Below, piece by piece: positions 1 to 62,302 of a stretch of DNA of 62,302 bases. The notes under the pieces were generated by a model, which had not been told where the DNA came from, did not search any database, and saw nothing but the letters and a program-made list of their open reading frames with translations. Where the stretch lies: assembly GCA_031556715.1 (NCBI GenBank), contig JAVBSR010000089.1, positions 1 to 62,302 of the forward strand, in the 5' to 3' direction. The translations under genes were made by a program, and so were the position numbers. This stretch comes from Cellulomonas sp. Lineage in GTDB: Bacteria; Actinomycetota; Actinomycetes; Actinomycetales; Cellulomonadaceae. Within the stretch, counting starts at the first letter, position 1. Every line of letters starts with the position of its first letter.

Positions 1-438
1 GACGACGGCGGGTGGGCCACCGGCCCGGACGGCGCCCCGGGCATGACCCCCGAGACCGCGGCAGGGATCCTGGAGGCCAACGGCGTGCAGGCCACCTGCT
101 CCTACGCCTCGATGTCGGTCCTGGAGCAGGCCGTGACCTCCGAGGGGTACACCGTCCTGGTGGCCTACGACACGACCACGACCACCGTGACCTCGGTGTC
201 CTACGAGACCTCCGCCGTGTACCTGGCGACCACCGACACCACCGGCCAGCCCGTGGCCGTGCCCCTGTCGGTCTTCGAGCAGTCCTGGGCCGCCTCGGAG
301 TACACCATGATCGAGTCCACCCAGACCGTGTCCGACTACCAGGCCACCGACACCGCCAGCATCGTCCAGCAGGCCACCACCGGCCCCTGGGCCCTGCTGC
401 CCATCAGCGGCACCACCATCGCCGACGCCACCCGCTGA
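1..438 (+). CDS. 5'-truncated hypothetical protein, peptidase C39-like C-terminal region (catalytic residues not evident)
   Basis: Frame 1 is open from base 1 to TGA 438 with high-GC3 codons. VPLSVFEQSWAASEYTMI resembles the C-terminal motif of actinobacterial C39-like proteins. Confidence 0.45.
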   Translation, partial: DDGGWATGPDGAPGMTPETAAGILEANGVQATCSYASMSVLEQAVTSEGYTVLVAYDTTTTTVTSVSYETSAVYLATTDTTGQPVAVPLSVFEQSWAASEYTMIESTQTVSDYQATDTASIVQQATTGPWALLPISGTTIADATR

Positions 439-449
439 CCGCACCGGCA

Positions 450-482
450 CAGAGCCGACGGGCTGCTCGCCCGTCGGCTCTG
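450..482. terminator. Perfect 14-bp stem-loop between convergent genes
   Basis: CAGAGCCGACGGGC-tgctc-GCCCGTCGGCTCTG, 11 nt after the stop at 438. Confidence 0.7.
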
Positions 483-638
483 CTGTGCCTGGGTCGCCTC
501 CTGGCGCCCGAGGTCACGCCGTCGGCGCCGCTCGACCCGGAGGGCGGGTGGAAATCGTCATCCCCGACGTCGGAGACGCTCTGGGCGCCCGGACAGCCCC
601 AGGGGCCCGGAGCGTGGGTCGGTGACGGCCTGCGGACG

Positions 639-2663
639 TCAGGACGTCTCGCTGTCGCCGGGGGCGCGCATCTTGGCCCAGACGACCTTGCCGCCGGTGC
701 CGGTCTGCCGCCAGCCCCAGTCGGCCAGCTGCTCGACGATCTTGATGCCGAACCCGCCGATCCGGTCCGGGTGGCCGTCGGTGGCCACCGGCGGGGCGGG
801 GTTGCCGTCGGCGACCTCGATGCGCAGCGCGTCGCCGACGTCGGCCAGCTGGAGCGTCACGTCGCCCCAGCCGTGGTTGACGGCGTTGGCGACCAGCTCG
901 GACACCACGAGCTCGGCCGACTTGGTGCTGGGCAGGTCCCAGTCGTCGCAGGCCGAGCGCACGGCCTGACGGGCCATCCGCAGCGCGGACGGGTCGTGCG
1001 GCAGGGCAGAGCGCCGCCGACGCGACACCGGGACGCTGGACGCCTCCGCAGGCACCCGCACCACGACGACGGCGATGTCGTCCTCGGCGTGCCGGGCCAG
1101 GTGGGACAGCATCTCCTCGCCGATGCCCGCGGCGTCCGGACCGGCCGCCTCACGGACCACCCGGGCCAGCACGTCCAGCCCGTCGCGCATGCTCCGGCCG
1201 CGGTGCTCGACCAGACCGTCGGTGTAGTAAACCAGGACGTCACCGGGCATCAGCGTCACGGTCGCACCGGCTCGGGCGGCGGCCGACCCCGACGCCTGGC
1301 CGAACCCGATCATCGGGCCCCGGCCCTCGTTGAGGTAGGTGACGGACTGGCCGCGGCGCAGCAGCGGGGGCAGGTGCCCGGCGCGGCAGTAGTCCAGCTG
1401 CCACCCGGCGGCGGCGGCGGTCAGGGTGGAGCACACGATGCCCGCGGCCCGTGGCACGCGCATCCCCGCGACGATCTGGTCGAGGCGGCTGAGCACCTGC
1501 TCGGGGGGGCTGCCCTCCAGCGTGTAGGCGCGCACGACGGCCCGCAGCTGCCCCATCGTCGCGGCGGCCTCGACGTCGTGGCCGACGACGTCGCCGATGA
1601 CGATGCCCGCGGTCCCGGCCTGCACCGGCAGGATGTCGTACCAGTCGCCGCCGATCTGGGTGTCGACGATGTTCGGCGCGTAGTACGTCCACACGTCCAG
1701 ACCGTCGATCTCGGCCTGCTGGGGCAGCATCGACCGCTGCATGGTCTCGGCCAGCCGGTGGGCCCGCAGGTACAGCGCCGAGCTCTCCAGCGCGGTGCCG
1801 ACCCGCCGGGCCGACACCCGCAGCAGGCCGACCGCCGGCTGGTCCAGCTCGGCCATCCCGACGCCCGACAGGGGGACCACGGCGAGCAGCCCGACGACGG
1901 AGTGCCGGCCCGGCACGGCGAGCAGGGTGAAGATTTCGGGGTCGTCGGGCCGGGCCTGCTCGCGCAGGCGGGCGGCCACCAGGTGGGACAGCGAGCCGGG
2001 TGGCCAGTCCACGGACAGGTCCAGGTCGGCCATGCCGTCGCCACCACCGGTGAACACCTGGAACGCGGGGTCGTCCGTGTCGCTGTCGGGGTGGTGGTCG
2101 CCCAGGTCGACGAGGAAGTCGGCGCGGCGCACCACGGAGCCGACCAGCACCCGGGCGGTGGCCTCCAGGTCGCCGCCAGAGTTGAGGTTGGTCGAGACCT
2201 GGGCGACGTCGGCCAGCACCTGCAGGTCGCGTCGCTCCCGGCTGACCAGGTTCTGGATGAGGTCCATCGACGCGCTGGCCAGGGTGTCCAGGCGCACCAG
2301 CCACAGGTCGAGCCGGTCGCCGTCGAGCACCGGGGTGGCCCAGGCCAGGGCCGGCCGCCACGTGTGGTCGGCGCGCCGGATCTGCATCACCTGGCTGTTC
2401 TCGCGCCGTTCAGAAATTGCGGCAAATGCCGCAGATGGGTCCGTCAGTCGCGTAGCCGGGTGCTGCAGCAGCGATCCGTGGTGACTGGCGAGTACGTCCA
2501 GGGTCATACCGAACTCCCGGACGAAAGCCTCGTTCACCCAGACGGGACGCATGTTGGCGTCGAGCGCGAGCATGGGAACACCCGACGTACGCAGCGCCCG
2601 CACCAGCGATCTTTCGATCATGGTGTCGTCACACGCCGAAAGGGGGGTGTTCACAGCCGTCAT
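639..2663 (-). CDS. PAS/GAF + SpoIIE (PP2C, RsbU-like) phosphatase + C-terminal HATPase_c (RsbW-like) domain
   Basis: PP2C motifs GGDWYD, IGDVVGH, AGHLPP, YTDGLVE, EDDIA. Kinase motifs ELVANAVNHG and GGFGIKIV...WG...GKVVW. Confidence 0.92.
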   Translation of the reverse strand: MTAVNTPLSACDDTMIERSLVRALRTSGVPMLALDANMRPVWVNEAFVREFGMTLDVLASHHGSLLQHPATRLTDPSAAFAAISERRENSQVMQIRRADHTWRPALAWATPVLDGDRLDLWLVRLDTLASASMDLIQNLVSRERRDLQVLADVAQVSTNLNSGGDLEATARVLVGSVVRRADFLVDLGDHHPDSDTDDPAFQVFTGGGDGMADLDLSVDWPPGSLSHLVAARLREQARPDDPEIFTLLAVPGRHSVVGLLAVVPLSGVGMAELDQPAVGLLRVSARRVGTALESSALYLRAHRLAETMQRSMLPQQAEIDGLDVWTYYAPNIVDTQIGGDWYDILPVQAGTAGIVIGDVVGHDVEAAATMGQLRAVVRAYTLEGSPPEQVLSRLDQIVAGMRVPRAAGIVCSTLTAAAAGWQLDYCRAGHLPPLLRRGQSVTYLNEGRGPMIGFGQASGSAAARAGATVTLMPGDVLVYYTDGLVEHRGRSMRDGLDVLARVVREAAGPDAAGIGEEMLSHLARHAEDDIAVVVVRVPAEASSVPVSRRRRSALPHDPSALRMARQAVRSACDDWDLPSTKSAELVVSELVANAVNHGWGDVTLQLADVGDALRIEVADGNPAPPVATDGHPDRIGGFGIKIVEQLADWGWRQTGTGGKVVWAKMRAPGDSETS

Positions 2664-2726
2664 AATCGTCTACCGTGCGATGTGTGATGAGTAGTCTGCG
2701 GGGGCGAGACCGAGAGGAGGATCGCG

Positions 2727-3083
2727 GTGCGAGACGGGAGCAGGCCGCCAGATAGTGGAACCTCGGTGGTGCTGGGCGAGCCGGGTGCTGTCCAGGTGCT
2801 GGTCGAGCCGGACCGCACCCGGATCGTCCTGTCTGGCGAGGTAGATGCCGATCTTGCCGCCGAGCTGGCCGAGGCGACCGCCGAGGCCGAGCGGCAGGCG
2901 CTGCCCATCGAGGTGGACACGCGCCACGTGACGTTCATGGACTCGTCCGGGGTGGCCTTCCTGGCCCGGCTGTCCATCCGCAGCCCCCACCGGGTGAGGC
3001 TGCTGAGGGTGCCACCGACCGTCCGGTTCCTCCTCGAGGTCACTCGAATAGGTGAGCTCCTGGACGTCGAGGCCGACGAGTAG
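2727..3083 (+). CDS. STAS-domain anti-sigma factor antagonist (RsbV-like)
   Basis: LSGEVD and VTFMDSSGVAFL (phospho-Ser motif). Start may be slightly downstream. Confidence 0.88.
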   Translation: MRDGSRPPDSGTSVVLGEPGAVQVLVEPDRTRIVLSGEVDADLAAELAEATAEAERQALPIEVDTRHVTFMDSSGVAFLARLSIRSPHRVRLLRVPPTVRFLLEVTRIGELLDVEADE

Positions 3084-3113
3084 GAACTCCGCAGCCGGAG
3101 GCGACCGCGGGCC

Positions 3114-3189
3114 GTCGTGTCACCTCTGCGCCCGGTCGTGTCACCGCACCTGGTCGTGTCACCGCGCCCGGTCGTGTCACCGTGACGAC
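3114..3189. repeat. Four direct copies of GTCGTGTCACC followed by a partial inverted copy
   Basis: Copies at 3114, 3135, 3153 and 3171, then GTGACGACC. Confidence 0.85.
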
Positions 3190-3320
3190 CGGACGGCCCG
3201 CAGCGACGCCCTCCGGCCGGTCGAGCGCCGACCGGCCGCGCCCGTGCTGCGCAAGGCTGCCCACCGTCCCGACCCGCAGGCGCGGGCCGGGACGGACGTG
3301 GACCGCCTGGCAGCACCTCT

Positions 3321-4340
<1,020 letters not shown>

Positions 4341-4509
4341 CGTCTCTCCAGCCTTCTTGTGAGGGGATAGGTCGGTCGTCCTTAGAGTCTTCCACGCCGG
4401 GGCCCGACACTGCGCCTCACGGGCCGGTGTCCGAGGAAAAGCCGATTCGTCCGGGGAGGTCGCGCGGCGGACGTCGGCAGGGCAGGGCCGCGCAGGTCAG
4501 ACTAGGCGG

Positions 4510-5427
4510 GTGATGGGAGCTTTCACCGGGTTCGTCGTCATCGGCGTGCTCGTCGGCGCGGGATACCTGGTGGCTCGGCTGCGGCTGGTGGGCGACGGCG
4601 GCGGGCTGGTGCTCAACCGGGTCGCGTTCTTCGTGGCCGTGCCCGCGCTGCTGTTCACCGTGGTGTCCCGGGCCGAGGTCAGCGTGCTGTTCTCGTGGTT
4701 CGTCGTCGTGGCGGGGCTGGCCGCGCTGGTCACCGCCGCGATCTTCGCCCTCGCGTCGCGGCTGTGGTTCCGCGCCTCGCTGGTCGACACCACCATGGGA
4801 GCGGCCTGCGCCGCCTACGTGAACTCCAACAACATCGGGCTGCCCGTCGCGACCTACATCGTCGGGGACGCGCAGTACGTCGTGCCGCAGATCCTCCTGC
4901 AGGTGCTGGTGTTCTCGCCCGTGATCCTGGGGGTGCTGGACCTGTCGACGCGGGGCCGGGTGGGGGTGCGCGACGTGGCCCTCCAGCCGGTGCGCAACCC
5001 GATCGTCGCCGCCACCGCCCTGGGTGCCGTGGTCGCGGTCGCCGGCTGGTCGCTGCCCGACATCGTCGTCGCACCGCTGGACGTGCTGGGCGGCGCCGCG
5101 GTGCCCCTGGTGCTCATGGCCTTCGGCATGTCCCTGCGCGGACGACGACCCCTGGCTCCGGGGTCGCCCCGCCGTGCCGTCGTGGTCGCCACCGGGCTGA
5201 AGGCCGTGGCCATGCCCACGGTGGCCTACCTGCTGGCCTCGGCGCTGCACCTGCCCAGGCACCTGCTGTTCGCCGTCGTGGTCACCGCGGCGCTGCCCAC
5301 CGCCCAGAACATGAACAACTATGCCGCCCGCTACGGCCGCGCCCAGGTGCTGACCCGCGACACCGTCGCCCTGAGCACCCTGGCGTCGGTCCCGGTGATC
5401 CTGACGCTGACCGCCCTCCTCCGGTGA
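4510..5427 (+). CDS. AEC (auxin efflux carrier) family transporter
   Basis: Multi-TM protein with VNSNNIGLP, NPI and ALPTAQN motifs. Confidence 0.88.
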   Translation: MMGAFTGFVVIGVLVGAGYLVARLRLVGDGGGLVLNRVAFFVAVPALLFTVVSRAEVSVLFSWFVVVAGLAALVTAAIFALASRLWFRASLVDTTMGAACAAYVNSNNIGLPVATYIVGDAQYVVPQILLQVLVFSPVILGVLDLSTRGRVGVRDVALQPVRNPIVAATALGAVVAVAGWSLPDIVVAPLDVLGGAAVPLVLMAFGMSLRGRRPLAPGSPRRAVVVATGLKAVAMPTVAYLLASALHLPRHLLFAVVVTAALPTAQNMNNYAARYGRAQVLTRDTVALSTLASVPVILTLTALLR

Positions 5428-5457
5428 GGCAGGCGTGCGGCCCGCCCGGGGCCGCGG

Positions 5458-6105
5458 TCAGGTGTGGCTCGTGGCCCAGGCGTACATGGTGACGGCGGCG
5501 GCAGCACCGAGGTTGAGCGAACGGGTCGAGCCGTGCTGGGTGATGTGCAGCACCGCCTGGGCGCCGGCGACCGCGTCGGGGCTGAGACCGGTGGACTCGG
5601 TGCCGAACAGCAGCACGCAGGCGCGGGGGATCGGGTAGGTCTCGATCGGCACCGACCCGGGCACGTTGTCGACGCCGAGCACCGGCAGCCCGGCCGTCTG
5701 CGCCCAGGCGAACAGGGCGGACACGTCAGGGTGGTGGTGCAGGTGCAGGTAGCGGTCGGTGACCATCGCCCCACGACGGTTCCAGCGACGACGGCCCACG
5801 ACGTGGACCCCGGCCACGTTGTAGGCGTTGGCCGTGCGGACCACCGAGCCGAGGTTGAGGTCGTGCGCGGTGTTCTCGAACGCCACGTGCAACGGAGCGC
5901 GGCGGGTGTCCAGGTCGGCGACGATCGCCTCGACCGACCCGTACCGGTACTGGTCGGCGACGTTGCGCCGGTCCCCCTCGGCCAGCAGCACCGGGTCGTA
6001 GACCGACCCGGGCCCCACCGCGGGCCAGCGGTCGGGCCCGCCCGGCCACGGGCCCACCCCGACCTCGTCGTCCACCTGCGGCTCCTCGTCTGCCTGGACC
6101 GTCAT
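5458..6105 (-). CDS. TrmH/SpoU family RNA methyltransferase
   Basis: NLGSVVRTANA, WNRRGAMVTDRY, LLFGTESTGL, RSLNLGAA. Confidence 0.92.
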   Translation of the reverse strand: MTVQADEEPQVDDEVGVGPWPGGPDRWPAVGPGSVYDPVLLAEGDRRNVADQYRYGSVEAIVADLDTRRAPLHVAFENTAHDLNLGSVVRTANAYNVAGVHVVGRRRWNRRGAMVTDRYLHLHHHPDVSALFAWAQTAGLPVLGVDNVPGSVPIETYPIPRACVLLFGTESTGLSPDAVAGAQAVLHITQHGSTRSLNLGAAAAVTMYAWATSHT

Positions 6106-6254
6106 GGTCCCACGCCCGGAACCCGGAGCCGACCTCCCGCGGTCGTGCCGGCCTGGGCGTCGGACGCCGGTCTGCGGCTGCTCGACCGCGGGGACCTGAC
6201 GGCGACCCGCCGGACCAGCGGGCCAGCCGCCTCCAGGCCGCCTAGGTTGGTCGT

Positions 6255-7220
6255 ATGGCGACGAGGAGAGCGCTGGTCGCGCAGGTCAGGCGACAGGTGG
6301 CCCGGGTGAAGCAGACCCGGCCGGCCCGGGCTGTCGGCCGGTTCTCCGCTGCCGGTGGCGGGGTGCTCAGCGGCGGGATCGCCTACGCCTCGCTGTTCTC
6401 GCTGTTCGCCGGGCTGGCGCTGGGCTTCACCGTGCTCCTCGCCGTCCTGGGGAGCGACGAGGCCCTGCGCGACAAGGTCGTCGACGCGGTGGCCGACGTG
6501 CTGCCGGGTCTCGTCGACACCGGCGACGGGAACGGCGGTGCGGTCCCTCTGGAGGCGCTGGAGCTGTCACCGGCCTTCACGGTCGCCGGGGTCGTGGCAG
6601 CGCTGGCCCTGGTGATGTCGGCCCTGTCGGCGGTGGGCGCGCTCCAGACCGGGCTGCGGGCGATGCTCGACCTGCGGGTGGTCGAGAACGTCGTGGTCGG
6701 CACGCTGCGCCGGCTCGGCGGGCTGGTCGCCGCGGGAGTGGCCGTCGTGGTGTCGGCGGTGCTGTCGTCGGCGGTGGCGGGGCTGCTGGGCGGCGCCGCG
6801 CAAGGCCTGGTCTCCGTGGCCGGCGTCGTCGTGGCGTTCGTCGTGGACACCGCGACGTTCCTGTTCGCCGTGCGGGTGCTGGCCGGCGCCCGGCCGGCGC
6901 GCCGAGACCTGCTGTGGGGTGCGGTGATCGCCGCGGTGGGGCTGGGTGCCATCCGGCTGGTCGGCGCGACTCTGGTCGCCGGTGCCGCCTCCAACCCGCT
7001 GCTGGCCTCGTTCGCCGCGGTGGTGGTGCTGCTCGCCTGGGTCAACCTGGTGGCACGGGTCCTCCTGCTGGCCGCCGCCTGGACCGCCGACCCGCCCCCG
7101 GTCGACGAGCACCGGGTCGACAAGCACCGGGCCGACGAGCACCGGGCCGACGAGCACCGGGTCGACGAGCCGGCCCACAACTGCCCGGCCGACGACCGCC
7201 CGGCCGACCGCACCGGCTGA
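6255..7220 (+). CDS. YihY/BrkB family membrane protein
   Basis: GGIAYASLFSLF, LLAWVNLVARVLLLAAAW; multi-TM. Confidence 0.88.
   Translation: MATRRALVAQVRRQVARVKQTRPARAVGRFSAAGGGVLSGGIAYASLFSLFAGLALGFTVLLAVLGSDEALRDKVVDAVADVLPGLVDTGDGNGGAVPLEALELSPAFTVAGVVAALALVMSALSAVGALQTGLRAMLDLRVVENVVVGTLRRLGGLVAAGVAVVVSAVLSSAVAGLLGGAAQGLVSVAGVVVAFVVDTATFLFAVRVLAGARPARRDLLWGAVIAAVGLGAIRLVGATLVAGAASNPLLASFAAVVVLLAWVNLVARVLLLAAAWTADPPPVDEHRVDKHRADEHRADEHRVDEPAHNCPADDRPADRTG
7101..7170 (+). repeat. In-frame 15-nt tandem repeat (GYCGACRAGCACCGG)x4.7 in the yihY 3' end
   Basis: Encodes VDEHR-VDKHR-ADEHR-ADEHR-VDE. Confidence 0.85.
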
Positions 7221-7343
7221 CAGTCGCACCGACCGTCGTCCTGGACGTCTCGATCGGGTGCTCTTCTGTCGGTGAGCACCCGGACGGCCGTCGGGCTGGG
7301 TCGACCCAGCAGGTCATTGCCGAGTGTCGCTTAGGCTGTCGTC

Positions 7344-8021
7344 ATGCTCACGATGGTGCCCGCGCTCGGGCCGGACTGGTTGGACCCGCAGCACCTCATC
7401 GACTCGTTCGGGACCTGGGCGCTGGTGGGGATCATGGCGGTGATCTTCATCGAGGTCGGGCTGCTGTTCCCGATCCTGCCGGGCGACTCGCTGCTGTTCA
7501 CGGCCGGGGCGCTGGTGGCGAGCGACGAGCTGAACGTGGGCATCGGTATCGTGCCGCTGTCGCTGATCATGATCGTCACCGCCTTCGCCGGGACCCAGTC
7601 CGGGTACTGGATCGGCCGGTTCATCGGCACCAGGCTGTTCGACCGCCCCGACGGACGGATCTTCAAGCGCAAGCACATCGAGACGACCCACGCCTACTTC
7701 GACAAGTACGGCGGGCGCACCTTGGTCATCGCCCAGTTCATCCCGTTCGTGCGCACCTACGCCTCGGTGGCCGCCGGGGTAGGTCGGATGCCCTACCGGC
7801 ACTTTGTGAAGTTCAACGCCGTCGGTGTCGTGCTGTGGGCGGGCGGGGTGACCTGGTTGGGGTACGCGCTCGGTCGCATCACGTTCGTGGCGAACAACAT
7901 CGAGGTGCTCCTGGTGCTCATCGTGCTGGCCTCGGTGTCGCCGGTCGTCGTCGAGGTCCTGCGCGAGCGGCACAAACGACGGGCCGCCGCGCTGGCCGAG
8001 GCCGACCTCAAGGACGCCTGA
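7344..8021 (+). CDS. DedA/VTT-domain membrane protein
   Basis: FIEVGLLFPILPGDSLLFTAG; FIPFVRTY..VAAGVGRMPYRHF. Confidence 0.93.
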   Translation: MLTMVPALGPDWLDPQHLIDSFGTWALVGIMAVIFIEVGLLFPILPGDSLLFTAGALVASDELNVGIGIVPLSLIMIVTAFAGTQSGYWIGRFIGTRLFDRPDGRIFKRKHIETTHAYFDKYGGRTLVIAQFIPFVRTYASVAAGVGRMPYRHFVKFNAVGVVLWAGGVTWLGYALGRITFVANNIEVLLVLIVLASVSPVVVEVLRERHKRRAAALAEADLKDA

Positions 8022-8351
8022 CCTCACCGCTCCCTCCACGCAGGCGGCGGCCGCACGACGCCCTGCTGAGCATGGGTGTCGGCCGAGTCGATCACCGCCG
8101 TAGCCGGCGATCCCCGGGTCCCCTCGGCAGTGACCGTGAAGAGCAGGTGCGGGGGTCGGCTCCCGCCGGAGCCGCCGCCGGCCGGGGTCGATCGACGTGA
8201 CGCCGAGCCGTGGCATAGGTCCACGGGCCCGGTGGTCCTGGGCCCAGCGTGGGTGTTCGGGCTCTGGTCCTGGTCAGCCGGCCGCTGGGAGCCTGGTGCC
8301 GGTCTCACCGTCATGACCGGACGGTGGCTGGTGAGGACGAAGGGCGTCGTC

Positions 8352-9764
8352 GTGGCACGAGCGCGTGGTGACCGGCAGTCGGGTGCTGGGACCGTGGAGT
8401 ACATCGGTGTGATCATCGGCGTGGCTGCGATGGTCGCCGTCCTGCTGATCGCCTTCCCGTCGGTCGGTGAGCAGCTGGCGTGCAGGCTGTCGCAGGTCGT
8501 CGGGTCGATCACCGGAGGTTCGGCCAGCTGCTCCGGCGCCTCGGGCGGCCAGGGCCAGGCGGGTCCGGACAGTAGCGGGTTCGTAGAGCCGAGGACGACG
8601 ACGACCGGTCCGGGCACGGGCCGGGTCGAGTTCGTCGTCACCGTGCCGGAGGGCCAGAACTGGACGGTCGAGTCCGACCAGCCGTGGCTGACGGTGCCGG
8701 ACAACCGGGTGTTCGACGGTCCGACGATCAGAGGTTTCTACGGTCCGTTCGGGGGCGGCAACGGTCCGGGGTCGCTCACGGCCGTGGTGCACACCAACCC
8801 GGACGCCGACGGCAAGCCACGCACGGCGACCCTGACCTTCACCGGGCCGAACGGGGAGAAGTTCACCCAGGAGATCACGCAGGCAGGCGGGACGGCCCAG
8901 ACCGTCGTGCTCGGCGACTCGTTCTCGGCCGGCATCGGTTCGGGGAAGAACCACCCGGACGCCCCCACGGACGACGGCTGCCACCGCAGCTCGATGTCGT
9001 GGGGTCGGCAGCTCGAAGCAGGCACCGCCACCGGCGCCGGGACACCCAGCATCTCGTTGTCCGCCTTCGGGGCGTGCAGCGGGGCCACTGTCGACGGGAC
9101 CGACCTGACCGGCAGGACCGGCGCACCGTCGTTGCTGGCGCAGATCGAGGCCAACAAGGACGCGCTGGCGCAGGCCGACCAGGTCGCGTTCTCCACCGGC
9201 GGCAACGACATCGGGTTCGCCCCGATCGTGCAGGACTGCGTCGTGCCGATCAACTCGGTGGCCAACTGCCACCGAGCGGTCAGGGAGGGCAGGTGGCTGG
9301 TCAACGGCCGGGGCAACGAGGCCTCGCCGCTGAGCCCCCGGCTGGAACAGGCCTACCGGGCGATGCTGGAGGCCGCGCCGAACGCGACCATCTACGTCGT
9401 CGGGTACCCGCCGATGGTCGAGCTGGACGACACCGGCGGCGGATTCCTCGACTGGGGCGAGATCGAACCCGAGAACTACCAGGAAGTCGTCGACCTGCTC
9501 AACGAGCTCAACTTCCAGATGGCGAGCACGGTCAACATGGTGAACGAGTCGACCCCCGGTGGCGGGCGGCTGGTCTTCGTCGACCCGACGAAAGAAGGCT
9601 CCCCGTTCCACGGGCACTCGCTGACCGACGAGGTCCCGTTCTACAACGGCCTGCAGACCGAATGGGCCTGGCCGCCCGTCAGCTACCAGTCGTACCACCC
9701 CAACGACGCAGGTAACGAGGCGTATGCTCAGTGGGTCGGCTGGTACATGATGGGCAGGCGGTGA
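8352..9764 (+). CDS. Flp-pilin-like N-terminus + BACON-like domain + SGNH/GDSL hydrolase fusion
   Basis: G|AGTVEY plus hydrophobic helix (prepilin-like). BACON-like WTVESDQPWLTV...NPD..PRTATLTF...ITQ. SGNH blocks LGDSFSAG, GGNDIGF and YHPN. Start inferred at GTG 8352. Confidence 0.8.
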   Translation: MARARGDRQSGAGTVEYIGVIIGVAAMVAVLLIAFPSVGEQLACRLSQVVGSITGGSASCSGASGGQGQAGPDSSGFVEPRTTTTGPGTGRVEFVVTVPEGQNWTVESDQPWLTVPDNRVFDGPTIRGFYGPFGGGNGPGSLTAVVHTNPDADGKPRTATLTFTGPNGEKFTQEITQAGGTAQTVVLGDSFSAGIGSGKNHPDAPTDDGCHRSSMSWGRQLEAGTATGAGTPSISLSAFGACSGATVDGTDLTGRTGAPSLLAQIEANKDALAQADQVAFSTGGNDIGFAPIVQDCVVPINSVANCHRAVREGRWLVNGRGNEASPLSPRLEQAYRAMLEAAPNATIYVVGYPPMVELDDTGGGFLDWGEIEPENYQEVVDLLNELNFQMASTVNMVNESTPGGGRLVFVDPTKEGSPFHGHSLTDEVPFYNGLQTEWAWPPVSYQSYHPNDAGNEAYAQWVGWYMMGRR

Positions 9765-10444
9765 CGGTGCGCAGCAACGGTCCGCGGGGGCTGGCTGGAG
9801 CGGGGCTCATGGTGGCGGCAGGGCTGGTGCTCGGCGGGTGCGGTGGCGGCGACGAGGGTGGCGTGACCGGCTCGTCGGCCCCGACCACCAGCGCGTCGGC
9901 CTCGTCGGTCCAGGCTGCGCCGTGGGCCGAGGAGATCTCCACCGGTGACGAGCTGTGGCAGGTGAGCGGCGACGGGTTCACGCTGACCGCCTACGCCATG
10001 GGCGAGGACACCGCCCAGCGTGAGTCGTACTACTCCGACGACGTCACCAACGAGCCGCTGGTTGCCGCCGGCGACCCGGTCGTGTTCGTCAACCTGGTGC
10101 TGACCAACACCAGCGACGAGGTCCAGTACGTCGCCACCGACCAGCCCAAGCTGCTCGCCGCGCCCTTCGAGAGCCCGTACGCGCAGCAGGGTGTCGCCGA
10201 CATCACCTATGCGACGGACTCCCAGTGGCGCCACCACGACGTGTGGTACCACTCCGTCCGGGTGGGCAGCGGTGTGTCGTCGCCCTACCCGTTGGCTCCC
10301 GGTGAGTCGTGCGCGCGGGGTTACATCCTGCCGCTGGGGCTCGGGGTCCAGTGGGCCTTCATCGGGGCGGTGTGGGTCTACGACGGCGAGGACGACCCGG
10401 GGCACGCTGTCACCTTCCAGCAGCAGGACCACACGTTCGGCTGA
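9761..10444 (+). CDS. Hypothetical lipoprotein translationally coupled to the pilin-lipase gene
   Basis: GTGA overlap with the upstream stop; lipobox LVLGGC followed by a Ser/Thr linker. Confidence 0.7.
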   Translation: MTVRSNGPRGLAGAGLMVAAGLVLGGCGGGDEGGVTGSSAPTTSASASSVQAAPWAEEISTGDELWQVSGDGFTLTAYAMGEDTAQRESYYSDDVTNEPLVAAGDPVVFVNLVLTNTSDEVQYVATDQPKLLAAPFESPYAQQGVADITYATDSQWRHHDVWYHSVRVGSGVSSPYPLAPGESCARGYILPLGLGVQWAFIGAVWVYDGEDDPGHAVTFQQQDHTFG

Positions 10445-10557
10445 GCCCGGCGCCTCGGGACGACCGAAGGGTGGGCACGGCCCGATCGGCGCGACCCCTG
10501 TGCGTCGGTCCGTCTGTCGGTCCCGGTGCGTCGGCCGGCCCGCACGACCGTGGCGCG

Positions 10558-11349
10558 TCAGTCCTCGGAGCGTTCGTCGGCGGGGTAGAGGACGGCGGCC
10601 CGAGCCCGGTTCATGCCCCGGACGGCCACGCGGGGCAGGACCTGCAGGATGTTCGCGGCGGTCTGGTAGCGCAGCGACGGGGTCGACAGCACCGCGCCGC
10701 GGCGCACGTCGGCCAGGGCGCGGGCCACGACGGACTCGGCGTCCAGCCAGGCCGCCTCGGGGTAGGCGTGCACGTCGATGCCCGCCCGGTCGTGGAACTC
10801 GGTGCGGGTCAGCCCCGGGCGCAGGCAGGTCGCCGTGACACCGGTGCCGGTCAGCTCGGCGGCCAGGGCCTCGGTGAAGGTCTGCACCCACGCCTTGTGG
10901 GCCGAGTAGGTCGACGTCGTCATCAGCCCGGCCACCGAGCCGACGTTGCAGATGGCGCCGCGCCCGCGCGAGCGCATGGCCGCCGCCGCGGCATGGGACA
11001 GCACCATGACGGCGCGGACCATGACGTCCAGGGCGCGTTCCTGCTCGGCCAGGTCGGCATCGACGAACAGCTCGCCGGGGGAGAAGCCTGCGTTGTTGAC
11101 CAGCAGGCCGACAGGGTTCTCGTCGTCGGACAGCCGGGCTGCGACCCGGTCGACGTCCGCCCGGTCGGCCAGGTCGGCGACGACCGCCTCGGTGCGCACC
11201 CCCGCAGCGGCGCGCAGCTGGGAGGCGAGCCGGTCCAGCCGGTCAGCGTCCCGGGCGACGAGGACGACGTCGTGCCGGGCGGTGGCCAGCTGCCAGGCGA
11301 ACTCCAGACCGAGCCCGGCGCTGGCGCCGGTGACAAGTGCGGTACCCAT
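10558..11349 (-). CDS. Short-chain dehydrogenase/reductase
   Basis: TGASAGLG, NNAG, YSAHK. Confidence 0.93.
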   Translation of the reverse strand: MGTALVTGASAGLGLEFAWQLATARHDVVLVARDADRLDRLASQLRAAAGVRTEAVVADLADRADVDRVAARLSDDENPVGLLVNNAGFSPGELFVDADLAEQERALDVMVRAVMVLSHAAAAAMRSRGRGAICNVGSVAGLMTTSTYSAHKAWVQTFTEALAAELTGTGVTATCLRPGLTRTEFHDRAGIDVHAYPEAAWLDAESVVARALADVRRGAVLSTPSLRYQTAANILQVLPRVAVRGMNRARAAVLYPADERSED

Positions 11350-11447
11350 GCCCCCAGACTACGGAACGGTGCGCGGTCCCGACGACTCGTCCCCCGGCAG
11401 GCAGCCGGCCGGCGGGCCCAGCCGGGGGATGCAGGCGTGCCCGACGG

Positions 11448-12008
11448 TCAGCTCAGGCCCAGGTCGGCCAGCGTGTACAGGGAGTAGTAGGGAACCCCGA
11501 GCGCCTCGATCTTGGCCTGGGCGCCGGTCGCCCGGTCCACGATGACAGCGACGGCCATGACCTGCGCTCCCGCCTCCCGGGCGGCCTGCACGGCGGCGAT
11601 CGGAGAACCACCGGTGGTCGAGGTGTCCTCCAGGACCACGACGCGCCGCCCGGCGACGTCCGGTCCCTCGATGCGCCGCTGCATCCCGTGCGCCTTGGCC
11701 TCCTTGCGCACCACGAACGCGTCCAGCGCCTGGCTGCGCGCCGCCGCGGCGTGCAGCAGGGCGTCAGCCACCGGGTCGGCTCCCAGGGTCAGCCCGCCGA
11801 CAGCGTCCACCTGGTCGGGCCCCAGCCCCACCTCGGTCAGCCGGTCCAGCAGCACCTGCCCCACCAGCGGCGCCCCGGCGTGGTGCAGGGTCACCCGGCG
11901 CAGGTCGACGTAGTAGTCGGCCTCCCGGCCGGAGGCCAGCGTGACCTTGCCGTGCACCACGGCGAGGTCACGGATCAGGGTGAGCAGCTGGTCGCGAGGT
12001 GTGGGCAC
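11448..12008 (-). CDS. pyrE: Orotate phosphoribosyltransferase
   Basis: LASG..ADYYVDLRR, VRKEAKAHG, VLEDTSTTGGS. GTG start inferred at 12008. Confidence 0.95.
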   Translation of the reverse strand: MPTPRDQLLTLIRDLAVVHGKVTLASGREADYYVDLRRVTLHHAGAPLVGQVLLDRLTEVGLGPDQVDAVGGLTLGADPVADALLHAAAARSQALDAFVVRKEAKAHGMQRRIEGPDVAGRRVVVLEDTSTTGGSPIAAVQAAREAGAQVMAVAVIVDRATGAQAKIEALGVPYYSLYTLADLGLS

Positions 12009-12063
12009 ACCGCCAGAGTAGTGGGTGGGTGGTGCGGCGCGGTCGGGTCCCGGGTGGGCGCTG

Positions 12064-13455
12064 CTACGCGGGGGCGGGTTGGATGATGGCGACGGCGTCG
12101 GCCAGGTCACGGGCGGGGCGGACCCGCATGCCGTCGGGGACGTCGAGGGAGTCGGCGACGCTGGCCGGGACGATGGCGCGGGTCAGTCCCAGGCGGGCGG
12201 CCTCGGCCAGGCGGCGGTCGACGCCGGAGACGGTGCGGATCTCCCCGGCGAGCCCGACCTCGCCGACGGCGACCATGCTACGGGGCAGGGCCAGGTCCAG
12301 GCGGGAACCGACCACCGCGAGCGCCACGGCCAGGTCGGCGGCTGGTTCCACGGCCCGGGCGCCGCCCACGGTGGAGACGTAGACCTCCTGGTCGGCCAGG
12401 CCCACACCGACCCGTCGGGCCAGGACGGCCAGGACCATGGCGACACGGGAGGCGTCCACCCCCGAGGTGGTGCGACGGGGGTTGGCGGCGTGGGTCGGGG
12501 CGACGAGGGCCTGCACCTCGGTCAGCAGCGGGCGGCGGCCCTCCAGGGTCACGGTCAGGCAGGTGCCGGGGACGTCCGTCGCCGCCTGGGAGCAGAACAG
12601 GCCGGACGGGTCGGCCAGGCCGACGATGCCGTGCTCGCTGATCTCGAAGCAGCCGACCTCGTCGGTGGGGCCGTAGCGGTTCTTCGTGGCGCGCAGCAGG
12701 CGCAGCCGGGAGGTGCGTTCGCCCTCGAACTGGCAGACCACGTCGACCAGGTGCTCCAGGGTGCGGGGGCCGGCCACCGACCCGTCCTTGGTGACGTGCC
12801 CGACGAGCACCACCGGCATGCCGCGGGCCTTGGCCGCGGCGATGAGCGCGCCGGCCACCTCACGCACCTGGGACACCCCGCCGGGAGCCCCGTCCACCTG
12901 CGCGGACGCCACGGTCTGCACCGAGTCGACGACGAGCAGCCCCGGCTCGCACGCCGCCACGTGGCCCAGCACGGCGGCCAGGTCGCACTCCGCGGCCAGC
13001 AGCAGCCGCTGGTCCAGCGCCCGGATGCGCCCGGCCCGCAGCCGGACCTGCGCGGTCGACTCCTCCCCGGTGACGTACAGCACGGTGCGGCCGGCCCGGG
13101 CAGTCTGGGCGGCGACGTCCAGCAGCAGGGTCGACTTGCCCACCCCCGGCTCCCCGGCCAGCAGCACCACCGCGCCGGGGACCAGGCCGCCGCCGAGCAC
13201 CCGGTCCAGCTCGGCCACCCCGGTGGTGCGGGCCTGGGCCGCGTGCGCCGCGACCTCGTCGATCGGGCAGGCCGGCACGGTCGGCACCACCGTCGGCGTG
13301 CTCCGGGTCGGCCCCTGACCGGCCGCCCCGGTCTGCTCGACGGTGCCCCAGGCCTGGCACTGGGGGCAGCGGCCCACCCAGCGGGGGGCGGCCGCGCCGC
13401 ACTGCCCGCACCGGAACCCAGGCCGGGGCGGGCGGCGCGTCGTCGTGGTGCTCAT
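12064..13455 (-). CDS. radA: DNA repair protein RadA/Sms
   Basis: C4 zinc finger, GEPGVGKST, KNRYG, Lon-like C-terminus. Confidence 0.96.
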   Translation of the reverse strand: MSTTTTRRPPRPGFRCGQCGAAAPRWVGRCPQCQAWGTVEQTGAAGQGPTRSTPTVVPTVPACPIDEVAAHAAQARTTGVAELDRVLGGGLVPGAVVLLAGEPGVGKSTLLLDVAAQTARAGRTVLYVTGEESTAQVRLRAGRIRALDQRLLLAAECDLAAVLGHVAACEPGLLVVDSVQTVASAQVDGAPGGVSQVREVAGALIAAAKARGMPVVLVGHVTKDGSVAGPRTLEHLVDVVCQFEGERTSRLRLLRATKNRYGPTDEVGCFEISEHGIVGLADPSGLFCSQAATDVPGTCLTVTLEGRRPLLTEVQALVAPTHAANPRRTTSGVDASRVAMVLAVLARRVGVGLADQEVYVSTVGGARAVEPAADLAVALAVVGSRLDLALPRSMVAVGEVGLAGEIRTVSGVDRRLAEAARLGLTRAIVPASVADSLDVPDGMRVRPARDLADAVAIIQPAPA

Positions 13456-13575
13456 GGGCCGAGGCTAGGTGCGAACACCCACACGTCCGCCTCACCCGGC
13501 GCGCACCCTCCGACTGGCCCCCCGCCGGGGGCGGGCCTGGGTAGGCTGTCGGGCACAAAGTTCAAGGAGCGTCCT

Positions 13576-14262
13576 ATGTCATCGGCTTCCTCGCCTGGCG
13601 CGCGCCCGAGGCGGAGCCTGCTGCCGACCCGCCGCCCGCCCGGCACCGAGTCGGCCGGGACGCCGCAGGTGCCGCGCATGCCCTCGGGGCGGCGCGGTCA
13701 GCCGCGCCGGCTGGTCCTCATCGCCATCGCCGTGGTGGTGGTGATCATCGCCGTGGCGGCCTGGCTGGTCGTCGGAGGCCGCGGCGCACCGGCAGCGACG
13801 ACGACGACGCTGCACGTACCGTCGCCCACACCGACCCTGAGCCCGGCCTCGCGCCCGGACACGCCCTTCGCCGCGACCCTGCCGACCACGGTGCTGCAGT
13901 ATGCGCTGACCTCGTCGGGCGACAACGGCGAGTGGACGGCCGCCGGGGCGCTGGAGGCGTACCTGGACGAGTTCAGCGACGGGGGGTCCGGCACCCTGAC
14001 GCTGCGTTCCGGCCAGTGGGCCACCCGGGACGAGGCCCAGACGGCGTTCGCCGCGTTCACCGCGGGGGCTGCGCCGCTCGAAGGGGGGAGTCTGAAGCCG
14101 ACCGGCACGGTCTTCGTCGACGACGCCGACGTCGGCAGCTACCTCGTCGCCGACGCCGGTGAGGGCAACGCCACGGTCACCTGGTCGAACTCCACGGCTG
14201 TGCTCCAGCTCACCGGGCCGGTCGACGAGGTCGAGCGGGCCTACCAGGCCTTCCCGCTGTAG
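13576..14262 (+). CDS. Hypothetical single-TM membrane-anchored protein
   Basis: AAGGAG RBS before ATG 13576; one TM helix followed by a Thr/Pro linker. Confidence 0.7.
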   Translation: MSSASSPGARPRRSLLPTRRPPGTESAGTPQVPRMPSGRRGQPRRLVLIAIAVVVVIIAVAAWLVVGGRGAPAATTTTLHVPSPTPTLSPASRPDTPFAATLPTTVLQYALTSSGDNGEWTAAGALEAYLDEFSDGGSGTLTLRSGQWATRDEAQTAFAAFTAGAAPLEGGSLKPTGTVFVDDADVGSYLVADAGEGNATVTWSNSTAVLQLTGPVDEVERAYQAFPL

Positions 14263-14369
14263 CTCCACCGGTCCGGGGCGCGCTGGCTGTCGCGGCCTGC
14301 ACGAGGTGTCTACACGTCCTCCCCGAGCCGGCCTGCCGACGACCGGGGACCGCCCGCTACCGTGTCAGG

Positions 14370-15323
14370 GTGCTCATCGACTCGACTGACCGGTTCGTCC
14401 GGCCGCCCCGGACGGACAGGCGGTGCGGTCGGCGGACGTGCGCGGTCGTCGCCGCGGTGACCGCCGCCCTGTGCGTCGCGGGCGTGTGGGCGGCCTACCG
14501 GGTGTTCGTCGTGCAGCCTGACGGGCGCTGGATCGACCAGCTGGTGATGGACGGTGCCCAGCGTGGCCGTGGGCGCCTGTGGCAGTACGCCGAGCAGGTG
14601 CTCGAACCGGTCTCGGTCGCCTACGGGGCGGTCGGGCTGGTCGTCATCGTCTCGATCGCGGCCCTGCGCCGACGTTGGCGGCTGGCCCTCCTGGGGGCGC
14701 TGCTGCTCGGCGGTTCGACGGTGACGACCCAGGTGCTCAAGCGGGTGGTGCTGACCCGCCCGGCGCTGGGCGACGGCCTGAACGAGACCAACTCGCTGCC
14801 GTCGGGGCACACCACGGCCGCGGCGGCGACGTGCGCCGCGCTGCTGTTCGTCGTGAGCCCCCGGTGGCGCCCGGTGGTCGCGGTGCTCGGTGCGGTGTAC
14901 ACGGCGGTCACCGGGTGGTCGACCTATGTCGGGCACTGGCACCGGCCGTCGGACGTGCTGGCCGCGGTGGCCGTGGTCACCGGCTGGTCGGCGGTGGCGT
15001 GCCTGCTGCTCGTCGTGCCTGGCCCCGACCCCCGGCACCCGTCCGACCGTGGGGCTGTCGACCCGGAGGCGGGTCGGCGCCTGACGACGTGGACCCTCGT
15101 GCTGCTGGTCACCGTGACGCTGGTCAGCCTGGTGGTGCTGCTGGTCACCGCGATGGCGCTGCACGACGCCATGGGCGGGACGCTGGGCGGCCAGGCCGGG
15201 CGTCGGGCCGAGCTGCTCGCGTACGGTGGCGGCGTGGTCGCCACCGTCGGGGGGGTGTGCGCGATGGTGGCGGTCCAGCTGGCGTTGCGTTCAGCGGTCG
15301 GGCGCGTGCGGTCGGACGAGTGA
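14370..15323 (+). CDS. PAP2 family membrane phosphatase
   Basis: K......RP, SLPSGH, WHRPSDV. Confidence 0.88.
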   Translation: MLIDSTDRFVRPPRTDRRCGRRTCAVVAAVTAALCVAGVWAAYRVFVVQPDGRWIDQLVMDGAQRGRGRLWQYAEQVLEPVSVAYGAVGLVVIVSIAALRRRWRLALLGALLLGGSTVTTQVLKRVVLTRPALGDGLNETNSLPSGHTTAAAATCAALLFVVSPRWRPVVAVLGAVYTAVTGWSTYVGHWHRPSDVLAAVAVVTGWSAVACLLLVVPGPDPRHPSDRGAVDPEAGRRLTTWTLVLLVTVTLVSLVVLLVTAMALHDAMGGTLGGQAGRRAELLAYGGGVVATVGGVCAMVAVQLALRSAVGRVRSDE

Positions 15324-15398
15324 GCCAGTGCCGACCAAACTGCCGTGAGGCCGTAGAGTCCTCCGCGGGTGCAGCCGAACAGAGGTGACGTAGGAGCC

Positions 15399-18110
15399 AT
15401 GACAGCGAGACGCAAGCTGGTGATCGTCGAGTCGCCGGCCAAGGCACGGACCATCGCCGGGTACCTCGGTGACGACTACGACGTAGAAGCCAGCGTCGGG
15501 CACATCCGTGACCTGCCGCAGCCGTCTGACCTGCCTGCGGACATGAAGAAGGGCCCCTACCGCAAGTTCGCGGTCGATGTCGACAACGGTTTCGCGCCGT
15601 ACTACGTCGTCGACTCGGACAAGAAGAAGAAGGTCGCCGAGCTCAAGAAGCTGCTCAAGGAGTCCGACGAGCTCTACCTGGCTACCGATGAGGACCGCGA
15701 GGGCGAGGCCATCGCCTGGCACCTGGAGCAAGAGCTCAAGCCGAAGGTGCCGGTGCGCCGGATGGTCTTCCACGAGATCACCCGCGAAGCCATCACCCGG
15801 GCGCTGACCAGCACCCGCAGCATCGACCAGCACCTGGTCGACGCCCAGGAGACCCGGCGGATCCTGGACCGTCTGTACGGCTACGAGGTCTCCCCGGTGC
15901 TGTGGCGCAAGGTCCGCCAGGGCCTGTCGGCGGGCCGTGTGCAGTCGGTGGCCACCCGCATGGTCGTGGAGCGCGAGCGCGAGCGCATGGCCTTCGTCGC
16001 CGCCGACTACGCCGACGTGACCGGCACCTTCGCGGTGGAGGACACAGCCGAACCGTCGTTCGCGGCCCGTCTGGTGGCCCTGGACGGGGTGCGGGTGGCG
16101 ACCGGCCGCGACTTCGCCGACACCGGTGCGCTGGCCACCGCGAACGTGCGGCACCTGTCGCTGGCTGACGCCCAGCTGGTGGTCGACGGGCTGGAGGCTG
16201 CGGCGTTCGCCGTGGCGTCGGTCGACACCAAGCCGTACACCCGTCGTCCCGCCGCGCCGTTCACCACCTCGACCCTGCAGCAGGAGGCCTCCCGCAAGCT
16301 GCGGCTGAGCTCGCGGGCGACGATGCGCACCGCCCAGACGCTGTACGAGAACGGGTACATCACCTACATGCGCACCGACTCGCCGGTGCTGTCCAGCCAG
16401 GCCATCGCCGCCGCCCGCCGCCCGGCGGCCGAGCTGGACGGGGAGGAGTACGTGCCGGACGCCCCCCGGGTCTACACCTCGAAGGCCAAGGGCGCGCAGG
16501 AGGCGCACGAGGCGATCCGGCCGGCCGGTGACCAGTTCCGCACGCCGGCCCAGGTCGCCTCCGAGCTGTCCGGTGAGACGTTCCGGCTCTACGAGCTGAT
16601 CTGGAAGCGCACCGTGGCCTCGCAGATGGCCGACGCCCGGGGGACCACCGCCTCGGTGCGGCTGAGGGGCACCACCGGGCAGGCCGCCGCAGCGCTGGCC
16701 GGCCAGGAGGCGACGTTCGGCGCGTCCGGCACCGTCATCACGTTCCGCGGGTTCCTGGCGGCCTACGAGGAGGGCCGCGACGCTGCCCGCTACTCCGACA
16801 CCGAGGACGCCCGCCTGCCTCAGATGGCCGTGGGCGACCCGTTGACCGGCACCGACCTGGCCGCGGAAGGCCACCGCACGTCGCCGCCGCCGCGCTACAC
16901 CGAGGCGTCGCTGGTCAAGGCCCTGGAAGAGCGGGGCATCGGCCGCCCGTCGACCTACGCCTCCACCATCTCCACCATCGTCGACCGCGGCTACGTCAAC
17001 ACCCGGGGTCAGGCACTGGTGCCGTCGTGGCTGGCGTTCGCGGTGGTGCGGCTGCTGGAGGAGAACTTCGACCGGCTGGTCGACTACGGTTTCACCTCCA
17101 CCAGGGAGGCCGACCTGGACGAGATCGCCGCCGGGCAGCGGGACCGGGTGGCCTGGCTCACCCAGTTCTACTTCGGTGACGGCACCGCGACCGGTCAGGG
17201 CCTGCGTGACCTGGTCGCGAACCTCGGGGAGATCGACGCCCGGGCCATCAGCTCGATCGACATCGGCGACGGTCTGGTGGTGCGGGTCGGACGGTACGGC
17301 CCCTACCTGGAGGTACCGGCCGAGGCTGGTGACGAGACGGGCGAGGAGGCCAAGCCCCGGCGTGTCTCCGTCCCAGAAGACCTGGCTCCCGACGAGCTGA
17401 CCCCGGACAAGGCCCGCGAGCTCATCGCCGCCGAGCCGGAAGGAGACCGGGTGCTGGGTGTCGACCCGACCACCGGCACCACCCTGGTGGCGAAGAAGGG
17501 CCGCTACGGCCCCTACGTCACCGAGCTGCTGCCCGAGCCGGAGCTGGACCCGTCGCTGTCGGCCGCGGCTCGCAAGAAGGCCTTGGCGGCGCTGCCCAAG
17601 CCGCGCACCGCGTCATTGTTCAAGGACATGGATGTCAACACGGTCACCCTGGAGGAGGCGCTGACGCTGCTGTCGCTGCCTCGCGTCGTGGGCACCGACC
17701 CGACCAGCGGCGACCAGATCACCGCGCAGAACGGCCGCTACGGCCCGTACCTGAAGAAGGGCACCGACTCGCGCACCCTGGCCAGCGAGCACCTGCTGCT
17801 GACCATCACCCTGGCCGAGGCGCTGGAGGTCTACGCCCAGCCGAAGCGCGGTCGCGGTGCCACGGCGGCCCCGCCGCTGCGCGAGCTGGGCCCAGACCCG
17901 GAGTCGGGCAAGCCGATGGTCGTCAAGGACGGCCGGTTCGGCCCCTACGTCACCGACGGGGTGACCAACCGCACCCTGCCGCGTGACACGACTCCGGAGT
18001 CGATCACCCCGGAGCAGGCGGCCGAGCTGCTCGCTGCCAAGCGCGCCGCCGGTCCGGCGAAGAAGCGCACCGCCACGCGCACCCGGGCCAAGGCTGCGAC
18101 GAAGTCCTGA
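15399..18110 (+). CDS. topA: DNA topoisomerase I
   Basis: VIVESPAK, ATDEDREGE, SAGRVQS, ITYMRTDS, QEAHEAIRP; C-terminal GRYGPY repeats and basic tail. Confidence 0.98.
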   Translation: MTARRKLVIVESPAKARTIAGYLGDDYDVEASVGHIRDLPQPSDLPADMKKGPYRKFAVDVDNGFAPYYVVDSDKKKKVAELKKLLKESDELYLATDEDREGEAIAWHLEQELKPKVPVRRMVFHEITREAITRALTSTRSIDQHLVDAQETRRILDRLYGYEVSPVLWRKVRQGLSAGRVQSVATRMVVERERERMAFVAADYADVTGTFAVEDTAEPSFAARLVALDGVRVATGRDFADTGALATANVRHLSLADAQLVVDGLEAAAFAVASVDTKPYTRRPAAPFTTSTLQQEASRKLRLSSRATMRTAQTLYENGYITYMRTDSPVLSSQAIAAARRPAAELDGEEYVPDAPRVYTSKAKGAQEAHEAIRPAGDQFRTPAQVASELSGETFRLYELIWKRTVASQMADARGTTASVRLRGTTGQAAAALAGQEATFGASGTVITFRGFLAAYEEGRDAARYSDTEDARLPQMAVGDPLTGTDLAAEGHRTSPPPRYTEASLVKALEERGIGRPSTYASTISTIVDRGYVNTRGQALVPSWLAFAVVRLLEENFDRLVDYGFTSTREADLDEIAAGQRDRVAWLTQFYFGDGTATGQGLRDLVANLGEIDARAISSIDIGDGLVVRVGRYGPYLEVPAEAGDETGEEAKPRRVSVPEDLAPDELTPDKARELIAAEPEGDRVLGVDPTTGTTLVAKKGRYGPYVTELLPEPELDPSLSAAARKKALAALPKPRTASLFKDMDVNTVTLEEALTLLSLPRVVGTDPTSGDQITAQNGRYGPYLKKGTDSRTLASEHLLLTITLAEALEVYAQPKRGRGATAAPPLRELGPDPESGKPMVVKDGRFGPYVTDGVTNRTLPRDTTPESITPEQAAELLAAKRAAGPAKKRTATRTRAKAATKS

Positions 18111-18331
18111 CCCGCCGCGCCGCGGCGCGGGCTCGCCTTATACACCGTCGTCGGCCGCGGCGGGCGGCTATGTCGGCTGTCCACCGGAAGGTGTCGTCGT
18201 TGTCCCTCGAACGGTGGGGTCGCGCCCTGGCAACTTGCAAAACCTCCCGGTATGCCGGAAAAATCCCTGTTTGACAGTATCGACGTGTCCTGCCGAGCCC
18301 GGTGCCGGGACGGCGAGGAAGGGTGGCGGCC

Positions 18332-19471
18332 GTGAACCATGTGTCTGGTGTGCTGAGCCAGGCACCGGACGTCTCGTCACCCGCTGACGACGACCAGACC
18401 ACCGGTTACCTGCGCCGTCGTCACTGGCGGATGATGAGCGGGATGCTCATCACCCTGGGCGGGGTGGCACCGACGGTGACCGCGCTGATCGGGGCGCTGA
18501 CCACGGGGCGCTGGGTGTGGTGGTTGGGCCTGGCCGTGGTCATGGCTCTCATGGCCTGCGCCACGGCGTTCGCCAGCCTGAACAACGACCAGGTGCAGCG
18601 CTCCGCGCGCGCTCTGGAGCTGGCGACCTGGTTGCTCATCGTGACGTTCGGTGCCGGGGCGGTCGGGGTGGTGCTCGGCATCGTCGAGGTGGTGTCGCTG
18701 CGCACCTGGTGGGTGGTGGCCGAACCCCTGTCCGCCGCGACCGGGGCCTGCCTCGTCGCCTGGCTCGGGTTGACGACCATGCACTCGCTGAGCCACGCCC
18801 CCAGCCCCGGGGTCGACCTGCTCACCCGGTCGCAGAAGGAAGACGTCGGACGGCTGCTCGCCCTGTCCGGGCCGTGGTGGCTGCCCCGGACCCGGCTGAT
18901 GCTGCTGGCTGTCGCGCTGGGCTGGGCGGGGCCGTTGCCGGGCCTGGTGGCTGTCTTCCCCTGGTCGGGCCTCACCACGTCCAAGGTGGCCGTGGTTGCC
19001 GGTGTGGTCGCCTGCCTGCTGCTCGGCGGGTTCTCCGCGCTGGCCGCCAGCCGGATCAACCCGGCGTCGGCCTGGGCCATCACCCAGACCAAGCTGCTGG
19101 TCGTGCTGACGCTGGTGGCGAGCGCCGGGGCGTTCGTCGTCGGCGGACCGGTCGCGATGTCGGTGGGTGCACAGCTGGCCGCTTCGCTGATCCTGTCGTG
19201 CACGTCGTTGGCCTGCGTCGCGACAGTCGTGCTGATCCGCCAGATCTGGGCCACCTCGTGGGCGGTGTGGCGAGCCCGGACCGGCCTGCTCGGTGACGAG
19301 GTCGCCCAGTGGGTGGCCGAGTTCGACGGGACCCTGGCGCTCCCCTCCGTGGCGGACGCCGTCCCCGGTCGGCTGCCGCACGGACGCCTCCGTGACCAGC
19401 TGCGGCGCCTGCTGTGGCCGGTGCGCGGCAAGACGTTCAGCGCCGAGGTGGCGCAGCCCGCGGGCAAGTAG
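18332..19471 (+). CDS. Hypothetical multi-TM membrane protein, paralog of 49053-50090
   Basis: About 8 hydrophobic segments; shares several motifs with 49053-50090. Confidence 0.7.
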   Translation: MNHVSGVLSQAPDVSSPADDDQTTGYLRRRHWRMMSGMLITLGGVAPTVTALIGALTTGRWVWWLGLAVVMALMACATAFASLNNDQVQRSARALELATWLLIVTFGAGAVGVVLGIVEVVSLRTWWVVAEPLSAATGACLVAWLGLTTMHSLSHAPSPGVDLLTRSQKEDVGRLLALSGPWWLPRTRLMLLAVALGWAGPLPGLVAVFPWSGLTTSKVAVVAGVVACLLLGGFSALAASRINPASAWAITQTKLLVVLTLVASAGAFVVGGPVAMSVGAQLAASLILSCTSLACVATVVLIRQIWATSWAVWRARTGLLGDEVAQWVAEFDGTLALPSVADAVPGRLPHGRLRDQLRRLLWPVRGKTFSAEVAQPAGK

Positions 19472-20265
19472 CCCAGGGACCGCCGGCGACAATCCCCCGG
19501 CACAGCACCGTTGGACCGGTTCCGCGGCCAGGTGGCGTACCCACGGGGCGTGCTGCCCAACGTCGCGGTCTCGGCCGGGTCTCGCCACGGGGCGCGAAAG
19601 GACCACCCGTGCGCGACACGCAGCACGGCGCTTCTGCAGGTTTGCCACTGGGCCCCGCACACCGTGAGGTTCCCGTGCGGCTGCGAACCTGCTGTTCAGA
19701 GCGTTGTGAGATGCCTGGGTGTCGGCACCGTGCGGGCATCCACAGAAACCGGGATTCCCGGCGCCTGTCAAGGTGAGCCCGATCTGCGGCTCGCAGGTCA
19801 GGCGACGCTTCCGGCTCGTCCCGGTCACCGCGCCCGTGGCGTGGCATGGCGCGGTGGCTGGTGCTGACGGGGCCGGGTGGGCGCACGGTGCTGGCCTGGT
19901 CCCGGCACGGCAGGACTGCCAGTAAGAGTGGAGGCCGCTCGGGTGCAGCGATGTGTCTGAGCCGTGCGACGTCGATCTTCTCGCCGGTGAGCATCGGGTG
20001 CACTACAGCTCCGTCGTGCAGTCAGGCTCGGCGTGTCTGCCCACGTGCGATAGATACGGCCAAGCATAGTAGTCCACCGCGCTTCCCCATACCTGATGTG
20101 CGGAAGACACCCGATCGAGGTACAAGGTGTCCCCGGATCCGGGGACGTCCGGTTTGTTCCGAACGTCGCGTTGGCCCGGTAGAGTGACGGCGATCCGGGC
20201 GAAACCAAGTCAACCAGAAGAGTTCAGCCAACGGTCGTCGCCGGTCATGCCGGAGTGACGCGTCG

Positions 20266-20294
20266 GAACGATCAGAACGATCAGAACGGAGAAC
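20266..20294. repeat. 9-nt direct repeats upstream of the tad operon
   Basis: GAACGATCA GAACGATCA GAACGGA GAAC, about 100 nt before the SAF gene. Confidence 0.6.
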
Positions 20295-20389
20295 AGTGTG
20301 ACAGACAGCCTGGTGCGGTCTGGTGGCGACTGCGGTCGATGCGTGAAGTCCCTGGTGAGGTTCGGCGCAGGAGTGACAGAGGAGTCTCG

Positions 20390-21046
20390 ATGACGAACGT
20401 CAGGTCGACCGTGCCCCGTGCGGGGTCGGTGCCAGAACAGGCGGCGCTGGTGCCTCTGCCGCCCAAGGCGAGGAGGCGATGGGGGCTGTTCGCAGCCGGC
20501 GTTCTGGTCACGTGCCTGGGTGTTCTCGGGTCAGTGTGGCTTTATCAGTCAACCACGACGGCGGTATCGGTGGTGGCCGCAAGCCACACCATCGAGCGTG
20601 GTCAGAAGATCGACCGAAACGACCTGGTCGTCGTTCATGTCGAGAAGGACCCGGCGTTGCGGACCGTGTCGGGAGATGACCTGGATTCTCTGGTCGGCCA
20701 GCGCGCGCTGTTCGACGTCGCGGAGGGCTCCTTGCTGACGCCGCAGGCCGTCGGTGAGACCAGCCTGCCCGGTCGGGGCATGTCGGTGATCGCGGTGCCG
20801 GTGGGGCCGGCGTTGGTGCCGACCGGACTGATGGCCGGTGACGACGTCCGGTTCGTCCCTGTCGGCTCCGGCGGCCAGTCTGGTGCGAGCGAGCCGGTCG
20901 CGGCGCAGGTCGTCGAGGTCCGTCCAGCCTCGAGCGACTCCTCCAAGGTCGTGGTCGAGGTCACAGTCCCGGACGGGTCGGCTGCTGCGCTGGCGGCGCT
21001 GGTCGGGAACGACGTCGCGGTGATCCTCGATTCCAGGGATCGGTGA
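20390..21046 (+). CDS. SAF-domain protein (CpaB/RcpC-like pilus assembly protein)
   Basis: GAGGAG RBS; TM helix followed by SAF-like VVAASHTIERGQKI..DL and LVGQRA..DVAEGSLL. Confidence 0.85.
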   Translation: MTNVRSTVPRAGSVPEQAALVPLPPKARRRWGLFAAGVLVTCLGVLGSVWLYQSTTTAVSVVAASHTIERGQKIDRNDLVVVHVEKDPALRTVSGDDLDSLVGQRALFDVAEGSLLTPQAVGETSLPGRGMSVIAVPVGPALVPTGLMAGDDVRFVPVGSGGQSGASEPVAAQVVEVRPASSDSSKVVVEVTVPDGSAAALAALVGNDVAVILDSRDR

Positions 21047-21052
21047 CCGGGC

Positions 21053-21865
21053 GTGGGTGTGTACTGCTTGTTGTCGGCATCGGGTTCGCCGGGTGTGACG
21101 ACCACCGCGCTGGGACTGACGCTGTCGTGGCCGAGCGGCCGGGCTGTGCTCGTCGATGCTGATCCGACGGGCGGATCGCCGATCGCAGCTGGCTATCTGC
21201 GAGGCCAGTACGTCCTGCCAGAGGCCCTGATCGAGCTGGCTCTCTCTCAGCAGGAAGGGATGCTGAGCGCGGCCACGATGGGCCAGCACCTGGTGACGCT
21301 GGCGGGATCGCAGGCGCGCTTCTTGCCCGGCATCCGTTCCCACGAGCAAGCACGGGGGCTGGTGGGCTTGTGGGAGCCGCTGGGTGACGTGCTCGACGAG
21401 ATCGGACGTTCGGGCACGGAGGTCGTGGTGGACGCCGGCCGGGCGGGCCTGTTCGGCCACGCCCAGCCCTTGGTGGACCGTGCAGACCTGACGCTGCTGG
21501 TAGTCCGCAGCAGCCTGGTCGCACTGTCGGGAGCGCGGTCGTGGGCGGACACGCTGCGCGAACGGTTTGCGCGGACCGGTGGGGCCAGGTCGCTCGGGGT
21601 CCTGATGATCGGAGATCGCGGGCCGTATTCGGCGCGGGAGGTAGCGCAGGTGCTCGGCTTGCCGGTCGTCGCCCAGGTGGCGTTCGATGCGGCAGCTGCG
21701 GCGGTGCTGTCGGACGGCGCCGACCCCAAGGGCGGCGGGCTGCAGCGCCTGGCAGGCCGGTCTGGGTGGGACGACTCGGCGCTGCTGCGGTCGCTGCGTG
21801 CCGCCGGAAGCGCCATGTCGGGCACTGCGCGGGCCGCCCTGGAGTTGGCGGGGAGACCGGTGTGA
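21053..21865 (+). CDS. MinD/ParA-like pilus localisation protein (TadZ/CpaE-like)
   Basis: Deviant Walker A SASGSPGVTTT, LVDADPTGG, VVVDAGR. Confidence 0.8.
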   Translation: MGVYCLLSASGSPGVTTTALGLTLSWPSGRAVLVDADPTGGSPIAAGYLRGQYVLPEALIELALSQQEGMLSAATMGQHLVTLAGSQARFLPGIRSHEQARGLVGLWEPLGDVLDEIGRSGTEVVVDAGRAGLFGHAQPLVDRADLTLLVVRSSLVALSGARSWADTLRERFARTGGARSLGVLMIGDRGPYSAREVAQVLGLPVVAQVAFDAAAAAVLSDGADPKGGGLQRLAGRSGWDDSALLRSLRAAGSAMSGTARAALELAGRPV

Positions 21866-23622
21866 CGGCCACGAACCTGGGGCCGTCCGGGATGCCGGTC
21901 TTCGGGACGGCGGCTGACCAGGCGGCGGGCCATCAGCCCCTCCAGGGTGCGCACACGATGCACGTCGCGCCTGGCACCCGTCCGGCGGGCCCCGCTGCGC
22001 CGGGTTCCTACCCTGCGCACGTCGCTCCGTCCGTCGGGCCGGTGCCGACCGGTCCCGTTGCGCATCTGGCGCCCGGTTCCGCTGGTTATCGTGCGGCGGC
22101 GGTCCCGTCGGCTGTGCAGCCGGGGCAGACGCCACGGTCGGCTCGGATGCCGCCCGGTGCAGTGATGCCCGGTGCGGTGATGGCCGGTGCGGTGATGCCC
22201 GGTCAGGTCGCAGCGGCAGCACAGCCGGGCGCGGCGGTTCCGCCAGCACCCCGCCCGGAGCCGGCGCGGGCGGTGGCGGTCGAGCCGGTGGACCGGGCGG
22301 TGGTGGTGCTGCTGCGCGGTCGTGTGGCCGAGCGTCTGGTCGACGTCGCAGGCGAGCCGCAGGCTGGTAGCGACGACCTGCGCGCCCGGGGGCGCGCAGT
22401 GATCGAAGAGGTCTTGCGCGAGTACACCGTGGAGGCGGTGGCGGCAGGCACTAGTGCGACGTGGTCGCCGGACCTGCGTCGGCGGACCGCCCAGGCGCTG
22501 TTCGACGAGGTGTTCGGGCTCGGGCGGCTGCAGTCCCTGGTCGACCATCCCGGGGTGGAGAACATCCTCATCCGCGGCGCGGACTACGTGCGGCTGCAGC
22601 TGGCGGACGGTTCGAAGGTCCGCGCACCGGCGATCGCCGACGACGACGAGGATCTCGTGCGGCAGGTGCAGTGGTGGTCGACCCGGCCGGGGTCGTCGTC
22701 GGCGCGGCCCTTCTCCTGGTCGGCCCCGAGGCTTCACATGAAGCTGCCCGGCGGGGCCCGGTTGGCGGCGACGGCGTTCGTCGTTGACCGGCCGACGGTC
22801 AACGTGCGGCTGCACCGTCTGGTCGTCGACAACCTGGAGGGCTGGGTCGCTCGGGGCTGCATGACGCTGGCGTGCGCGAGCTTCCTGGCGGCGGCGGTGA
22901 AGGCGGAGTGGTCGATCGTGGTGGCAGGTCCGATGAACTCGGGCAAGACCACCCTGGTCCGTGCCCTGTGCGCCGAGATTCCGCGTGGCGAGCTGATCGG
23001 GACGTTCGAGACCGAGTACGAGCTGTTCCTCGGTGAGACCGGGCAGCACGACGAGATCATCCCCTGGGAGGCGCGGCCTGGGATGGGCGAGATCGGGGCC
23101 GACGGCCGCCCGGCCGGAGAGTTCACCCTGGAGGAGGCGCTGATGGACTCCTTCCGCTTCTCCTTGGACCGGGCGGTGGTGGGTGAGGTCCGCGGCCCGG
23201 AGGCGGCGGTGATGGTCAAGGCGATGGAGTCAGGCACGGGTGTGCTGTCGACCACGCACTCGGCGGATGCCTCGTCCGCGATGCACAAGCTTGCCGGGTG
23301 CGCCGCAGAGTCCGGGTTGATGGACACCGAGCTGGGCCTGGCCAAGCTGTCGCGGTGCCTGAACCTGGTGGTGCAGCTGCGACGACGGGTCGTGGTCGGC
23401 AAGGACGGGACGCCGGCGATGCGACGGTGGATCAGCGAGGTCGCGGTCGTCGAGCCAGGGGAGCGGGATGCGGTGTTCGCGCTGACGCATGTCTTCGGGC
23501 CGGGCAACGACGGCCCGGCCCGCGCAACCGGGGTGCTCACCCCCGCGTGCGAGCAGCTGGTCTACCAGGGTTTCGACCGTGCCGGGTACCAGGCCGAATC
23601 GACAGGAGGGTGGGGAGCATGA
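21862..23622 (+). CDS. cpaF: Tad pilus assembly ATPase CpaF/TadA
   Basis: GLGRLQSLVD, Walker A GPMNSGKTT, Walker B VVGEVRG, His box STTHS. GTGA-coupled to the upstream gene. Confidence 0.92.
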   Translation: MTATNLGPSGMPVFGTAADQAAGHQPLQGAHTMHVAPGTRPAGPAAPGSYPAHVAPSVGPVPTGPVAHLAPGSAGYRAAAVPSAVQPGQTPRSARMPPGAVMPGAVMAGAVMPGQVAAAAQPGAAVPPAPRPEPARAVAVEPVDRAVVVLLRGRVAERLVDVAGEPQAGSDDLRARGRAVIEEVLREYTVEAVAAGTSATWSPDLRRRTAQALFDEVFGLGRLQSLVDHPGVENILIRGADYVRLQLADGSKVRAPAIADDDEDLVRQVQWWSTRPGSSSARPFSWSAPRLHMKLPGGARLAATAFVVDRPTVNVRLHRLVVDNLEGWVARGCMTLACASFLAAAVKAEWSIVVAGPMNSGKTTLVRALCAEIPRGELIGTFETEYELFLGETGQHDEIIPWEARPGMGEIGADGRPAGEFTLEEALMDSFRFSLDRAVVGEVRGPEAAVMVKAMESGTGVLSTTHSADASSAMHKLAGCAAESGLMDTELGLAKLSRCLNLVVQLRRRVVVGKDGTPAMRRWISEVAVVEPGERDAVFALTHVFGPGNDGPARATGVLTPACEQLVYQGFDRAGYQAESTGGWGA

Positions 23623-24500
23623 ACATCGCTGTGCTGGCCGGGATTCTTGGTGCGCTGGTCGCTGGCGGGTTGGTCGCAGCGGTCGCCGCGCTGACCAGTC
23701 GGGCGCGGCCACCGGGCCCGGGTCGTCGGCGACGCCAGACGGCACGGTGGTCGCGGCGGACCCAGGTGGTGCTGGTCGCTTCGATCGTCGCCGGTGTGGT
23801 TGCGGCGGCCTTGACGGGCATGGTGGTCCTGGTCCTCGTCGTTCCCCTCGTGGTTGTGGGGCTGCCGTGGCTGCTGTCCGCGCCACCGGCGAAAGCGGCG
23901 ATCCGGCGCCTGGAAGCGATGGAAGAGTGGACCAGGTCCCTGGCGGGGGTGCTCGCCCTGGGCAACGGCCTGGAACAGGCCATCGGTGTCACCCTGCGTT
24001 CCGTGCCTGAGCCGATCCGGCCCGAGGTCACAGCGTTGGGTGCTCGGCTGCGGGCCCGGTGGGACACCGAGAAGGCCCTGCGAACATTCGCGGACGATCT
24101 GGACGACGCCACCGGCGACCTCATCGCGGCCAACCTGGTTCACGCCGCCGGGCAGCGCAACCGAGCGCTGGCCCTGGCGCTGGAGGCCACTGCTGAAGCG
24201 GTTCGTGACGACGTAGCTGCCAGGCGCAAGGTCGAGGCGGGACGGGCCAAACCGCGGGGGGCGTCCCGCATCGTCCTGGGTATCGTCGCGGTCCTGACGC
24301 TGTTCTTGATCACGACGGGCGGCGGCTACCTGGACCCGTACCGCACCCCCCTAGGGCAGACGGTCATGGTGGTTCTCATCCTGGCGATGGGTGCCGCGCT
24401 GTGGTGGATGCGGGGCATGGCCGAGGGCCACGCGCCGCCGAGGTTCCTGACCGGTGTCGGCAGGTCTGCCAGCAGGACTGTCCAGGCAGGTGCCCGGTGA
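23619..24500 (+). CDS. tadB: TadB-like type II secretion F-domain protein
   Basis: EEWTRSLAGVL..GNGLEQAI, GYLDPY; directly follows cpaF with ATGA overlap. Confidence 0.85.
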   Translation: MNIAVLAGILGALVAGGLVAAVAALTSRARPPGPGRRRRQTARWSRRTQVVLVASIVAGVVAAALTGMVVLVLVVPLVVVGLPWLLSAPPAKAAIRRLEAMEEWTRSLAGVLALGNGLEQAIGVTLRSVPEPIRPEVTALGARLRARWDTEKALRTFADDLDDATGDLIAANLVHAAGQRNRALALALEATAEAVRDDVAARRKVEAGRAKPRGASRIVLGIVAVLTLFLITTGGGYLDPYRTPLGQTVMVVLILAMGAALWWMRGMAEGHAPPRFLTGVGRSASRTVQAGAR

Positions 24501-25402
24501 ACGGCCTGCAGATGGCCTTGCTGACCGGGTTGGCGGTCGGCGGTGGTCTGGGGGTCGTGCTGTGGGCGCTGGTGCGTGCCCAGCCGGACCTCGGTGACGT
24601 GCTGGCGCGCCTGTCGCCCGTGTCGCGACGGGTCGTGGCGCCCGTGGCATCCCAGGCGGAGCCGGGCACGCAGGAACGCGTGGGGATCTGGGCAGAGCGG
24701 ACCTTGCCTAGCGCGGTCCTGGGCACGGTGCCCGCGCAGGACTTGGCTGTCCTGGGTCGCTCGACTTCGTGGTTCTACGGCAAGAAGGTCGCCTACGCGA
24801 TGATGGGCCTGGCCATGCCCGCGGGGCTGGCCAGCGCGGCCGCAGTCGCGGGCTTCACCATGCCGTTCGCGGCTCCTGTCGTCGTCAGCCTGGGATTGGC
24901 CGCCGCGGCTTGGTTCGCGCCATCCCTGGATGTGGCGAAGGCTGCACGCGCGGCCCGCAACGAGTGTGCCCGGGCGTTGACCGCGTTCGTTGAGCTGTGC
25001 GCCCTGGAGCGCGCCTCGGGGGCCGGTGCGGCACAAGCCATGAACAGGGCCGCACAGATCGGCGACTCATGGTTGTTCGTCCGGATACGTGAAGAGCTAG
25101 CCCGGGCTGCGTACGACCGCACCGCACCCTGGGACAGCCTCGACGGCCTGGCGCACCAGCTGGGCCTGCCAGAGTTGTCGGAAATCGCGGACATCCTGCG
25201 CCTGGCCGGCGACGAGAACGCCCGCGCCTACGAACAGCTGCGAGCTCGGGCCGCTTCCATGCGCACCGCGCTGCTCGCTGACGAGGTCGCCGTCGCCTCC
25301 CAGGTCGAAGACCGCATGTACCTGCCGACCGCCGCAGTACTCGTTGTGTTCCTGGTCGAAATGCTGTTCCCCTCGCTGATCCAGATGATCAACGTCGCCT
25401 GA
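24497..25402 (+). CDS. tadC: TadC-like type II secretion F-domain protein
   Basis: ALERASGAG...AAQIGDSW.F.RI...LRARAASMR; GTGA overlap. Confidence 0.85.
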   Translation: MNGLQMALLTGLAVGGGLGVVLWALVRAQPDLGDVLARLSPVSRRVVAPVASQAEPGTQERVGIWAERTLPSAVLGTVPAQDLAVLGRSTSWFYGKKVAYAMMGLAMPAGLASAAAVAGFTMPFAAPVVVSLGLAAAAWFAPSLDVAKAARAARNECARALTAFVELCALERASGAGAAQAMNRAAQIGDSWLFVRIREELARAAYDRTAPWDSLDGLAHQLGLPELSEIADILRLAGDENARAYEQLRARAASMRTALLADEVAVASQVEDRMYLPTAAVLVVFLVEMLFPSLIQMINVA

Positions 25403-25423
25403 CAAACAAGAAAGGAAACTCCC

Positions 25424-25648
25424 ATGCACTACCTCGCCGCAATGTACTCCGTCACCAGGTTCGCCCTTCACGACCGCCTGCGCACCCGCCTCGAGAAACG
25501 CGAGGAGGGGATGGAGACCATCGAGGTCGCCATCATCGTGGCTGTCGTCGTCGTTCTGGCCATCGGCGTCGCCGCCGTCATCCGCAACTTCGTCAATACC
25601 AAGGTCGGCCAGATCGAGAACTGTCAGAACGCCACCGACGGCTGCTGA
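25424..25648 (+). CDS. flp: Flp family major pilin
   Basis: REEG|METIEVAII plus hydrophobic helix (Glu+5); AAAGGAAA RBS; 74 aa. Confidence 0.85.
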   Translation: MHYLAAMYSVTRFALHDRLRTRLEKREEGMETIEVAIIVAVVVVLAIGVAAVIRNFVNTKVGQIENCQNATDGC

Positions 25649-25687
25649 CACACTAGTCCCGACTCGACCTACTTTCGGAGGTAAGCC

Positions 25688-26257
25688 GTGCGAGCATTCA
25701 CGACGCGAGCGCTAGTAGTAGGCGCCGCCCTGACCTTCCTGGTGCTGACAGCCGCCGGGTGCACCTCTCCGGAACCCGGAAACCGTACCACCAGCCCAGT
25801 ACCCGAAATGTCTACTTCAAGCATCGAAGAAAGCCAGGCTGTCACCGACGCTACAGCGGCACTGCACCGGTTCTACGAAGTGCGAAGCCAATGTTTGTCT
25901 GATCCGCCGAACGCTGACGCCTCTTGCTTTGACGCCGTTGCGGTCGACCAGGTGCTGACCGACTCCCGGACCACTCTGGAGAACCTTCAGCGTGACGGGC
26001 TGCACTACGAGGGGGATCGCGAGGTTCTGTCGGTGGATGTCATATGGATCAACCTCGACGGTACTGACCAGCAGATCAGGCTGGCGGCCTGCGTCGACCA
26101 ACGCGCGTGGCGGCTGGTCGATGCGTCTGGGGCGCAGTTGAGTTCGGTGCCGACCGCTCCCCAGCGGGTCGTGTGGCAATTGATCAACCACGACTACCCG
26201 GCAGCTGACGAATGGAAGGTTGCCTACTATCCCGAAGAAGATTCGGCATCATGCTGA
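25688..26257 (+). CDS. Cassette family A lipoprotein (A1)
   Basis: Lipobox TAAGC; QCLSDPPNADASCFDAVA, ACVD, WKV and terminal Cys shared with A2/A3. Confidence 0.8.
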   Translation: MRAFTTRALVVGAALTFLVLTAAGCTSPEPGNRTTSPVPEMSTSSIEESQAVTDATAALHRFYEVRSQCLSDPPNADASCFDAVAVDQVLTDSRTTLENLQRDGLHYEGDREVLSVDVIWINLDGTDQQIRLAACVDQRAWRLVDASGAQLSSVPTAPQRVVWQLINHDYPAADEWKVAYYPEEDSASC

Positions 26258-27057
26258 ACGGGAAACGAACGATATCGGTCTTGCTGGCCACCGCGATTTT
26301 GTGTGTAGCGACCGCAGGGTCGTCGGCGGCCGAGTGGGAAACGCTGTCAAATGGCTGTCGTCACAATACGGAAAGCGACGAATACATCTGCCCTAAGCAG
26401 AACGCGGGTAGCCCGGGCACTTCCCGCCCGGCTTATCAGCCGAGCGAGGATCAGATCCAGACTTGGCGGAAGATCAGCAACGAGTGTCAACGCATGGAAG
26501 AGGAGTCGCAGAGAGCAGAGGCCACCGGTTTATATTGGAATCTGGATAGTCACACTTTCTATCAGAATCACTGCGTTGCGACTACGTCTCCGGAGGTTGC
26601 GGCGCGTGAGGTGGTGGCGTCGATGCAGTTGCCGACGCCGTCGGTCGGGATGACGCCGCGCCCGGGGCCTGATTCTGTGATTCTGGTCGGCTACAACGTC
26701 TGGATGTGGGTTGACCCGGGTTTGTTCGAACCCGTCAGCGCCGTGGCGACGCTCGATGGGACGAGTATTGGTGTGACCGGCCGCGTAGCATGGGTGGACT
26801 GGGACATGGGTGACGGAAATGTGGTCCGCTGTACCGGGCCGGGCACCCCGTACGTGCTGGATCGTGACGGGTTGGCCGCGTCGCCGGACTGCGGGCACGT
26901 GTACACCAACAAGCAGGGTGACATGACGGTGACGGCCACGGCCCATTGGGTCCTGGAGTGGTTCGGTGGCGGCCGGTCCGGCACCTTGACCGATACGACC
27001 GTCTCCACCATCCCAGTCACCGTCGGTGAGTGGCAGGTCCTGCTCAAGAGGGCATGA
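26251..27057 (+). CDS. Cassette family B secreted protein (B1): variable N-terminus, PKD/Ig-like C-terminus
   Basis: Signal peptide; WDMGDG..V.CTGPG...SPDCGHVY...VTATAHW. Confidence 0.8.
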   Translation: MLNGKRTISVLLATAILCVATAGSSAAEWETLSNGCRHNTESDEYICPKQNAGSPGTSRPAYQPSEDQIQTWRKISNECQRMEEESQRAEATGLYWNLDSHTFYQNHCVATTSPEVAAREVVASMQLPTPSVGMTPRPGPDSVILVGYNVWMWVDPGLFEPVSAVATLDGTSIGVTGRVAWVDWDMGDGNVVRCTGPGTPYVLDRDGLAASPDCGHVYTNKQGDMTVTATAHWVLEWFGGGRSGTLTDTTVSTIPVTVGEWQVLLKRA

Positions 27058-27196
27058 AGACCGGTGGGTACGGACTGCTGCGGTGCTCGGCTCAGGTTGA
27101 CCATCCATGTAGCCAGGGTGAAGCGAGGGGCGACGGTGCCGAGCTCATTGGATCCGACGCATGTTGGCGTGAAGAAACAGGGACGGAGGATACCCC

Positions 27197-28648
27197 ATGA
27201 GTGACGATCCGGAGCGGGAAAGAGCGTTGGGAATCTATCGAGACTCCCAGCGGCTCGAGAAAACCATCGGTAGGCTGAAACGTGCCATGATCGACTCGTT
27301 CATGGCAGAAAAGGTGTTCGGGGCTACGTTCGGGCATGGAGGTAATCGTTTTCAGTTCAAGCGGGATGAGTATCTACTTCGTAGCAGCCAGCCTCTCGGG
27401 GGTGACGACCATGTGGCGCGTCCTGACGAGTTCGGCGAGGGTGGTGGGCGTGCATGGAAGACGATGATCCCCGGGGTGTGGGATCAGTCGTACAGCGACA
27501 GCAAGGAGCTCGACTACACGGCCGAGTTTGAAGATGTCCGCACCTGGGTCGACAACCTGGATCTTGCCGGGGGGACGGTCGAGGCGTTCCGGACGAAGTT
27601 CGTCGTCAACCTGCGGATGGTCCTCAACGGGCACAGTTGTGTCGCCGCGCTGCTGGCCAGCAGCATGGCTGCGCAGCGAGGAGCGTGGGAGGAGGTCGGT
27701 GCCGGGTTCGTCCTGATCATCGAGACCTACACCCAGGTGTTCAACAGTCTCGCAGGCCTCGACGGCTCACCAGACGCCAACGTGCAGGTGCGCATCCTGC
27801 GGTATGCGGCCGCCGCCGCCGCCGACGGCCCGTGGGCCACCCTCCTCAACGGTGCCGCCGCCGCGCTTGGCCTGGTGGCCCTGTCCCGGGGTGAAGCGCC
27901 GCAGGACAACCGTTCACCAGAATCCTTCGCTCAGGGGAAGGCTGCCCTGGATGGGGCGCTCGACGCGCTGAACCGCGGTCTGTACGAGACCGAGAAGAGG
28001 ATCCGGGACACCATCACCGACAGCATGGAGGAGATCGGCAGCATCGAGAGGATCGTCGACGGCCGGCAGTATCCCGACAACCGTCAGAACTACGACCTCG
28101 CCCTCGCACCAATCACAGACTTTTCCGTGACGCACCCAGAACGCATCGGCTGGGACGGTGGGACCATCGCGTCGATCGTCAACGGCCCGATGCATGAGAT
28201 CGCCGAAGGGCTGCACGACCAGCTCCGTATCACCACCACATGGGACCTCGACATCGCGGAGACGGTGAAGCGTCACGCTCTGCTGGGCCTTGGCACCTAT
28301 GGTCCGAGCGCGGCGGTGCACGAGCTCAACGAGGTGCTGTGCGACCTGCTGGGCGACCTGAAGTGGGAGGTCGAGACAGGTGCCAGCCAGCTGTGGCTGG
28401 CCTACGACGCGAACATGCGGTGCAACGACCAGGCAGCAGCCGACCTGGCGGCACTCAACGCCCAACTTCCTCAGGGCAGCGGATACGACCCGTGGGACTT
28501 CCAGCCGGGAGGCCTGCCGTCCAGCCCCGAAGGGAGGGTATCGGTCATACCGATATGGCGGATGATGAGCGTCCCAGAGTTCGAGACAAAACCAGAGGTG
28601 GTAGAGGCCGAGCCAACGGAATACCAGTGGCAGGAGCGTGGAAAGTGA
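27197..28648 (+). CDS. Cassette family C helical protein (C1), WXG100/LXG-like
   Basis: GGAGGA RBS; paralog of 34835-36532 and 40876-42582; LAGGTVEAF motif. Confidence 0.7.
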   Translation: MSDDPERERALGIYRDSQRLEKTIGRLKRAMIDSFMAEKVFGATFGHGGNRFQFKRDEYLLRSSQPLGGDDHVARPDEFGEGGGRAWKTMIPGVWDQSYSDSKELDYTAEFEDVRTWVDNLDLAGGTVEAFRTKFVVNLRMVLNGHSCVAALLASSMAAQRGAWEEVGAGFVLIIETYTQVFNSLAGLDGSPDANVQVRILRYAAAAAADGPWATLLNGAAAALGLVALSRGEAPQDNRSPESFAQGKAALDGALDALNRGLYETEKRIRDTITDSMEEIGSIERIVDGRQYPDNRQNYDLALAPITDFSVTHPERIGWDGGTIASIVNGPMHEIAEGLHDQLRITTTWDLDIAETVKRHALLGLGTYGPSAAVHELNEVLCDLLGDLKWEVETGASQLWLAYDANMRCNDQAAADLAALNAQLPQGSGYDPWDFQPGGLPSSPEGRVSVIPIWRMMSVPEFETKPEVVEAEPTEYQWQERGK

Positions 28649-29553
28649 GAAACCTTCGTGCCAATCGGCCATCAGTGATGCTCGCGGTGCTCGTGCTGCC
28701 GGTGACGTTGGTACTCTCAACGACCGCGTGCACCCACAAGCCCGATGGCCCCTACTACCCCGACTGTCCAGGGCTGACCACACCCACTGAGGACCAGGCA
28801 GCCGACCTGAATGACAAGCTGTACGAAACCACGACCTACACCTTCGTCGTCGTGGGAAACGCTCAGGCCTGGGACGAGGACTCGGTGTTCGACCGAGTCC
28901 AGTCGCCGATGTGGAAGGCGACGGTCACGGTAGGCCCCTGGGTGCGTGGCTCGGATCAGCCAGGGCTGAGCAGTGCATGGGACGCAGTGTCGAATACAGG
29001 GCCCATGCCCCTGCCCAGCGGGCCTTACGCCTACACCGGAATGCTGACACGCGGGGTTGGCAAGTATGACCTCTCGCATGGGGGTAAGCATATGTGTTTG
29101 GACTCGCAGAAGGCTGCGTACATTTTCGGAACCGTGACGTTCGAGGACGCGACCGAGTTCTCTAAACCGCTGCCGGAAGGATACAGGCGACCGGACTACC
29201 CGACCTCAAACGAGATACAGGATGTGTCTCTCGAACTTGTGTCGGGGCCCGACAGGGCAGCGATACCGGATTTCTTCGGGTGTTACGAGCACCGATGCGG
29301 ATATTCCGAAAAGATCCGCGAGGCAGACGAGCTGGAGCTCCCGCTCATCTACTCGTACTCGGACGAAAATCAAGAGGGTGGTGCGGGGCCCCGCCCGTTC
29401 GTCATCGCAGTGCCGGACGCCTTCCCTTCAGGTACCAGCAAGGCTCCAGTCCTGGCTTCTGTGCTCCGCCTGACCAATACCAGACAGCCGCTTGAACAAG
29501 ACGGCGGCCAAGGGCTTTTCAGCACGGAAATCCCCACAAAGTTGGGCTGGTGA
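28645..29553 (+). CDS. Hypothetical lipoprotein coupled to C1
   Basis: GTGA overlap with the C1 stop; lipobox LSTTAC. Confidence 0.7.
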   Translation: MRNLRANRPSVMLAVLVLPVTLVLSTTACTHKPDGPYYPDCPGLTTPTEDQAADLNDKLYETTTYTFVVVGNAQAWDEDSVFDRVQSPMWKATVTVGPWVRGSDQPGLSSAWDAVSNTGPMPLPSGPYAYTGMLTRGVGKYDLSHGGKHMCLDSQKAAYIFGTVTFEDATEFSKPLPEGYRRPDYPTSNEIQDVSLELVSGPDRAAIPDFFGCYEHRCGYSEKIREADELELPLIYSYSDENQEGGAGPRPFVIAVPDAFPSGTSKAPVLASVLRLTNTRQPLEQDGGQGLFSTEIPTKLGW

Positions 29554-29868
29554 TTGTAGTGGTGACGGTCTTGCTCCGACCTCGATGCGAGGAGGATTCA
29601 CTATTTAACCTAGCCGGGTGGCAGGCGCCCCAGATTTCGAATGAAGCCAAAGGCAGAAGGGGAAGGTCAGAGAAGTCCTGGTGGCGAGAGCTGCTCCGAT
29701 GCCCGGTTTTTTTGACAGGTCGGACAAATGTCGCGCTGACGGAAATGTGGAAGGTGCAGCAGTCAACTAGAATAGATCATTCACGCTTGCGTAAAAGCAG
29801 CGCGTCATGATCGCTTTGGAAAGGCGCTTGCAGGACTCCGGAGTTCGACGAACTAAGCACAAAGGAGG

Positions 29869-30261
29869 GTGGCAGTGACGGTAATGGGTGTGCGTTGTCA
29901 CGACCGGGGCGTGGCCACTGTTGAGGCGTCAATCTTGATGCCTCTGGTGATGCTGCTGGTGCTGTTGGCGATCCAGATCGGCTTGATGGAGCATGCGCGG
30001 CAGAGCGTGATCGCTGCGGCCCAGGCGGGTGGGCAGGACGCCGCGTCGGTGGGTGGTACAGCGGACACCGGCCGGGTGGCGGCTGAGGTATTCCTTGCCC
30101 GGGTGGCCGGGGGTGAGCTGCGCGACACGGCGGTCCAGGTGAAGACGACCAACGAGACGGTGACAGTCGAGGTGACCGGTTCGGTGGTGAGCGTGTTCCC
30201 GGGGATGAGGCCTCATGTCAGCGGGACCGTGCAGGTCCCGGTGGAGAGGCTGACACGGTGA
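29869..30261 (+). CDS. tadE: TadE-like minor pilin
   Basis: DRG|VATVEASILMP...AAAQAG; C-terminal PVERLT. Confidence 0.88.
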   Translation: MAVTVMGVRCHDRGVATVEASILMPLVMLLVLLAIQIGLMEHARQSVIAAAQAGGQDAASVGGTADTGRVAAEVFLARVAGGELRDTAVQVKTTNETVTVEVTGSVVSVFPGMRPHVSGTVQVPVERLTR

Positions 30262-30710
30262 GGCTCCTGCGTCGACGCTCGTGCCAGGAGTGGCAGGTCG
30301 GCTCGGCCACGGTGGAGCTGGCCATCCTCATGCCGATCATCATGACGGCCGTGCTGTTCGTCGTGGGCGTGGCCCGGGTCATGGTGGCCGCGCACGCCAC
30401 CCAGTGGGCGGCGGTGGACGCCGCCCGTGCGGCCTCGCTCGCGCGCGACGCCGGCGGGGCAACGGGCGACGGAAACCGCGCCGCTGAAGCGGCGCTGTCC
30501 ACTCAGAACCTGCACTGTGCGGAAACTGCCGTGAGCGTGGACACCTCGCAGTTTGCCACGCCTGTCGGCCAGAGAGCGCAAGTGGTCGTGACGGTGACGT
30601 GCGTGGTCGACCTCGGCGACGTCTCGGGGCTCACCGGCCTCCCCGGTCGATTCACCGTCACCAAGACCGCCCGGTCGCCCATTGACACCTACAGGGGGCG
30701 AGAACAGTGA
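30258..30710 (+). CDS. tadE: TadE/TadF-like minor pilin
   Basis: G|SATVELAILMP, AARAASLAR, SPIDTYR. Confidence 0.88.
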   Translation: MRLLRRRSCQEWQVGSATVELAILMPIIMTAVLFVVGVARVMVAAHATQWAAVDAARAASLARDAGGATGDGNRAAEAALSTQNLHCAETAVSVDTSQFATPVGQRAQVVVTVTCVVDLGDVSGLTGLPGRFTVTKTARSPIDTYRGREQ

Positions 30711-30764
30711 CCGACAGCACTGGGAATCGGCAAGTCGCGACGTCGATAATGGCCTGGCAGAAGT

Positions 30765-31313
30765 ATGCAGGACCCACTGGAATGGAAAGAGACGTCGGCC
30801 ACGGGCCTGCGCAGGGAATGGGTGTACACGATGACACGTAGCGCCAGGTGGTTTCGTTCCAGGTTGGCCGACAGGATGGCGCAGGATCCTGAGGAGGGCA
30901 GCTGGGTCTCCATGTTCGCGGTCATCATGCTGGTCTGGGTGGTCCTGGTCATTGCAGGATACGTCGTGGACGGCTCGGCCCAGACTCGCGCCTTGCTGTA
31001 TGCCGAGACCATCGCGGGACAGTCGGCCCGCCACGGTGCGCAGGCCCTAGACGCGACCGCCCTGGCTGACGGCCAAACCCCTGCTCTCGACCCGGAGCGT
31101 GCTGCAGCCGAAGCCGAGGCATACCTGGCCGGGTACGACTCCGACCTGTTCCACGTCACCGGCAAGTGCCACGCCGAGGACACCACGGTGGTGTGCGACG
31201 CCACCGTGGTGTACGACACGATCTTGCTGGGCCTCATCCGCATAGACACCCTCACCGTCCACGGCCACGCCCAGGCCGAAGGAACCCGCGCCCTCAACGG
31301 AGTACCCCGATGA
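30765..31313 (+). CDS. tadG: TadG-like minor pilin (Tad domain)
   Basis: EEG|SWVSMFAV...IAGYVVDG, ARHGAQALD. True start may be 30831 or 30876. Confidence 0.8.
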   Translation: MQDPLEWKETSATGLRREWVYTMTRSARWFRSRLADRMAQDPEEGSWVSMFAVIMLVWVVLVIAGYVVDGSAQTRALLYAETIAGQSARHGAQALDATALADGQTPALDPERAAAEAEAYLAGYDSDLFHVTGKCHAEDTTVVCDATVVYDTILLGLIRIDTLTVHGHAQAEGTRALNGVPR

Positions 31314-31894
31314 ACAACAGGAGAATCATGAGGACAATAACGCCCCCGCGAACCCTTGTGCTGTGCACCCTAGTCGTCTTGGCGGTAACCACCGGGTGCA
31401 GCGACAAAGGAGCAGGCGCCCAATCTAGCGCGTCCCGGTCTGATCACAATGAGACCCAGGCGGCCGGGCAGGAGACCGCAGCAGTCCAGGAAGCCGAACA
31501 GGCCGTCCGCGACTACTTCTTGGTCCGGGACCAGTGTCTGGCCGACCCGCCGAACACCGACCCTTCCTGCTTCGACGCGGTAGCAGTCGACCAACAGCTG
31601 CTCAACGACCGTGCCGCCCTGGAATACTCCATGGATCGGGGTTCGCACCATGTCGGTGAGGTTAAGGTGGTGGAGACAGAGAGGGTCGTCGAGGTTCAGT
31701 TGTCGCCCGGAACCAAGGAGATCACCTTGTCGATCTGCCTAGACGGCACCGATCTAGATATAGTCGGATCCGACGGCACATCCGTGAAACCGGAAGGAAA
31801 CTCGCGCGGTCGCCTGTTGTTCTTCGTACGTAAACATGTCGACACATGGCAGGTCGCAGATACAGCAGACGATCCCGAGGGGGGGGCATGCTGA
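31310..31894 (+). CDS. Cassette family A lipoprotein (A2)
   Basis: ATGA overlap with tadG; lipobox VTTGC; QCLADPPNTDPSCFDAVA; terminal Cys. Confidence 0.8.
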   Translation: MNNRRIMRTITPPRTLVLCTLVVLAVTTGCSDKGAGAQSSASRSDHNETQAAGQETAAVQEAEQAVRDYFLVRDQCLADPPNTDPSCFDAVAVDQQLLNDRAALEYSMDRGSHHVGEVKVVETERVVEVQLSPGTKEITLSICLDGTDLDIVGSDGTSVKPEGNSRGRLLFFVRKHVDTWQVADTADDPEGGAC

Positions 31895-32709
31895 ACCGGC
31901 CACGGCTGCTCGCCATCACGGTAGCTGCGGTCATTAGTGTGGGCATTCTCAATCTGGCGGAACCTGCCGCGGCCGACCCGGACGGTCCCAGGGCGGAGTA
32001 TTGCGGTGACAGCGCCATATTTGGCACCGGCTGCCTTGGGGCACAGGATGGTAAGTCCCCTGCTCAGGATAGTGGTCCGGCGTATACCGGTCCGACGCGG
32101 TTGGAGCTGGCGTTGCAGCGGTGTGAGGAGGGGGACTACATGCTGTGGGGTACGGGCTGCAAGTCTGGTGCGTTCGCAGCGGAGACGCTGCGTCGGATGC
32201 TGGCCGACGGGCCGGGGGAGCCGGGCGTTGCAGAGCGTGAGGTGGTGGCTGCGTTACGGCTGCTGCCGCCGCGTATCGGGATGACGCCGCGGCCGGGACC
32301 GGACTCGGTGGCTCTGGTCGGGTACAACGTCTGGCTGTGGGTCGACAACCCTGATCCGCAGACGTTCGGTCCGGCGACGGCCACGGCAAATATCGACGCC
32401 TGGACGATCACGGTGACCGGTCGTGTGGAGTCGGTGGACTGGGACATGGGCGATGGCCACGTGGTCCGTTGCGCGGGGCCAGGCACTGCGTATGTTGTGG
32501 CGCGTGACGGGCTGGGCCCGTCACCGGACTGCGGGCACGTCTACACCGAGCAGGGCGAGTTCACGGTGACCGCGACTGCCCACTGGCGGATCGACTGGAC
32601 GACCAGCGACGGTGCCCAGTCCGGAATGTTCACCACCGAACAGGTATCCACCGTGCCGGTCACGGTCGGCGAGTGGCAGGTCCTGCTCAAGAGGGACGGT
32701 GGATGGTGA
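31888..32709 (+). CDS. Cassette family B secreted protein (B2)
   Basis: Signal peptide; GMTPRPGPDSVALVGYNVW, WDMGDG, SPDCGHVY. Confidence 0.8.
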   Translation: MLNRPRLLAITVAAVISVGILNLAEPAAADPDGPRAEYCGDSAIFGTGCLGAQDGKSPAQDSGPAYTGPTRLELALQRCEEGDYMLWGTGCKSGAFAAETLRRMLADGPGEPGVAEREVVAALRLLPPRIGMTPRPGPDSVALVGYNVWLWVDNPDPQTFGPATATANIDAWTITVTGRVESVDWDMGDGHVVRCAGPGTAYVVARDGLGPSPDCGHVYTEQGEFTVTATAHWRIDWTTSDGAQSGMFTTEQVSTVPVTVGEWQVLLKRDGGW

Positions 32710-32754
32710 TCAGCATCCGAGCTGACGCAAAAGGTGCAGGCCACAGTTGTCTGA

Positions 32755-33215
32755 CATGCCTGGGTATCACGCGGATTCCGGCCCAGGCGACAGCGAGGCC
32801 AGGACGGCTCCGTCACCGTAGAGCTGGCTATCAAGGCACCCGAGGTGATGGTGTTCTTGCTGTTCCTCATGGGATCGCCAGGATCGCGCTGGCCTTCCAG
32901 GCCGTGGAGTCGACCGCGAACCAGGCCGCCCGCGCCGCGTCGATCGCCCGTACAGCTGCCACGGCCACCGACGACGCCCGCACCACGACCGCAGGAGCCC
33001 TGACCAGCGAGTCCCTGCATTGCGACCGCACCGCGGTACAGGTCGACACCTCGGAGTTCTCCACAGCGGTCGGGGTCCGCGCCGAAGCTGTCGTGACCGT
33101 GACGTGCGTGCTCGACCTCGGCGACGTGTCGGGCGTCACCGGTCTGCCCGGCAAGTTCACCGTGACCAAGACCGCGAACTCGCCCATCGACACCTACCGA
33201 GGACGACAACCATGA
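32755..33215 (+). pseudogene. Frameshifted second copy of the 30258 TadE gene
   Basis: QDG|SVTVELAIKAPEVMVFLLFLM is in one frame and GIARIALA...AARAASIAR...SPIDTYR in another. One extra G at 32871-32873 would join them. No in-frame start codon seen. Confidence 0.75.
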
Positions 33216-33354
33216 ACAGGCGAATCATCTTTGCCTTGTCAGGGTACTCGTCCTCACGGGCACGGACCTGTCTACGACCGAGATCGAACGGCCTGCAGAG
33301 CCGATCGCCTTCGACAATGCACTGGCCGCCGACCAGAGCGTTGAGGAGCAGTAG
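33212..33354 (+). pseudogene. Decayed 5' fragment of a family D lipoprotein gene
   Basis: ATGAACAGGCGAATC...GAACGG...AATGC..TGGC.GCCGACCAGA...TTGAGGA aligns by eye to 37006-37155 with indels and a TAG stop. Confidence 0.8.
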
Positions 33355-33422
33355 TCGTGAGAAGTGATTCAGGTAATCCGAAGTGGGCCCGCCAGAGACC
33401 TGTAGTCGGCAAGCGTTTCGAG

Positions 33423-34838
33423 ATGATCCGCACACGACTGGTGAGGCTCGGGGTGTTGTCCTTGCTGATGAGTGCTGTGGCGGTCTGGTCCGGTGCTGGC
33501 CCTGTCCAGGCCGACGACGAGTACAACTGGTGGTACGAGGCATTGGGTGTTCCGCAGGCCCAGGCGCAAGGAATCACCGGCGAGGGCGTTCCGGTGGCGG
33601 TGATCGACTGGGGGATCGACCCAGGCATGTCGTTGCTGTCCGGCGCTCACCTGACGGTGCGTGAACCGTCGTTCTGCATGGAGACTCAGTGGTATGCCGA
33701 TGTGAATCAGCGGCGGACGGGCGCCGGCTATTCCGCTCTCAAGATGCCCGCCGCGTACGACGGGCTGACCCAGGGAACCTATCGAGGTACCAACACGGTG
33801 GCCCGGTTGGTTGGTAACGGCAGGGCGCCGCACGGTCAGACGGGCGTATCGGGTATATCACCGGGGGCTGACATCCGGTTCTATGGAGTACTCGACGCAA
33901 TGCTCTTGGTGGCCGACCAGCCGTACTGCGGTGCCTTTGCCGATGCCCAGGCGATGGCGATCGTGCAGGCCGTCGACGACGGTGCGCGCATCATCTTGCT
34001 GCAGGACGAAAAGATGGAGCTAAGCAGTATGGAGTCTGCCGCGCTCGCATACGCGCTGCACGAAAAGGTCATCGTTGTGGCGCCGATCCAGAGGCCGGGT
34101 TCTAGACCGGAATCCTCGCAGGCCTGGGGGTTGAACGGGGTGGTCTCGGTCGAGGCGGCTTACCTTGACGGACGGCCTCACGGGATAAGCAGTACGGCAC
34201 CACCGAGCGTGACGTTGACCGCTCCCGGAGAATCCTCAGCGCAGGGCGGGTACAACAAGGGGCGGAGCGGGGACGGTTCGTGGGATATCGGGTGGTACGA
34301 CACGGGTCCCGGGGTGGCGGCGACGCTGGTGGCGGGGATGCTGGCGGACGCGGCGCAGAAGTGGCCGCAGGCCACGAACCACCAGCTGGTGCAGAGCCTG
34401 ATCCGCACCGGGCCGGACGGTCAGGTGCCGATCCACGACCCGAAGACCGGCTACGGGGCGGCCAGCCTGCTGCACCTGCTGGAGATCGACCCCACGAGGT
34501 ACGAGGACGTCAACCCGCTGGTCGTGCCAGACGACGGCCAGCCGCACGGCATGACGGCCCTGGACATCGCCGACGCCCAGCGCCCGGTCTGGGCTGACCC
34601 ACCGCCACCAGCCACGGCCGCACCCGCCGCGTCGCTGTCCCCGGCTTTCTCGTCTGGGAGTCCGAGCGGGGCATGGGCCTGGGTGTGTTGGGTCGCCGCC
34701 GCGCTGGCCATGAGCGTTGCTCTGGCTCTGGCTCTGGCTCTGGTCCGCCGTACCCGGGCGCGGCGCAGATCCGTCGGGCCTTCTGACCAGCACGACCGGC
34801 AAACGACAACCAGCACTACCGAGGAGGGGGAACTATGA
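33423..34838 (+). CDS. Mycosin-like S8 subtilase homolog, probably catalytically inactive, with C-terminal TM anchor
   Basis: Signal peptide, GITGEGVPVAVIDWGID, AIVQAVDDGARII, KWPQATNHQLVQSLIRT, DPKTGYG, Pro linker plus TM. HGT is replaced by RGT and GTS by GPG. Confidence 0.8.
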   Translation: MIRTRLVRLGVLSLLMSAVAVWSGAGPVQADDEYNWWYEALGVPQAQAQGITGEGVPVAVIDWGIDPGMSLLSGAHLTVREPSFCMETQWYADVNQRRTGAGYSALKMPAAYDGLTQGTYRGTNTVARLVGNGRAPHGQTGVSGISPGADIRFYGVLDAMLLVADQPYCGAFADAQAMAIVQAVDDGARIILLQDEKMELSSMESAALAYALHEKVIVVAPIQRPGSRPESSQAWGLNGVVSVEAAYLDGRPHGISSTAPPSVTLTAPGESSAQGGYNKGRSGDGSWDIGWYDTGPGVAATLVAGMLADAAQKWPQATNHQLVQSLIRTGPDGQVPIHDPKTGYGAASLLHLLEIDPTRYEDVNPLVVPDDGQPHGMTALDIADAQRPVWADPPPPATAAPAASLSPAFSSGSPSGAWAWVCWVAAALAMSVALALALALVRRTRARRRSVGPSDQHDRQTTTSTTEEGEL

Positions 34839-36532
34839 CAGGCACCGGTATCACGGAGGCTGAGAGGGCAGAGGCCAAGGAGTTCGCGCAGGTCTACCAC
34901 AAGGTCGGACAGTTGAAGCGCGCAGCGATCGACGCCTACATGGTGGGGCCGCGGTCCTGGTCCTGGACCGGGATGGTAGAGACGTGGCGCATAGACAGCG
35001 AGTACTCGTACCAGGAGGACAGCCCGCTGGGCGACGTGAAGCTCCCGGTCGTCGGTAGTGCCGCGCGGTGCGGCCGGCCCGGTCCTGACGGGAACGGTGG
35101 AGGCGTCGTCAAGCAAGACGGCCGAGTCCTCCCGGCGCGGGGCGAGGTCGAGACGTTCGACAGGATACGGACGCGGATCGACGACGCCCTCGAGAAGTGG
35201 CGCTACCTCCCGGTGTGCTCGCGCATCGCGGGTGTGACGCGGGAGTTTAGCCTCGTGCGGAACAGCCTCATTGTCGACCAGGCGTACCTATCCGACCAGA
35301 CCCTGACCGAGGACGGTCTGGACATAAGCGGTGTAGGAAAGCTGAAAGGCACGTTTGACCTGATTGGCGGGATAGTCAACGACATGGACTTCATGTCCGG
35401 AGAGACCGCCCGCACGTTCAAACAGGACTTTCTTGCGGAGATCGGGCCAGCCGTCACCAACCTCGGCACGGTGGCGAGGGGCCTGGTGCTCGCCATGGCG
35501 GTGCAGCACGGCCTGTGGAAAGGCGTCCACGAGGACGTCGAGCGGCTCGTCGATGCCTGCATCGACCAGTGCAGCGAGATCGTGAGGAACCACACGCCCA
35601 AGTGGCAGGAGCAACTCCGGGTGCTCCAGACCCTCTACAACGTCGCGTCGGACTTCTTCCCTGCCGGCAAGATCACGACCGCCGCCACCGCTGGCTTCAG
35701 CCTGGCCGACAAGCTGGTGGACACACCGGGGAAGGGTGACACGCTCAGGTCCTACGACGAGGTCCTGCGGCACCTGGAGTCCGCCCTGGAGGCCTTGAAC
35801 GACAAGGTCGACGAAGTCGAGAGGAGCGTGCGGGACAACCTGGCGGGTGTTCTGCTCGACGCCATCAAGGGTGGGAACAAAGGCATGACCTACTACTTCG
35901 AGACAGAGGACGTCGCCTGGGCCAGCGACGAGATCGACCCCGACAAGATCGGCTGGCCGGACGGCAAGGTCGTGTCGGACCTGGCCGATTATCTGCGGAG
36001 CGTCGCGGACGACCTGGACGGTGATGGAGGCCTGGGGATCGCGGTGTGGTGCAGGCAGCAGGACAGTCGTATCACGGCCTCGGTGGCCCGCTCCGTGAGT
36101 ATCGGCCTGGGCCAGTGCGGTCCGGGCGAGGCGCTGCAGGACCTTAACGGTGCGCTGTACCGGGCGCTGGAGGACCTTGCCTGGACGATCAGGGGCGGTG
36201 CCGACAACCTCCAGGCGGCATACGAGTGGCACCTGAGCAACAACGACGCCGCGAAAGCGTCAGTGAACGCCATCGCGCAGCAGCTCGAAGAGGGCAGCGG
36301 TATCAACGTCGTCCAGGAAGACGCCACCGACGCCACGCGACCTTCGGGCTGGTACGGGCTGGCCTCCGTGAGCATCGCAGAGGCCATGTGTACCGGCGTC
36401 GTCCCGCCGCCGCCGCAGACCCTCGGCGCATCCACCTCCGCATCGGGTGCAGACAGGTGGTCGTTGTCTCCGGACGGCGTGGCGACCTCGTCGAAGGCGC
36501 ACGACCTGGCCGACCGGCTCGCCGGGGGGTGA
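34835..36532 (+). CDS. Cassette family C helical protein (C2), WXG100/LXG-like
   Basis: GAGGAGG RBS and ATGA overlap with the mycosin-like gene; KRAAIDAYM, WRYLP, MSGETARTF. Confidence 0.7.
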   Translation: MTGTGITEAERAEAKEFAQVYHKVGQLKRAAIDAYMVGPRSWSWTGMVETWRIDSEYSYQEDSPLGDVKLPVVGSAARCGRPGPDGNGGGVVKQDGRVLPARGEVETFDRIRTRIDDALEKWRYLPVCSRIAGVTREFSLVRNSLIVDQAYLSDQTLTEDGLDISGVGKLKGTFDLIGGIVNDMDFMSGETARTFKQDFLAEIGPAVTNLGTVARGLVLAMAVQHGLWKGVHEDVERLVDACIDQCSEIVRNHTPKWQEQLRVLQTLYNVASDFFPAGKITTAATAGFSLADKLVDTPGKGDTLRSYDEVLRHLESALEALNDKVDEVERSVRDNLAGVLLDAIKGGNKGMTYYFETEDVAWASDEIDPDKIGWPDGKVVSDLADYLRSVADDLDGDGGLGIAVWCRQQDSRITASVARSVSIGLGQCGPGEALQDLNGALYRALEDLAWTIRGGADNLQAAYEWHLSNNDAAKASVNAIAQQLEEGSGINVVQEDATDATRPSGWYGLASVSIAEAMCTGVVPPPPQTLGASTSASGADRWSLSPDGVATSSKAHDLADRLAGG

Positions 36533-36541
36533 GGCAGAACG

Positions 36542-36745
36542 ATGATCTGCGCACACGTAGGGCCAAGGGGCGCCCCCGACGTTCCACACGACGGACCGCC
36601 AGGTCGCCGACTGCCGGAACGGGCTGGGCGCGGCCGCTGGGTGCTGCAGTGGTCTGGTGGTGGCCGCAGCGGGACTGTCGAGACCGACCGGGCTTCGACG
36701 GCTCCGGTCGTTGTTGGTGAGGCGTTCGCGGTGAGACGCAAGTAG
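36542..36745 (+). pseudogene. Orphan 3' remnant of a family B gene
   Basis: WVLQWSGGGRSGTVETDRASTAPVVVGE versus B1 WVLEWFGGGRSGTLTDTTVSTIPVTVGE. Confidence 0.75.
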
Positions 36746-36884
36746 CGGGAGCAAGTATTTGGGCCGCTGTCGGCACAGGTCGGACGGCTAGGTTCAGAAG
36801 GAGGAAGTTCAATGAGGAGAACATGGTGCGACGCGCGTCGGCGTGCAGGTTCATGGTGGGGTCGTCGTACGGCTGGGGGTATGG

Positions 36885-36974
36885 ATGATGGGCGGCGAGA
36901 TCGCGGTGTTCTGGGCTGTTTCGGCGGTGTTCTTCATCAATATCGCGGGGTTCGTAGTGGACGGCCGGTCATGA
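36885..36974 (+). pseudogene. Orphan N-terminal remnant of a TadG-like pilin
   Basis: Translates as GGEIAVFWAVSAVFFINIAGFVVDGRS-stop; compare IAGYVVDGS in 30765-31313. Confidence 0.65.
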
Positions 36975-37005
36975 GGTCAACCGTTCGACCGGGGCACTGG
37001 CGACC

Positions 37006-38367
37006 ATGAACAGGCGAATCCTCGTCGCACTTGTCGGGGTGCTCGTCCTCGCAGGTTGCTCTGACCGATCTACGTGGACCGAGAACGAACGGCTTGCTGA
37101 GCCTCTCACCTTTGAAAATGCGTTGGCTGCCGACCAGAACCTTGAGGACGAGTACTGGGCGACGATGCGAGACGAGCTCGGCATCGTCCTGTCCGACGAA
37201 ACCCGAACCGACAGGTACGGGAGCTGGCATCCGTTGACACTGGCCCCGGACGCCCCGGTTCTCGACATAGACCCGGGCATCGTGCCAGAAGACCTCGATC
37301 CGACCTGGACTATGCAAGACCTGCAGAATGCCTGGCAGGCGATGGCAGAGTTTTTGGTCAACGAGCAGCTCGACTCTGAGGTCGTCTGGGACGACACACC
37401 TGAAAACCGCAGCCTGCTTGCGGACCGGGCAGGACTAGATGTTCTCTGGAAGCAAGACCCGCTAGGGGTCGACTATTTCCTGAACAGCGACTCGCGTGCG
37501 GAAGCGTGGATGGGTCTTCGCTATTTCGACCAGGATAATGGAGAATGGCGTGAGACCGGGGGGCAAGTTGTCGTAGAGTATCTTCCGGCACAGCCCGCGC
37601 CTTACAGGCCGGATCGGCCGCGCACGTTGATCGGCTCATTGGTCTTGAGCAGAGTGACGCAGGGAGAAGAGCCGGAAACTATTGACATGGCGGCAAGCGT
37701 GCGTTACTGTCGTTCGATTTACGTCGAGAGCATTGAAGGTCGCCGCTACGAGTGCAGGAACCTGACTCATGTTCTGACGCTGGCTCAGGAAGCGGGAGAG
37801 TTAGATGTCGTAGGAATGAGCACGGAAGCGTCGATGCATGACCAGGTTCAAGCGGCCACCATCTCGGATGAGACGAGACTCCGCCTGCCGATCTTGAAGC
37901 CAACGTCTGCCGATGAGGACTGGTTGAGACAAGAGGTAGGCGGTCTGGTTCTGAGCCTTCCTCGGTCTACCGTTCCCGACCCAGATGGTTCCTGCAAAGG
38001 ACGTTACCCGGAGGGCGACCCAGGGACGACGTTCATTCTTGGTAAAGGTGCTTCTGACTACACGCGGTGCCTCCGCGTCCTTTGCTGGCCCGTGGCTGCC
38101 GACGGACCTGTGGTTACGGCAGTCGGGACGAATCAGACGATCTGGTATGCACAGAGACCGGGCCTGCGAGGGACGGTCGTCATCAGCGCTTACTTCGACT
38201 ACTACACGGAACCGGCCAGCGATGTCGTTGACTTCCTGCTTACTGATGGTCCAAGCGCAGGCTACAGAGTCACCGCGGAAGTACCGGCAGGGACCGGTGA
38301 GGAGTTCGCCCGTCAACTCTTGGCGACGTTCGACGCCTCCGCCGGATTGGCATCGTCTCCGCCGTAA
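37006..38367 (+). CDS. Cassette family D lipoprotein (D1)
   Basis: MNRR...VLAGC lipobox; close paralog of 38656-40056. Confidence 0.8.
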   Translation: MNRRILVALVGVLVLAGCSDRSTWTENERLAEPLTFENALAADQNLEDEYWATMRDELGIVLSDETRTDRYGSWHPLTLAPDAPVLDIDPGIVPEDLDPTWTMQDLQNAWQAMAEFLVNEQLDSEVVWDDTPENRSLLADRAGLDVLWKQDPLGVDYFLNSDSRAEAWMGLRYFDQDNGEWRETGGQVVVEYLPAQPAPYRPDRPRTLIGSLVLSRVTQGEEPETIDMAASVRYCRSIYVESIEGRRYECRNLTHVLTLAQEAGELDVVGMSTEASMHDQVQAATISDETRLRLPILKPTSADEDWLRQEVGGLVLSLPRSTVPDPDGSCKGRYPEGDPGTTFILGKGASDYTRCLRVLCWPVAADGPVVTAVGTNQTIWYAQRPGLRGTVVISAYFDYYTEPASDVVDFLLTDGPSAGYRVTAEVPAGTGEEFARQLLATFDASAGLASSPP

Positions 38368-38497
38368 AGGTGAGCGCCGGAACGTGGATGTTGGCTCCAA
38401 ACTCGGGCTTGGCCCGTCGGTAGAGATGGAACAATCGTAATCACCAGAAAACACGGAGGAGGCTCGTTATGGAATGGATCTACATCTGGCGTCGTGA

Positions 38498-38659
38498 GGC
38501 GGACACGTGCACACCGAGCGGGGCGATTTCACAGTGACCGCGACTGTTCCCTGGTTGGTGGGCTGGACGACCAGCGACCGCGCCTGGTCCGGAACGTTCA
38601 TCGCCGTACATGTATCCACTGTGCCGGCCGCGGTTTGCAAGAGGGATCTCGAGCGATGA
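38498..38659 (+). pseudogene. Orphan 3' remnant of a B2-like gene
   Basis: GHVHTERGDFTVTATVPWLVGWTTSDRAWSGTFIAVHVSTVP versus B2 GHVYTEQGEFTVTATAHWRIDWTTSDGAQSGMFTTEQVSTVP. Confidence 0.8.
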
Positions 38660-40056
38660 CCGGTGCAGGCCGCAGCAACACCATGCTTACGACAAGGATC
38701 AACAAGCCCCTCCTCTTAGTGCTTGTCACTGTGTTCGTCTTTGCGGGTTGCTCTGACCGATCAACATGGAGCGAGGTCGAACGGCTTGCCGAGCCGCTTA
38801 CCTTTGACAATGCGTTGGCCGCCGACCAGAACCTTGAGGATAAGTACTGGGCGACGATGCAGGACGAACTCGGCATCGTCCTGTCGGACGAAACGCGTAC
38901 CGACAGGTACGGGACCTGGCATCCGTTGACGCTGGCTGCGGATGCACCGGTCCTCGATATCGACCCAGGCATGGTATCGGAAGACTTCGACCCGACCTGG
39001 ACCGAGCGGAACGTGCAGACCGCTTGGCAGGCGATGGCAGAATTCCTTGTCAATGAGCAGTTGGACTCCGAACTTGTCTGGGACGACAGTCCCGAGAACC
39101 GCCAGCTGCTCGTGGGCCGAGCCAAACAAAATATCCGCACCTCGCTCTGGAAAAAGAATCCAGAGGCATTGGACTACTATATGAACGCTAGCACGAGTTC
39201 AGACGCTTGGTTGGGGCCTCGCTTTTTCGACCAGAACAATGATGCGTGGCGCGAGACCGGAGGGAAGATGGACACAGAATATCTTCCGGCACAACCGGCG
39301 GCCTATGTGCTGGACCGGCCACGCACCCTGGTTAGTTCCTTGGCGTTGGACAGCGTAGCACAGGGAGAAGATCCAGGTACGATCGACATGGCGGCTGAGG
39401 TGCACTATTGCCGTCCGATTCGCGTCGATACTGCGGACGACCATCGCTATGAATGCAGGATCTGGAACGTTACCTTGACGCTGCTTCGGGCAGCAGGGGA
39501 GTTCGAGGTCGTGGGCATGAGTACTAGTTGGCGTTATATAGGCAGCGGCCAGAAGGCTGCGTTTTCCGATGAGACAAGACTTCGCCTACCTCTCCTAGAG
39601 CCGACTCCTGTCGATGATGACTGGTCTGTGCAGCAGGTGGGCGAATTGACTCTGAGCCTTCCGCCGTCTGCGGTTCTCGACACTGACGGTTCTTGCGATG
39701 GAAAGTTCTCGGGTGGCGACCAGCTAGCGTCGTTCGTTGTTAGCAAGGACTCCTCTGGGAAAGCGCAGTGCCTCGGCGTCTTCGGCTGGGATGTGTCTGC
39801 CGATGGACCCGTGGCTGCGCTGGTGGGTTCAAATGAAAGGGTCTGGTATGCGCAAGCCCCAGGCCTGGCCGGGGCGGTCAGTATCGGCACATACCCCGGA
39901 GACGAAGAAAATCCGGCGTTCGATATTGTCAACTTCCTACTCGCCGACGGTCCGGGCGCGGGCTATAAGGTCATCGCGGAGGTGCCGGCGGGAATCGGCG
40001 AAGAGTTCGCCCGTCACCTCTTGGCAACGTTCGACGCCACCGTAGCGCCGGCATAG
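38656..40056 (+). CDS. Cassette family D lipoprotein (D2)
   Basis: VFAGC lipobox; N-terminal ~110 aa largely identical to D1. Start at 38656 or 38683. Confidence 0.8.
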   Translation: MTGAGRSNTMLTTRINKPLLLVLVTVFVFAGCSDRSTWSEVERLAEPLTFDNALAADQNLEDKYWATMQDELGIVLSDETRTDRYGTWHPLTLAADAPVLDIDPGMVSEDFDPTWTERNVQTAWQAMAEFLVNEQLDSELVWDDSPENRQLLVGRAKQNIRTSLWKKNPEALDYYMNASTSSDAWLGPRFFDQNNDAWRETGGKMDTEYLPAQPAAYVLDRPRTLVSSLALDSVAQGEDPGTIDMAAEVHYCRPIRVDTADDHRYECRIWNVTLTLLRAAGEFEVVGMSTSWRYIGSGQKAAFSDETRLRLPLLEPTPVDDDWSVQQVGELTLSLPPSAVLDTDGSCDGKFSGGDQLASFVVSKDSSGKAQCLGVFGWDVSADGPVAALVGSNERVWYAQAPGLAGAVSIGTYPGDEENPAFDIVNFLLADGPGAGYKVIAEVPAGIGEEFARHLLATFDATVAPA

Positions 40057-40194
40057 GAGATGCGCAATAACGGATCAGGCAGATGGGGAGGAGTAAATGC
40101 TCAGGTCGCAAGTGGAAGGGCGCTTGCTTGCATTATTCGTCGTGGTTGGTCGGCTCGATAACGAGTGAGATCAGTGAAGATCGGGAGGCTTCAG

Positions 40195-40800
40195 ATGAAT
40201 GTTCGACGTGCAGTCGCTGGCGGAACTATTGTAGCGGCTGTTCTTGCGGTTGCCGTCGTACTGGCGCGCACAGCGCTCATCGAGGATGGTGCGGATATGG
40301 CGCCGAGCCCGGAGTCGACCTACGAGCGCTCCGATTCGCGGGCCCAGAATGTTGCCGACGCGATGACAGCCTTCATCGCATACATGAGGGTGAGCGATGA
40401 GGTAGCCCAGAACCACTTCAGCAACTGGGAGGAAAAAGTCAAACCGCTGACCAGTGGTGAGGTCCAGGAATGGCACGAAGACTACGACGCCCAGGCCGAG
40501 GCGGAGCACTACAACCAGGTTGGTGAGCGGGTCGTTGAGAGCATCCATCTGAAACCAGGTAGGTACCGAGTGGATGCCGACGGGCTTGGGCGAGCAGACC
40601 TGGGGGCGTGCATCGACAACACCGAACTACAGGTGGCCGCACCCGGTAGTCAAGACGACGGTCTACCGCCCGGCAGATATTCCGTGTCGGTGATGATGGT
40701 GCTCTGGCCGGACGGGTGGAAAGTCAGCCAGTACTCCATTGATGATCCACAGTTGTCAGAAACTGGAATGTTGTCGTGCAGAACCGAAGGGTCGGAGTAA
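40195..40800 (+). CDS. Divergent family A-like protein (A4), TM-anchored, no lipobox
   Basis: GGAGG RBS; YNQVGER.V, ACIDNT, WKVS and a near-terminal Cys match the A-family layout. Confidence 0.65.
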   Translation: MNVRRAVAGGTIVAAVLAVAVVLARTALIEDGADMAPSPESTYERSDSRAQNVADAMTAFIAYMRVSDEVAQNHFSNWEEKVKPLTSGEVQEWHEDYDAQAEAEHYNQVGERVVESIHLKPGRYRVDADGLGRADLGACIDNTELQVAAPGSQDDGLPPGRYSVSVMMVLWPDGWKVSQYSIDDPQLSETGMLSCRTEGSE

Positions 40801-40875
40801 TGTCGAGAGCACCTGCTACGACAAAACTATCCGGTATGCGCGCGACGAAAGACGAGTCGATTTCGTGAAAAGGAG

Positions 40876-42582
40876 GTGATCGACGTGACGTGGCGGGATG
40901 AGCTCGAGACTTTGGTGGTGTTGTTGCGGCTGTCAGCCGTCGATGCCTACATGCGCAACCGGGGCTCCATGAAGGAGGAGTGGAATAATCGTGGTGATTT
41001 CTATGTAGAGGACCGGACGTCACTGCCTGCCGCCGGTAGGTCGAAACTATGTGCGCGCCCCAATGGGCAGGGATACGGTGGAGGTGAACTTTACGAGCAG
41101 CCCAGCGAAAGGATCATCGGGTCTGACCGGTACGTCGTGAAGTTTGAAGAGATTCAGTCTCGGATAGATAGAATAATGGAGCCGTGGTACCACCTGCCGG
41201 ACCCGGTGCTGATAGCTGAGGCTGCGACAGCCTACGGCGGCGTGCTCGAGGATCTGTCCCTCGGGGTAAACGAGCGCATCACGGGCAGAGGTTCGCTGGT
41301 GCCGAATATGACGCGCATTTGGGACGAGTTGATCGGTCATGACGGTGAGGGCCACTACATGCCTGCATTGGCAGGCGGCGCCATAGACGCTTTCAAGGAA
41401 TATGTCAAGAACCTAGACTGCGCGATAGGAGGTTGCGCAGGCATTGCGAGATCGCTTGCAGAGTATGTAACGGCGCAGCAAAAACTCTGGAAATCGGTTA
41501 GTCAAAATGTCGCGAGTCTCGTATCTCAGGTGATTGCAGCCTGCGTAGCAGTGGCAAATTCTGAGGGCCACGGTACGGGCATCGGCCTTGAGGAGACCGG
41601 GCTCGTTCTCGGCATCGCCAGCGCTGCCCCGGGCCCGGTGGGCAAAGCGGCTACTGCTGCGGGAGTTGTCCTGACGCTAGGTGCCGCTATAGACAAAAGT
41701 GATGTGCGGCAAGATGTTAAGATCGATAGTTGCGATAGCGCGATCGATGCCCTCGACAAGCTGCTGAATACTTCCTTCTACAGCCTCAGCGTGAATGAAA
41801 TGATCAGGACCTTCGAGCGCTCGACCCGTGAGGCTGTCACCACAAGCATACGGGAGGTTGATCTGCAGCGTGATCTGTTCGATCTGGTGCCTCACATTAT
41901 CGACTCGGTAGACGGTGTGATCCGTTACGACAAAAGGAAGGCCGACAACATCGTCGAAAGGTTGGATTCGATCGGCGTAGAGCTCGGTAATACCGCTAGC
42001 CTCATTTCGAACTGCGTGGCAGGGCTTCAGCCGCCGTTGGGTCCGCAGATTAGAAGGAGCAGTGTATTAGAGCGTGACTATTCGATCGGAGTGGGACGCA
42101 CGGGGCCGTCCGATGAGATCATTGCGCTCACAGATCTGCTAAATATGCTATTGGTTGAACTGTCTGAAGAGGTGTCTGCCGGTGCTGAGAACCTGAGATC
42201 GGCAATGGCAGCGCTGGATGGGTTCAACTCTCAAGGTGCGGCATCCTTGGCGGCGGCGGCCGAGACGTATGCCCTGAGCGACCGAGGAGGTATCGACTCC
42301 TTTGACTTTCACCCGTGGACGCCTGTCGGCCAGGCTGAAGTTCGTAGACGGAGCAGGTTGGACGATGTACTCGGACTCTCTAGCGGATCCTCGAACGGCG
42401 CCGGGGCCGCAGACGCGGCGCCGCAGGCCAATGCCGCGATGATCGACTGGAGCTTGATGGGGGGCCGAGCGCTGGATGATGTGTTCTCGTCGACAGCCCA
42501 GTCGTGGTGTGCCATGGACCCGGACGACCGTCTGGATGACGGCGAGGTGGTCATCCGACAACAGCCGGAGAAGCCTCGATGA
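40876..42582 (+). CDS. Cassette family C helical protein (C3), WXG100/LXG-like
   Basis: AGGAGG RBS (start 40876 or 40885); LSAVDAYM, WYHLPDP, LAGGAIDAF, IGVGRTGP. Confidence 0.7.
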   Translation: MIDVTWRDELETLVVLLRLSAVDAYMRNRGSMKEEWNNRGDFYVEDRTSLPAAGRSKLCARPNGQGYGGGELYEQPSERIIGSDRYVVKFEEIQSRIDRIMEPWYHLPDPVLIAEAATAYGGVLEDLSLGVNERITGRGSLVPNMTRIWDELIGHDGEGHYMPALAGGAIDAFKEYVKNLDCAIGGCAGIARSLAEYVTAQQKLWKSVSQNVASLVSQVIAACVAVANSEGHGTGIGLEETGLVLGIASAAPGPVGKAATAAGVVLTLGAAIDKSDVRQDVKIDSCDSAIDALDKLLNTSFYSLSVNEMIRTFERSTREAVTTSIREVDLQRDLFDLVPHIIDSVDGVIRYDKRKADNIVERLDSIGVELGNTASLISNCVAGLQPPLGPQIRRSSVLERDYSIGVGRTGPSDEIIALTDLLNMLLVELSEEVSAGAENLRSAMAALDGFNSQGAASLAAAAETYALSDRGGIDSFDFHPWTPVGQAEVRRRSRLDDVLGLSSGSSNGAGAADAAPQANAAMIDWSLMGGRALDDVFSSTAQSWCAMDPDDRLDDGEVVIRQQPEKPR

Positions 42583-42784
42583 TACTCCCAGCCATGTCTT
42601 GGCAGCAGGTGCGCTTGTCGCGAAAGTATTGGCCGTGGCACTGGGGCAGCCTTGCCCGCGTTGCTGCCATTTTTTTTGTCGGATGGTGGGACGGATGTTG
42701 TAGCACCGGTGTATTGAAGAACGCTCGGACCGTGCTGTGTGGGCTGCAGGGTACAGGGAACTGAAGTAAAGAAGGGATGGAGAG

Positions 42785-45700
42785 ATGATTCGAGCGCGGT
42801 TGGTAGGGCTGGGGTCGTTTGTGCTGCTGGTGGCCATAGTCGTGGGTGTGCCGGTGCTGTTGTGGACGGTCGCGGGCAGCCCGGTTCCTTCCGAGCTGCC
42901 GTCGCTCGACGAGGTTCGCACAGTGCTGACCAGCCCCGACGACGGATCAGTGCTGCTCGGGGCGGTGCGCATCCTGGCGTGGATCGCATGGGCGGTGCTG
43001 AGCCTGAGTGTTGTGCTCGAGGCGGCGGCGCGGCTACGCGGCACGCGTACTCCCCGGTTGCCGGGGCTGCGTTGGCCCCAGGTGGCAGCTCGCCAGCTGG
43101 TCGCGGCTGCGGCGCTGCTGTTCATTGTGGGAGTTCCAGCGGTGGTGTCGGTAGCAGGTCCGGCCCAGGCTGCGCCGCCGCCAGTGACGGCAACCGCGAC
43201 GGTCGAGGCGTCGGTCACGATGGCACCCGTTCCGATGCAGGTTGCGGCACCAGATCGGGTGGATGCGTCTGTCGTGTACACCGTCGTGGACGGAGACAGC
43301 CTCTGGAAGATCGCCGAATCGCAGCTGGGGGACGCGCACCGGTGGCAAGAGGTGTACCAGCTCAACGTCGGTGTGATCCAGGCCGACGGGTATGCGCTGG
43401 ATGACGCCGGGTGGGTCGAACCCGGCTGGCAGCTGGTTATGCCCACGGACGCGCAAGCCCCGTCTGCTGGTGTGGAGCACGTCTACACAGTGCAGCCTGG
43501 CGATACGTTGTCGCAGATCGCGGCAGACGAGCTGGGGGATGCGGGTCGGTATCCAGAGATCTTCGAAGCGTCGACCAGCGTCGTGCAACCTGACGGTCAG
43601 CACCTCGCCGATCCGGACCTGATCCATCCTGGGTGGCAGATGACGATCCCCGGGACGGTCGAAGCCGGTGCTCCCGAGGTCAGTCTGACGGAGGTTCCGC
43701 AGCTCGCACCGGGCAACCCGGCCGACAGCCTGTCGGCGCCCGAGGCGGCGTCGGCGCAGTCAGGAGCACCCGAGCTTGAGGCCGCTCAGCTCGACGACGC
43801 AGCGGCATCAGTCGCGGCCGACGCGACCGGCCCGGAGACCCAGAAAACTGACAGGTCCGCCCTGGAGGAGAGCGCTGTCGAGGCGGGGCAGAACACGGTC
43901 CCGGAGCGGGCAGGTTCGGGTGGGTCGCAGTCCGACGGTGCGCGAGAGCAGTCTGGTGTGCGGGGGTCCGGTGTGGGGGAGTGGGCGCCGTGGGTGCTGG
44001 GGGGATTGGCGGGTGCTGGTGGGGTGCTGGCAGGGTCGTTGTGGTTGGCGTTGCGGGCGCGGCGGCGGGCGCAGTGGCGGCATCGGTTGCCTGGTCGGAT
44101 GTTGGCGGTGCCGGGGCCGTTGCTGGCGCCGGTAGAAAAGACGGTGGTGGCGGTCGGTCCGGGGACGGCTGAGACGGTGGAGTTCTTGGACGGGGTGCTG
44201 CGGCGGTTGGGTGCGGTGGTGGCTGTCGGTGGGGGGGCGATGCCGGACCTGGTGGCGGTGGAGCTGACAGGGGAGCACGTGGTGCTGCACCTGGGTGGGC
44301 CGTGGGAGCTGGGTGTGCCGTGGGAGGGGTTCGACGGTGGTCATCGGTGGCGGGTGCCGGTGGGGGTGGATCTGGACCTGGTGGGTCCGGCGGGGGATCA
44401 TCCGGCGCCGTACCCGTTGCTGGTGACGGTGGGGACCAGTGACGAGGGTGGGGTGTGGTTGTTCAACCTGGAGGACCTGGCGGTGACACTGACCGGGGAT
44501 CTGGAGCGGGCGCGGGACTTCGGGCGGTATCTGGTGGCGGAGATCGCGTGCTCGCCGTGGGCTGCGTGGACGCGGGTGGAGTGTGTGGGTCTGGGGGCCG
44601 AGCTGGTGGGGTTGAACCCGGACAGGATCCGGTACCACCATCCTGGTGATGGTGGCGACCCGGTCGGTGACGCCCTGGCCGGGGCCATGACCACCGTCGG
44701 TCGTGCCACCGCCGCAGGGGCTGACGTCGTCACCGCCCGGTCCGTGGGGGCCGGCATGGAGTCGTGGTCACCGCTCGTGCTGATGGTGGATGCCACCAGC
44801 GACGACCCGGCGCTGGACCCCCTGCTGGACATCGTGAGCAACCATGCAGGCCAGACCGGCACGTCCGTGGTCGTGGCCGGGTCTCGGCCCGGAAGCGGAG
44901 GGGTGCAGATCGTGATCGGCGACGACGGTCGCGTCCGGTTGCCAGAGGTGGGTCTGGACCTGGCAGCGGTCGGGCTGGACATCACCGAGGCCGCTGGTTG
45001 TGCCGGTCTGGTCGCTCACGCCGACCTGGCTGTAGACCCGGTGTCGGTCCCGTACGACGACACCGCAGACACAGGCTGGCAGGCGTGGTCGGACGCGGCC
45101 GGGGCCTTGCGCCCGCAGTACACCGTGCCCCGTACGGACACCTGGTACGACCCGCAGGCAGCCTCCAGCGTGCTGCCGTCCGCTGACGAGGTATACCTCG
45201 ACGCTGCTGCGACCACCCCGGATGACCTGGCGGCCCTGGCGCCTCGGGTGCCGGTCGAGGTCCGCGACCAGGTCCAGGCGGCCGACCCGGGCCTGGACTC
45301 CGACCTGGCCGCCTGGTACTCCGGTACACCTCGGCCCAGGGTGCGGCTGCTCGGCCCCGTCCAGGTCGCAGCCACCGGAACCCCACCCACGCGGCGCGGA
45401 GCGTTCTTCACCGAGCTGGTGGCCTACCTCGCGCTGCACCCGCAGGGTGTGACACCCGCCCAGGTCGCAGAAGCACTGGGCATCGGCCGCAACAAGGCCC
45501 GCGAATACCTGCGGACCGTGCGAGCCTGGTTGGGCGTCGACCCGCACACCGGTCAGCCGTACCTGCCGGAGACCGACGACGACCGAGCCCGCCAGCTTCA
45601 CGCCCTGGTCGACCTGGACCTGTTCCGTCGGTTGCGGGTCCGTGGTCAGGCCCGCGGGGCCGACGGCACCGACGACCTGCTGGCCGCGCTGTACCTGGTC

Positions 45701-46084
45701 GCCGGGCGTCCCTTCGACGACCCGGCCGCCTGGCGGCCGGGCGGCTGGGCCTGGCTCGTCGAAGACCGCACCGACGAGACCGCGATGGTCGCCGTCATCG
45801 ACACCGCCCACACCGTGGTCACCCACGCCCTGGCCACCGGCGACCTGGTCATGGCCCGCCAAGCAGCCGAGACAGCCCAACGCGCCGACCCCTACGACGA
45901 GATCATCCGCCTAGACCTGGCCGCCGTCGCCTCCGCCGAAGGCCGCTACGCCGAAGCCGCCCGCATCGTCACCGACGACATCGGCAACCGCACCGACGAC
46001 GGACACGCCCCACCCGACCTCTCCCACCGCACCCAAGAAATCATCACCGCCCACCCCGACTGGCACACCACACGAGCATCATGA
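42785..46084 (+). CDS. Membrane protein: N-terminal TMs, two LysM domains, TM, degenerate ATPase-like domain, C-terminal wHTH/BTAD
   Basis: YTVVDGDSLWKIA and YTVQPGDTLSQIA...DPDLIHPGWQ (LysM); RVRLLGPVQV, ELVAYLALHP, LVAGRPF, DPYDE (SARP/BTAD-like). Confidence 0.85.
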   Translation: MIRARLVGLGSFVLLVAIVVGVPVLLWTVAGSPVPSELPSLDEVRTVLTSPDDGSVLLGAVRILAWIAWAVLSLSVVLEAAARLRGTRTPRLPGLRWPQVAARQLVAAAALLFIVGVPAVVSVAGPAQAAPPPVTATATVEASVTMAPVPMQVAAPDRVDASVVYTVVDGDSLWKIAESQLGDAHRWQEVYQLNVGVIQADGYALDDAGWVEPGWQLVMPTDAQAPSAGVEHVYTVQPGDTLSQIAADELGDAGRYPEIFEASTSVVQPDGQHLADPDLIHPGWQMTIPGTVEAGAPEVSLTEVPQLAPGNPADSLSAPEAASAQSGAPELEAAQLDDAAASVAADATGPETQKTDRSALEESAVEAGQNTVPERAGSGGSQSDGAREQSGVRGSGVGEWAPWVLGGLAGAGGVLAGSLWLALRARRRAQWRHRLPGRMLAVPGPLLAPVEKTVVAVGPGTAETVEFLDGVLRRLGAVVAVGGGAMPDLVAVELTGEHVVLHLGGPWELGVPWEGFDGGHRWRVPVGVDLDLVGPAGDHPAPYPLLVTVGTSDEGGVWLFNLEDLAVTLTGDLERARDFGRYLVAEIACSPWAAWTRVECVGLGAELVGLNPDRIRYHHPGDGGDPVGDALAGAMTTVGRATAAGADVVTARSVGAGMESWSPLVLMVDATSDDPALDPLLDIVSNHAGQTGTSVVVAGSRPGSGGVQIVIGDDGRVRLPEVGLDLAAVGLDITEAAGCAGLVAHADLAVDPVSVPYDDTADTGWQAWSDAAGALRPQYTVPRTDTWYDPQAASSVLPSADEVYLDAAATTPDDLAALAPRVPVEVRDQVQAADPGLDSDLAAWYSGTPRPRVRLLGPVQVAATGTPPTRRGAFFTELVAYLALHPQGVTPAQVAEALGIGRNKAREYLRTVRAWLGVDPHTGQPYLPETDDDRARQLHALVDLDLFRRLRVRGQARGADGTDDLLAALYLVAGRPFDDPAAWRPGGWAWLVEDRTDETAMVAVIDTAHTVVTHALATGDLVMARQAAETAQRADPYDEIIRLDLAAVASAEGRYAEAARIVTDDIGNRTDDGHAPPDLSHRTQEIITAHPDWHTTRAS

Positions 46085-46427
46085 CCAGACGAAGAGACGT
46101 TCTCGACAAAGGAGTAGCGCTGGGCGGCACCATCATCGACAGTCGGATCGGCATCCGGTACGGGCGCCGCGACCAGATAAGGAGGCTTGGCTCGCCAAGA
46201 AAGCAGCATTGATTGTGGCCGCAAGGGGTTCGTGGCGGCACGAGGGTTTAGATCGCAACTGAGCAGGGGGATAAGTGATGGTCGACAGGACACGTCTCTT
46301 CGGAGCCGTGATGACCAGCAGGCTGGTCCGGAAGAGGCAGGCCGTTCATTCTGACCGTGCGGGTGGCCGCGGAAGAGTTGGCCCTGCCGGGCAGGCAGCC
46401 GGAACGGGCCCCGGCAAGGCCGCAGGG

Positions 46428-46982
46428 ATGCTGCGGGTATCCCTGTGCGTGCTGCTGTGTGTCGCCCTGGCGGCGTTGTCCACGACGGCATGTACAGCCG
46501 ACCCGGACCCCGACTCCACGCCGGATGCTGCGGATTCTTGGACCGACGCCGACGAGGCTCGAGCCGTTCAGGAGGCCGAACAAGCCATACACGCGTACTG
46601 GCACGTGAGCACCGGGTGCCTCGCCGACCCGCCGAGTTCCGACCCGTCCTGCTTCGACGAGGTGTCGTACGGCGCCAAGCTGGAAGCCGACACGACCGCC
46701 CTGCGTATCGCGCAGGAGGACGGTCTCCGCTACGTCGGAGAGCCGACCTACCAGTCGACAGAAAAAGTGGAGGGCGTCGAGCTGTCCGGCGGTCAGGACA
46801 AGGAGGTCCGCCTGTCGGGATGCTGGAGCATCGACGGCTACGACATCGTCAGGCCCGACGGCACGTCGGTCATCCCGGCCGACGTGCCGCGGCGCACTCG
46901 CAGCATCTTCGTCGTGCGCCAGCACGAAGGAGCGTGGCGGGTGGCGGATATGTTCTTCGACCCGAAAGGGGTGGAATGTTGA
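46428..46982 (+). CDS. Cassette family A lipoprotein (A3)
   Basis: Lipobox LSTTAC; GCLADPPSSDPSCFDEV; terminal Cys. Start uncertain (46275-46428). Confidence 0.78.
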   Translation: MLRVSLCVLLCVALAALSTTACTADPDPDSTPDAADSWTDADEARAVQEAEQAIHAYWHVSTGCLADPPSSDPSCFDEVSYGAKLEADTTALRIAQEDGLRYVGEPTYQSTEKVEGVELSGGQDKEVRLSGCWSIDGYDIVRPDGTSVIPADVPRRTRSIFVVRQHEGAWRVADMFFDPKGVEC

Positions 46983-47797
46983 ACCGGTCGTGGGGGGCAG
47001 CCGTCGCAGCGTTCGTCGTCGTCGGAACCGTCGTTCTCGGCAGCGCGGAATCGGTATCGGCCAGCATTGCCGGGCCTCAGGCCGCCGGTACCGGCGAACC
47101 GTCAGGGGAGCGCCGCTACAACAGCGGAACCGGGCAGTACACCGGGACGCTCTCGGCCTCCGACGATCCTGGCTGGTCTCGTGGTTCGGAGGTCGAGGTG
47201 ACCAGGGACGAGCTCCTGCGGTGGGCGCGGATCCGGGAGCGGTGCATCAAGATCTCCGCCCATCGGGACTACTCGGGTGACCTGACGTTCGGGCAGGATT
47301 TCTACGACGCGAACTGTGTCGCTCGGGTTGACGACCCGGCAGCGGCCGTGCGTGACGTGGTGGCGGCCATGGACCTGCGGTCTCCGAATGTCGTCCTGAC
47401 GGCCGTGCCAGGTTGGGACCCGACCAGTCTGGTCAGCATCGACTCGTGGATGTGGGTGCAGAACCAGGAGATCTTCGAGGTGGTGACCGACACCGCCACC
47501 GTCGATCCCTGGACGATCAGCGTGTCGGGCCGGGTGGAGTGGATCGACTGGGACATGGGCGACGGTCAGGTCGTGCGCTGCACCGGTCCGGGCAAGGCGC
47601 TGGTCGTCAGTCGCCGTGAACCGTCGTCAGACTGCGCGCATGCGTACACCGAACCAGGCCAGTACCTGGTGCACGCGACCGCCCACTGGGTGGTCCAGTG
47701 GTCTGCCGGGGGGCAGTCCGGGACGGTGGTCACGGACCAGACCTCGACGGTGCCGTTCACGGTCGGAGATCGGCAGGTTCTGCGCGAGCGGCGGTGA
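46976..47797 (+). CDS. Cassette family B secreted protein (B3)
   Basis: MLNR signal peptide; WDMGDGQVVRCTGPG, SDCAHAY, ATAHW. Confidence 0.8.
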   Translation: MLNRSWGAAVAAFVVVGTVVLGSAESVSASIAGPQAAGTGEPSGERRYNSGTGQYTGTLSASDDPGWSRGSEVEVTRDELLRWARIRERCIKISAHRDYSGDLTFGQDFYDANCVARVDDPAAAVRDVVAAMDLRSPNVVLTAVPGWDPTSLVSIDSWMWVQNQEIFEVVTDTATVDPWTISVSGRVEWIDWDMGDGQVVRCTGPGKALVVSRREPSSDCAHAYTEPGQYLVHATAHWVVQWSAGGQSGTVVTDQTSTVPFTVGDRQVLRERR

Positions 47798-47839
47798 CGA
47801 CCGGTGGGTTCGGCGCGAGCGGCGGTGACGACCGGTGGG
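47782..47839. repeat. Exact 27-nt direct repeat spanning the B3 stop codon
   Basis: GCGCGAGCGGCGGTGACGACCGGTGGG at 47782 and 47813. Confidence 0.9.
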
Positions 47840-47989
47840 CCTCGGCGGTTCCGCCGGCCGGTCTTCCCAGGGCCGACACCCGTGCCGTTCACGGGCCGTT
47901 CGCCCCTTGACCCGCTGGTTCGACCTCGGAGTCTGCATACGGACGACGCGCCCGGGGCGCTCCAGGCGTGACGGGACTAGGTTGGACGT

Positions 47990-48997
47990 ATGGCTCGCAC
48001 CGAAGATCCCCGCACCGCTCCGCCCCTGCGCTGGGGCATCATCGGCACCGGCGGCATCGCAGCGCACTTCGCCGACGCCGTGCGGCGGCACACCCGCGCC
48101 CAGGTGGTCGCGGTGGGCTCACGCAAGCGCGACCGGGCCGAGCGGTTCGCCACCGCGAACCGGGTACCGACGGCGCACACGTCGTACCGGGCGCTGGTCG
48201 AAGACCGGCAGGTCGACGTGGTGTACGTGGCCACACCGCACTCGGAGCACCGCGAGCACGCCCTGCTGGCCCTGGCCGCGGGCAAGCCCGTGCTGGTGGA
48301 GAAGTCGTTCACCCGCAACGCGGCCGAGGCGCGAGAGGTGTTCGCCGCCGCCGAGGCCGCCGGGCTGTTCGTCATGGAGGCGATGTGGACCCGGTTCCTG
48401 CCGCACGTCGCCGCGCTGCACCAGATCATCGAGGCCGGGGAGATCGGCGAGATCGTCAACCTGCGCGCCGACCACGGCCAGCACTTCGGCTACGACCCGG
48501 CGCACCGGCTGTACGACCCGGCCCTGGCCGGTGGTGCCCTGCTGGACCTCGGCGTCTACCCGGTGGCCTGGGCGCACGACCTGCTCGGGGTGCCGACGGC
48601 GGTCCACGCCGTCGGCCAGATGGCCCAGACCGGGGTGGACGGGCAGGTGTCGATCATCACGCAGTACGGTCCGTGCCAGCTGGCCAGCCTGTTCACCACG
48701 CTGTGGGCCAAGACGCCGACCACGTCGTCGATCTCCGGCACCGAGGGGCACGTCCGTGTCGCTGGCGACTTCTACCGGCCGACGTCGTTCACCGTCACCC
48801 GTCGTGACGGGCGGATCTGGACCTTCTCCCAGCCGGTCGACCAGGGCCTGCAGTACGAAGCGGCGGAGGTCGCCCGGTGCGTCGCCGACGGCCGCACCGC
48901 CTCGGACCGGATGACCTGGCAAGACACCCTCGACGTGCTGACCACCATGGACGAGGTGCGCCGCCAGGTCGGTGTGGTCTACCCCGGCGAGGGATAG
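47990..48997 (+). CDS. Gfo/Idh/MocA family oxidoreductase
   Basis: WGIIGTGGIA, YVATPHSEH, LVEKSF, MEAMWTRF, GGALLDLGVY. Confidence 0.93.
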   Translation: MARTEDPRTAPPLRWGIIGTGGIAAHFADAVRRHTRAQVVAVGSRKRDRAERFATANRVPTAHTSYRALVEDRQVDVVYVATPHSEHREHALLALAAGKPVLVEKSFTRNAAEAREVFAAAEAAGLFVMEAMWTRFLPHVAALHQIIEAGEIGEIVNLRADHGQHFGYDPAHRLYDPALAGGALLDLGVYPVAWAHDLLGVPTAVHAVGQMAQTGVDGQVSIITQYGPCQLASLFTTLWAKTPTTSSISGTEGHVRVAGDFYRPTSFTVTRRDGRIWTFSQPVDQGLQYEAAEVARCVADGRTASDRMTWQDTLDVLTTMDEVRRQVGVVYPGEG

Positions 48998-49052
48998 GCG
49001 GGAACAATCCGGCCGCGACGGTCGTCTAACCTGCGGGTGAGAGGAGCCGTCG

Positions 49053-50090
49053 ATGAGCCAGCCGGTACCGAACGGATACGCGCCGGTGCCCCCCGGGTAC
49101 GGGCCGAACCGGGGGCAGCCGGACCCGGCTGCAGCCTTCCTCGCGGGCCGCCGCCGCCGGATGGTCGCCGGGTTGCTCGTCGTGTTGGCAGGCCTCGTCC
49201 CGATCATGCTGAGCATGCTCCCGCTCGCTGCGAGGCTGTCGACCGACGGTGCTGGCTGGGCGGTCTGGACGACCCTCGTGGCCTGCGGTGTCCTGCTGCT
49301 GGCGGCGGTCCTGCTGGCGCAGATGAACAACCCGCAGGTGCTGCGAGAGCCGGGCGCCACCCGGTATGCGCGCTGGACCACGTGGGTGGGTGTGTCGGCC
49401 GGTGCGGTCGGGGTGGCGTCGAGCATCGTCGTGCTGTGGGTCGGTCGTTCCGACGGATGGCAGGCACAGTGGCGGGACCGGCCCTCCGGAGGTCTGGCCT
49501 GGTGGTCGGTGACGGTCGCGCCGGGGCTCCTCCTCGTCGGCACCGTGCTGGTGGCCTTGCTGGGCCGGGCCACGCTGCGCGGGCTGCGTGCAGTCCCGGG
49601 GGGTGTCATCGCCGCTCGGGCGACCGAACAGGACCTGGCCATCCTGCGCAAGGCGTTCGATCCGCGCTGGCGTCGCCAGAAGCGGCTCTCGGCCGTCCTG
49701 GTGACGACGCTCGTGGGGGCGGCGGGCGTCGGGGCGCTGGTGGCGACGGTCGCCGGGGGCCAGCACCTCGCCGTGGTCGGGTTGTCGCTGCTGGTCGTGG
49801 CCGGAGGCTGTGCCGGGTACGCGGCGGTGGACGTCACGACGCTGCCAGCGGTGAACCGGACACGAGTCGCGGGCGTGGTGATGCTGGTCGGCATGGTCGG
49901 CGTGGCCTGGGCGATGGGATCGTGGGCGGTCGACCTGGTGCTGCCGGTGCTCTGCATCATTCTCGTCGTCGGCACCATCGACGCGGCGGCCTGGGCGGTG
50001 CGTCGCGCCCGGCGAGGCGTCCTGGGGTCGCAGACCGCCGCCTGGGTGGCCGCCCAGGACGCAGCCCGAGCCGGTAGCCTGCAGCGGTGA
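49053..50090 (+). CDS. Hypothetical multi-TM membrane protein, paralog of 18332-19471
   Basis: GAGGAG RBS; multi-TM; GTGA overlap with tmk. Confidence 0.72.
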   Translation: MSQPVPNGYAPVPPGYGPNRGQPDPAAAFLAGRRRRMVAGLLVVLAGLVPIMLSMLPLAARLSTDGAGWAVWTTLVACGVLLLAAVLLAQMNNPQVLREPGATRYARWTTWVGVSAGAVGVASSIVVLWVGRSDGWQAQWRDRPSGGLAWWSVTVAPGLLLVGTVLVALLGRATLRGLRAVPGGVIAARATEQDLAILRKAFDPRWRRQKRLSAVLVTTLVGAAGVGALVATVAGGQHLAVVGLSLLVVAGGCAGYAAVDVTTLPAVNRTRVAGVVMLVGMVGVAWAMGSWAVDLVLPVLCIILVVGTIDAAAWAVRRARRGVLGSQTAAWVAAQDAARAGSLQR

Positions 50091-50719
50091 CTCGTGGGTT
50101 GTTCGTCTCGTTCGAGGGCGGTGACGGGGCGGGCAAGTCCACCCAGGTGGGCGCCCTGGTGGCGTGGCTGACCGGGCAGGGGCGTACGGTCGTGCGGACC
50201 TTCGAACCGGGGGACACCGCGCTGGGCGCGGTGCTGCGCCAGGCGGTGCAGCACGGCGAGGACGTCGACCTGCGCACCGAGGCGCTGCTGTACGCCGCCG
50301 ACCGGGCGCACCACGTCGCGACCGTCGTGCGGCCGGCGCTGGAGCGGGGGCACGACGTGGTGACCGACCGGTACCTGGACTCCTCTGTCGCCTACCAGGG
50401 CGCCGGCCGGGGTCTGGGGACCGAGGTGGTGGAGCGGCTGTCCCTGTGGGCGACCGACGGCCTGCTGCCCGACCTGACGGTGCTGCTGGACCTGGACCCG
50501 GCGGTGGGGCTGGGTCGGCTGACCGGGGCTCCGGACCGGATGGAACGCGCCGGCACGAGGTTCCACCGTCAGGTCCGGGAGGCGTTCGCGGCGCGGGCCT
50601 CCGCCGAGCCCGGCCGTTTCTGCGTGCTCGACGCCACCAGGCCGCCCGAGGAGATTGCCGCGGCGGTGCGTCGTCGCGTCCAGGCCTGTGCCCCGGATCT
50701 GATCAGCGACCTTGGGTAG
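50087..50719 (+). CDS. tmk: Thymidylate kinase
   Basis: FEGGDGAGKSTQ, EALLYAADRAHH, DRYLDSSVAYQG. Confidence 0.96.
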   Translation: MTRGLFVSFEGGDGAGKSTQVGALVAWLTGQGRTVVRTFEPGDTALGAVLRQAVQHGEDVDLRTEALLYAADRAHHVATVVRPALERGHDVVTDRYLDSSVAYQGAGRGLGTEVVERLSLWATDGLLPDLTVLLDLDPAVGLGRLTGAPDRMERAGTRFHRQVREAFAARASAEPGRFCVLDATRPPEEIAAAVRRRVQACAPDLISDLG

Positions 50720-50761
50720 GCGCCTGCTGGTCGGTAAGGTTCCCAGCAGGGAGGAGTCGGT

Positions 50762-51898
50762 TTGAGCGTCTGGGACGAGGTCGTGGGGCAGGAGCCCGCC
50801 GTCTCGGTGCTCTCCTCCGCCGCCACCGACCCCCAGGCGATGACTCACGCCTGGCTGCTGACCGGGCCGCCCGGATCGGGCCGTTCGACCGCCGCCCGGG
50901 CGTTCGCCGCGGCGTTGCAGTGCGCCGCCGGCGGCTGCGGGGTCTGCCACGACTGCACCACCGCGCTGGCGGGCACCCACGAGAACGTCACCCTGATCGC
51001 CACCGAGGGGCTGCAGCTGCGGGTAGACGACACCCGGCCGCTGGTCCAGCTGGCCGCCCGGGCTCCGGCCGGCGGCCGGTGGCGGGTCATCGTCGTGGAG
51101 GATGCTGACCGGCTCAACGACGCGTCCGGCAACGTGCTGCTCAAGGCCCTGGAAGAACCGGCCTCGCGCACCGTGTGGTTGCTGTGCGCGCCCAGCCCCG
51201 GTGACGTGCTCGTCACGGTGCGGTCACGGTGCCGCCGGGTGCACCTGCGCATCCCCCCGGCCGATGCGGTGGCGGCGCTGCTGGTCGCCCGGGACGGTGC
51301 CGAGCCGCACGCCGCCGCGGTCGCCGCCCGGGCCGCGTCCAGCCACATCGGGGTAGCCCGGCGCCTGGCCCGCGACGCGGACGCCCGGGCCCGGCGGGCC
51401 GCGGTGCTCGAGCTGGCCGGTCAGGTCCGGGGTGTCGGAGACGCGGTGCTGGCGGCGGCTGACCTGGTCGAGACGGCGCAGGCCGAGTCGGCCGCGATGA
51501 GCACGGAGCGCGACGCCGCCGAGCGGGCCGACCTGCTGCGCGCCCTGGGCGCTGACGGTGGTGGCCGGTTGCCGCCCGCGCTGCGCTCCCAGGTCACCGA
51601 CCTGGAGAAAGAGCAGAAGCGTCGGGCTACCCGGGCGCAGCGTGACGTCCTGGACCGGGCCATGACCGATCTGCTGTCGCTGTACCGGGACGTCCTGGTG
51701 GTCCAGCTCGGGGCCGGTGTCGAGCTCGTCAACGTCGGCCACGCGGGGCTCGTCGAGCGGCTGGCCGCCGAGGGGTCCGCGACCCAGACGTTGCGCCGGA
51801 TGGATATCGTCGGGCAGGCGCGCGCCCGGCTGGCAGCCAATGTCGCCCCTCTGCTCGCGGTAGAGGCGATGATGGTGGGGCTGCGGCCGCAGGGATGA
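50762..51898 (+). CDS. holB: DNA polymerase III delta-prime subunit
   Basis: HAWLLTGPPGSGRS, C4 zinc motif, LLKALEEP, RSRC. Confidence 0.95.
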   Translation: MSVWDEVVGQEPAVSVLSSAATDPQAMTHAWLLTGPPGSGRSTAARAFAAALQCAAGGCGVCHDCTTALAGTHENVTLIATEGLQLRVDDTRPLVQLAARAPAGGRWRVIVVEDADRLNDASGNVLLKALEEPASRTVWLLCAPSPGDVLVTVRSRCRRVHLRIPPADAVAALLVARDGAEPHAAAVAARAASSHIGVARRLARDADARARRAAVLELAGQVRGVGDAVLAAADLVETAQAESAAMSTERDAAERADLLRALGADGGGRLPPALRSQVTDLEKEQKRRATRAQRDVLDRAMTDLLSLYRDVLVVQLGAGVELVNVGHAGLVERLAAEGSATQTLRRMDIVGQARARLAANVAPLLAVEAMMVGLRPQG

Positions 51899-51932
51899 CG
51901 GGGACGCACGGCAGGCAGAGCACGGACAGGTC

Positions 51933-53519
51933 ATGATGAGGAGAGCTGGGATGAGGCAGATCGGGCAGCAGACCCGGCGACCGGGCGCCCGAGGTCGGGC
52001 CCACCGGGCGCGGACGGCCATGGTGCTGGTGGTGGCCGCCTCGCTGGCTTTGACGGCCTGCGGGCGGTCAGGCGACGACGAGCGGCCTTTCGACCCGAAG
52101 TCCACCGAAGCCCCGTCGCCCCAGCTGCAGCAGTACTACTCCCAGACCCTGACCTGGAAGAAGTGCAAGGACGTCCGTGGCCTCCAGTGCGCCAAGCTGA
52201 CCGTCCCGATGGACTACGCCGACCCGGACGGCGAGACGATCACGATCGCCGTCGCCCGGTCGCGGGCGGCCGACAGCATCGGTTCGGTCGTCATCAACCC
52301 CGGCGGGCCGGGAGGCTCAGGCATCGACTTCGTCAACGGTTTCACCGACCGTGCCGGGGACAAGCTCAAGGAGAACCTGGACGTCGTCGGCTTCGACCCG
52401 CGCGGCGTGCAACGCTCCGTGCCGCCCGTCACCTGCCTGTCCGATGCCGATCTTGACACGTACTTCTCGACGGACTTCGACCCGTCGACCCCGAGCGGGC
52501 TGGCCGCCGCCCAGGCTGCCGCCGACCAGTTCGGCCAGGCCTGCCTGGACAACACCGGACCGGCGCTGGCCCACGTCGACACCGTGTCCGCAGCCCGCGA
52601 CATGGACGTGCTGCGGGCCGCCCTGCACGAGACCACCCTGACCTACCTGGGCTTCTCCTACGGGACCGAGCTGGGCGCCACCTACGCCGAGCTGTTCCCG
52701 GACCGGGTCGGACGTTTCGTGCTCGACGGCGCTGTCGACCCGACCCTGAGCCCGACCGAGTCGAACATCATCCAGGCCGGCGGTTTCGAGTCGGCCCTGC
52801 GGGCCTACGCGGCGGACTGCCTCAAGGCCAAGGACTGCCCGCTGAGCGGCACGGTGAACGACGCGGTCGGCCAGGTCGGCGACGTGCTGGACGAGGCCCG
52901 GGCGCACCCGATGCGGACCAGCAGCAACCGGTCGCTCACCGGGACGCTGGCCTTCTACGGCATCGCGCTGCCCTTGTACAGCCAGTCGAACTGGTCTGCC
53001 CTCACGCTCGCGCTGCGGCAGGCGATCGACGACGGTGACGGGTCGTACCTGCTGTGGCTGTCCGACCAGTACTTCGACCGGAGCCCGGACGGGACCTACT
53101 CGACCAACAAGGAAGTGGCGTTCCGGGCGATCGGCTGCGCCGACTCGCGCGGCGACGCCGACCCGGCAGCCATGGCGGGTGAGGCCACCGAGCTGAAGGC
53201 CGCCTCCCCGACCTTCTGGCGCTACTTCGCCTACGGGGCGGTGGGCTGCGCCGACTGGCCCACACCCATGGCCGAACCACTGACGTCGTACACCGCCAAG
53301 GGTGCGGCCCCCATCGTCGTCATCGGCACGACCAACGACCCGGCGACACCGTACGCCCAGGCCCAGTCCCTCGCCGCGATGCTCGACTCCGGCATCCTCG
53401 TCACCTACAAGGGCGAGGGCCACACCGCGTACCTGACCGCCGGCGAGTGCATCCAGAACGCCGTGGACGACTACCTTGTCGACGGGAAGACGCCGAAGGA
53501 CGGCCTGACGTGCGAATGA
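51933..53519 (+). CDS. TAP-like alpha/beta hydrolase lipoprotein (peptidase S33)
   Basis: Lipobox LTAC; NPGGPGGSG, GFDPRGV, GFSYGT, DPATP, GEGHTAY. Confidence 0.92.
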   Translation: MMRRAGMRQIGQQTRRPGARGRAHRARTAMVLVVAASLALTACGRSGDDERPFDPKSTEAPSPQLQQYYSQTLTWKKCKDVRGLQCAKLTVPMDYADPDGETITIAVARSRAADSIGSVVINPGGPGGSGIDFVNGFTDRAGDKLKENLDVVGFDPRGVQRSVPPVTCLSDADLDTYFSTDFDPSTPSGLAAAQAAADQFGQACLDNTGPALAHVDTVSAARDMDVLRAALHETTLTYLGFSYGTELGATYAELFPDRVGRFVLDGAVDPTLSPTESNIIQAGGFESALRAYAADCLKAKDCPLSGTVNDAVGQVGDVLDEARAHPMRTSSNRSLTGTLAFYGIALPLYSQSNWSALTLALRQAIDDGDGSYLLWLSDQYFDRSPDGTYSTNKEVAFRAIGCADSRGDADPAAMAGEATELKAASPTFWRYFAYGAVGCADWPTPMAEPLTSYTAKGAAPIVVIGTTNDPATPYAQAQSLAAMLDSGILVTYKGEGHTAYLTAGECIQNAVDDYLVDGKTPKDGLTCE

Positions 53520-53578
53520 CTTTGGCCGCACCCAGGCCGACCCGGTAGAGTTGGTCCGCCCGCCGGTCGGCGGGTCCC

Positions 53579-53654
53579 GCCGCCTTAGCTCAGTCGGCAG
53601 AGCGTCTCACTCGTAATGAGAAGGTCGAGGGTTCGATTCCCTCAGGCGGCTCCA
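53579..53654 (+). tRNA. tRNA-Thr (anticodon CGT)
   Basis: Acceptor stem GCCGCCT/AGGCGGC, anticodon arm TCTCA-CTCGTAA-TGAGA, T-loop GGTTCGATTCC, encoded CCA. Confidence 0.97.
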
Positions 53655-53781
53655 CCCAAGGCCAGGTCCGTGACGGACCGCCTTGTACGACGGCCTCGGC
53701 CACCGCTCGCGTCTCCTCCGGCAGGTAGGCTCTGTCCAGAGGTGCGCAACTCTGTGGGCCGATGCGGCAAGTGAGGCTGGT

Positions 53782-54324
53782 ATGAGATTCCTTCGTGAGA
53801 ACACCGCTGCCCTGCTGATCGACGTGCAAGACCGGCTCCTGCCCGTGGTGGCCGGTGCTGACGACGTGGTCCGTCTCACGGCGCGCCTGATCCGGGGTCT
53901 GCAGGTCCTGGACGTCCCGGTCGTCCCGGTGCGGCAGTACCCCAAGGGCCTCGGCGACCTCGCCCAGCCGGTGCGCGAAGCCCTGGGGGAGCACACGCCC
54001 AGCGACAAACTGACGTTCAGCGCGTGGGACACCCCCCAGATCGCTGAACGGGTCCGCGCGCTGGGGAAGACGACCCTGCTGGTCTTCGGCATGGAGACCC
54101 ACGTGTGCGTGCTGCAGACCGTCGTCGACTTTGTCAACGACGGGTACGACGTCGTGGTGGCCACCGACTGCGTCAGCTCCCGCAAGCTCTCCGACCACGA
54201 GACGGCGCTGCGGCGCATCCAGGACGAGGGCGCCGTGCTGACGACGAGCGAGAGCATCCTGTTCGAGCTCTTGAGGGCCGCCGGTACAGACACCTTCAAG
54301 CAGATCTCGACGCTCATCCGATAG
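53782..54324 (+). CDS. Isochorismatase family hydrolase (YcaC-related)
   Basis: LLIDVQDRL, QYPKGLG, DKLTFS, GMETHVCVLQT. Confidence 0.9.
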   Translation: MRFLRENTAALLIDVQDRLLPVVAGADDVVRLTARLIRGLQVLDVPVVPVRQYPKGLGDLAQPVREALGEHTPSDKLTFSAWDTPQIAERVRALGKTTLLVFGMETHVCVLQTVVDFVNDGYDVVVATDCVSSRKLSDHETALRRIQDEGAVLTTSESILFELLRAAGTDTFKQISTLIR

Positions 54325-54750
54325 TCGCGACGCACCTGGCGGGCTGCGGGCGGGCTCGCTGCGCTGCCACCGGGTGCTTGGCGGGCGGGCGACCTCAGCA
54401 GCGACGACGGCACGTCGTGCTGTCGCAGGCGCGGCCGCCCGGGTGTAGATGGCGCCCGACGCCGCCCACGGGTCGGCAGTCAGGAGGCGTCGGGCGAGAG
54501 CGGGGAACCGGTGGGGAGACCCCAGCCCGGCAGGGTGGGGAGGCTGCTCGCCGTCCCCCGAAAATTGGCGATGCCCCGGCCGTTCAACCGGAGCATCGGT
54601 AGGAACTCTACTGCCGTGAGTCGTCGAGTGGAAGAGCCAGATGACTCTGGATTTCACCCACATTGGCGACTAGACTCGATAGCCCGCTGTTCGTCGGAAG
54701 GCCGCGCGCCGGTACCTGCCGGTGCGGCAGGTACCCCGTGTGGACGGCGT

Positions 54751-55557
54751 CTACAGCGGCGTGAGCTCGGGGCGCTTGCCGGTGCGGCCGTCGCCGGAGG
54801 AACGTCCGTGCAGGTGGCGGTTCACCCAGGGTGCCAGGTGGTCCCGTGCCCAGCGGGCGTTGTCGCGCATGCCGGGACGAGCTGCGGGGGGAGCGGGTGC
54901 CGACCAGTCGGGCCGCTCGGGCTCCAGGCCGAGAGCGACGAGGGCAGCGTCGGTGACGAGACGGTGACCCTCGGCCGTCAGGTGGATGCGGTCATCGGAC
55001 CACATCGACCAGTCATGCAGCGGCGTCATGCCCCACAGGTCGAGGACGTGGGCGCCGTGCCGCCGGGCGATCGACCAGACGTGCGCGTTGAACACCGCGA
55101 CCTTGGGGCGGGTGTGCCGGACCAGCGGCGTCTGCGCCGTGTCCATCCCGGTGCCGAGCAGCACCTGGCTGCCGGTGGCGCGGAGCCGGACGACCGCGGC
55201 CTCCAGGTGCCGGGCGAGCCGGTCGGGGTCGGCGTCCAGGCGCAGCAGGTCGTTGCCGCCGCCGACCAGGCTGACCAGGTCGGGTCGCAGCTCCAGCGCC
55301 GCGGGCACCTGCTCGACGACGATGGGGCGCAGCAGGCGGCCGCGGACCGCGAAGTTGGCGTAGCGCAGCGGCTCGTCCCCAGCGGCGGTGCGCCGCGCCG
55401 ACAGGGCCTGGGCCAGGCGGTCGGCCCAGCCGCGCAGCGGACGGTCCTCAGGGTCGGTGCGGACGTCGTCGCTCCGCTCGTCGTCGCAGTCCCACAAGCC
55501 CTCGGTGAACGAGTCACCCAGCGCCACGTAGGTGGTCCAGGGAATGGTCGCACTCAC
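54751..55557 (-). CDS. SGNH/GDSL hydrolase
   Basis: VALGDSFTEG, YANFAVRG, GGNDL, DRIH. GTG start inferred at 55557. Confidence 0.9.
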   Translation of the reverse strand: MSATIPWTTYVALGDSFTEGLWDCDDERSDDVRTDPEDRPLRGWADRLAQALSARRTAAGDEPLRYANFAVRGRLLRPIVVEQVPAALELRPDLVSLVGGGNDLLRLDADPDRLARHLEAAVVRLRATGSQVLLGTGMDTAQTPLVRHTRPKVAVFNAHVWSIARRHGAHVLDLWGMTPLHDWSMWSDDRIHLTAEGHRLVTDAALVALGLEPERPDWSAPAPPAARPGMRDNARWARDHLAPWVNRHLHGRSSGDGRTGKRPELTPL

Positions 55558-55567
55558 TGTCACGACA

Positions 55568-56257
55568 CTACGGCAACGTCCAGTCGATCGGCGCGGCACC
55601 CTGGTCGGCGAGCATCCGGTTGACCGAGGAGAACGGCTTCGACCCGAAGAACCCGCGCGACGCCGACAGAGGGCTCGGGTGCACCGACCGTACCGACGGC
55701 ACACCACCGTCCGCCGGGTCGCCCAGGCGCGGTGTCAACGCCTGCGCGTCTCGACCCCACAGCACGGCCACCAACGGCCCGCCCCGGGCCACCAGTGCGT
55801 CGATCGCCGCGTCGGTGACCTTCTCCCAGCCCTTGCCGCGGTGGGTCGCCGGGGTGCCGGGCCGCACGGTAAGCACCCTGTTGAGCATCATCACGCCACG
55901 GTCGGCCCACGGGCTGAGGTCACCGCACGAGGGGCGCGGCACGCCGACGTCGTCCACCAGCTCGCGGAAGATGTTCTCCAGCGACCGGGGCAGCGGCCGG
56001 ACGTCCGGCTGCACGGAGAACGACAGGCCCATGGGGTGTCCCGGGGTGGGGTACGGGTCCTGGCCGACGACGAGGACCCGCACGTCGGCCAGCGGCCGGG
56101 CGAAGGCCCGGAACACCGCGTCCCCAGCGGGCAGGTAGCCGCGGCCTTCGTCCAGCTCGGCGCGCAGGAAATCACCCATCTGGCGGATCGTCGGTTCGAC
56201 CGGGGCGAGAGCAGCCGCCCAGTCGGGCGCCATGATCTGGTCGAGAGCAGGTATCAC
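55568..56257 (-). CDS. ung: Uracil-DNA glycosylase
   Basis: GQDPYP, GLSFSV, PRSLENI, HPSPLS. Confidence 0.96.
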
Positions 56258-56283
56258 GCCCTGAACCTTACGTCCGGTGCGGA

Positions 56284-56363
56284 GGTCAGATCCACGCGGT
56301 CAGACCCGTGCCGGTCAGATCCGTGGGCCAGATCCGTGCGGTCAGACCCGTACGGTCAGATCC
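56284..56363. repeat. Six ~14-nt tandem copies of GGYCAGAYCC derived from the pmt stop region
   Basis: Copies at 56284, 56298, 56313, 56326, 56340 and 56354. Confidence 0.85.
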
Positions 56364-58152
56364 AGGTCCGCAACCACATCCGCGCCTGCCACTGGTCGTG
56401 CGGGATCGTCCACGCGGTCCAGACCGGGTAGAAGAAGGCCGCGACGAGGACGATCAGCCCCACGACCACACCGACGACGGCGATGGTGATCCGTCGGGTG
56501 CGTGGTGCGACCACGTCCTTCGGCCCGATCACCAGCCCGATGACGTAGGCCAGGGTCAGCACCACCCAGGGCAGGAACACGATGGCGTAGAACGTGAAGA
56601 TGGTGCGGTGGGCGTAGGCCATCCACGGCAGCCATCCGGCGGCGATCCCGGACAGGACGGCCCCGGCCCGCCAGTCGCGGAACCACACCAGCCAGACCAT
56701 CGCGACGATGATCGCCGCCGCGCCGAGCCACCAGATCAGAGGGTTGCCCAGGGACGTCACCGCCTGGGCGCAGGAGTCCGCCCCGCAGGCGGCCCGCGCG
56801 CGGGCCCCCTCGAGGTCGCTGACGTCAGACCAGTAGAACGACGTGGGCCGCAGCTGGATGATCCAGCCTGGCGGGCCTGCGGCGTACGGGTGCGACGCCT
56901 CCAGCGTGTTGTGGAACTGCCAGGAATCGACGTGCCACGCCCACCACGAGCGCAGCGCAGGCGGCATCCAGGTCTCGCCGTCGCCAGGGTGCTGTGCGGC
57001 CCAGGTGCGGTAGTCGGCGTGGTCCGAGAGGAACCAGGAGGTCCAGGTGGCCAGGTAGGTCGCCGCGGTGATGGCGACCATGGCGACCGCGGCGACGATC
57101 CCGTCGAGCAGCAGCCCGCCGAGGAACCACCGGCGCACCCCGACCCGGTAGCGGGCGGTGACGTCCCAGGCCACCGACATCAGCCCGAAGACAGCCAGGA
57201 AGTAGATCCCGGACCACTTGACCCCGCAGGCCAGGCCGAGCAGCAGCGCCGCCGCCAGGCGCCACCACCGCACCCCCAGCCGCGGGCCGAGGTCGGGCAT
57301 CGGGGCGCCAGCCTCCACCACGGCCGCGACCCGCTGGGCCAGGCGTCGTCGGGCCTGGTCACGATCCACCAGCAGCAGGCCGAACGCGCCCAGCACGAAC
57401 ACCATGAGGAACGGGTCGAGCAGCGAGGTGCGGGACAGGACGATGCCCATCCCGTCCACCGCCATGAACAGCCCGGCCAAGGTGCCCAGGGCGGTCGAGG
57501 CGAACAGCCGACGTCCGATCCGGGCGACCATGAGGATCGCCAGCGTGCCGACCACCGCGACGGCCAGCCGCCAGGCGAACGAGCTGTCGACACCGCCGCC
57601 GAGACGGATCCCCGCCCCGATCAGCCACTTGCCGAGCGGCGGGTGGACGACCCGCTCCGACCCGTCGGTGGACAGCATCGAGACGTCGCCCGTCTCGAAC
57701 CGGGGGTTCGGGTCCGGACCCCAGTCGGCCTCGAACCCGCGGGCGATCATCGAGTAGCCCTCTTTGACGTAGTACGTCTCGTCGAAGACCAGCTCGTGCG
57801 GCTCGCCCAGGCGCACGAAGCGCAGCACACCGCCCAGCAGCGTCACCGCCAGCGGCCAGACCCAGCCCATCACTCGTTGCCGCCGCGTCAGCTCCATCAG
57901 CAGCAGCGACGTGCCGAGCAGGCGTCGGGTGAGGCGGGACACGACCGGCTCGTCGGGGTCCTCACCCGGCATCGGCTCGGGCGTCCTCGACGGCCGGCCG
58001 TCGCCCGAGGTCGGCGGGTCCGGCGGCGGGCTGAACGGGTCGGGGTCCTCGGGCGAGGCGGTGCCGTCCGGCACCGAGGTGCTCACCGACGGGCCCGGCG
58101 CGGCGGGTTCGCGCGGTGTCTCGGACGACGGGTCGACTGGCTCCTCGGGCAC
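56356..58152 (-). CDS. pmt: Protein O-mannosyltransferase (dolichyl/polyprenyl-phosphate-mannose dependent)
   Basis: FDETYY, VHPPLGKW, SRTSLLD, KWSG, HPY, GNP. Confidence 0.93.
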   Translation of the reverse strand: MPEEPVDPSSETPREPAAPGPSVSTSVPDGTASPEDPDPFSPPPDPPTSGDGRPSRTPEPMPGEDPDEPVVSRLTRRLLGTSLLLMELTRRQRVMGWVWPLAVTLLGGVLRFVRLGEPHELVFDETYYVKEGYSMIARGFEADWGPDPNPRFETGDVSMLSTDGSERVVHPPLGKWLIGAGIRLGGGVDSSFAWRLAVAVVGTLAILMVARIGRRLFASTALGTLAGLFMAVDGMGIVLSRTSLLDPFLMVFVLGAFGLLLVDRDQARRRLAQRVAAVVEAGAPMPDLGPRLGVRWWRLAAALLLGLACGVKWSGIYFLAVFGLMSVAWDVTARYRVGVRRWFLGGLLLDGIVAAVAMVAITAATYLATWTSWFLSDHADYRTWAAQHPGDGETWMPPALRSWWAWHVDSWQFHNTLEASHPYAAGPPGWIIQLRPTSFYWSDVSDLEGARARAACGADSCAQAVTSLGNPLIWWLGAAAIIVAMVWLVWFRDWRAGAVLSGIAAGWLPWMAYAHRTIFTFYAIVFLPWVVLTLAYVIGLVIGPKDVVAPRTRRITIAVVGVVVGLIVLVAAFFYPVWTAWTIPHDQWQARMWLRTWI

Positions 58153-58274
58153 CTGGTCATGGTAGTGGTCTGTCGCTACTGCAACGCTGGGCGGCCCCAG
58201 CGCGGTGGGGACGCCCGCGGCAGGAGGCGGGCCGAAGCCCCGGGCCGGGGCCTCCAGGTGGCAGGCTGGGGCGC

Positions 58275-59126
58275 ATGGACCCCGGAACGCTGGTGCTGGC
58301 CGCGACCCCGATCGGCAACACCGACGACGCTTCTGCCCGGCTGCGGCACCTGCTGGCCGAGGCTGACGTGGTCGCCGCCGAGGACACCCGCCGGGTCCAG
58401 GGGTTGGCTGCCCGGTTGGGAGTCAGGATCGGCGGCCGGGTGGTCGCCGTCCACGACCACAACGAGGCCGCGCGGGCTGACGACCTGCTCGACGTCGTCG
58501 CCGGTGGGGGGACGGTCGTCGTCGTCACCGACGCCGGGATGCCGGCGGTGTCCGACCCCGGCTACCGGTTGGTGACCGCCGCTGTGGGCCTAGGACTGCC
58601 GGTGACGGTGGCGCCGGGCCCGTCGGCGGTGCTGGCCGCGCTGGCCGTGTCGGGGCTGCCCACCGACCGGTTCTGCTTCGAAGGCTTCCTGCCACGCAAG
58701 GCCGGGGAGCGAGCCCGGGCGCTGGCCGCGCTGGCTGGCGAACCACGCACCGTCGTGGTGTTCGAGGCCCCGCACCGGCTGGCGGTGCTGCTGGCCGCCA
58801 TGGTCGAGGCCTTCGGTGCCGACCGGCCTGCTGCGGTGTGCCGCGAGCTGACCAAGACCCACGAGGAGGTCCGCCGCGGGCCGCTGTCCGCGCTGGCGGC
58901 CTGGGCGGAGGTCGGTCCGGTCCGGGGTGAGATCGTCGTGGTGGTCGGTGGTGCCCAACCCCGGGTCGGGGTGGTCGACGACGCCCTGGTCGCCGACGTC
59001 CTGGCCGACCTGGACGCCGGTGCCCGTCTCAAAGATGCCGTGGCCCAGGCGGCAGCCCGCACCGGTGTCCCGCGGCGCGAGCTCTACGACGCCGTCGTCG
59101 CCCGCCGCGGCGCCGCCGAGCAGTAG
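58275..59126 (+). CDS. rsmI: 16S rRNA C1402 2'-O-methyltransferase
   Basis: ATPIGN, AEDTR, DAGMPAVSDPG, FEGFLPRK, RELTKTHEE. Confidence 0.95.
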   Translation: MDPGTLVLAATPIGNTDDASARLRHLLAEADVVAAEDTRRVQGLAARLGVRIGGRVVAVHDHNEAARADDLLDVVAGGGTVVVVTDAGMPAVSDPGYRLVTAAVGLGLPVTVAPGPSAVLAALAVSGLPTDRFCFEGFLPRKAGERARALAALAGEPRTVVVFEAPHRLAVLLAAMVEAFGADRPAAVCRELTKTHEEVRRGPLSALAAWAEVGPVRGEIVVVVGGAQPRVGVVDDALVADVLADLDAGARLKDAVAQAAARTGVPRRELYDAVVARRGAAEQ

Positions 59127-59132
59127 CCCGTC

Positions 59133-59711
59133 TCAGGCTGCGGACGAGTCGAGCAGCTGGACGCCGGCCGCGGCCAGGTCGGCGCGGGCGGCCGCGCCCG
59201 CCTCGGGGGTGACCGGGACGGTCAGGTCGGTCAGGACGCGGGTGGCCAGTCCCTCGGTGACAGCGTCCAGGGCGGTGGCCCGCACGCAGTGGGACTCGGC
59301 GATGCCGACCACGTCGACGGCGTCGATGTCTGCGTCGACCAGCACCGCTGCCAGGGAGCGACCGTCCGGGGCCACGCCGTCGAAACCCGAGTAGGCGGCG
59401 GCGAACTCGCCCTTCTTCACCTGCACGTCGGGGTGCAGGTCGGCCAGGGCCGGGTGCAGCTCGGCCTCGGAGGTGCCTGCGACGCCGTGCGCCGGCCAGG
59501 TGTCGACGAAGTCCGGCTCGGGCGAGAAGTGCCCGCCCGGGTCGACGTGCCAGTCCTGGGTGGTCACCACCAGGGCGTAGCGGTCGCGGTGGGCGGCGGC
59601 GTAGTCGGCCACCGCCTGCGCGGTCCGGTTGCCACCAGCCACGGGCAGGGCACCGCCCTCGCAGAATGTCGGCTGCACGTCGACGACAATCAGGGCCCGG
59701 TGCTGCGGCAT
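59133..59711 (-). CDS. pncA: Nicotinamidase/pyrazinamidase
   Basis: VVDVQPTFCEGGAL, QDWH, WPAH, KG...AYSGF, GIAESHCV. Confidence 0.9.
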   Translation of the reverse strand: MPQHRALIVVDVQPTFCEGGALPVAGGNRTAQAVADYAAAHRDRYALVVTTQDWHVDPGGHFSPEPDFVDTWPAHGVAGTSEAELHPALADLHPDVQVKKGEFAAAYSGFDGVAPDGRSLAAVLVDADIDAVDVVGIAESHCVRATALDAVTEGLATRVLTDLTVPVTPEAGAAARADLAAAGVQLLDSSAA

Positions 59712-59867
59712 GGTCAGTCCTCCCTCGGCGTCCGGCTTCCATCCTGCCACCTGGTGGGCGGGTGGAAACCCGTCGGCGTGTCGTGGCCGGGAGGACAACC
59801 GCGGTAGCTATCGTCATGCGGGGTGGCCCGTCTGGGCTGCCCGAACCACGACGATGCGGGGACGGGT

Positions 59868-60035
59868 ATGCCAGCCAAGATCAAGACCTGGTTGATCTGG
59901 TTGACCGTCGCGTTCCTGGTGTTCGCGGTGGTACGGAACCCCAGCCAGGCAGCCAACGTGGTCCGGGCCATCTGGGACCTGATCTACATGACGATCTCGG
60001 GGTTCGTGACGTTCTTCGGCGAGCTTGTGTCGTAG
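59868..60035 (+). CDS. Small membrane protein (55 aa)
   Basis: KTWLIWLTVAFLVFAVVRNP..AA; sits 2 nt before the PH-domain gene. Confidence 0.7.
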   Translation: MPAKIKTWLIWLTVAFLVFAVVRNPSQAANVVRAIWDLIYMTISGFVTFFGELVS

Positions 60036-60037
60036 GC

Positions 60038-60859
60038 ATGGGGTTCGTCGAGGTCCCGAAGCGCGGTGAGCGGGCGTTCAGCGGGCGGCTGGCACCGGGC
60101 GAGCGCTTCGTCTTCGTGGGCCGTCGGCACTGGGTGGTCATCGCCGAGCCGGTCGCCTCCGCGGTGCTCAGCTTCTTCCTCGTCGTGTCTTTCATGTGGC
60201 GGTACGAGCAGGAGCACGGCCAGGACGCGAGCTTCCTGCTGGTGCTCTGGCTGCTGGTCGCCGGGCGGGCGGCGTTCCACGTCACGGAGTGGTGGTTCGG
60301 CTGGTTCGGCTCGACCAACCGCCGGTTGCTGCTGCAGACGGGGATCATCTTCCACAAGGTGGCGATGATGCCGCTGGAGAAGGTCACCGACATGAGCTAC
60401 ACCCGGTCCCCGTGGGGGCAGATCTTCGGGTACGGGCAGTTCATCATGGAGTCGGCGGGGCAGGACCAGGCGCTGCGCAAGGTCCGGTTCATCCCCCACT
60501 CGGACGAGACGTACGAGCTGCTGATCACCACGATGTTCGGACCGAAGGACGAGCCGGCGAGACGGACCTTCGACGACGCGCCCGAGGTCCACGCGGACGA
60601 CGACGACCAGCTCGACGACCTGAGGGTGTACTCGATCGACGAGTGGGAGAAGATGTCGGCCGAGTCGCCCGACGGCCTGCCGCCGTCCATCCCTCCCCGG
60701 TCACGACGCGTCGGGTCGTCCGCACGGCCGGTCCGGGAACCGCCGACGGGCGAGCTCGACGTGGACACCCAGGTGATCGACCTGACCGACGAGGTCGCGC
60801 TCAAGAGCGACCAGTGGCAGAAGGGGTACCCCCTGGTCACCGACCCGGGCGACGACTGA
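60038..60859 (+). CDS. Bacterial PH-domain (bPH_2) membrane protein
   Basis: GE......RRHW, TNRRL, MPLEKVTDM, FGYG....ESAGQDQAL. Confidence 0.88.
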   Translation: MGFVEVPKRGERAFSGRLAPGERFVFVGRRHWVVIAEPVASAVLSFFLVVSFMWRYEQEHGQDASFLLVLWLLVAGRAAFHVTEWWFGWFGSTNRRLLLQTGIIFHKVAMMPLEKVTDMSYTRSPWGQIFGYGQFIMESAGQDQALRKVRFIPHSDETYELLITTMFGPKDEPARRTFDDAPEVHADDDDQLDDLRVYSIDEWEKMSAESPDGLPPSIPPRSRRVGSSARPVREPPTGELDVDTQVIDLTDEVALKSDQWQKGYPLVTDPGDD

Positions 60860-60982
60860 CGCCCCCGGTCGGCCGGTGGACTGCCGGCGAGGTTCCGGGC
60901 CCGGGCGCGGGCCGACGCCCGTCACCAGCCCGACGTGCTCCGGCTGACCGCGCTCTGGCCAGCCACGCCCTAGGATCGAGCC

Positions 60983-62302
60983 ATGGCTCGAATCCTGTCT
61001 GCTGTCGCCTGGCCGTACGCCAACGGCCCACGTCATATCGGTCACGTCGCCGGGTTCGGCGTCCCCTCGGACGTCTTCTCCCGGTACATGCGCATGGCCG
61101 GTCACGACGTGCTCATGGTGTCCGGCACCGACGAGCACGGTACGCCCATCCTGGTCCAGGCCGAGGCTGAGGGTGTCAGCGCGCAGACGCTGGCCGACCG
61201 GTACAACCGGGTCATCGTCGAGGACCTGGCCGCCCTCGGGCTGTCCTACGACCTGTTCACCCGCACCACGACGCGCAACCACTACGCGGTGGTGCAGGAG
61301 ATGTTCCGCACCGTGCACCGCAACGGCTACATGGTGGAGCAGACCACCATGGGCGCCATCAGCCCGTCCACCGGCCGCACCCTGCCCGACCGTTACATCG
61401 AGGGCACCTGCCCGATCTGCGGCTACGACGGGGCGCGTGGTGACCAGTGCGACAGCTGCGGCAACCAGCTGGACGCGGTCGACCTGATCAACCCGCGGTC
61501 GAAGATCAACGGGGAGAAGCCGAAGTTCGTGGAGTCCACGCACTTCTTCCTCGACCTGCCGGCCTTCGTCGACGCCCTGGGCTCGTGGCTGCGCACCCGG
61601 ACCGCCTGGCGGCCCAACGTGCTGAAGTTCTCCCTCAACCTGCTGGACGACGTGCGCCCCCGGGCCATGACCCGCGACATCGACTGGGGCATCCCGGTGC
61701 CGCTGCCCGGCTGGGAGGACAATCCGGCCAAGCGTCTGTACGTCTGGTTCGACGCGGTCATCGGGTATCTGTCGGCCTCGGTCGAGTGGGCCCGGCGCAC
61801 CGGTGACGACGAGGCGTGGCGCAGCTGGTGGAACGACACCGACGCGCTGACCTACTACTTCATGGGCAAGGACAACATCACTTTCCACTCCCAGATCTGG
61901 CCGGCCGAGCTGCTGGGCTACGCCGGCGGCGGCGCCAAGGGCGGAGAACCAGGGTCGTACGGCCGCCTGAACCTGCCCACCGAGGTGGTCTCCTCGGAGT
62001 TCCTCAACGTCGAGGGCAAGCAGTTCTCCACCTCCCGCGGTGTGGTCATCCACGTGCGGGACTTCCTGGCCCGGTACCAGCCCGACGCGCTGCGCTACTA
62101 CCTGTCCATCGCCGGCCCGGAGTCGCAGGACGTCGACTTCACCTGGTCCGAGTTCTACCGTCGGACCAACGACGAGCTGGTCGCCGGGTGGGGCAACCTG
62201 GTCAACCGCACCGCCAGCATGGTGGCCGCCAGCTTCGGCCAGATCCCGGCCCCCGGTGTGCGCACCCCCCGCGACGAAGAGCTGCTGGCCACGACGACGA
62301 CC
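60983..62302 (+). CDS. metG: Methionyl-tRNA synthetase (3'-truncated by the window)
   Basis: [20 protein letters not shown], zinc knuckle, YVWFDA, GKDNI, QFSTSRG. Confidence 0.97.

What the first reader, a model, noticed from the sequence alone, without database searches (positions are those of the whole stretch)
8352..10444. Flp-pilin-headed lipase with a coupled lipoprotein: possible pilus-displayed effector/immunity pair
Seen: the N-terminus RQSG|AGTVEYIGVIIGVAAMVAVLL has the Flp prepilin pattern (Gly-1, Glu+5, Tyr+6, hydrophobic helix). It is fused to a BACON-like spacer and an SGNH hydrolase retaining GDS, GND and the terminal His. The next gene overlaps by GTGA and encodes a lipoprotein. 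The pair sits among housekeeping genes ~10 kb from the Tad island. Inference: the enzyme is processed by prepilin peptidase and assembled into or exported by the Tad pilus. The lipoprotein could be an immunity protein, as in T6SS lipase effector/immunity pairs.
Basis: partly seen in the sequence, partly recalled or inferred. Interest (0 to 1): 0.78.

Follow-up and report, generated by a model that had tools for sequence, protein, structure and literature searches.

The report
Pilin-headed lipase toxin with immunity lipoprotein
A lipase-family protein begins with a pilus-subunit-like head and is followed by a lipoprotein predicted to bind it; the same head carries nucleases, deaminases, proteases and other lipases in related actinobacteria, so it likely marks an undescribed route by which these bacteria arm their Tad pili with swappable toxins.

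Summary
Observation confirmed. Window 8352-9764 encodes a Flp-prepilin-like head (Gly-1, Glu+5, Tyr+6, Cys pair), a BACON spacer and an SGNH hydrolase nearest Streptomyces phospholipase A1. Window 9761-10444 is an overlapping lipoprotein with an Ig-like fold. The head is a shared module. In other Actinomycetia it carries Tox-REase-5, PT-HINT with deaminase, Ntox24 or colicin D, proteases, and three lipase types, each with its own downstream partner. One related locus holds an orphan lipase tip and extra lipoprotein copies, as polymorphic toxin loci do. Co-folding supports lipase-lipoprotein binding (0.73, best control 0.00), but the confident interface omits the catalytic residues. Intact heads occur in all 16 of 61 genus genomes with a DUF5936-type tad locus and in none of the other 45. 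They occur in only 5 of 22 genomes with a TadA like that of the nearby island. The cognate locus is on contig C174. Best reading: a Tad-pilus-borne phospholipase effector with an immunity lipoprotein (0.6). Cleavage, pilus assembly, toxicity and protection are all untested. Nine literature searches found only a passing mention of Flp-fused toxin domains.

The parts
8352..9764 (+). Pilin-headed BACON-SGNH hydrolase gene, 470 aa from the GTG at 8352
8352..8384 (+). Basic leader ending at Gly11, the predicted prepilin peptidase site
   Evidence: sequence; Gly invariant in 30 heads; motif definition from PMC3244431 passages
8385..8531 (+). Flp-like mature head: Glu+5, Tyr+6, hydrophobic helix, then Cys44 and Cys60 (disulfide inferred)
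8658..8885 (+). BACON Ig-like spacer, residues 103-178, after a Gly/Ser/Thr-rich linker
   Evidence: Pfam PF13004 E 1.1e-5; also hit in homologues
8901..9737 (+). SGNH hydrolase domain, residues about 184-462; Ser190, Gly244, Asn285, His449; no Asp three residues before the His
   Evidence: Pfam; PDB 4hyq phospholipase A1 E 1.1e-9, 5mal lipase E 8e-7; alignment
9761..10444 (+). Cognate lipoprotein, 227 aa, lipobox Cys27 at 9839-9841, Ig-like DUF4352-like fold; predicted binder of the SGNH domain

Best explanation
The large protein is likely a minor pilin that carries a phospholipase effector on a Tad pilus, and the lipoprotein is likely its immunity protein. Shown: the domain layout, the gene overlap, the sharing of this head by many unrelated cargos, cargo-specific partner genes, and co-occurrence with the DUF5936-type tad locus. 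Inferred steps: (1) the precursor inserts in the membrane with the cargo outside; (2) a prepilin peptidase cuts after Gly11; (3) the head helix packs into the pilus built by the C174 tad locus, while the linker and BACON domain hold the enzyme away from the filament; (4) on contact the SGNH domain hydrolyses a neighbour's membrane lipids, probably as a phospholipase A1; (5) the lipoprotein, anchored on the same outer membrane face, binds the enzyme and protects the producer and its kin. The pair is one cassette of a polymorphic toxin system of Actinomycetia.
For: Same head on hallmark toxin cargos: of 36 headed ORFs from 11 genomes of other families, 2 carry Tox-REase-5, 8 carry PT-HINT (with Toxin-deaminase 1, Ntox24 2, Colicin_D 1), 1 Abhydrolase_8, 2 SGNH, 2 NlpC/P60, 1 Peptidase_C2. 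The representative search adds Pput2613-deaminase, Cytotoxic and phospholipase A2 cargos. Partner type follows the cargo's site of action: an SMI1/KNR4 gene (E 8.7e-11) follows the deaminase and an Imm52-like gene (E 0.0016, under the cut-off) follows one REase-5, while 27 of 38 headed ORFs in the genus are followed by a gene with a lipobox by a simple rule, and no partner cluster is shared between the 5 cargo clusters. The head-BACON-SGNH gene lies directly before this lipoprotein family in the window, L055, L162, L163 and L170. L168, which overlaps L170 by 87 identical bases, continues with a second lipoprotein copy, a 41-residue orphan SGNH tip, a third copy and then the tad-locus OmpA lipoprotein. 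Co-folding score 0.73, best of 3 controls 0.00; the mark was reached by 116 of 157 solved complexes and 2 of 215 mismatched pairs; runs agree in at least 62% of contacts, partner pLDDT at least 87. Intact heads in 16 of 16 genus genomes with DUF5936 and 0 of 45 without.
Against: No activity, cleavage or toxicity data. The confident interface (about 307-325, 374-396, 413-421) does not list Ser190, Asn285 or His449, so active-site plugging is not indicated. The lipoprotein has no Pfam hit and its fold matches are generic Ig-like domains, none a named immunity protein. Two SGNH cargos without BACON lack this partner: one is followed by a 96-aa hydrophobic ORF and one has no clear partner. The commonest cargo, a roughly 460-aa protein without Pfam hit (23 of 38 in the genus, 60 of 99 long representatives), also has lipoprotein partners and may be structural. 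The cassette stays at the same site in two other genomes, which is less mobile than many toxin cassettes. The only A24 peptidase found in this 86%-complete genome lies beside a pilM-like gene, not in a tad locus. Kin are not independent, so 16 of 16 overstates.
Confidence: 0.6

Rival explanations
1. The protein is a pilus-displayed enzyme for feeding, adhesion or remodelling of the cell's own envelope, and the lipoprotein is a folding chaperone or a loading adaptor, not an inhibitor.
For: The predicted interface lies outside the catalytic residues. The nearest solved relatives are free secreted Streptomyces enzymes. NlpC/P60 cargos sit near tad loci. The dominant 460-aa cargo also has lipoprotein partners. 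The site is conserved in two other genomes.
Against: The same head carries Hint-linked nucleases and deaminases with immunity-type genes. The orphan tip and extra lipoprotein copies in L168 are hard to explain by a chaperone role.
Confidence: 0.25
2. The head is an ordinary uncleaved membrane anchor, derived from a pilin, that holds a surface lipase independently of any pilus.
For: The gene lies far from the cognate tad locus; Pfam does not call the head; no TadV-like peptidase was found in the tad locus.
Against: Gly-1 and Glu+5 are invariant in 30 heads. Intact heads were found only in genomes with the DUF5936 locus, and the one head outside them is a 171-aa internally deleted remnant.
Confidence: 0.08
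3. The pilus delivers the lipase to eukaryotic membranes in the gut habitat (protists or host), and the lipoprotein only limits self-damage.
For: The sequence is held by invertebrate gut metagenome runs. Phospholipases can act on both kinds of membrane (PMC10730906 passage). Calpain-like cargos occur on the same head.
Against: Cargos such as Colicin_D, Cytotoxic and Tox-REase-5 with immunity-type partners point to bacterial targets.
Confidence: 0.07

Closest known systems
Polymorphic toxin systems (Zhang et al. 2012, PMC3482391; term search of the held text only)
   Same: Conserved N-terminal trafficking module, variable C-terminal toxin domains, PT-HINT linkers, adjacent partner genes, orphan tip and extra partner cassettes.
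   Different: The trafficking module is an Flp-like prepilin head. The words pilin, Flp, TadE, pilus and prepilin do not occur in the first 300,000 of 357,715 characters held.
Myxococcus xanthus Kil Tad-like pilus and its minor-pilin Tips (PMC12075869, passages; PMC8460266, listing only)
   Same: A Tad pilus with interchangeable minor pilins that expose variable domains and is tied to contact killing.
   Different: [quoted passage not shown] Here the enzyme is fused to the pilin and has a partner gene.
Staphylococcus aureus TslA lipase toxin and TilA immunity lipoprotein (PMC10730906, passages)
   Same: Monoderm phospholipase A effector with an adjacent immunity lipoprotein present in variable copy number.
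   Different: TslA is T7SS-secreted and has a GxSxG lipase; TilA is DUF576. Here: SGNH fold, pilin head, Ig-like lipoprotein.
Streptomyces SGNH enzymes: phospholipase A1 (PDB 4hyq) and lipase (PDB 5mal)
   Same: Homologous catalytic domain over residues 184-386. The missing Asp before the His matches their catalytic-dyad type (recalled, not shown by the alignment).
   Different: They are about 235-aa stand-alone enzymes without head, spacer or known partner.
Flp-pilin-fused ARC toxin domain (PMC12605009, section 8 read)
   Same: Notes a toxin domain fused to an Flp pilin.
   Different: One phrase, classed as an extracellular or cell-wall anchoring element; no system, locus or immunity analysis in that section.
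Streptomyces umbrella toxin particles (PMC11062931, passages)
   Same: Actinobacterial polymorphic toxins with downstream immunity genes.
   Different: Tat/Sec-secreted ALF-repeat particles; no pilin, Flp, Tad or pilus in the text.

Membership tests
Flp prepilin / Tad minor pilin | Gly or Ala at -1, Glu+5, Tyr+6, then a hydrophobic stretch | tested here: met
   G11, E16, Y17; definition from PMC3244431
Flp prepilin / Tad minor pilin | Homology to a genuine Flp pilin of a tad locus | tested here: met
   E 1.9e-6 within the genome to the short pilin-like ORF on C174, which has weak Flp_Fap and DUF4244 hits under the cut-offs
Flp prepilin / Tad minor pilin | Small size (about 60 aa) of major Flp pilins | tested here: not met
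   470 aa; it can be only a minor, cargo-bearing pilin
Flp prepilin / Tad minor pilin | Genomic dependence on a tad machinery | tested here: met
   16 of 16 with DUF5936 TadC, 0 of 45 without; kin not independent
Flp prepilin / Tad minor pilin | Cleavage by a prepilin peptidase and assembly into the pilus | not testable with these tools
   One A24 peptidase found, outside the tad loci
SGNH hydrolase | Ser, Gly, Asn and His of the four blocks | tested here: met
   S190, G244, N285, H449 invariant; Pfam over the cut-off
SGNH hydrolase | Phospholipase A1 activity | not testable with these tools
   Only nearest-structure inference
Polymorphic toxin system | One N-terminal module with many unrelated C-terminal toxin domains | tested here: met
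Polymorphic toxin system | Cognate partner gene directly downstream, specific to the cargo | tested here: met
   No partner cluster shared between 5 cargo clusters; SMI1/KNR4 after the deaminase
Polymorphic toxin system | Orphan C-terminal tips and extra immunity cassettes | tested here: met
   One locus, L170 plus L168
Polymorphic toxin system | Partner binds and neutralises the toxin | tested here: inconclusive
   Binding predicted; neutralisation untested; confident interface omits the catalytic residues
Polymorphic toxin system | Toxicity to target cells | not testable with these tools
   Needs a bench assay
T6SS Tle/Tli lipase pair | GxSxG lipase motif as in Tle1-4 | tested here: not met
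   The motif is GDS of the SGNH type; Tle1-4 motif from PMC10730906
Known immunity protein families | Profile or fold match of the lipoprotein | tested here: inconclusive
   No Pfam hit; best fold matches are generic Ig-like domains, 4r4g Z 8.8, rmsd 3.3, 125 aligned

The most novel reading that the evidence does not exclude
The DUF5936-type Tad pilus of Actinomycetia is a contact-dependent toxin delivery machine whose effectors are themselves pilins: an Flp-like head loads interchangeable lipases, proteases, nucleases and deaminases onto the filament, each with its own immunity gene, and the conserved 460-aa pilin-headed protein forms the tip or entry component.
Probability: 0.5. Interest if true: 0.9.

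Novelty: new variant of a known kind. Interest (0 to 1): 0.78.

Why it matters
It would give a function to a tad locus found in several actinobacterial families and add a delivery route to the polymorphic toxin list. It would show type IV pilins acting as the effectors themselves in a monoderm. It also raises a testable question: how Hint-linked cytoplasmic toxins leave a pilus and enter a target. The head profile is a ready hook for finding new toxin and immunity families: 1,013 representatives scored at E up to 0.001, plain pilins included.

Tried and rejected
The tad island at window 20-33 kb as cognate: rejected on co-occurrence and head similarity. A colicin-M-like identity for one uncharacterised cargo family, recalled from motifs: no support from Pfam, a single-sequence PDB search or a 7-sequence profile search; dropped. 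Folding the 460-aa C174 cargo without an alignment gave pLDDT 45, unusable. Fold searches of the lipoprotein model listed no named immunity protein; this does not exclude one. Expression: an RNA run holds the region, but contigs cover genes and intergenic DNA alike, 29 of 30 bins, so DNA carry-over cannot be excluded and it is not evidence of transcription. No promoter-like or terminator-like site and only short chance-level repeats around the pair. The protein homologue search with residues 1-70 found only 3 proteins; profile searches were needed. Partners after three Hint-type cargos gave no informative Pfam hit. Earlier-findings look-ups by sequence and by genome returned nothing.

Full report
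Observation. Window 8352-9764 encodes 470 aa with a basic leader, Gly11, Glu16 (+5), Tyr17 (+6), a hydrophobic helix, Cys44 and Cys60, a Gly/Ser/Thr-rich linker, a BACON domain (103-178) and an SGNH hydrolase. The four catalytic-block residues are invariant in 8 homologues. The nearest solved relatives are a phospholipase A1 (4hyq, E 1.1e-9) and a lipase (5mal, E 8e-7). There is no Asp three residues before His449; I recall this as the dyad type of those Streptomyces enzymes, but the PDB alignments did not reach the His. The lipoprotein gene starts in the GTGA overlap at 9761; its Cys27 is invariant in 11 homologues. GC at third codon positions is 0.91-0.92, slightly under the neighbours' 0.93-0.96.

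Which pilus. The genome (3.07 Mb, 176 contigs, 86% complete) has four TadA-like ATPases. Residues 1-62 did not hit the window's own Flp-like pilin but matched four places on contig C174. C174 holds RcpC, a CpaE-like protein, TadE, TadA, TadB, a TadC with DUF5936, a short Flp-like pilin, an OmpA-family lipoprotein and TadG. It also holds a head fused to a 450-aa unknown cargo, a head fused to a DUF6782 metallopeptidase, each followed by a lipoprotein, and a 72-aa head without cargo. Among 61 genomes of the genus, 16 have DUF5936. A profile built only from this genome's five heads hit those 16 and one more, whose match is a plain Flp of another locus. All 16 have at least one long headed ORF. 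A broader profile, built from those genomes and so circular for them, hit 4 of the other 45: two TadE-like genes, one plain Flp and one 171-aa internally deleted head-protease remnant still followed by its lipoprotein. Of the 45, 34 have other TadA-like ATPases at E up to 1e-15. Of 22 genomes with a TadA close to the window's (E<1e-40), 5 have intact heads. The genomes are kin, so these counts overstate independence. The cognate is therefore most likely the DUF5936-type locus, not the island 10 kb away.

The head is a shared module. In the genus, 38 headed ORFs over 200 aa fell into 5 cargo clusters: 23 unknown of about 460 aa, 6 Peptidase_C2, 4 unknown, 3 DUF6782 metallopeptidase and 2 BACON-SGNH (Pfam was run on 14 of the 38). 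A simple rule found a lipobox in the next gene for 27 of 38; 8 have a small hydrophobic partner, 2 were missed by the rule but cluster with lipoproteins, and 1 had no partner call. No partner cluster is shared between cargo clusters. Across the class, 56 of 201 genomes matched the head profile, plain pilins included, and only 31 candidates per genome were scored. I fetched 40 regions chosen for long frames or tad context and kept 36 headed ORFs from 11 genomes after dropping 6 rows as TadE-like, unrelated or cut off. Pfam named a cargo in 16 of 36: Tox-REase-5 (2), PT-HINT (8; with Toxin-deaminase 1, Ntox24 2, Colicin_D 1), Abhydrolase_8 (1), SGNH (2), NlpC/P60 (2), Peptidase_C2 (1). An SMI1/KNR4 gene follows the deaminase; a weak Imm52 hit follows one REase-5; the Abhydrolase_8 and C2 cargos are followed by lipoproteins. 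All 11 genomes have DUF5936 over the cut-off, but 30 of 201 do, and in several I saw only plain pilins in the regions read. The representative search gave 1,013 proteins at E up to 0.001; 99 of the top 150 are 200 aa or longer, 60 of them the 460-aa type and 7 SGNH. Further cargos were a Pput2613-type deaminase, a Cytotoxic domain and a phospholipase A2.

The pair itself. The lipoprotein family is small: 10 proteins including its own and 9 loci in two scans, 4 of them duplicates that I did not read separately. A head-BACON-SGNH gene lies directly upstream in the window, L055, L162, L163 and L170. In L167 no SGNH match precedes the lipoprotein in the roughly 300 bases available. L162 and L163 keep the same dedA-pair-dehydrogenase site; in G006 dedA, pyrE and the dehydrogenase are adjacent and the pair lies elsewhere. 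Over 15 pairwise comparisons of 6 pairs (two paired only by equal contig length), SGNH identity of 44-89% tracks lipoprotein identity of 48-86%; this shows co-inheritance, not co-evolution. L170 overlaps L168 by 87 identical bases. Read in order they give a complete pair, a small membrane-protein gene, a frameshifted second lipoprotein, a 41-residue SGNH C-terminal tip 78% identical to the L055 enzyme, a frameshifted third lipoprotein 78% identical to the L055 partner, and then the tad-locus OmpA lipoprotein. This is the orphan-cassette layout of polymorphic toxin loci and places a pair at the tad locus; it is a single metagenome locus and the frameshifts may be assembly errors.

Structure. 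The lipoprotein folds confidently (mean pLDDT 80) as an Ig-like sandwich; Atlas neighbours of a homologue are DUF4352-like actinobacterial lipoproteins and the best solved match is 4r4g (Z 8.8, rmsd 3.3, 125 aligned). Co-folding the SGNH domain (178-470) with the lipoprotein (50-227) scored 0.73 against a best control of 0.00; the mark was reached by 116 of 157 solved complexes and 2 of 215 mismatched pairs, counts that hold only roughly with my own alignments; runs agree in at least 62% of contacts and partner pLDDT is at least 87. I found no like solved complex. The confident interface covers about 307-325, 374-396 and 413-421 and does not list Ser190, Asn285 or His449. Binding is thus supported, but inhibition by active-site plugging is not; blocking membrane access, or a chaperone role, remain open.

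Mechanism. Shown: layout, overlap, shared head, cargo-specific partners, orphan cassette, co-occurrence. Inferred: membrane insertion, cleavage after Gly11, packing of the head in the pilus, display on the linker and BACON spacer, lipid hydrolysis on contact, protection by the lipoprotein. The peptidase is a weak point: the only A24 protein found lies next to a pilM-like gene on C74. I give 0.6 to effector plus immunity, 0.25 to a displayed enzyme with a chaperone, 0.08 to a plain anchor and 0.07 to a eukaryote-directed enzyme.

What is known. Nine searches of the open library (one of them aimed at the TslA comparison) listed no paper on pilin-headed polymorphic toxins in actinobacteria. PMC12605009 (section 8 read) names Flp pilins once among elements fused to an ARC toxin domain. 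Term searches found no pilin or Flp in PMC3482391 (held part), PMC13483458, PMC12419801 or PMC11062931. PMC12075869 (passages) shows a Tad pilus with interchangeable tips used for killing in Myxococcus. PMC10730906 (passages) shows a monoderm phospholipase toxin with an immunity lipoprotein, secreted by T7SS. PMC3244431 (passages) supplied the Flp motif. Subscription papers and all supplements were not seen. It works like a polymorphic toxin system and like TslA/TilA; it is not a Tle/Tli pair and not a major Flp pilin.

Verdict. A real feature and one cassette of a broad, apparently undescribed pilin-headed cargo system tied to the DUF5936-type Tad pilus. New variant of a known kind; interest 0.78.

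Noticed in passing
window 20255-47800: An island with GC falling to 0.57, holding a different tad locus (SAF protein, TadA, two T2SSF proteins, Flp1-like pilin, TadE genes), repeated lipoprotein-like and PKD-like genes, a subtilase and a LysM protein, with many ORFs lacking Pfam hits.
   Followed up: partly
L001 9727-11085 (G000 C174 12726-14084, minus): The commonest pilin-headed cargo, about 460 aa, no Pfam hit, often 2-3 paralogues per genome beside the DUF5936 tad locus; candidate tip or entry component. A single-sequence fold failed.
   Followed up: partly
L001 8719-8937 (G000 C174 11718-11936, plus): A 72-aa head-only ORF, inverted between two cargo genes and sharing its start with the metallopeptidase cargo gene; possible remnant of cargo shuffling.
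   Followed up: no
G000 C174 22539-24092, minus: A CpaE-like ATPase appears fused in one frame to a C-terminal TadE-like pilin segment.
   Followed up: no
L048 3813-4934, L062, L075, L052, L120 6882-8006, L127, L130: A conserved pilin-headed cargo family of about 200 aa, in several cases followed by a lipoprotein, with no Pfam or PDB match.
   Followed up: partly
L149 4088-4603: An internally deleted head-protease remnant with its lipoprotein in a genome lacking the DUF5936 tad locus; fits decay after loss of the pilus.
   Followed up: partly
L125-L136 (G242): One genome with 14 head matches, many with PT-HINT and different toxin tips, scattered over contigs.
   Followed up: partly
L167 164-955 and 1267-1923: An orphan copy of the lipoprotein followed by a second lipoprotein that shares its N-terminal part but has a different body.
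   Followed up: no
L171 1180-3137 (G000 C74): The genome's only detected A24 prepilin peptidase, next to a pilM-like gene, suggesting a separate type IVa pilus cluster.
   Followed up: partly

Follow-up and report, generated by a model that had tools for sequence, protein, structure and literature searches.

The window, a 62,302-nucleotide stretch of DNA from a gut actinobacterium, carries a Tad pilus locus in which core genes are interspersed with repeated modules (Table 1). As the initial annotation had proposed, the modules are co-oriented, with all genes between 20390 and 47797 on the + strand, and re-analysis returned the same tally of four A, three B, three C and two D genes, a dead mycosin-like protease and five remnants; its gene list stands for these modules and lacked a lipoprotein-like gene, E. 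The ATGA/GTGA overlaps that had been described as coupling the modules are found at 7/23 junctions of the locus, and each of the three A/B pairs has a 7-nt overlap. Promoter and terminator scans of the locus gave chance-level hits only, and the operon structure is therefore based solely on gene overlaps. Short pieces from RNA run X2 match across several window genes, and transcription is not demonstrable from them. The GC content of the cargo is 0.59-0.66, against a core value of 0.71 and a genome value of 0.72.

The island that holds the locus (19478..47953) is missing at the same site (topA-M1 ... Gfo-tmk) of the closest relative, G841, with which topA at this site shares 94% identity. A second assembly, whose source reads are possibly the same, spans 26603-44995 in a single 18.4-kb contig with 0 differences and flat depth, so the array has no obvious misassembly and a gross one is ruled out over this interval. 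No integrase, relaxase or coupling protein was found among the island genes by a Pfam/NCBIfam-type domain search, and queries with TrwC, the only relaxase type used, and one VirD4 were empty in 5/5 close genomes.

Table 1. Genes and remnants of the Tad locus (window positions)
Feature	Position	Strand	Evidence or remark
SAF/CpaB-like protein, core	20390..21046	+	PF08666 over cut-off; 36% to pIMPLE
TadZ/CpaE/MinD-like ATPase, core	21053..21865	+	TIGR03815 E 1e-8, below cut-off; 31% to pIMPLE
CpaF/TadA assembly ATPase, core	21862..23622	+	PF00437 over cut-off
TadB, core	23619..24500	+	PF00482 over cut-off
TadC, core	24497..25402	+	PF00482 below cut-off; 33% to pIMPLE
Flp major pilin	25424..25648	+	prepilin G/E+5 motif; PF16982 weak; 89% to G841
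A1 lipoprotein (core family A; likely NTF2-like)	25688..26257	+	paralogy, alignment
B1 secreted protein, PKD/Ig-like C-terminal domain (core family B)	26251..27057	+	paralogy
C1, EspB-like predicted type VII substrate, cargo	27197..28648	+	about 50 residues of family core missing
E, lipoprotein-like partner of C1	28645..29553	+	GTGA overlap with C1; same pair in G842
TadE1 minor pilin	29869..30261	+	PF07811 over cut-off
TadE2 minor pilin	30258..30710	+	PF07811 over cut-off
TadG-like minor pilin	30765..31313	+	29% to annotated TadG-related protein, Streptomyces plasmid
A2 lipoprotein	31310..31894	+	paralogy, alignment
B2	31888..32709	+	paralogy; weak PKD match
Frameshifted TadE2 copy, remnant	32788..33212	+	paralogy, translation
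5' remnant of D gene	33203..33353	+	78% DNA identity to D1
Mycosin-like pseudo-protease	33423..34838	+	PF00082; TIGR03921 80.7 bits vs cut-off 278.75
C2, cargo, structure-modelled copy	34835..36532	+	model
3' remnant of B gene	36407..36742	+	paralogy
TadG-like 5' remnant, weak	36840..36974 (about)	+	iE 0.009
D1 lipoprotein, predicted NTF2-like and PsbP-like domains	37006..38367	+	structure-based
3' remnant of B gene	38499..38635	+	81% DNA identity to B2
D2 lipoprotein	38683..40056	+	62% to D1
A3, divergent membrane-anchored A	40195..40800	+	aligns with family A
C3, cargo	40885..42582	+	paralogy, quick tree
TM-LysM2-TM-HTH/TPR (BTAD-like) core protein	42785..46084	+	domain matches; 26% to pIMPLE
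A4 lipoprotein	46428..46982	+	paralogy, alignment
B3	46976..47797	+	paralogy; weak PKD match

The Tad core and families A and B

By gene content and sequence, the core and one A-B pair with it make up a Tad locus of the plasmid type already known from Cutibacterium pIMPLE. It comprises CpaF/TadA with TadB and TadC, Flp and TadE/G pilins with a prepilin motif, SAF, a TadZ-like protein, LysM-BTAD and A-B; a search for prepilin peptidase, made at the locus only, found none. The Tad loci of pIMPLE-HL096PA1 (Cutibacterium acnes, PMC3666418) and of Streptomyces plasmids have SAF, TadZ, TadA, TadB, TadC, Flp, TadE-type pilins, LysM-BTAD and one A-B in common with it, at 26-46% identity and in identical core order; that Tad clusters with SAF, LysM-BTAD and an A/B-type pair occur in actinobacteria had been stated earlier. 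Those loci have a single A-B, conjugation genes alongside and no C, whereas the window locus is chromosomal, has duplicated A, B and TadE genes and no transfer genes found, and carries C, mycosin-like, D and E cargo within the operon. On the Streptomyces plasmid TcpC/VirB4-type genes lie 10-20 kb away, and in five genus relatives the core is arranged A-B-SAF..LysM, with conjugation-type genes following it in three (Pfam-checked for G007). The large LysM protein has two LysM domains and HTH and TPR matches; the BTAD part of its proposed LysM-BTAD identity is unmatched by Pfam at E 0.05, though the homologue on pIMPLE has been annotated with LysM and BTAD.

Families A and B had been taken for exchangeable cassettes. 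Across Actinomycetes, A adjoins B in 52/53 full-length B-anchored loci, the tad core lies within 10 kb in 43/53, and neither a second B copy nor, in the 10 kb around B, any C or type VII gene is found (0/53 each). The constant, single-copy A-B of these loci rules out A-B as exchangeable cargo in general; judged by homology and linkage, both families belong to the core of the known Tad subtype and are simply duplicated locally. Conjugation-gene queries from one ICE matched within 10 kb of B at 0/53 loci, but as they miss the TcpC/VirB4 type this does not speak for a lack of such genes; B is present on 202 plasmids, with the plasmid annotation 'ATP/GTP-binding protein'. Identities are 31-41% among A1, A2 and A4 and 40-47% among B1-B3. 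A3, in which the N-terminal anchor is plain and the lipoprotein Cys is missing, reaches a BLAST E of only about 0.01, yet can be aligned with family A; it precedes C3 in the window and a sister C gene on contig C18. A PDB sequence search with the A profile gave nothing significant, and the atlas neighbours of A2 (ARC6-IMS/DUF6318 at 0.90) are a lead only.

Family C and its partner genes

Family C, a helical protein that has no name as yet and is predicted to resemble EspB, is the real cargo of the locus. C1-C3 are 24-27% identical (E 1e-19 to 1e-24), and the family offers no conserved stretch usable for a pattern scan; a word-based search found only 4 relatives outside the window, and a profile search was needed for the rest. 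The family forms 710 clusters at 50% identity and, as a class of predicted single-chain substrates, is apparently undescribed so far. The best and longest structural match of the C2 model (pLDDT 80) is EspB (Z 9.9, rmsd 4.2, 225 residues), a match that ties with ferritin-like bundles and lies below the Z of 13 asked by the tool for helical bundles. Foldseek gave no match for C or D at E 0.001, a profile search of the PDB with C found nothing significant and no EspB sequence match, and Pfam/NCBIfam gave no match near cut-off for the window C copies. C has no Sec signal peptide and no catalytic or known toxin domain was found in it; nor was any C-terminal toxin domain of a variable kind, the tail having a median of 22 residues and exceeding 100 in 2/137 members. 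The G of an M/L-x-G turn is present in 93% of the family, and a hydrophobic-xxx-D/E motif in 104/137 members, being degenerate in C1-C3 (N for D/E). A Gly/Ala-rich hairpin is the most hydrophobic stretch in 99/137 members, the three window copies not among them.

At 5/19 loci outside the close genomes C is split, a large gene covering about profile positions 93-339 and a small gene positions 345-444. YxxxD is found in 4/5 of the small partners, and a YbaB-like third gene gave a weak match in 1/4 split loci tested. On this alignment, C joins in one chain, as a natural fusion, the products of two paired genes, the smaller of which bears YxxxD. In EspB the YxxxD-bearing half is N-terminal; in C it is C-terminal, C has a small extra N-terminal head, and its neighbouring protease is catalytically dead. 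C may otherwise resemble EspB/PE-PPE with MycP and YbaB-fold chaperones, as described in the accessible part of PMC6109436, in its predicted fused four-helix bundle with extended tip, its [M/L]xG turn, the YxxxD of its split homologues, a subtilase neighbour and the weak YbaB-like third gene. It is also like EatA-TapA-EatI (PMC13444075) and LXG-Lap, as far as the accessible text goes, in the helical substrate, the small helical partner (fused in C), the adjoining lipoprotein/TM gene and the strain-variable loci; C differs in having no variable C-terminal enzyme domain, and that text does not report those systems in tad operons.

EccCa scored over cut-off in 19/19 other C carriers versus 51/110 in the genus, and with this genome all 20 C carriers tested have EccC. 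A C paralogue follows eccC on contig C11 of this genome, as does a C gene on G843:C8. EccC, WXG100, EccB and EccD are absent from the window and present on contig C11. The EspB-like model, the co-occurrence with EccC and the YxxxD of split homologues uphold the type VII-like nature first suggested for these modules. Five close genomes, which are kin rather than independent cases and two of which are <90% complete, have 17 whole C genes whose context is available; of these, 11 lie at tad loci or modules, 2 after eccC and 4 solo. C is not linked to tad in general: tad genes lie near C at 0/19 loci outside four close genomes, and C is present in G843, where CpaF of this subtype and B were not found. 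Next to most C genes lies a gene for a membrane-anchored protein. A quick tree is the basis of our subclade statements; in it the type of partner follows the C subclade, and the C genes at tad loci do not form a single clade, which implies repeated arrivals.

The pseudo-protease, whose gene has an ATGA overlap with C2, consists of a signal peptide, a subtilase domain and a C-terminal TM segment. It keeps the Asp of the mycosin (MycP) triad, with His replaced by Arg and Ser by Pro, in agreement with its first description. In D the C-terminal fold best matches the T6SS immunity protein TplEi (Z 9.8), and the N-terminal domain resembles TraM/TcpC/VirB8 (Z 6.3-6.5). The PsbP fold is common in ordinary lipoproteins too. 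D homologues are solo genes, which rules out C-D as a fixed pair, and the A and D profiles match in the signal peptide only, so that derivation of D from A is not supported. Lipoprotein or TM immunity adjoining T7SS toxins is reported in Actinomycetota in the accessible part of PMC13444075.

Variation of the locus and its relation to type VII genes

A constant core with cassettes variable in number and order, which neighbourhood comparison had been expected to reveal, is what the orthologous loci display. The G841:C40 orthologue keeps the core (80% DNA identity; core genes 72-90% identical), has four copies of A1 and no B1-C1-E, and carries between B2 and LysM another C (22-25%) and another lipoprotein than the window does; in G842:C32 (CpaF 92%) the C1-E pair lies upstream of SAF. 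The five remnants at junctions agree with the proposed turnover leaving decayed fragments. Carriers of tad-embedded C are apparently metagenome assemblies.

In four related genomes the association of tad with type VII genes runs both ways. G006, G841:C28 and G841:C5 have type VII loci at which Tad pilin modules lie, and in G006 a T7SSa core flanks a related tad locus; in at least five other genomes, a second Tad subtype is directly followed by WXG100 and an EssC-like gene. The pIMPLE-type Tad core is already known, as is Tad beside T7SS in Bacillota (PMC11217815). In the accessible part of that paper, T7SSg/T7SSh likewise have Tad pilus genes adjoining type VII genes, in the phylum Bacillota and with another T7SS subtype; the window has no complete T7SS core beside tad, its substrates and partners lying inside the tad operon and the T7SSa machine being encoded on a separate contig (only in G006 do the two adjoin). 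Searches of the open literature found no description of family C, or of this Tad subtype with type VII genes as cargo; closed papers or supplements (PMC11217815, PMC13444075) could list such loci.

Possible roles of the locus

We tentatively favor a reading in which a chromosomal plasmid-type Tad operon with exchangeable lower-GC cassettes provides pilus contact, and ESX-exported C acts on the envelope of the touched cell. In this operon, which is without conjugation genes, internal slots hold the cassettes, the assembled pilus would likely make cell contact, and the A, B and TadE/G copies may serve as alternative tip modules. C proteins would be exported via the separate ESX machine encoded on contig C11 and would hit the envelope with either their Gly/Ala-rich hairpin or their small N-terminal head; each membrane-anchored neighbor gene is predicted to protect against, or anchor, its own C, and turnover may proceed as B, TadE and A genes recombine with their paralogous copies. 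Export of C via ESX, not Tad, is most likely, given EccC in all tested carriers, the type VII features and the tad modules at type VII loci. Of the polymorphic contact apparatus first envisaged, the constant core, variable cassettes and type VII-like C and protease remain; A/B as cargo, the C-D pair and cpaF-dependent export, to which nothing points, do not. A bolder version, rather doubtful in our view, is that a domesticated conjugation-type Tad targets a type VII weapon: TadE/G-A-B tips would hold the target while enzyme-less single-chain ESX effectors are delivered on contact, each neutralized by its own envelope protein, with the dead mycosin among the immunity proteins.

The favored reading has to be weighed against a somewhat unlikely one in which the systems are independent and an ordinary adhesion pilus with duplicated tips lies at a recombination hot spot where ESX cassettes land. 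Solo C genes in the same genomes, tad-unlinked C elsewhere, 16 mycosin-like matches scattered over many sites of G843, capture of the solo D genes and the remark of Garrett 2024 that co-location in Bacillota is possibly coincidental (PMC11217815, accessible part) all fit such hitch-hiking. Tad loci and modules are, however, a small genome fraction for 11/17 whole C genes, and the polyphyly of tad-located C, the tad modules at type VII loci and the second Tad subtype followed by type VII genes also argue against it. It is unlikely that C, exported by ESX, is a harmless surface protein that forms a ring or filament like EspB and docks on its membrane partner for adhesion or kin recognition with the pilus. 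C has no toxin domain, EspB oligomerizes once secreted (PMC6109436, accessible part), and in other genera an obvious partner gene is missing for many C genes, a risk if C were toxic, but deep divergence of the paralogues (about 25%), partner switching over at least five unrelated envelope families and orphan partner arrays are typical of conflict systems.

The presence of the same core beside conjugation genes on pIMPLE, on a Streptomyces plasmid and on genus ICEs, together with the plasmid-borne B genes, the TraM/TcpC/VirB8-like domain of D and the five remnants, could mark the pilus as a former mating-contact structure and the lipoproteins as decaying exclusion or mating-pair factors. We consider such a relic very unlikely, as the core genes are intact and conserved with G841, the relaxase and coupling-protein queries were empty, and C tracks EccC rather than conjugation genes. 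About as improbable is export of C by the Tad machine itself, as a Kil-like, self-contained killing apparatus, which is one way to read the initial annotation; the C genes lie within the operon in its orientation and the window has no ecc or WXG100 gene, but C has type VII hallmarks, exists without this Tad and is not found without EccC. The Kil host, Myxococcus, is a diderm predator, and Kil is not known to carry type VII-like cargo. Common to both systems is a Tad-type pilus, predicted from the genes in the window and, in Kil, proposed for contact-dependent killing (cited in the accessible part of PMC11217815).

The locus bears on the question of how type VII effectors reach the target cell without a needle. 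Substrates in a tad operon, tad modules at type VII loci and cargo swapped between orthologues bring this question down to named gene pairs and, if the favored reading is true, cell contact would be linked to attack on neighboring bacteria.

An island carrying a known Tad core

The Tad locus is an island: it lies between topA on one side and tmk-holB on the other, and 19478-47953 is absent from the same site in G841, the closest relative checked, whose topA is 94% identical (94 to 82% across the close genomes). In another close relative, G843, a Gfo gene adjoins topA at this site. The G000 assembly, of which the window is contig C68, is that of an actinomycete (GC 72%, completeness 86%), and its sequence is contained in an invertebrate-gut metagenome run; a second assembly, possibly from the same reads, covers 26603-44995 with 0 differences. 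Two paralogous multi-pass membrane genes of no known family, 29% identical, flank the island; only the first of the two occurs at this site in G841, and G843 lacks both there. At the right edge the 3' end of B3 forms a tandem repeat (33-nt unit, 31 apart) that the end of B1 resembles, possibly a recombination scar.

Homologues of SAF, TadZ-like, CpaF, TadB, TadC, Flp, TadE, LysM-BTAD, lipoprotein family A and secreted PKD/Ig-like family B were found on the Cutibacterium acnes plasmid pIMPLE, whose Tad locus is described in the available part of PMC3666418; TadG gave no tblastn match there. A Streptomyces plasmid has homologues of the same core genes, SAF through B, Flp excepted. Judged by homology, the Tad core of the window is already known. 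From 217 confirmed matches in a B-anchored scan, the best 80 were retained; 27 with shorter flanks were dropped and the 53 with full flanks counted. A adjoins B in 52/53, a tad core lies within 10 kb of B in 43/53, and none of the 53 has two B copies, or C or type VII genes within 10 kb. B is carried by 202 plasmid records, and two more cores in the genus (CpaF 50-58% identical) are minimal, with one A-B pair. The scan counts and these minimal cores argue that A-B belongs to the core and was multiplied only locally, in G000 and its close relatives.

Cassette variation among relatives

The initial annotation described a Tad/Flp locus with exchangeable cassettes built of type VII-like parts; its gene counts, remnants, co-orientation and overlaps were all recovered when the window sequence was rechecked, and the lipoprotein-like gene E, directly after C1, is additional to its inventory. 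The constant core with variable cassettes that it proposed to look for is borne out in G841, where the core on contig C40 is orthologous (DNA identity 80% over 20372-26287 and 77% over TadE-TadG-A2 and the LysM 5' end) and the cassettes differ: A1 x4, A2 x3 and B2 are followed by a C gene and another lipoprotein, without B1-C1-E, and this C is only 22-25% identical to C1-C3. On G842 contig C32 the core start is present with C1-like and E-like genes upstream, G000 has two further tad loci or modules with C, and G843 carries C, the window's Tad subtype not being found there. The G006 tad locus sits between gatC and eccC, and type VII loci on G841 contigs C28 and C5 are flanked by B-A-TadE-TadG modules. 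In G009, G004, G010, G035 and G883, WXG100 and an EssC-like ATPase come immediately after a second Tad subtype; a chromosomal Tad subtype of this arrangement, with variable toxin/immunity-like genes behind, is seen in several genus members (L007-L012, L014, L146). TadE-A-B modules in G000 and G841 share an ABC ATPase/permease pair (73% and 44%) that lies within them.

An envelope-anchored gene, from one of at least five unrelated partner families, adjoins most of the close relatives' C genes. A quick tree joins C1 to the E-preceding G842 gene (support 85) and C3 to a contig C18 gene, both preceded by A3-type genes (99); three C genes that each precede a member of one lipoprotein family form a group (100), as do C2, a G006 gene and a further C gene with a mycosin-like gene in front of it (87). 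Tad-located C genes are spread across the tree. The window's mycosin-like gene lacks the catalytic His and Ser, and the G841 copy within a tad locus is likewise dead; the triad is retained in one G843 copy that adjoins a C fragment. G843 has 16 mycosin-like matches, several in tandem; in this expansion (L173, L175-L182) the catalytic His is retained in most copies checked, and the small genes often beside them may be helical type VII partners. Lipoprotein D has a predicted NTF2-like plus PsbP-like fold, and the best structural match of the latter domain is the immunity protein TplEi (Z 9.8, 128 residues), ordinary lipoproteins being equally good. Searches of four close genomes gave no D, and a tad or C neighbour was found for 0/6 metagenome homologues, one having almost no flank; capture of an orphan gene is the best reading of D. 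A further lipoprotein family in G841 has five copies, 30-47% identical (L155, L157, L151, L154, L150), adjoining whole or broken C genes. Near a contig end in G000, two A-type genes accompany an E 3' remnant (65% identical).

Family C as predicted type VII cargo

Family C is cargo of the Tad locus. A profile search gave 710 clusters, 165 at E 1e-30; most of the best 150 have 430-560 residues, and no signal peptide was found in C. The C2 model (pLDDT 80) predicts a long bundle of helices and, at the N-terminus, a small beta head; its top structural match is EspB (Z 9.9, rmsd 4.2, 225 residues), two other EspB entries ranking 3 and 6; ferritin-like bundles (~135 residues) tie in Z, and the match by itself is not decisive. 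Three more lines agree with an EspB-like reading: split loci, EccCa co-occurrence and C beside eccC. In 5/19 loci outside the close relatives C is split, a small gene resembling its last part and a larger gene its middle; YxxxD is present in 4/5 small partners, and a third gene gave a weak YbaB match in 1/4 tested, a fold proposed for Esp chaperones in the available part of PMC6109436. These split loci, distant from any ecc or tad locus, comprise the small YxxxD partner, a large helical protein, a possibly YbaB-like gene of 160-180 aa and usually a lipoprotein. The secretion motif is degenerate in C1-C3, which counts against the type VII reading.

EccCa exceeded the cut-off in 19/19 other C-carrying genomes and in 51/110 across the genus; within the genus EccC is present in 8/8 C carriers versus 43/102 (Fisher p 0.0016, overstated because the genomes are kin). 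A C gene lies directly 3' of eccC in the full ESX locus on G000 contig C11, directly after eccC in G843 and ~6 kb from it in G784. Besides C11, G000 has two more type VII loci: a minimal WXG100/EssC-like one with toxin/immunity-like genes, and another with a second EccC over cut-off. C is rare, with carriers in 5/301 order, 8/401 class and 8/110 genus genomes (G000 counted in each; four candidates scored per genome for order and class).

Coordinates of split C loci and of features in the window and related contigs
Feature	Sequence	Coordinates
Split C locus	L046	9174-12035
Split C locus	L051	8283-10927
Split C locus	L052	8140-10983
Split C locus	L041	9926-12740
Split C locus	L042	9501-11355
First flanking membrane paralogue	window	18302-19471
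Second flanking membrane paralogue	window	49053-50090
B1 end	window	27036-27068
B3 3' end tandem repeat	window	47776-47839
ABC ATPase/permease pair	G000:C70	20062-21629
ABC ATPase/permease pair	G841:C28	14904-16477
A-type genes with E remnant	G000:C25	4860-6564
Minimal type VII locus	G000:C14	10478-21169
Type VII locus, second EccC	G000:C81	169-10215

Function and alternative readings

A Tad locus with type VII-like cargo cassettes is real, and its anatomy, distribution and turnover are shown. The literature searched, supplements aside, yielded neither a description of family C nor one of type VII cargo inside this Tad subtype. In the available parts of the sources, Garrett 2024 places T7SSg/h beside Tad genes in Bacillota, leaving the connection unresolved, and PMC13444075 reports that T7SSa mediates antagonism in Actinomycetota, with lipoproteins giving immunity; the S8 protease-linked toxins of PMC9424270 differ from the present system in being Sec-exported.

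The Tad pilus and the C cassettes may function independently, as hitch-hikers, which we consider rather unlikely. G000, G006, G841, G842 and G843 together have 17 complete C genes with context (fragments and contig-edge matches left out): 11 lie at tad loci or modules, which counts against independence, 2 come after eccC, and 4, which speak for it, are solo. A non-toxic surface role for C is less probable still; in its favor, the conserved part is followed by a median tail of 22 residues (137 alignment rows), so C is without a fused C-terminal toxin. That the locus is a relic of conjugation seems very improbable; for it, the pIMPLE and Streptomyces plasmid Tad loci are both near conjugation genes, and against it, no integrase or transfer genes were found among the island's genes. 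Export of C by Tad itself is the least probable of these readings.

We tentatively favor a joint reading, one we would not call established, in which pilus contact, ESX-exported C, a protective neighbor and recombinational cassette swapping are combined. The pilus would grip a neighboring cell, C would leave the producer via ESX as a single chain and act at the envelope via its N-terminal head or its Gly/Ala-rich hairpin, the most hydrophobic segment in 99/137 members although not in C1-C3, and the gene next to C would give protection. Recombination among B, TadE, A and D copies (62-81% identical) would exchange the cassettes, leaving remnants at the junctions.
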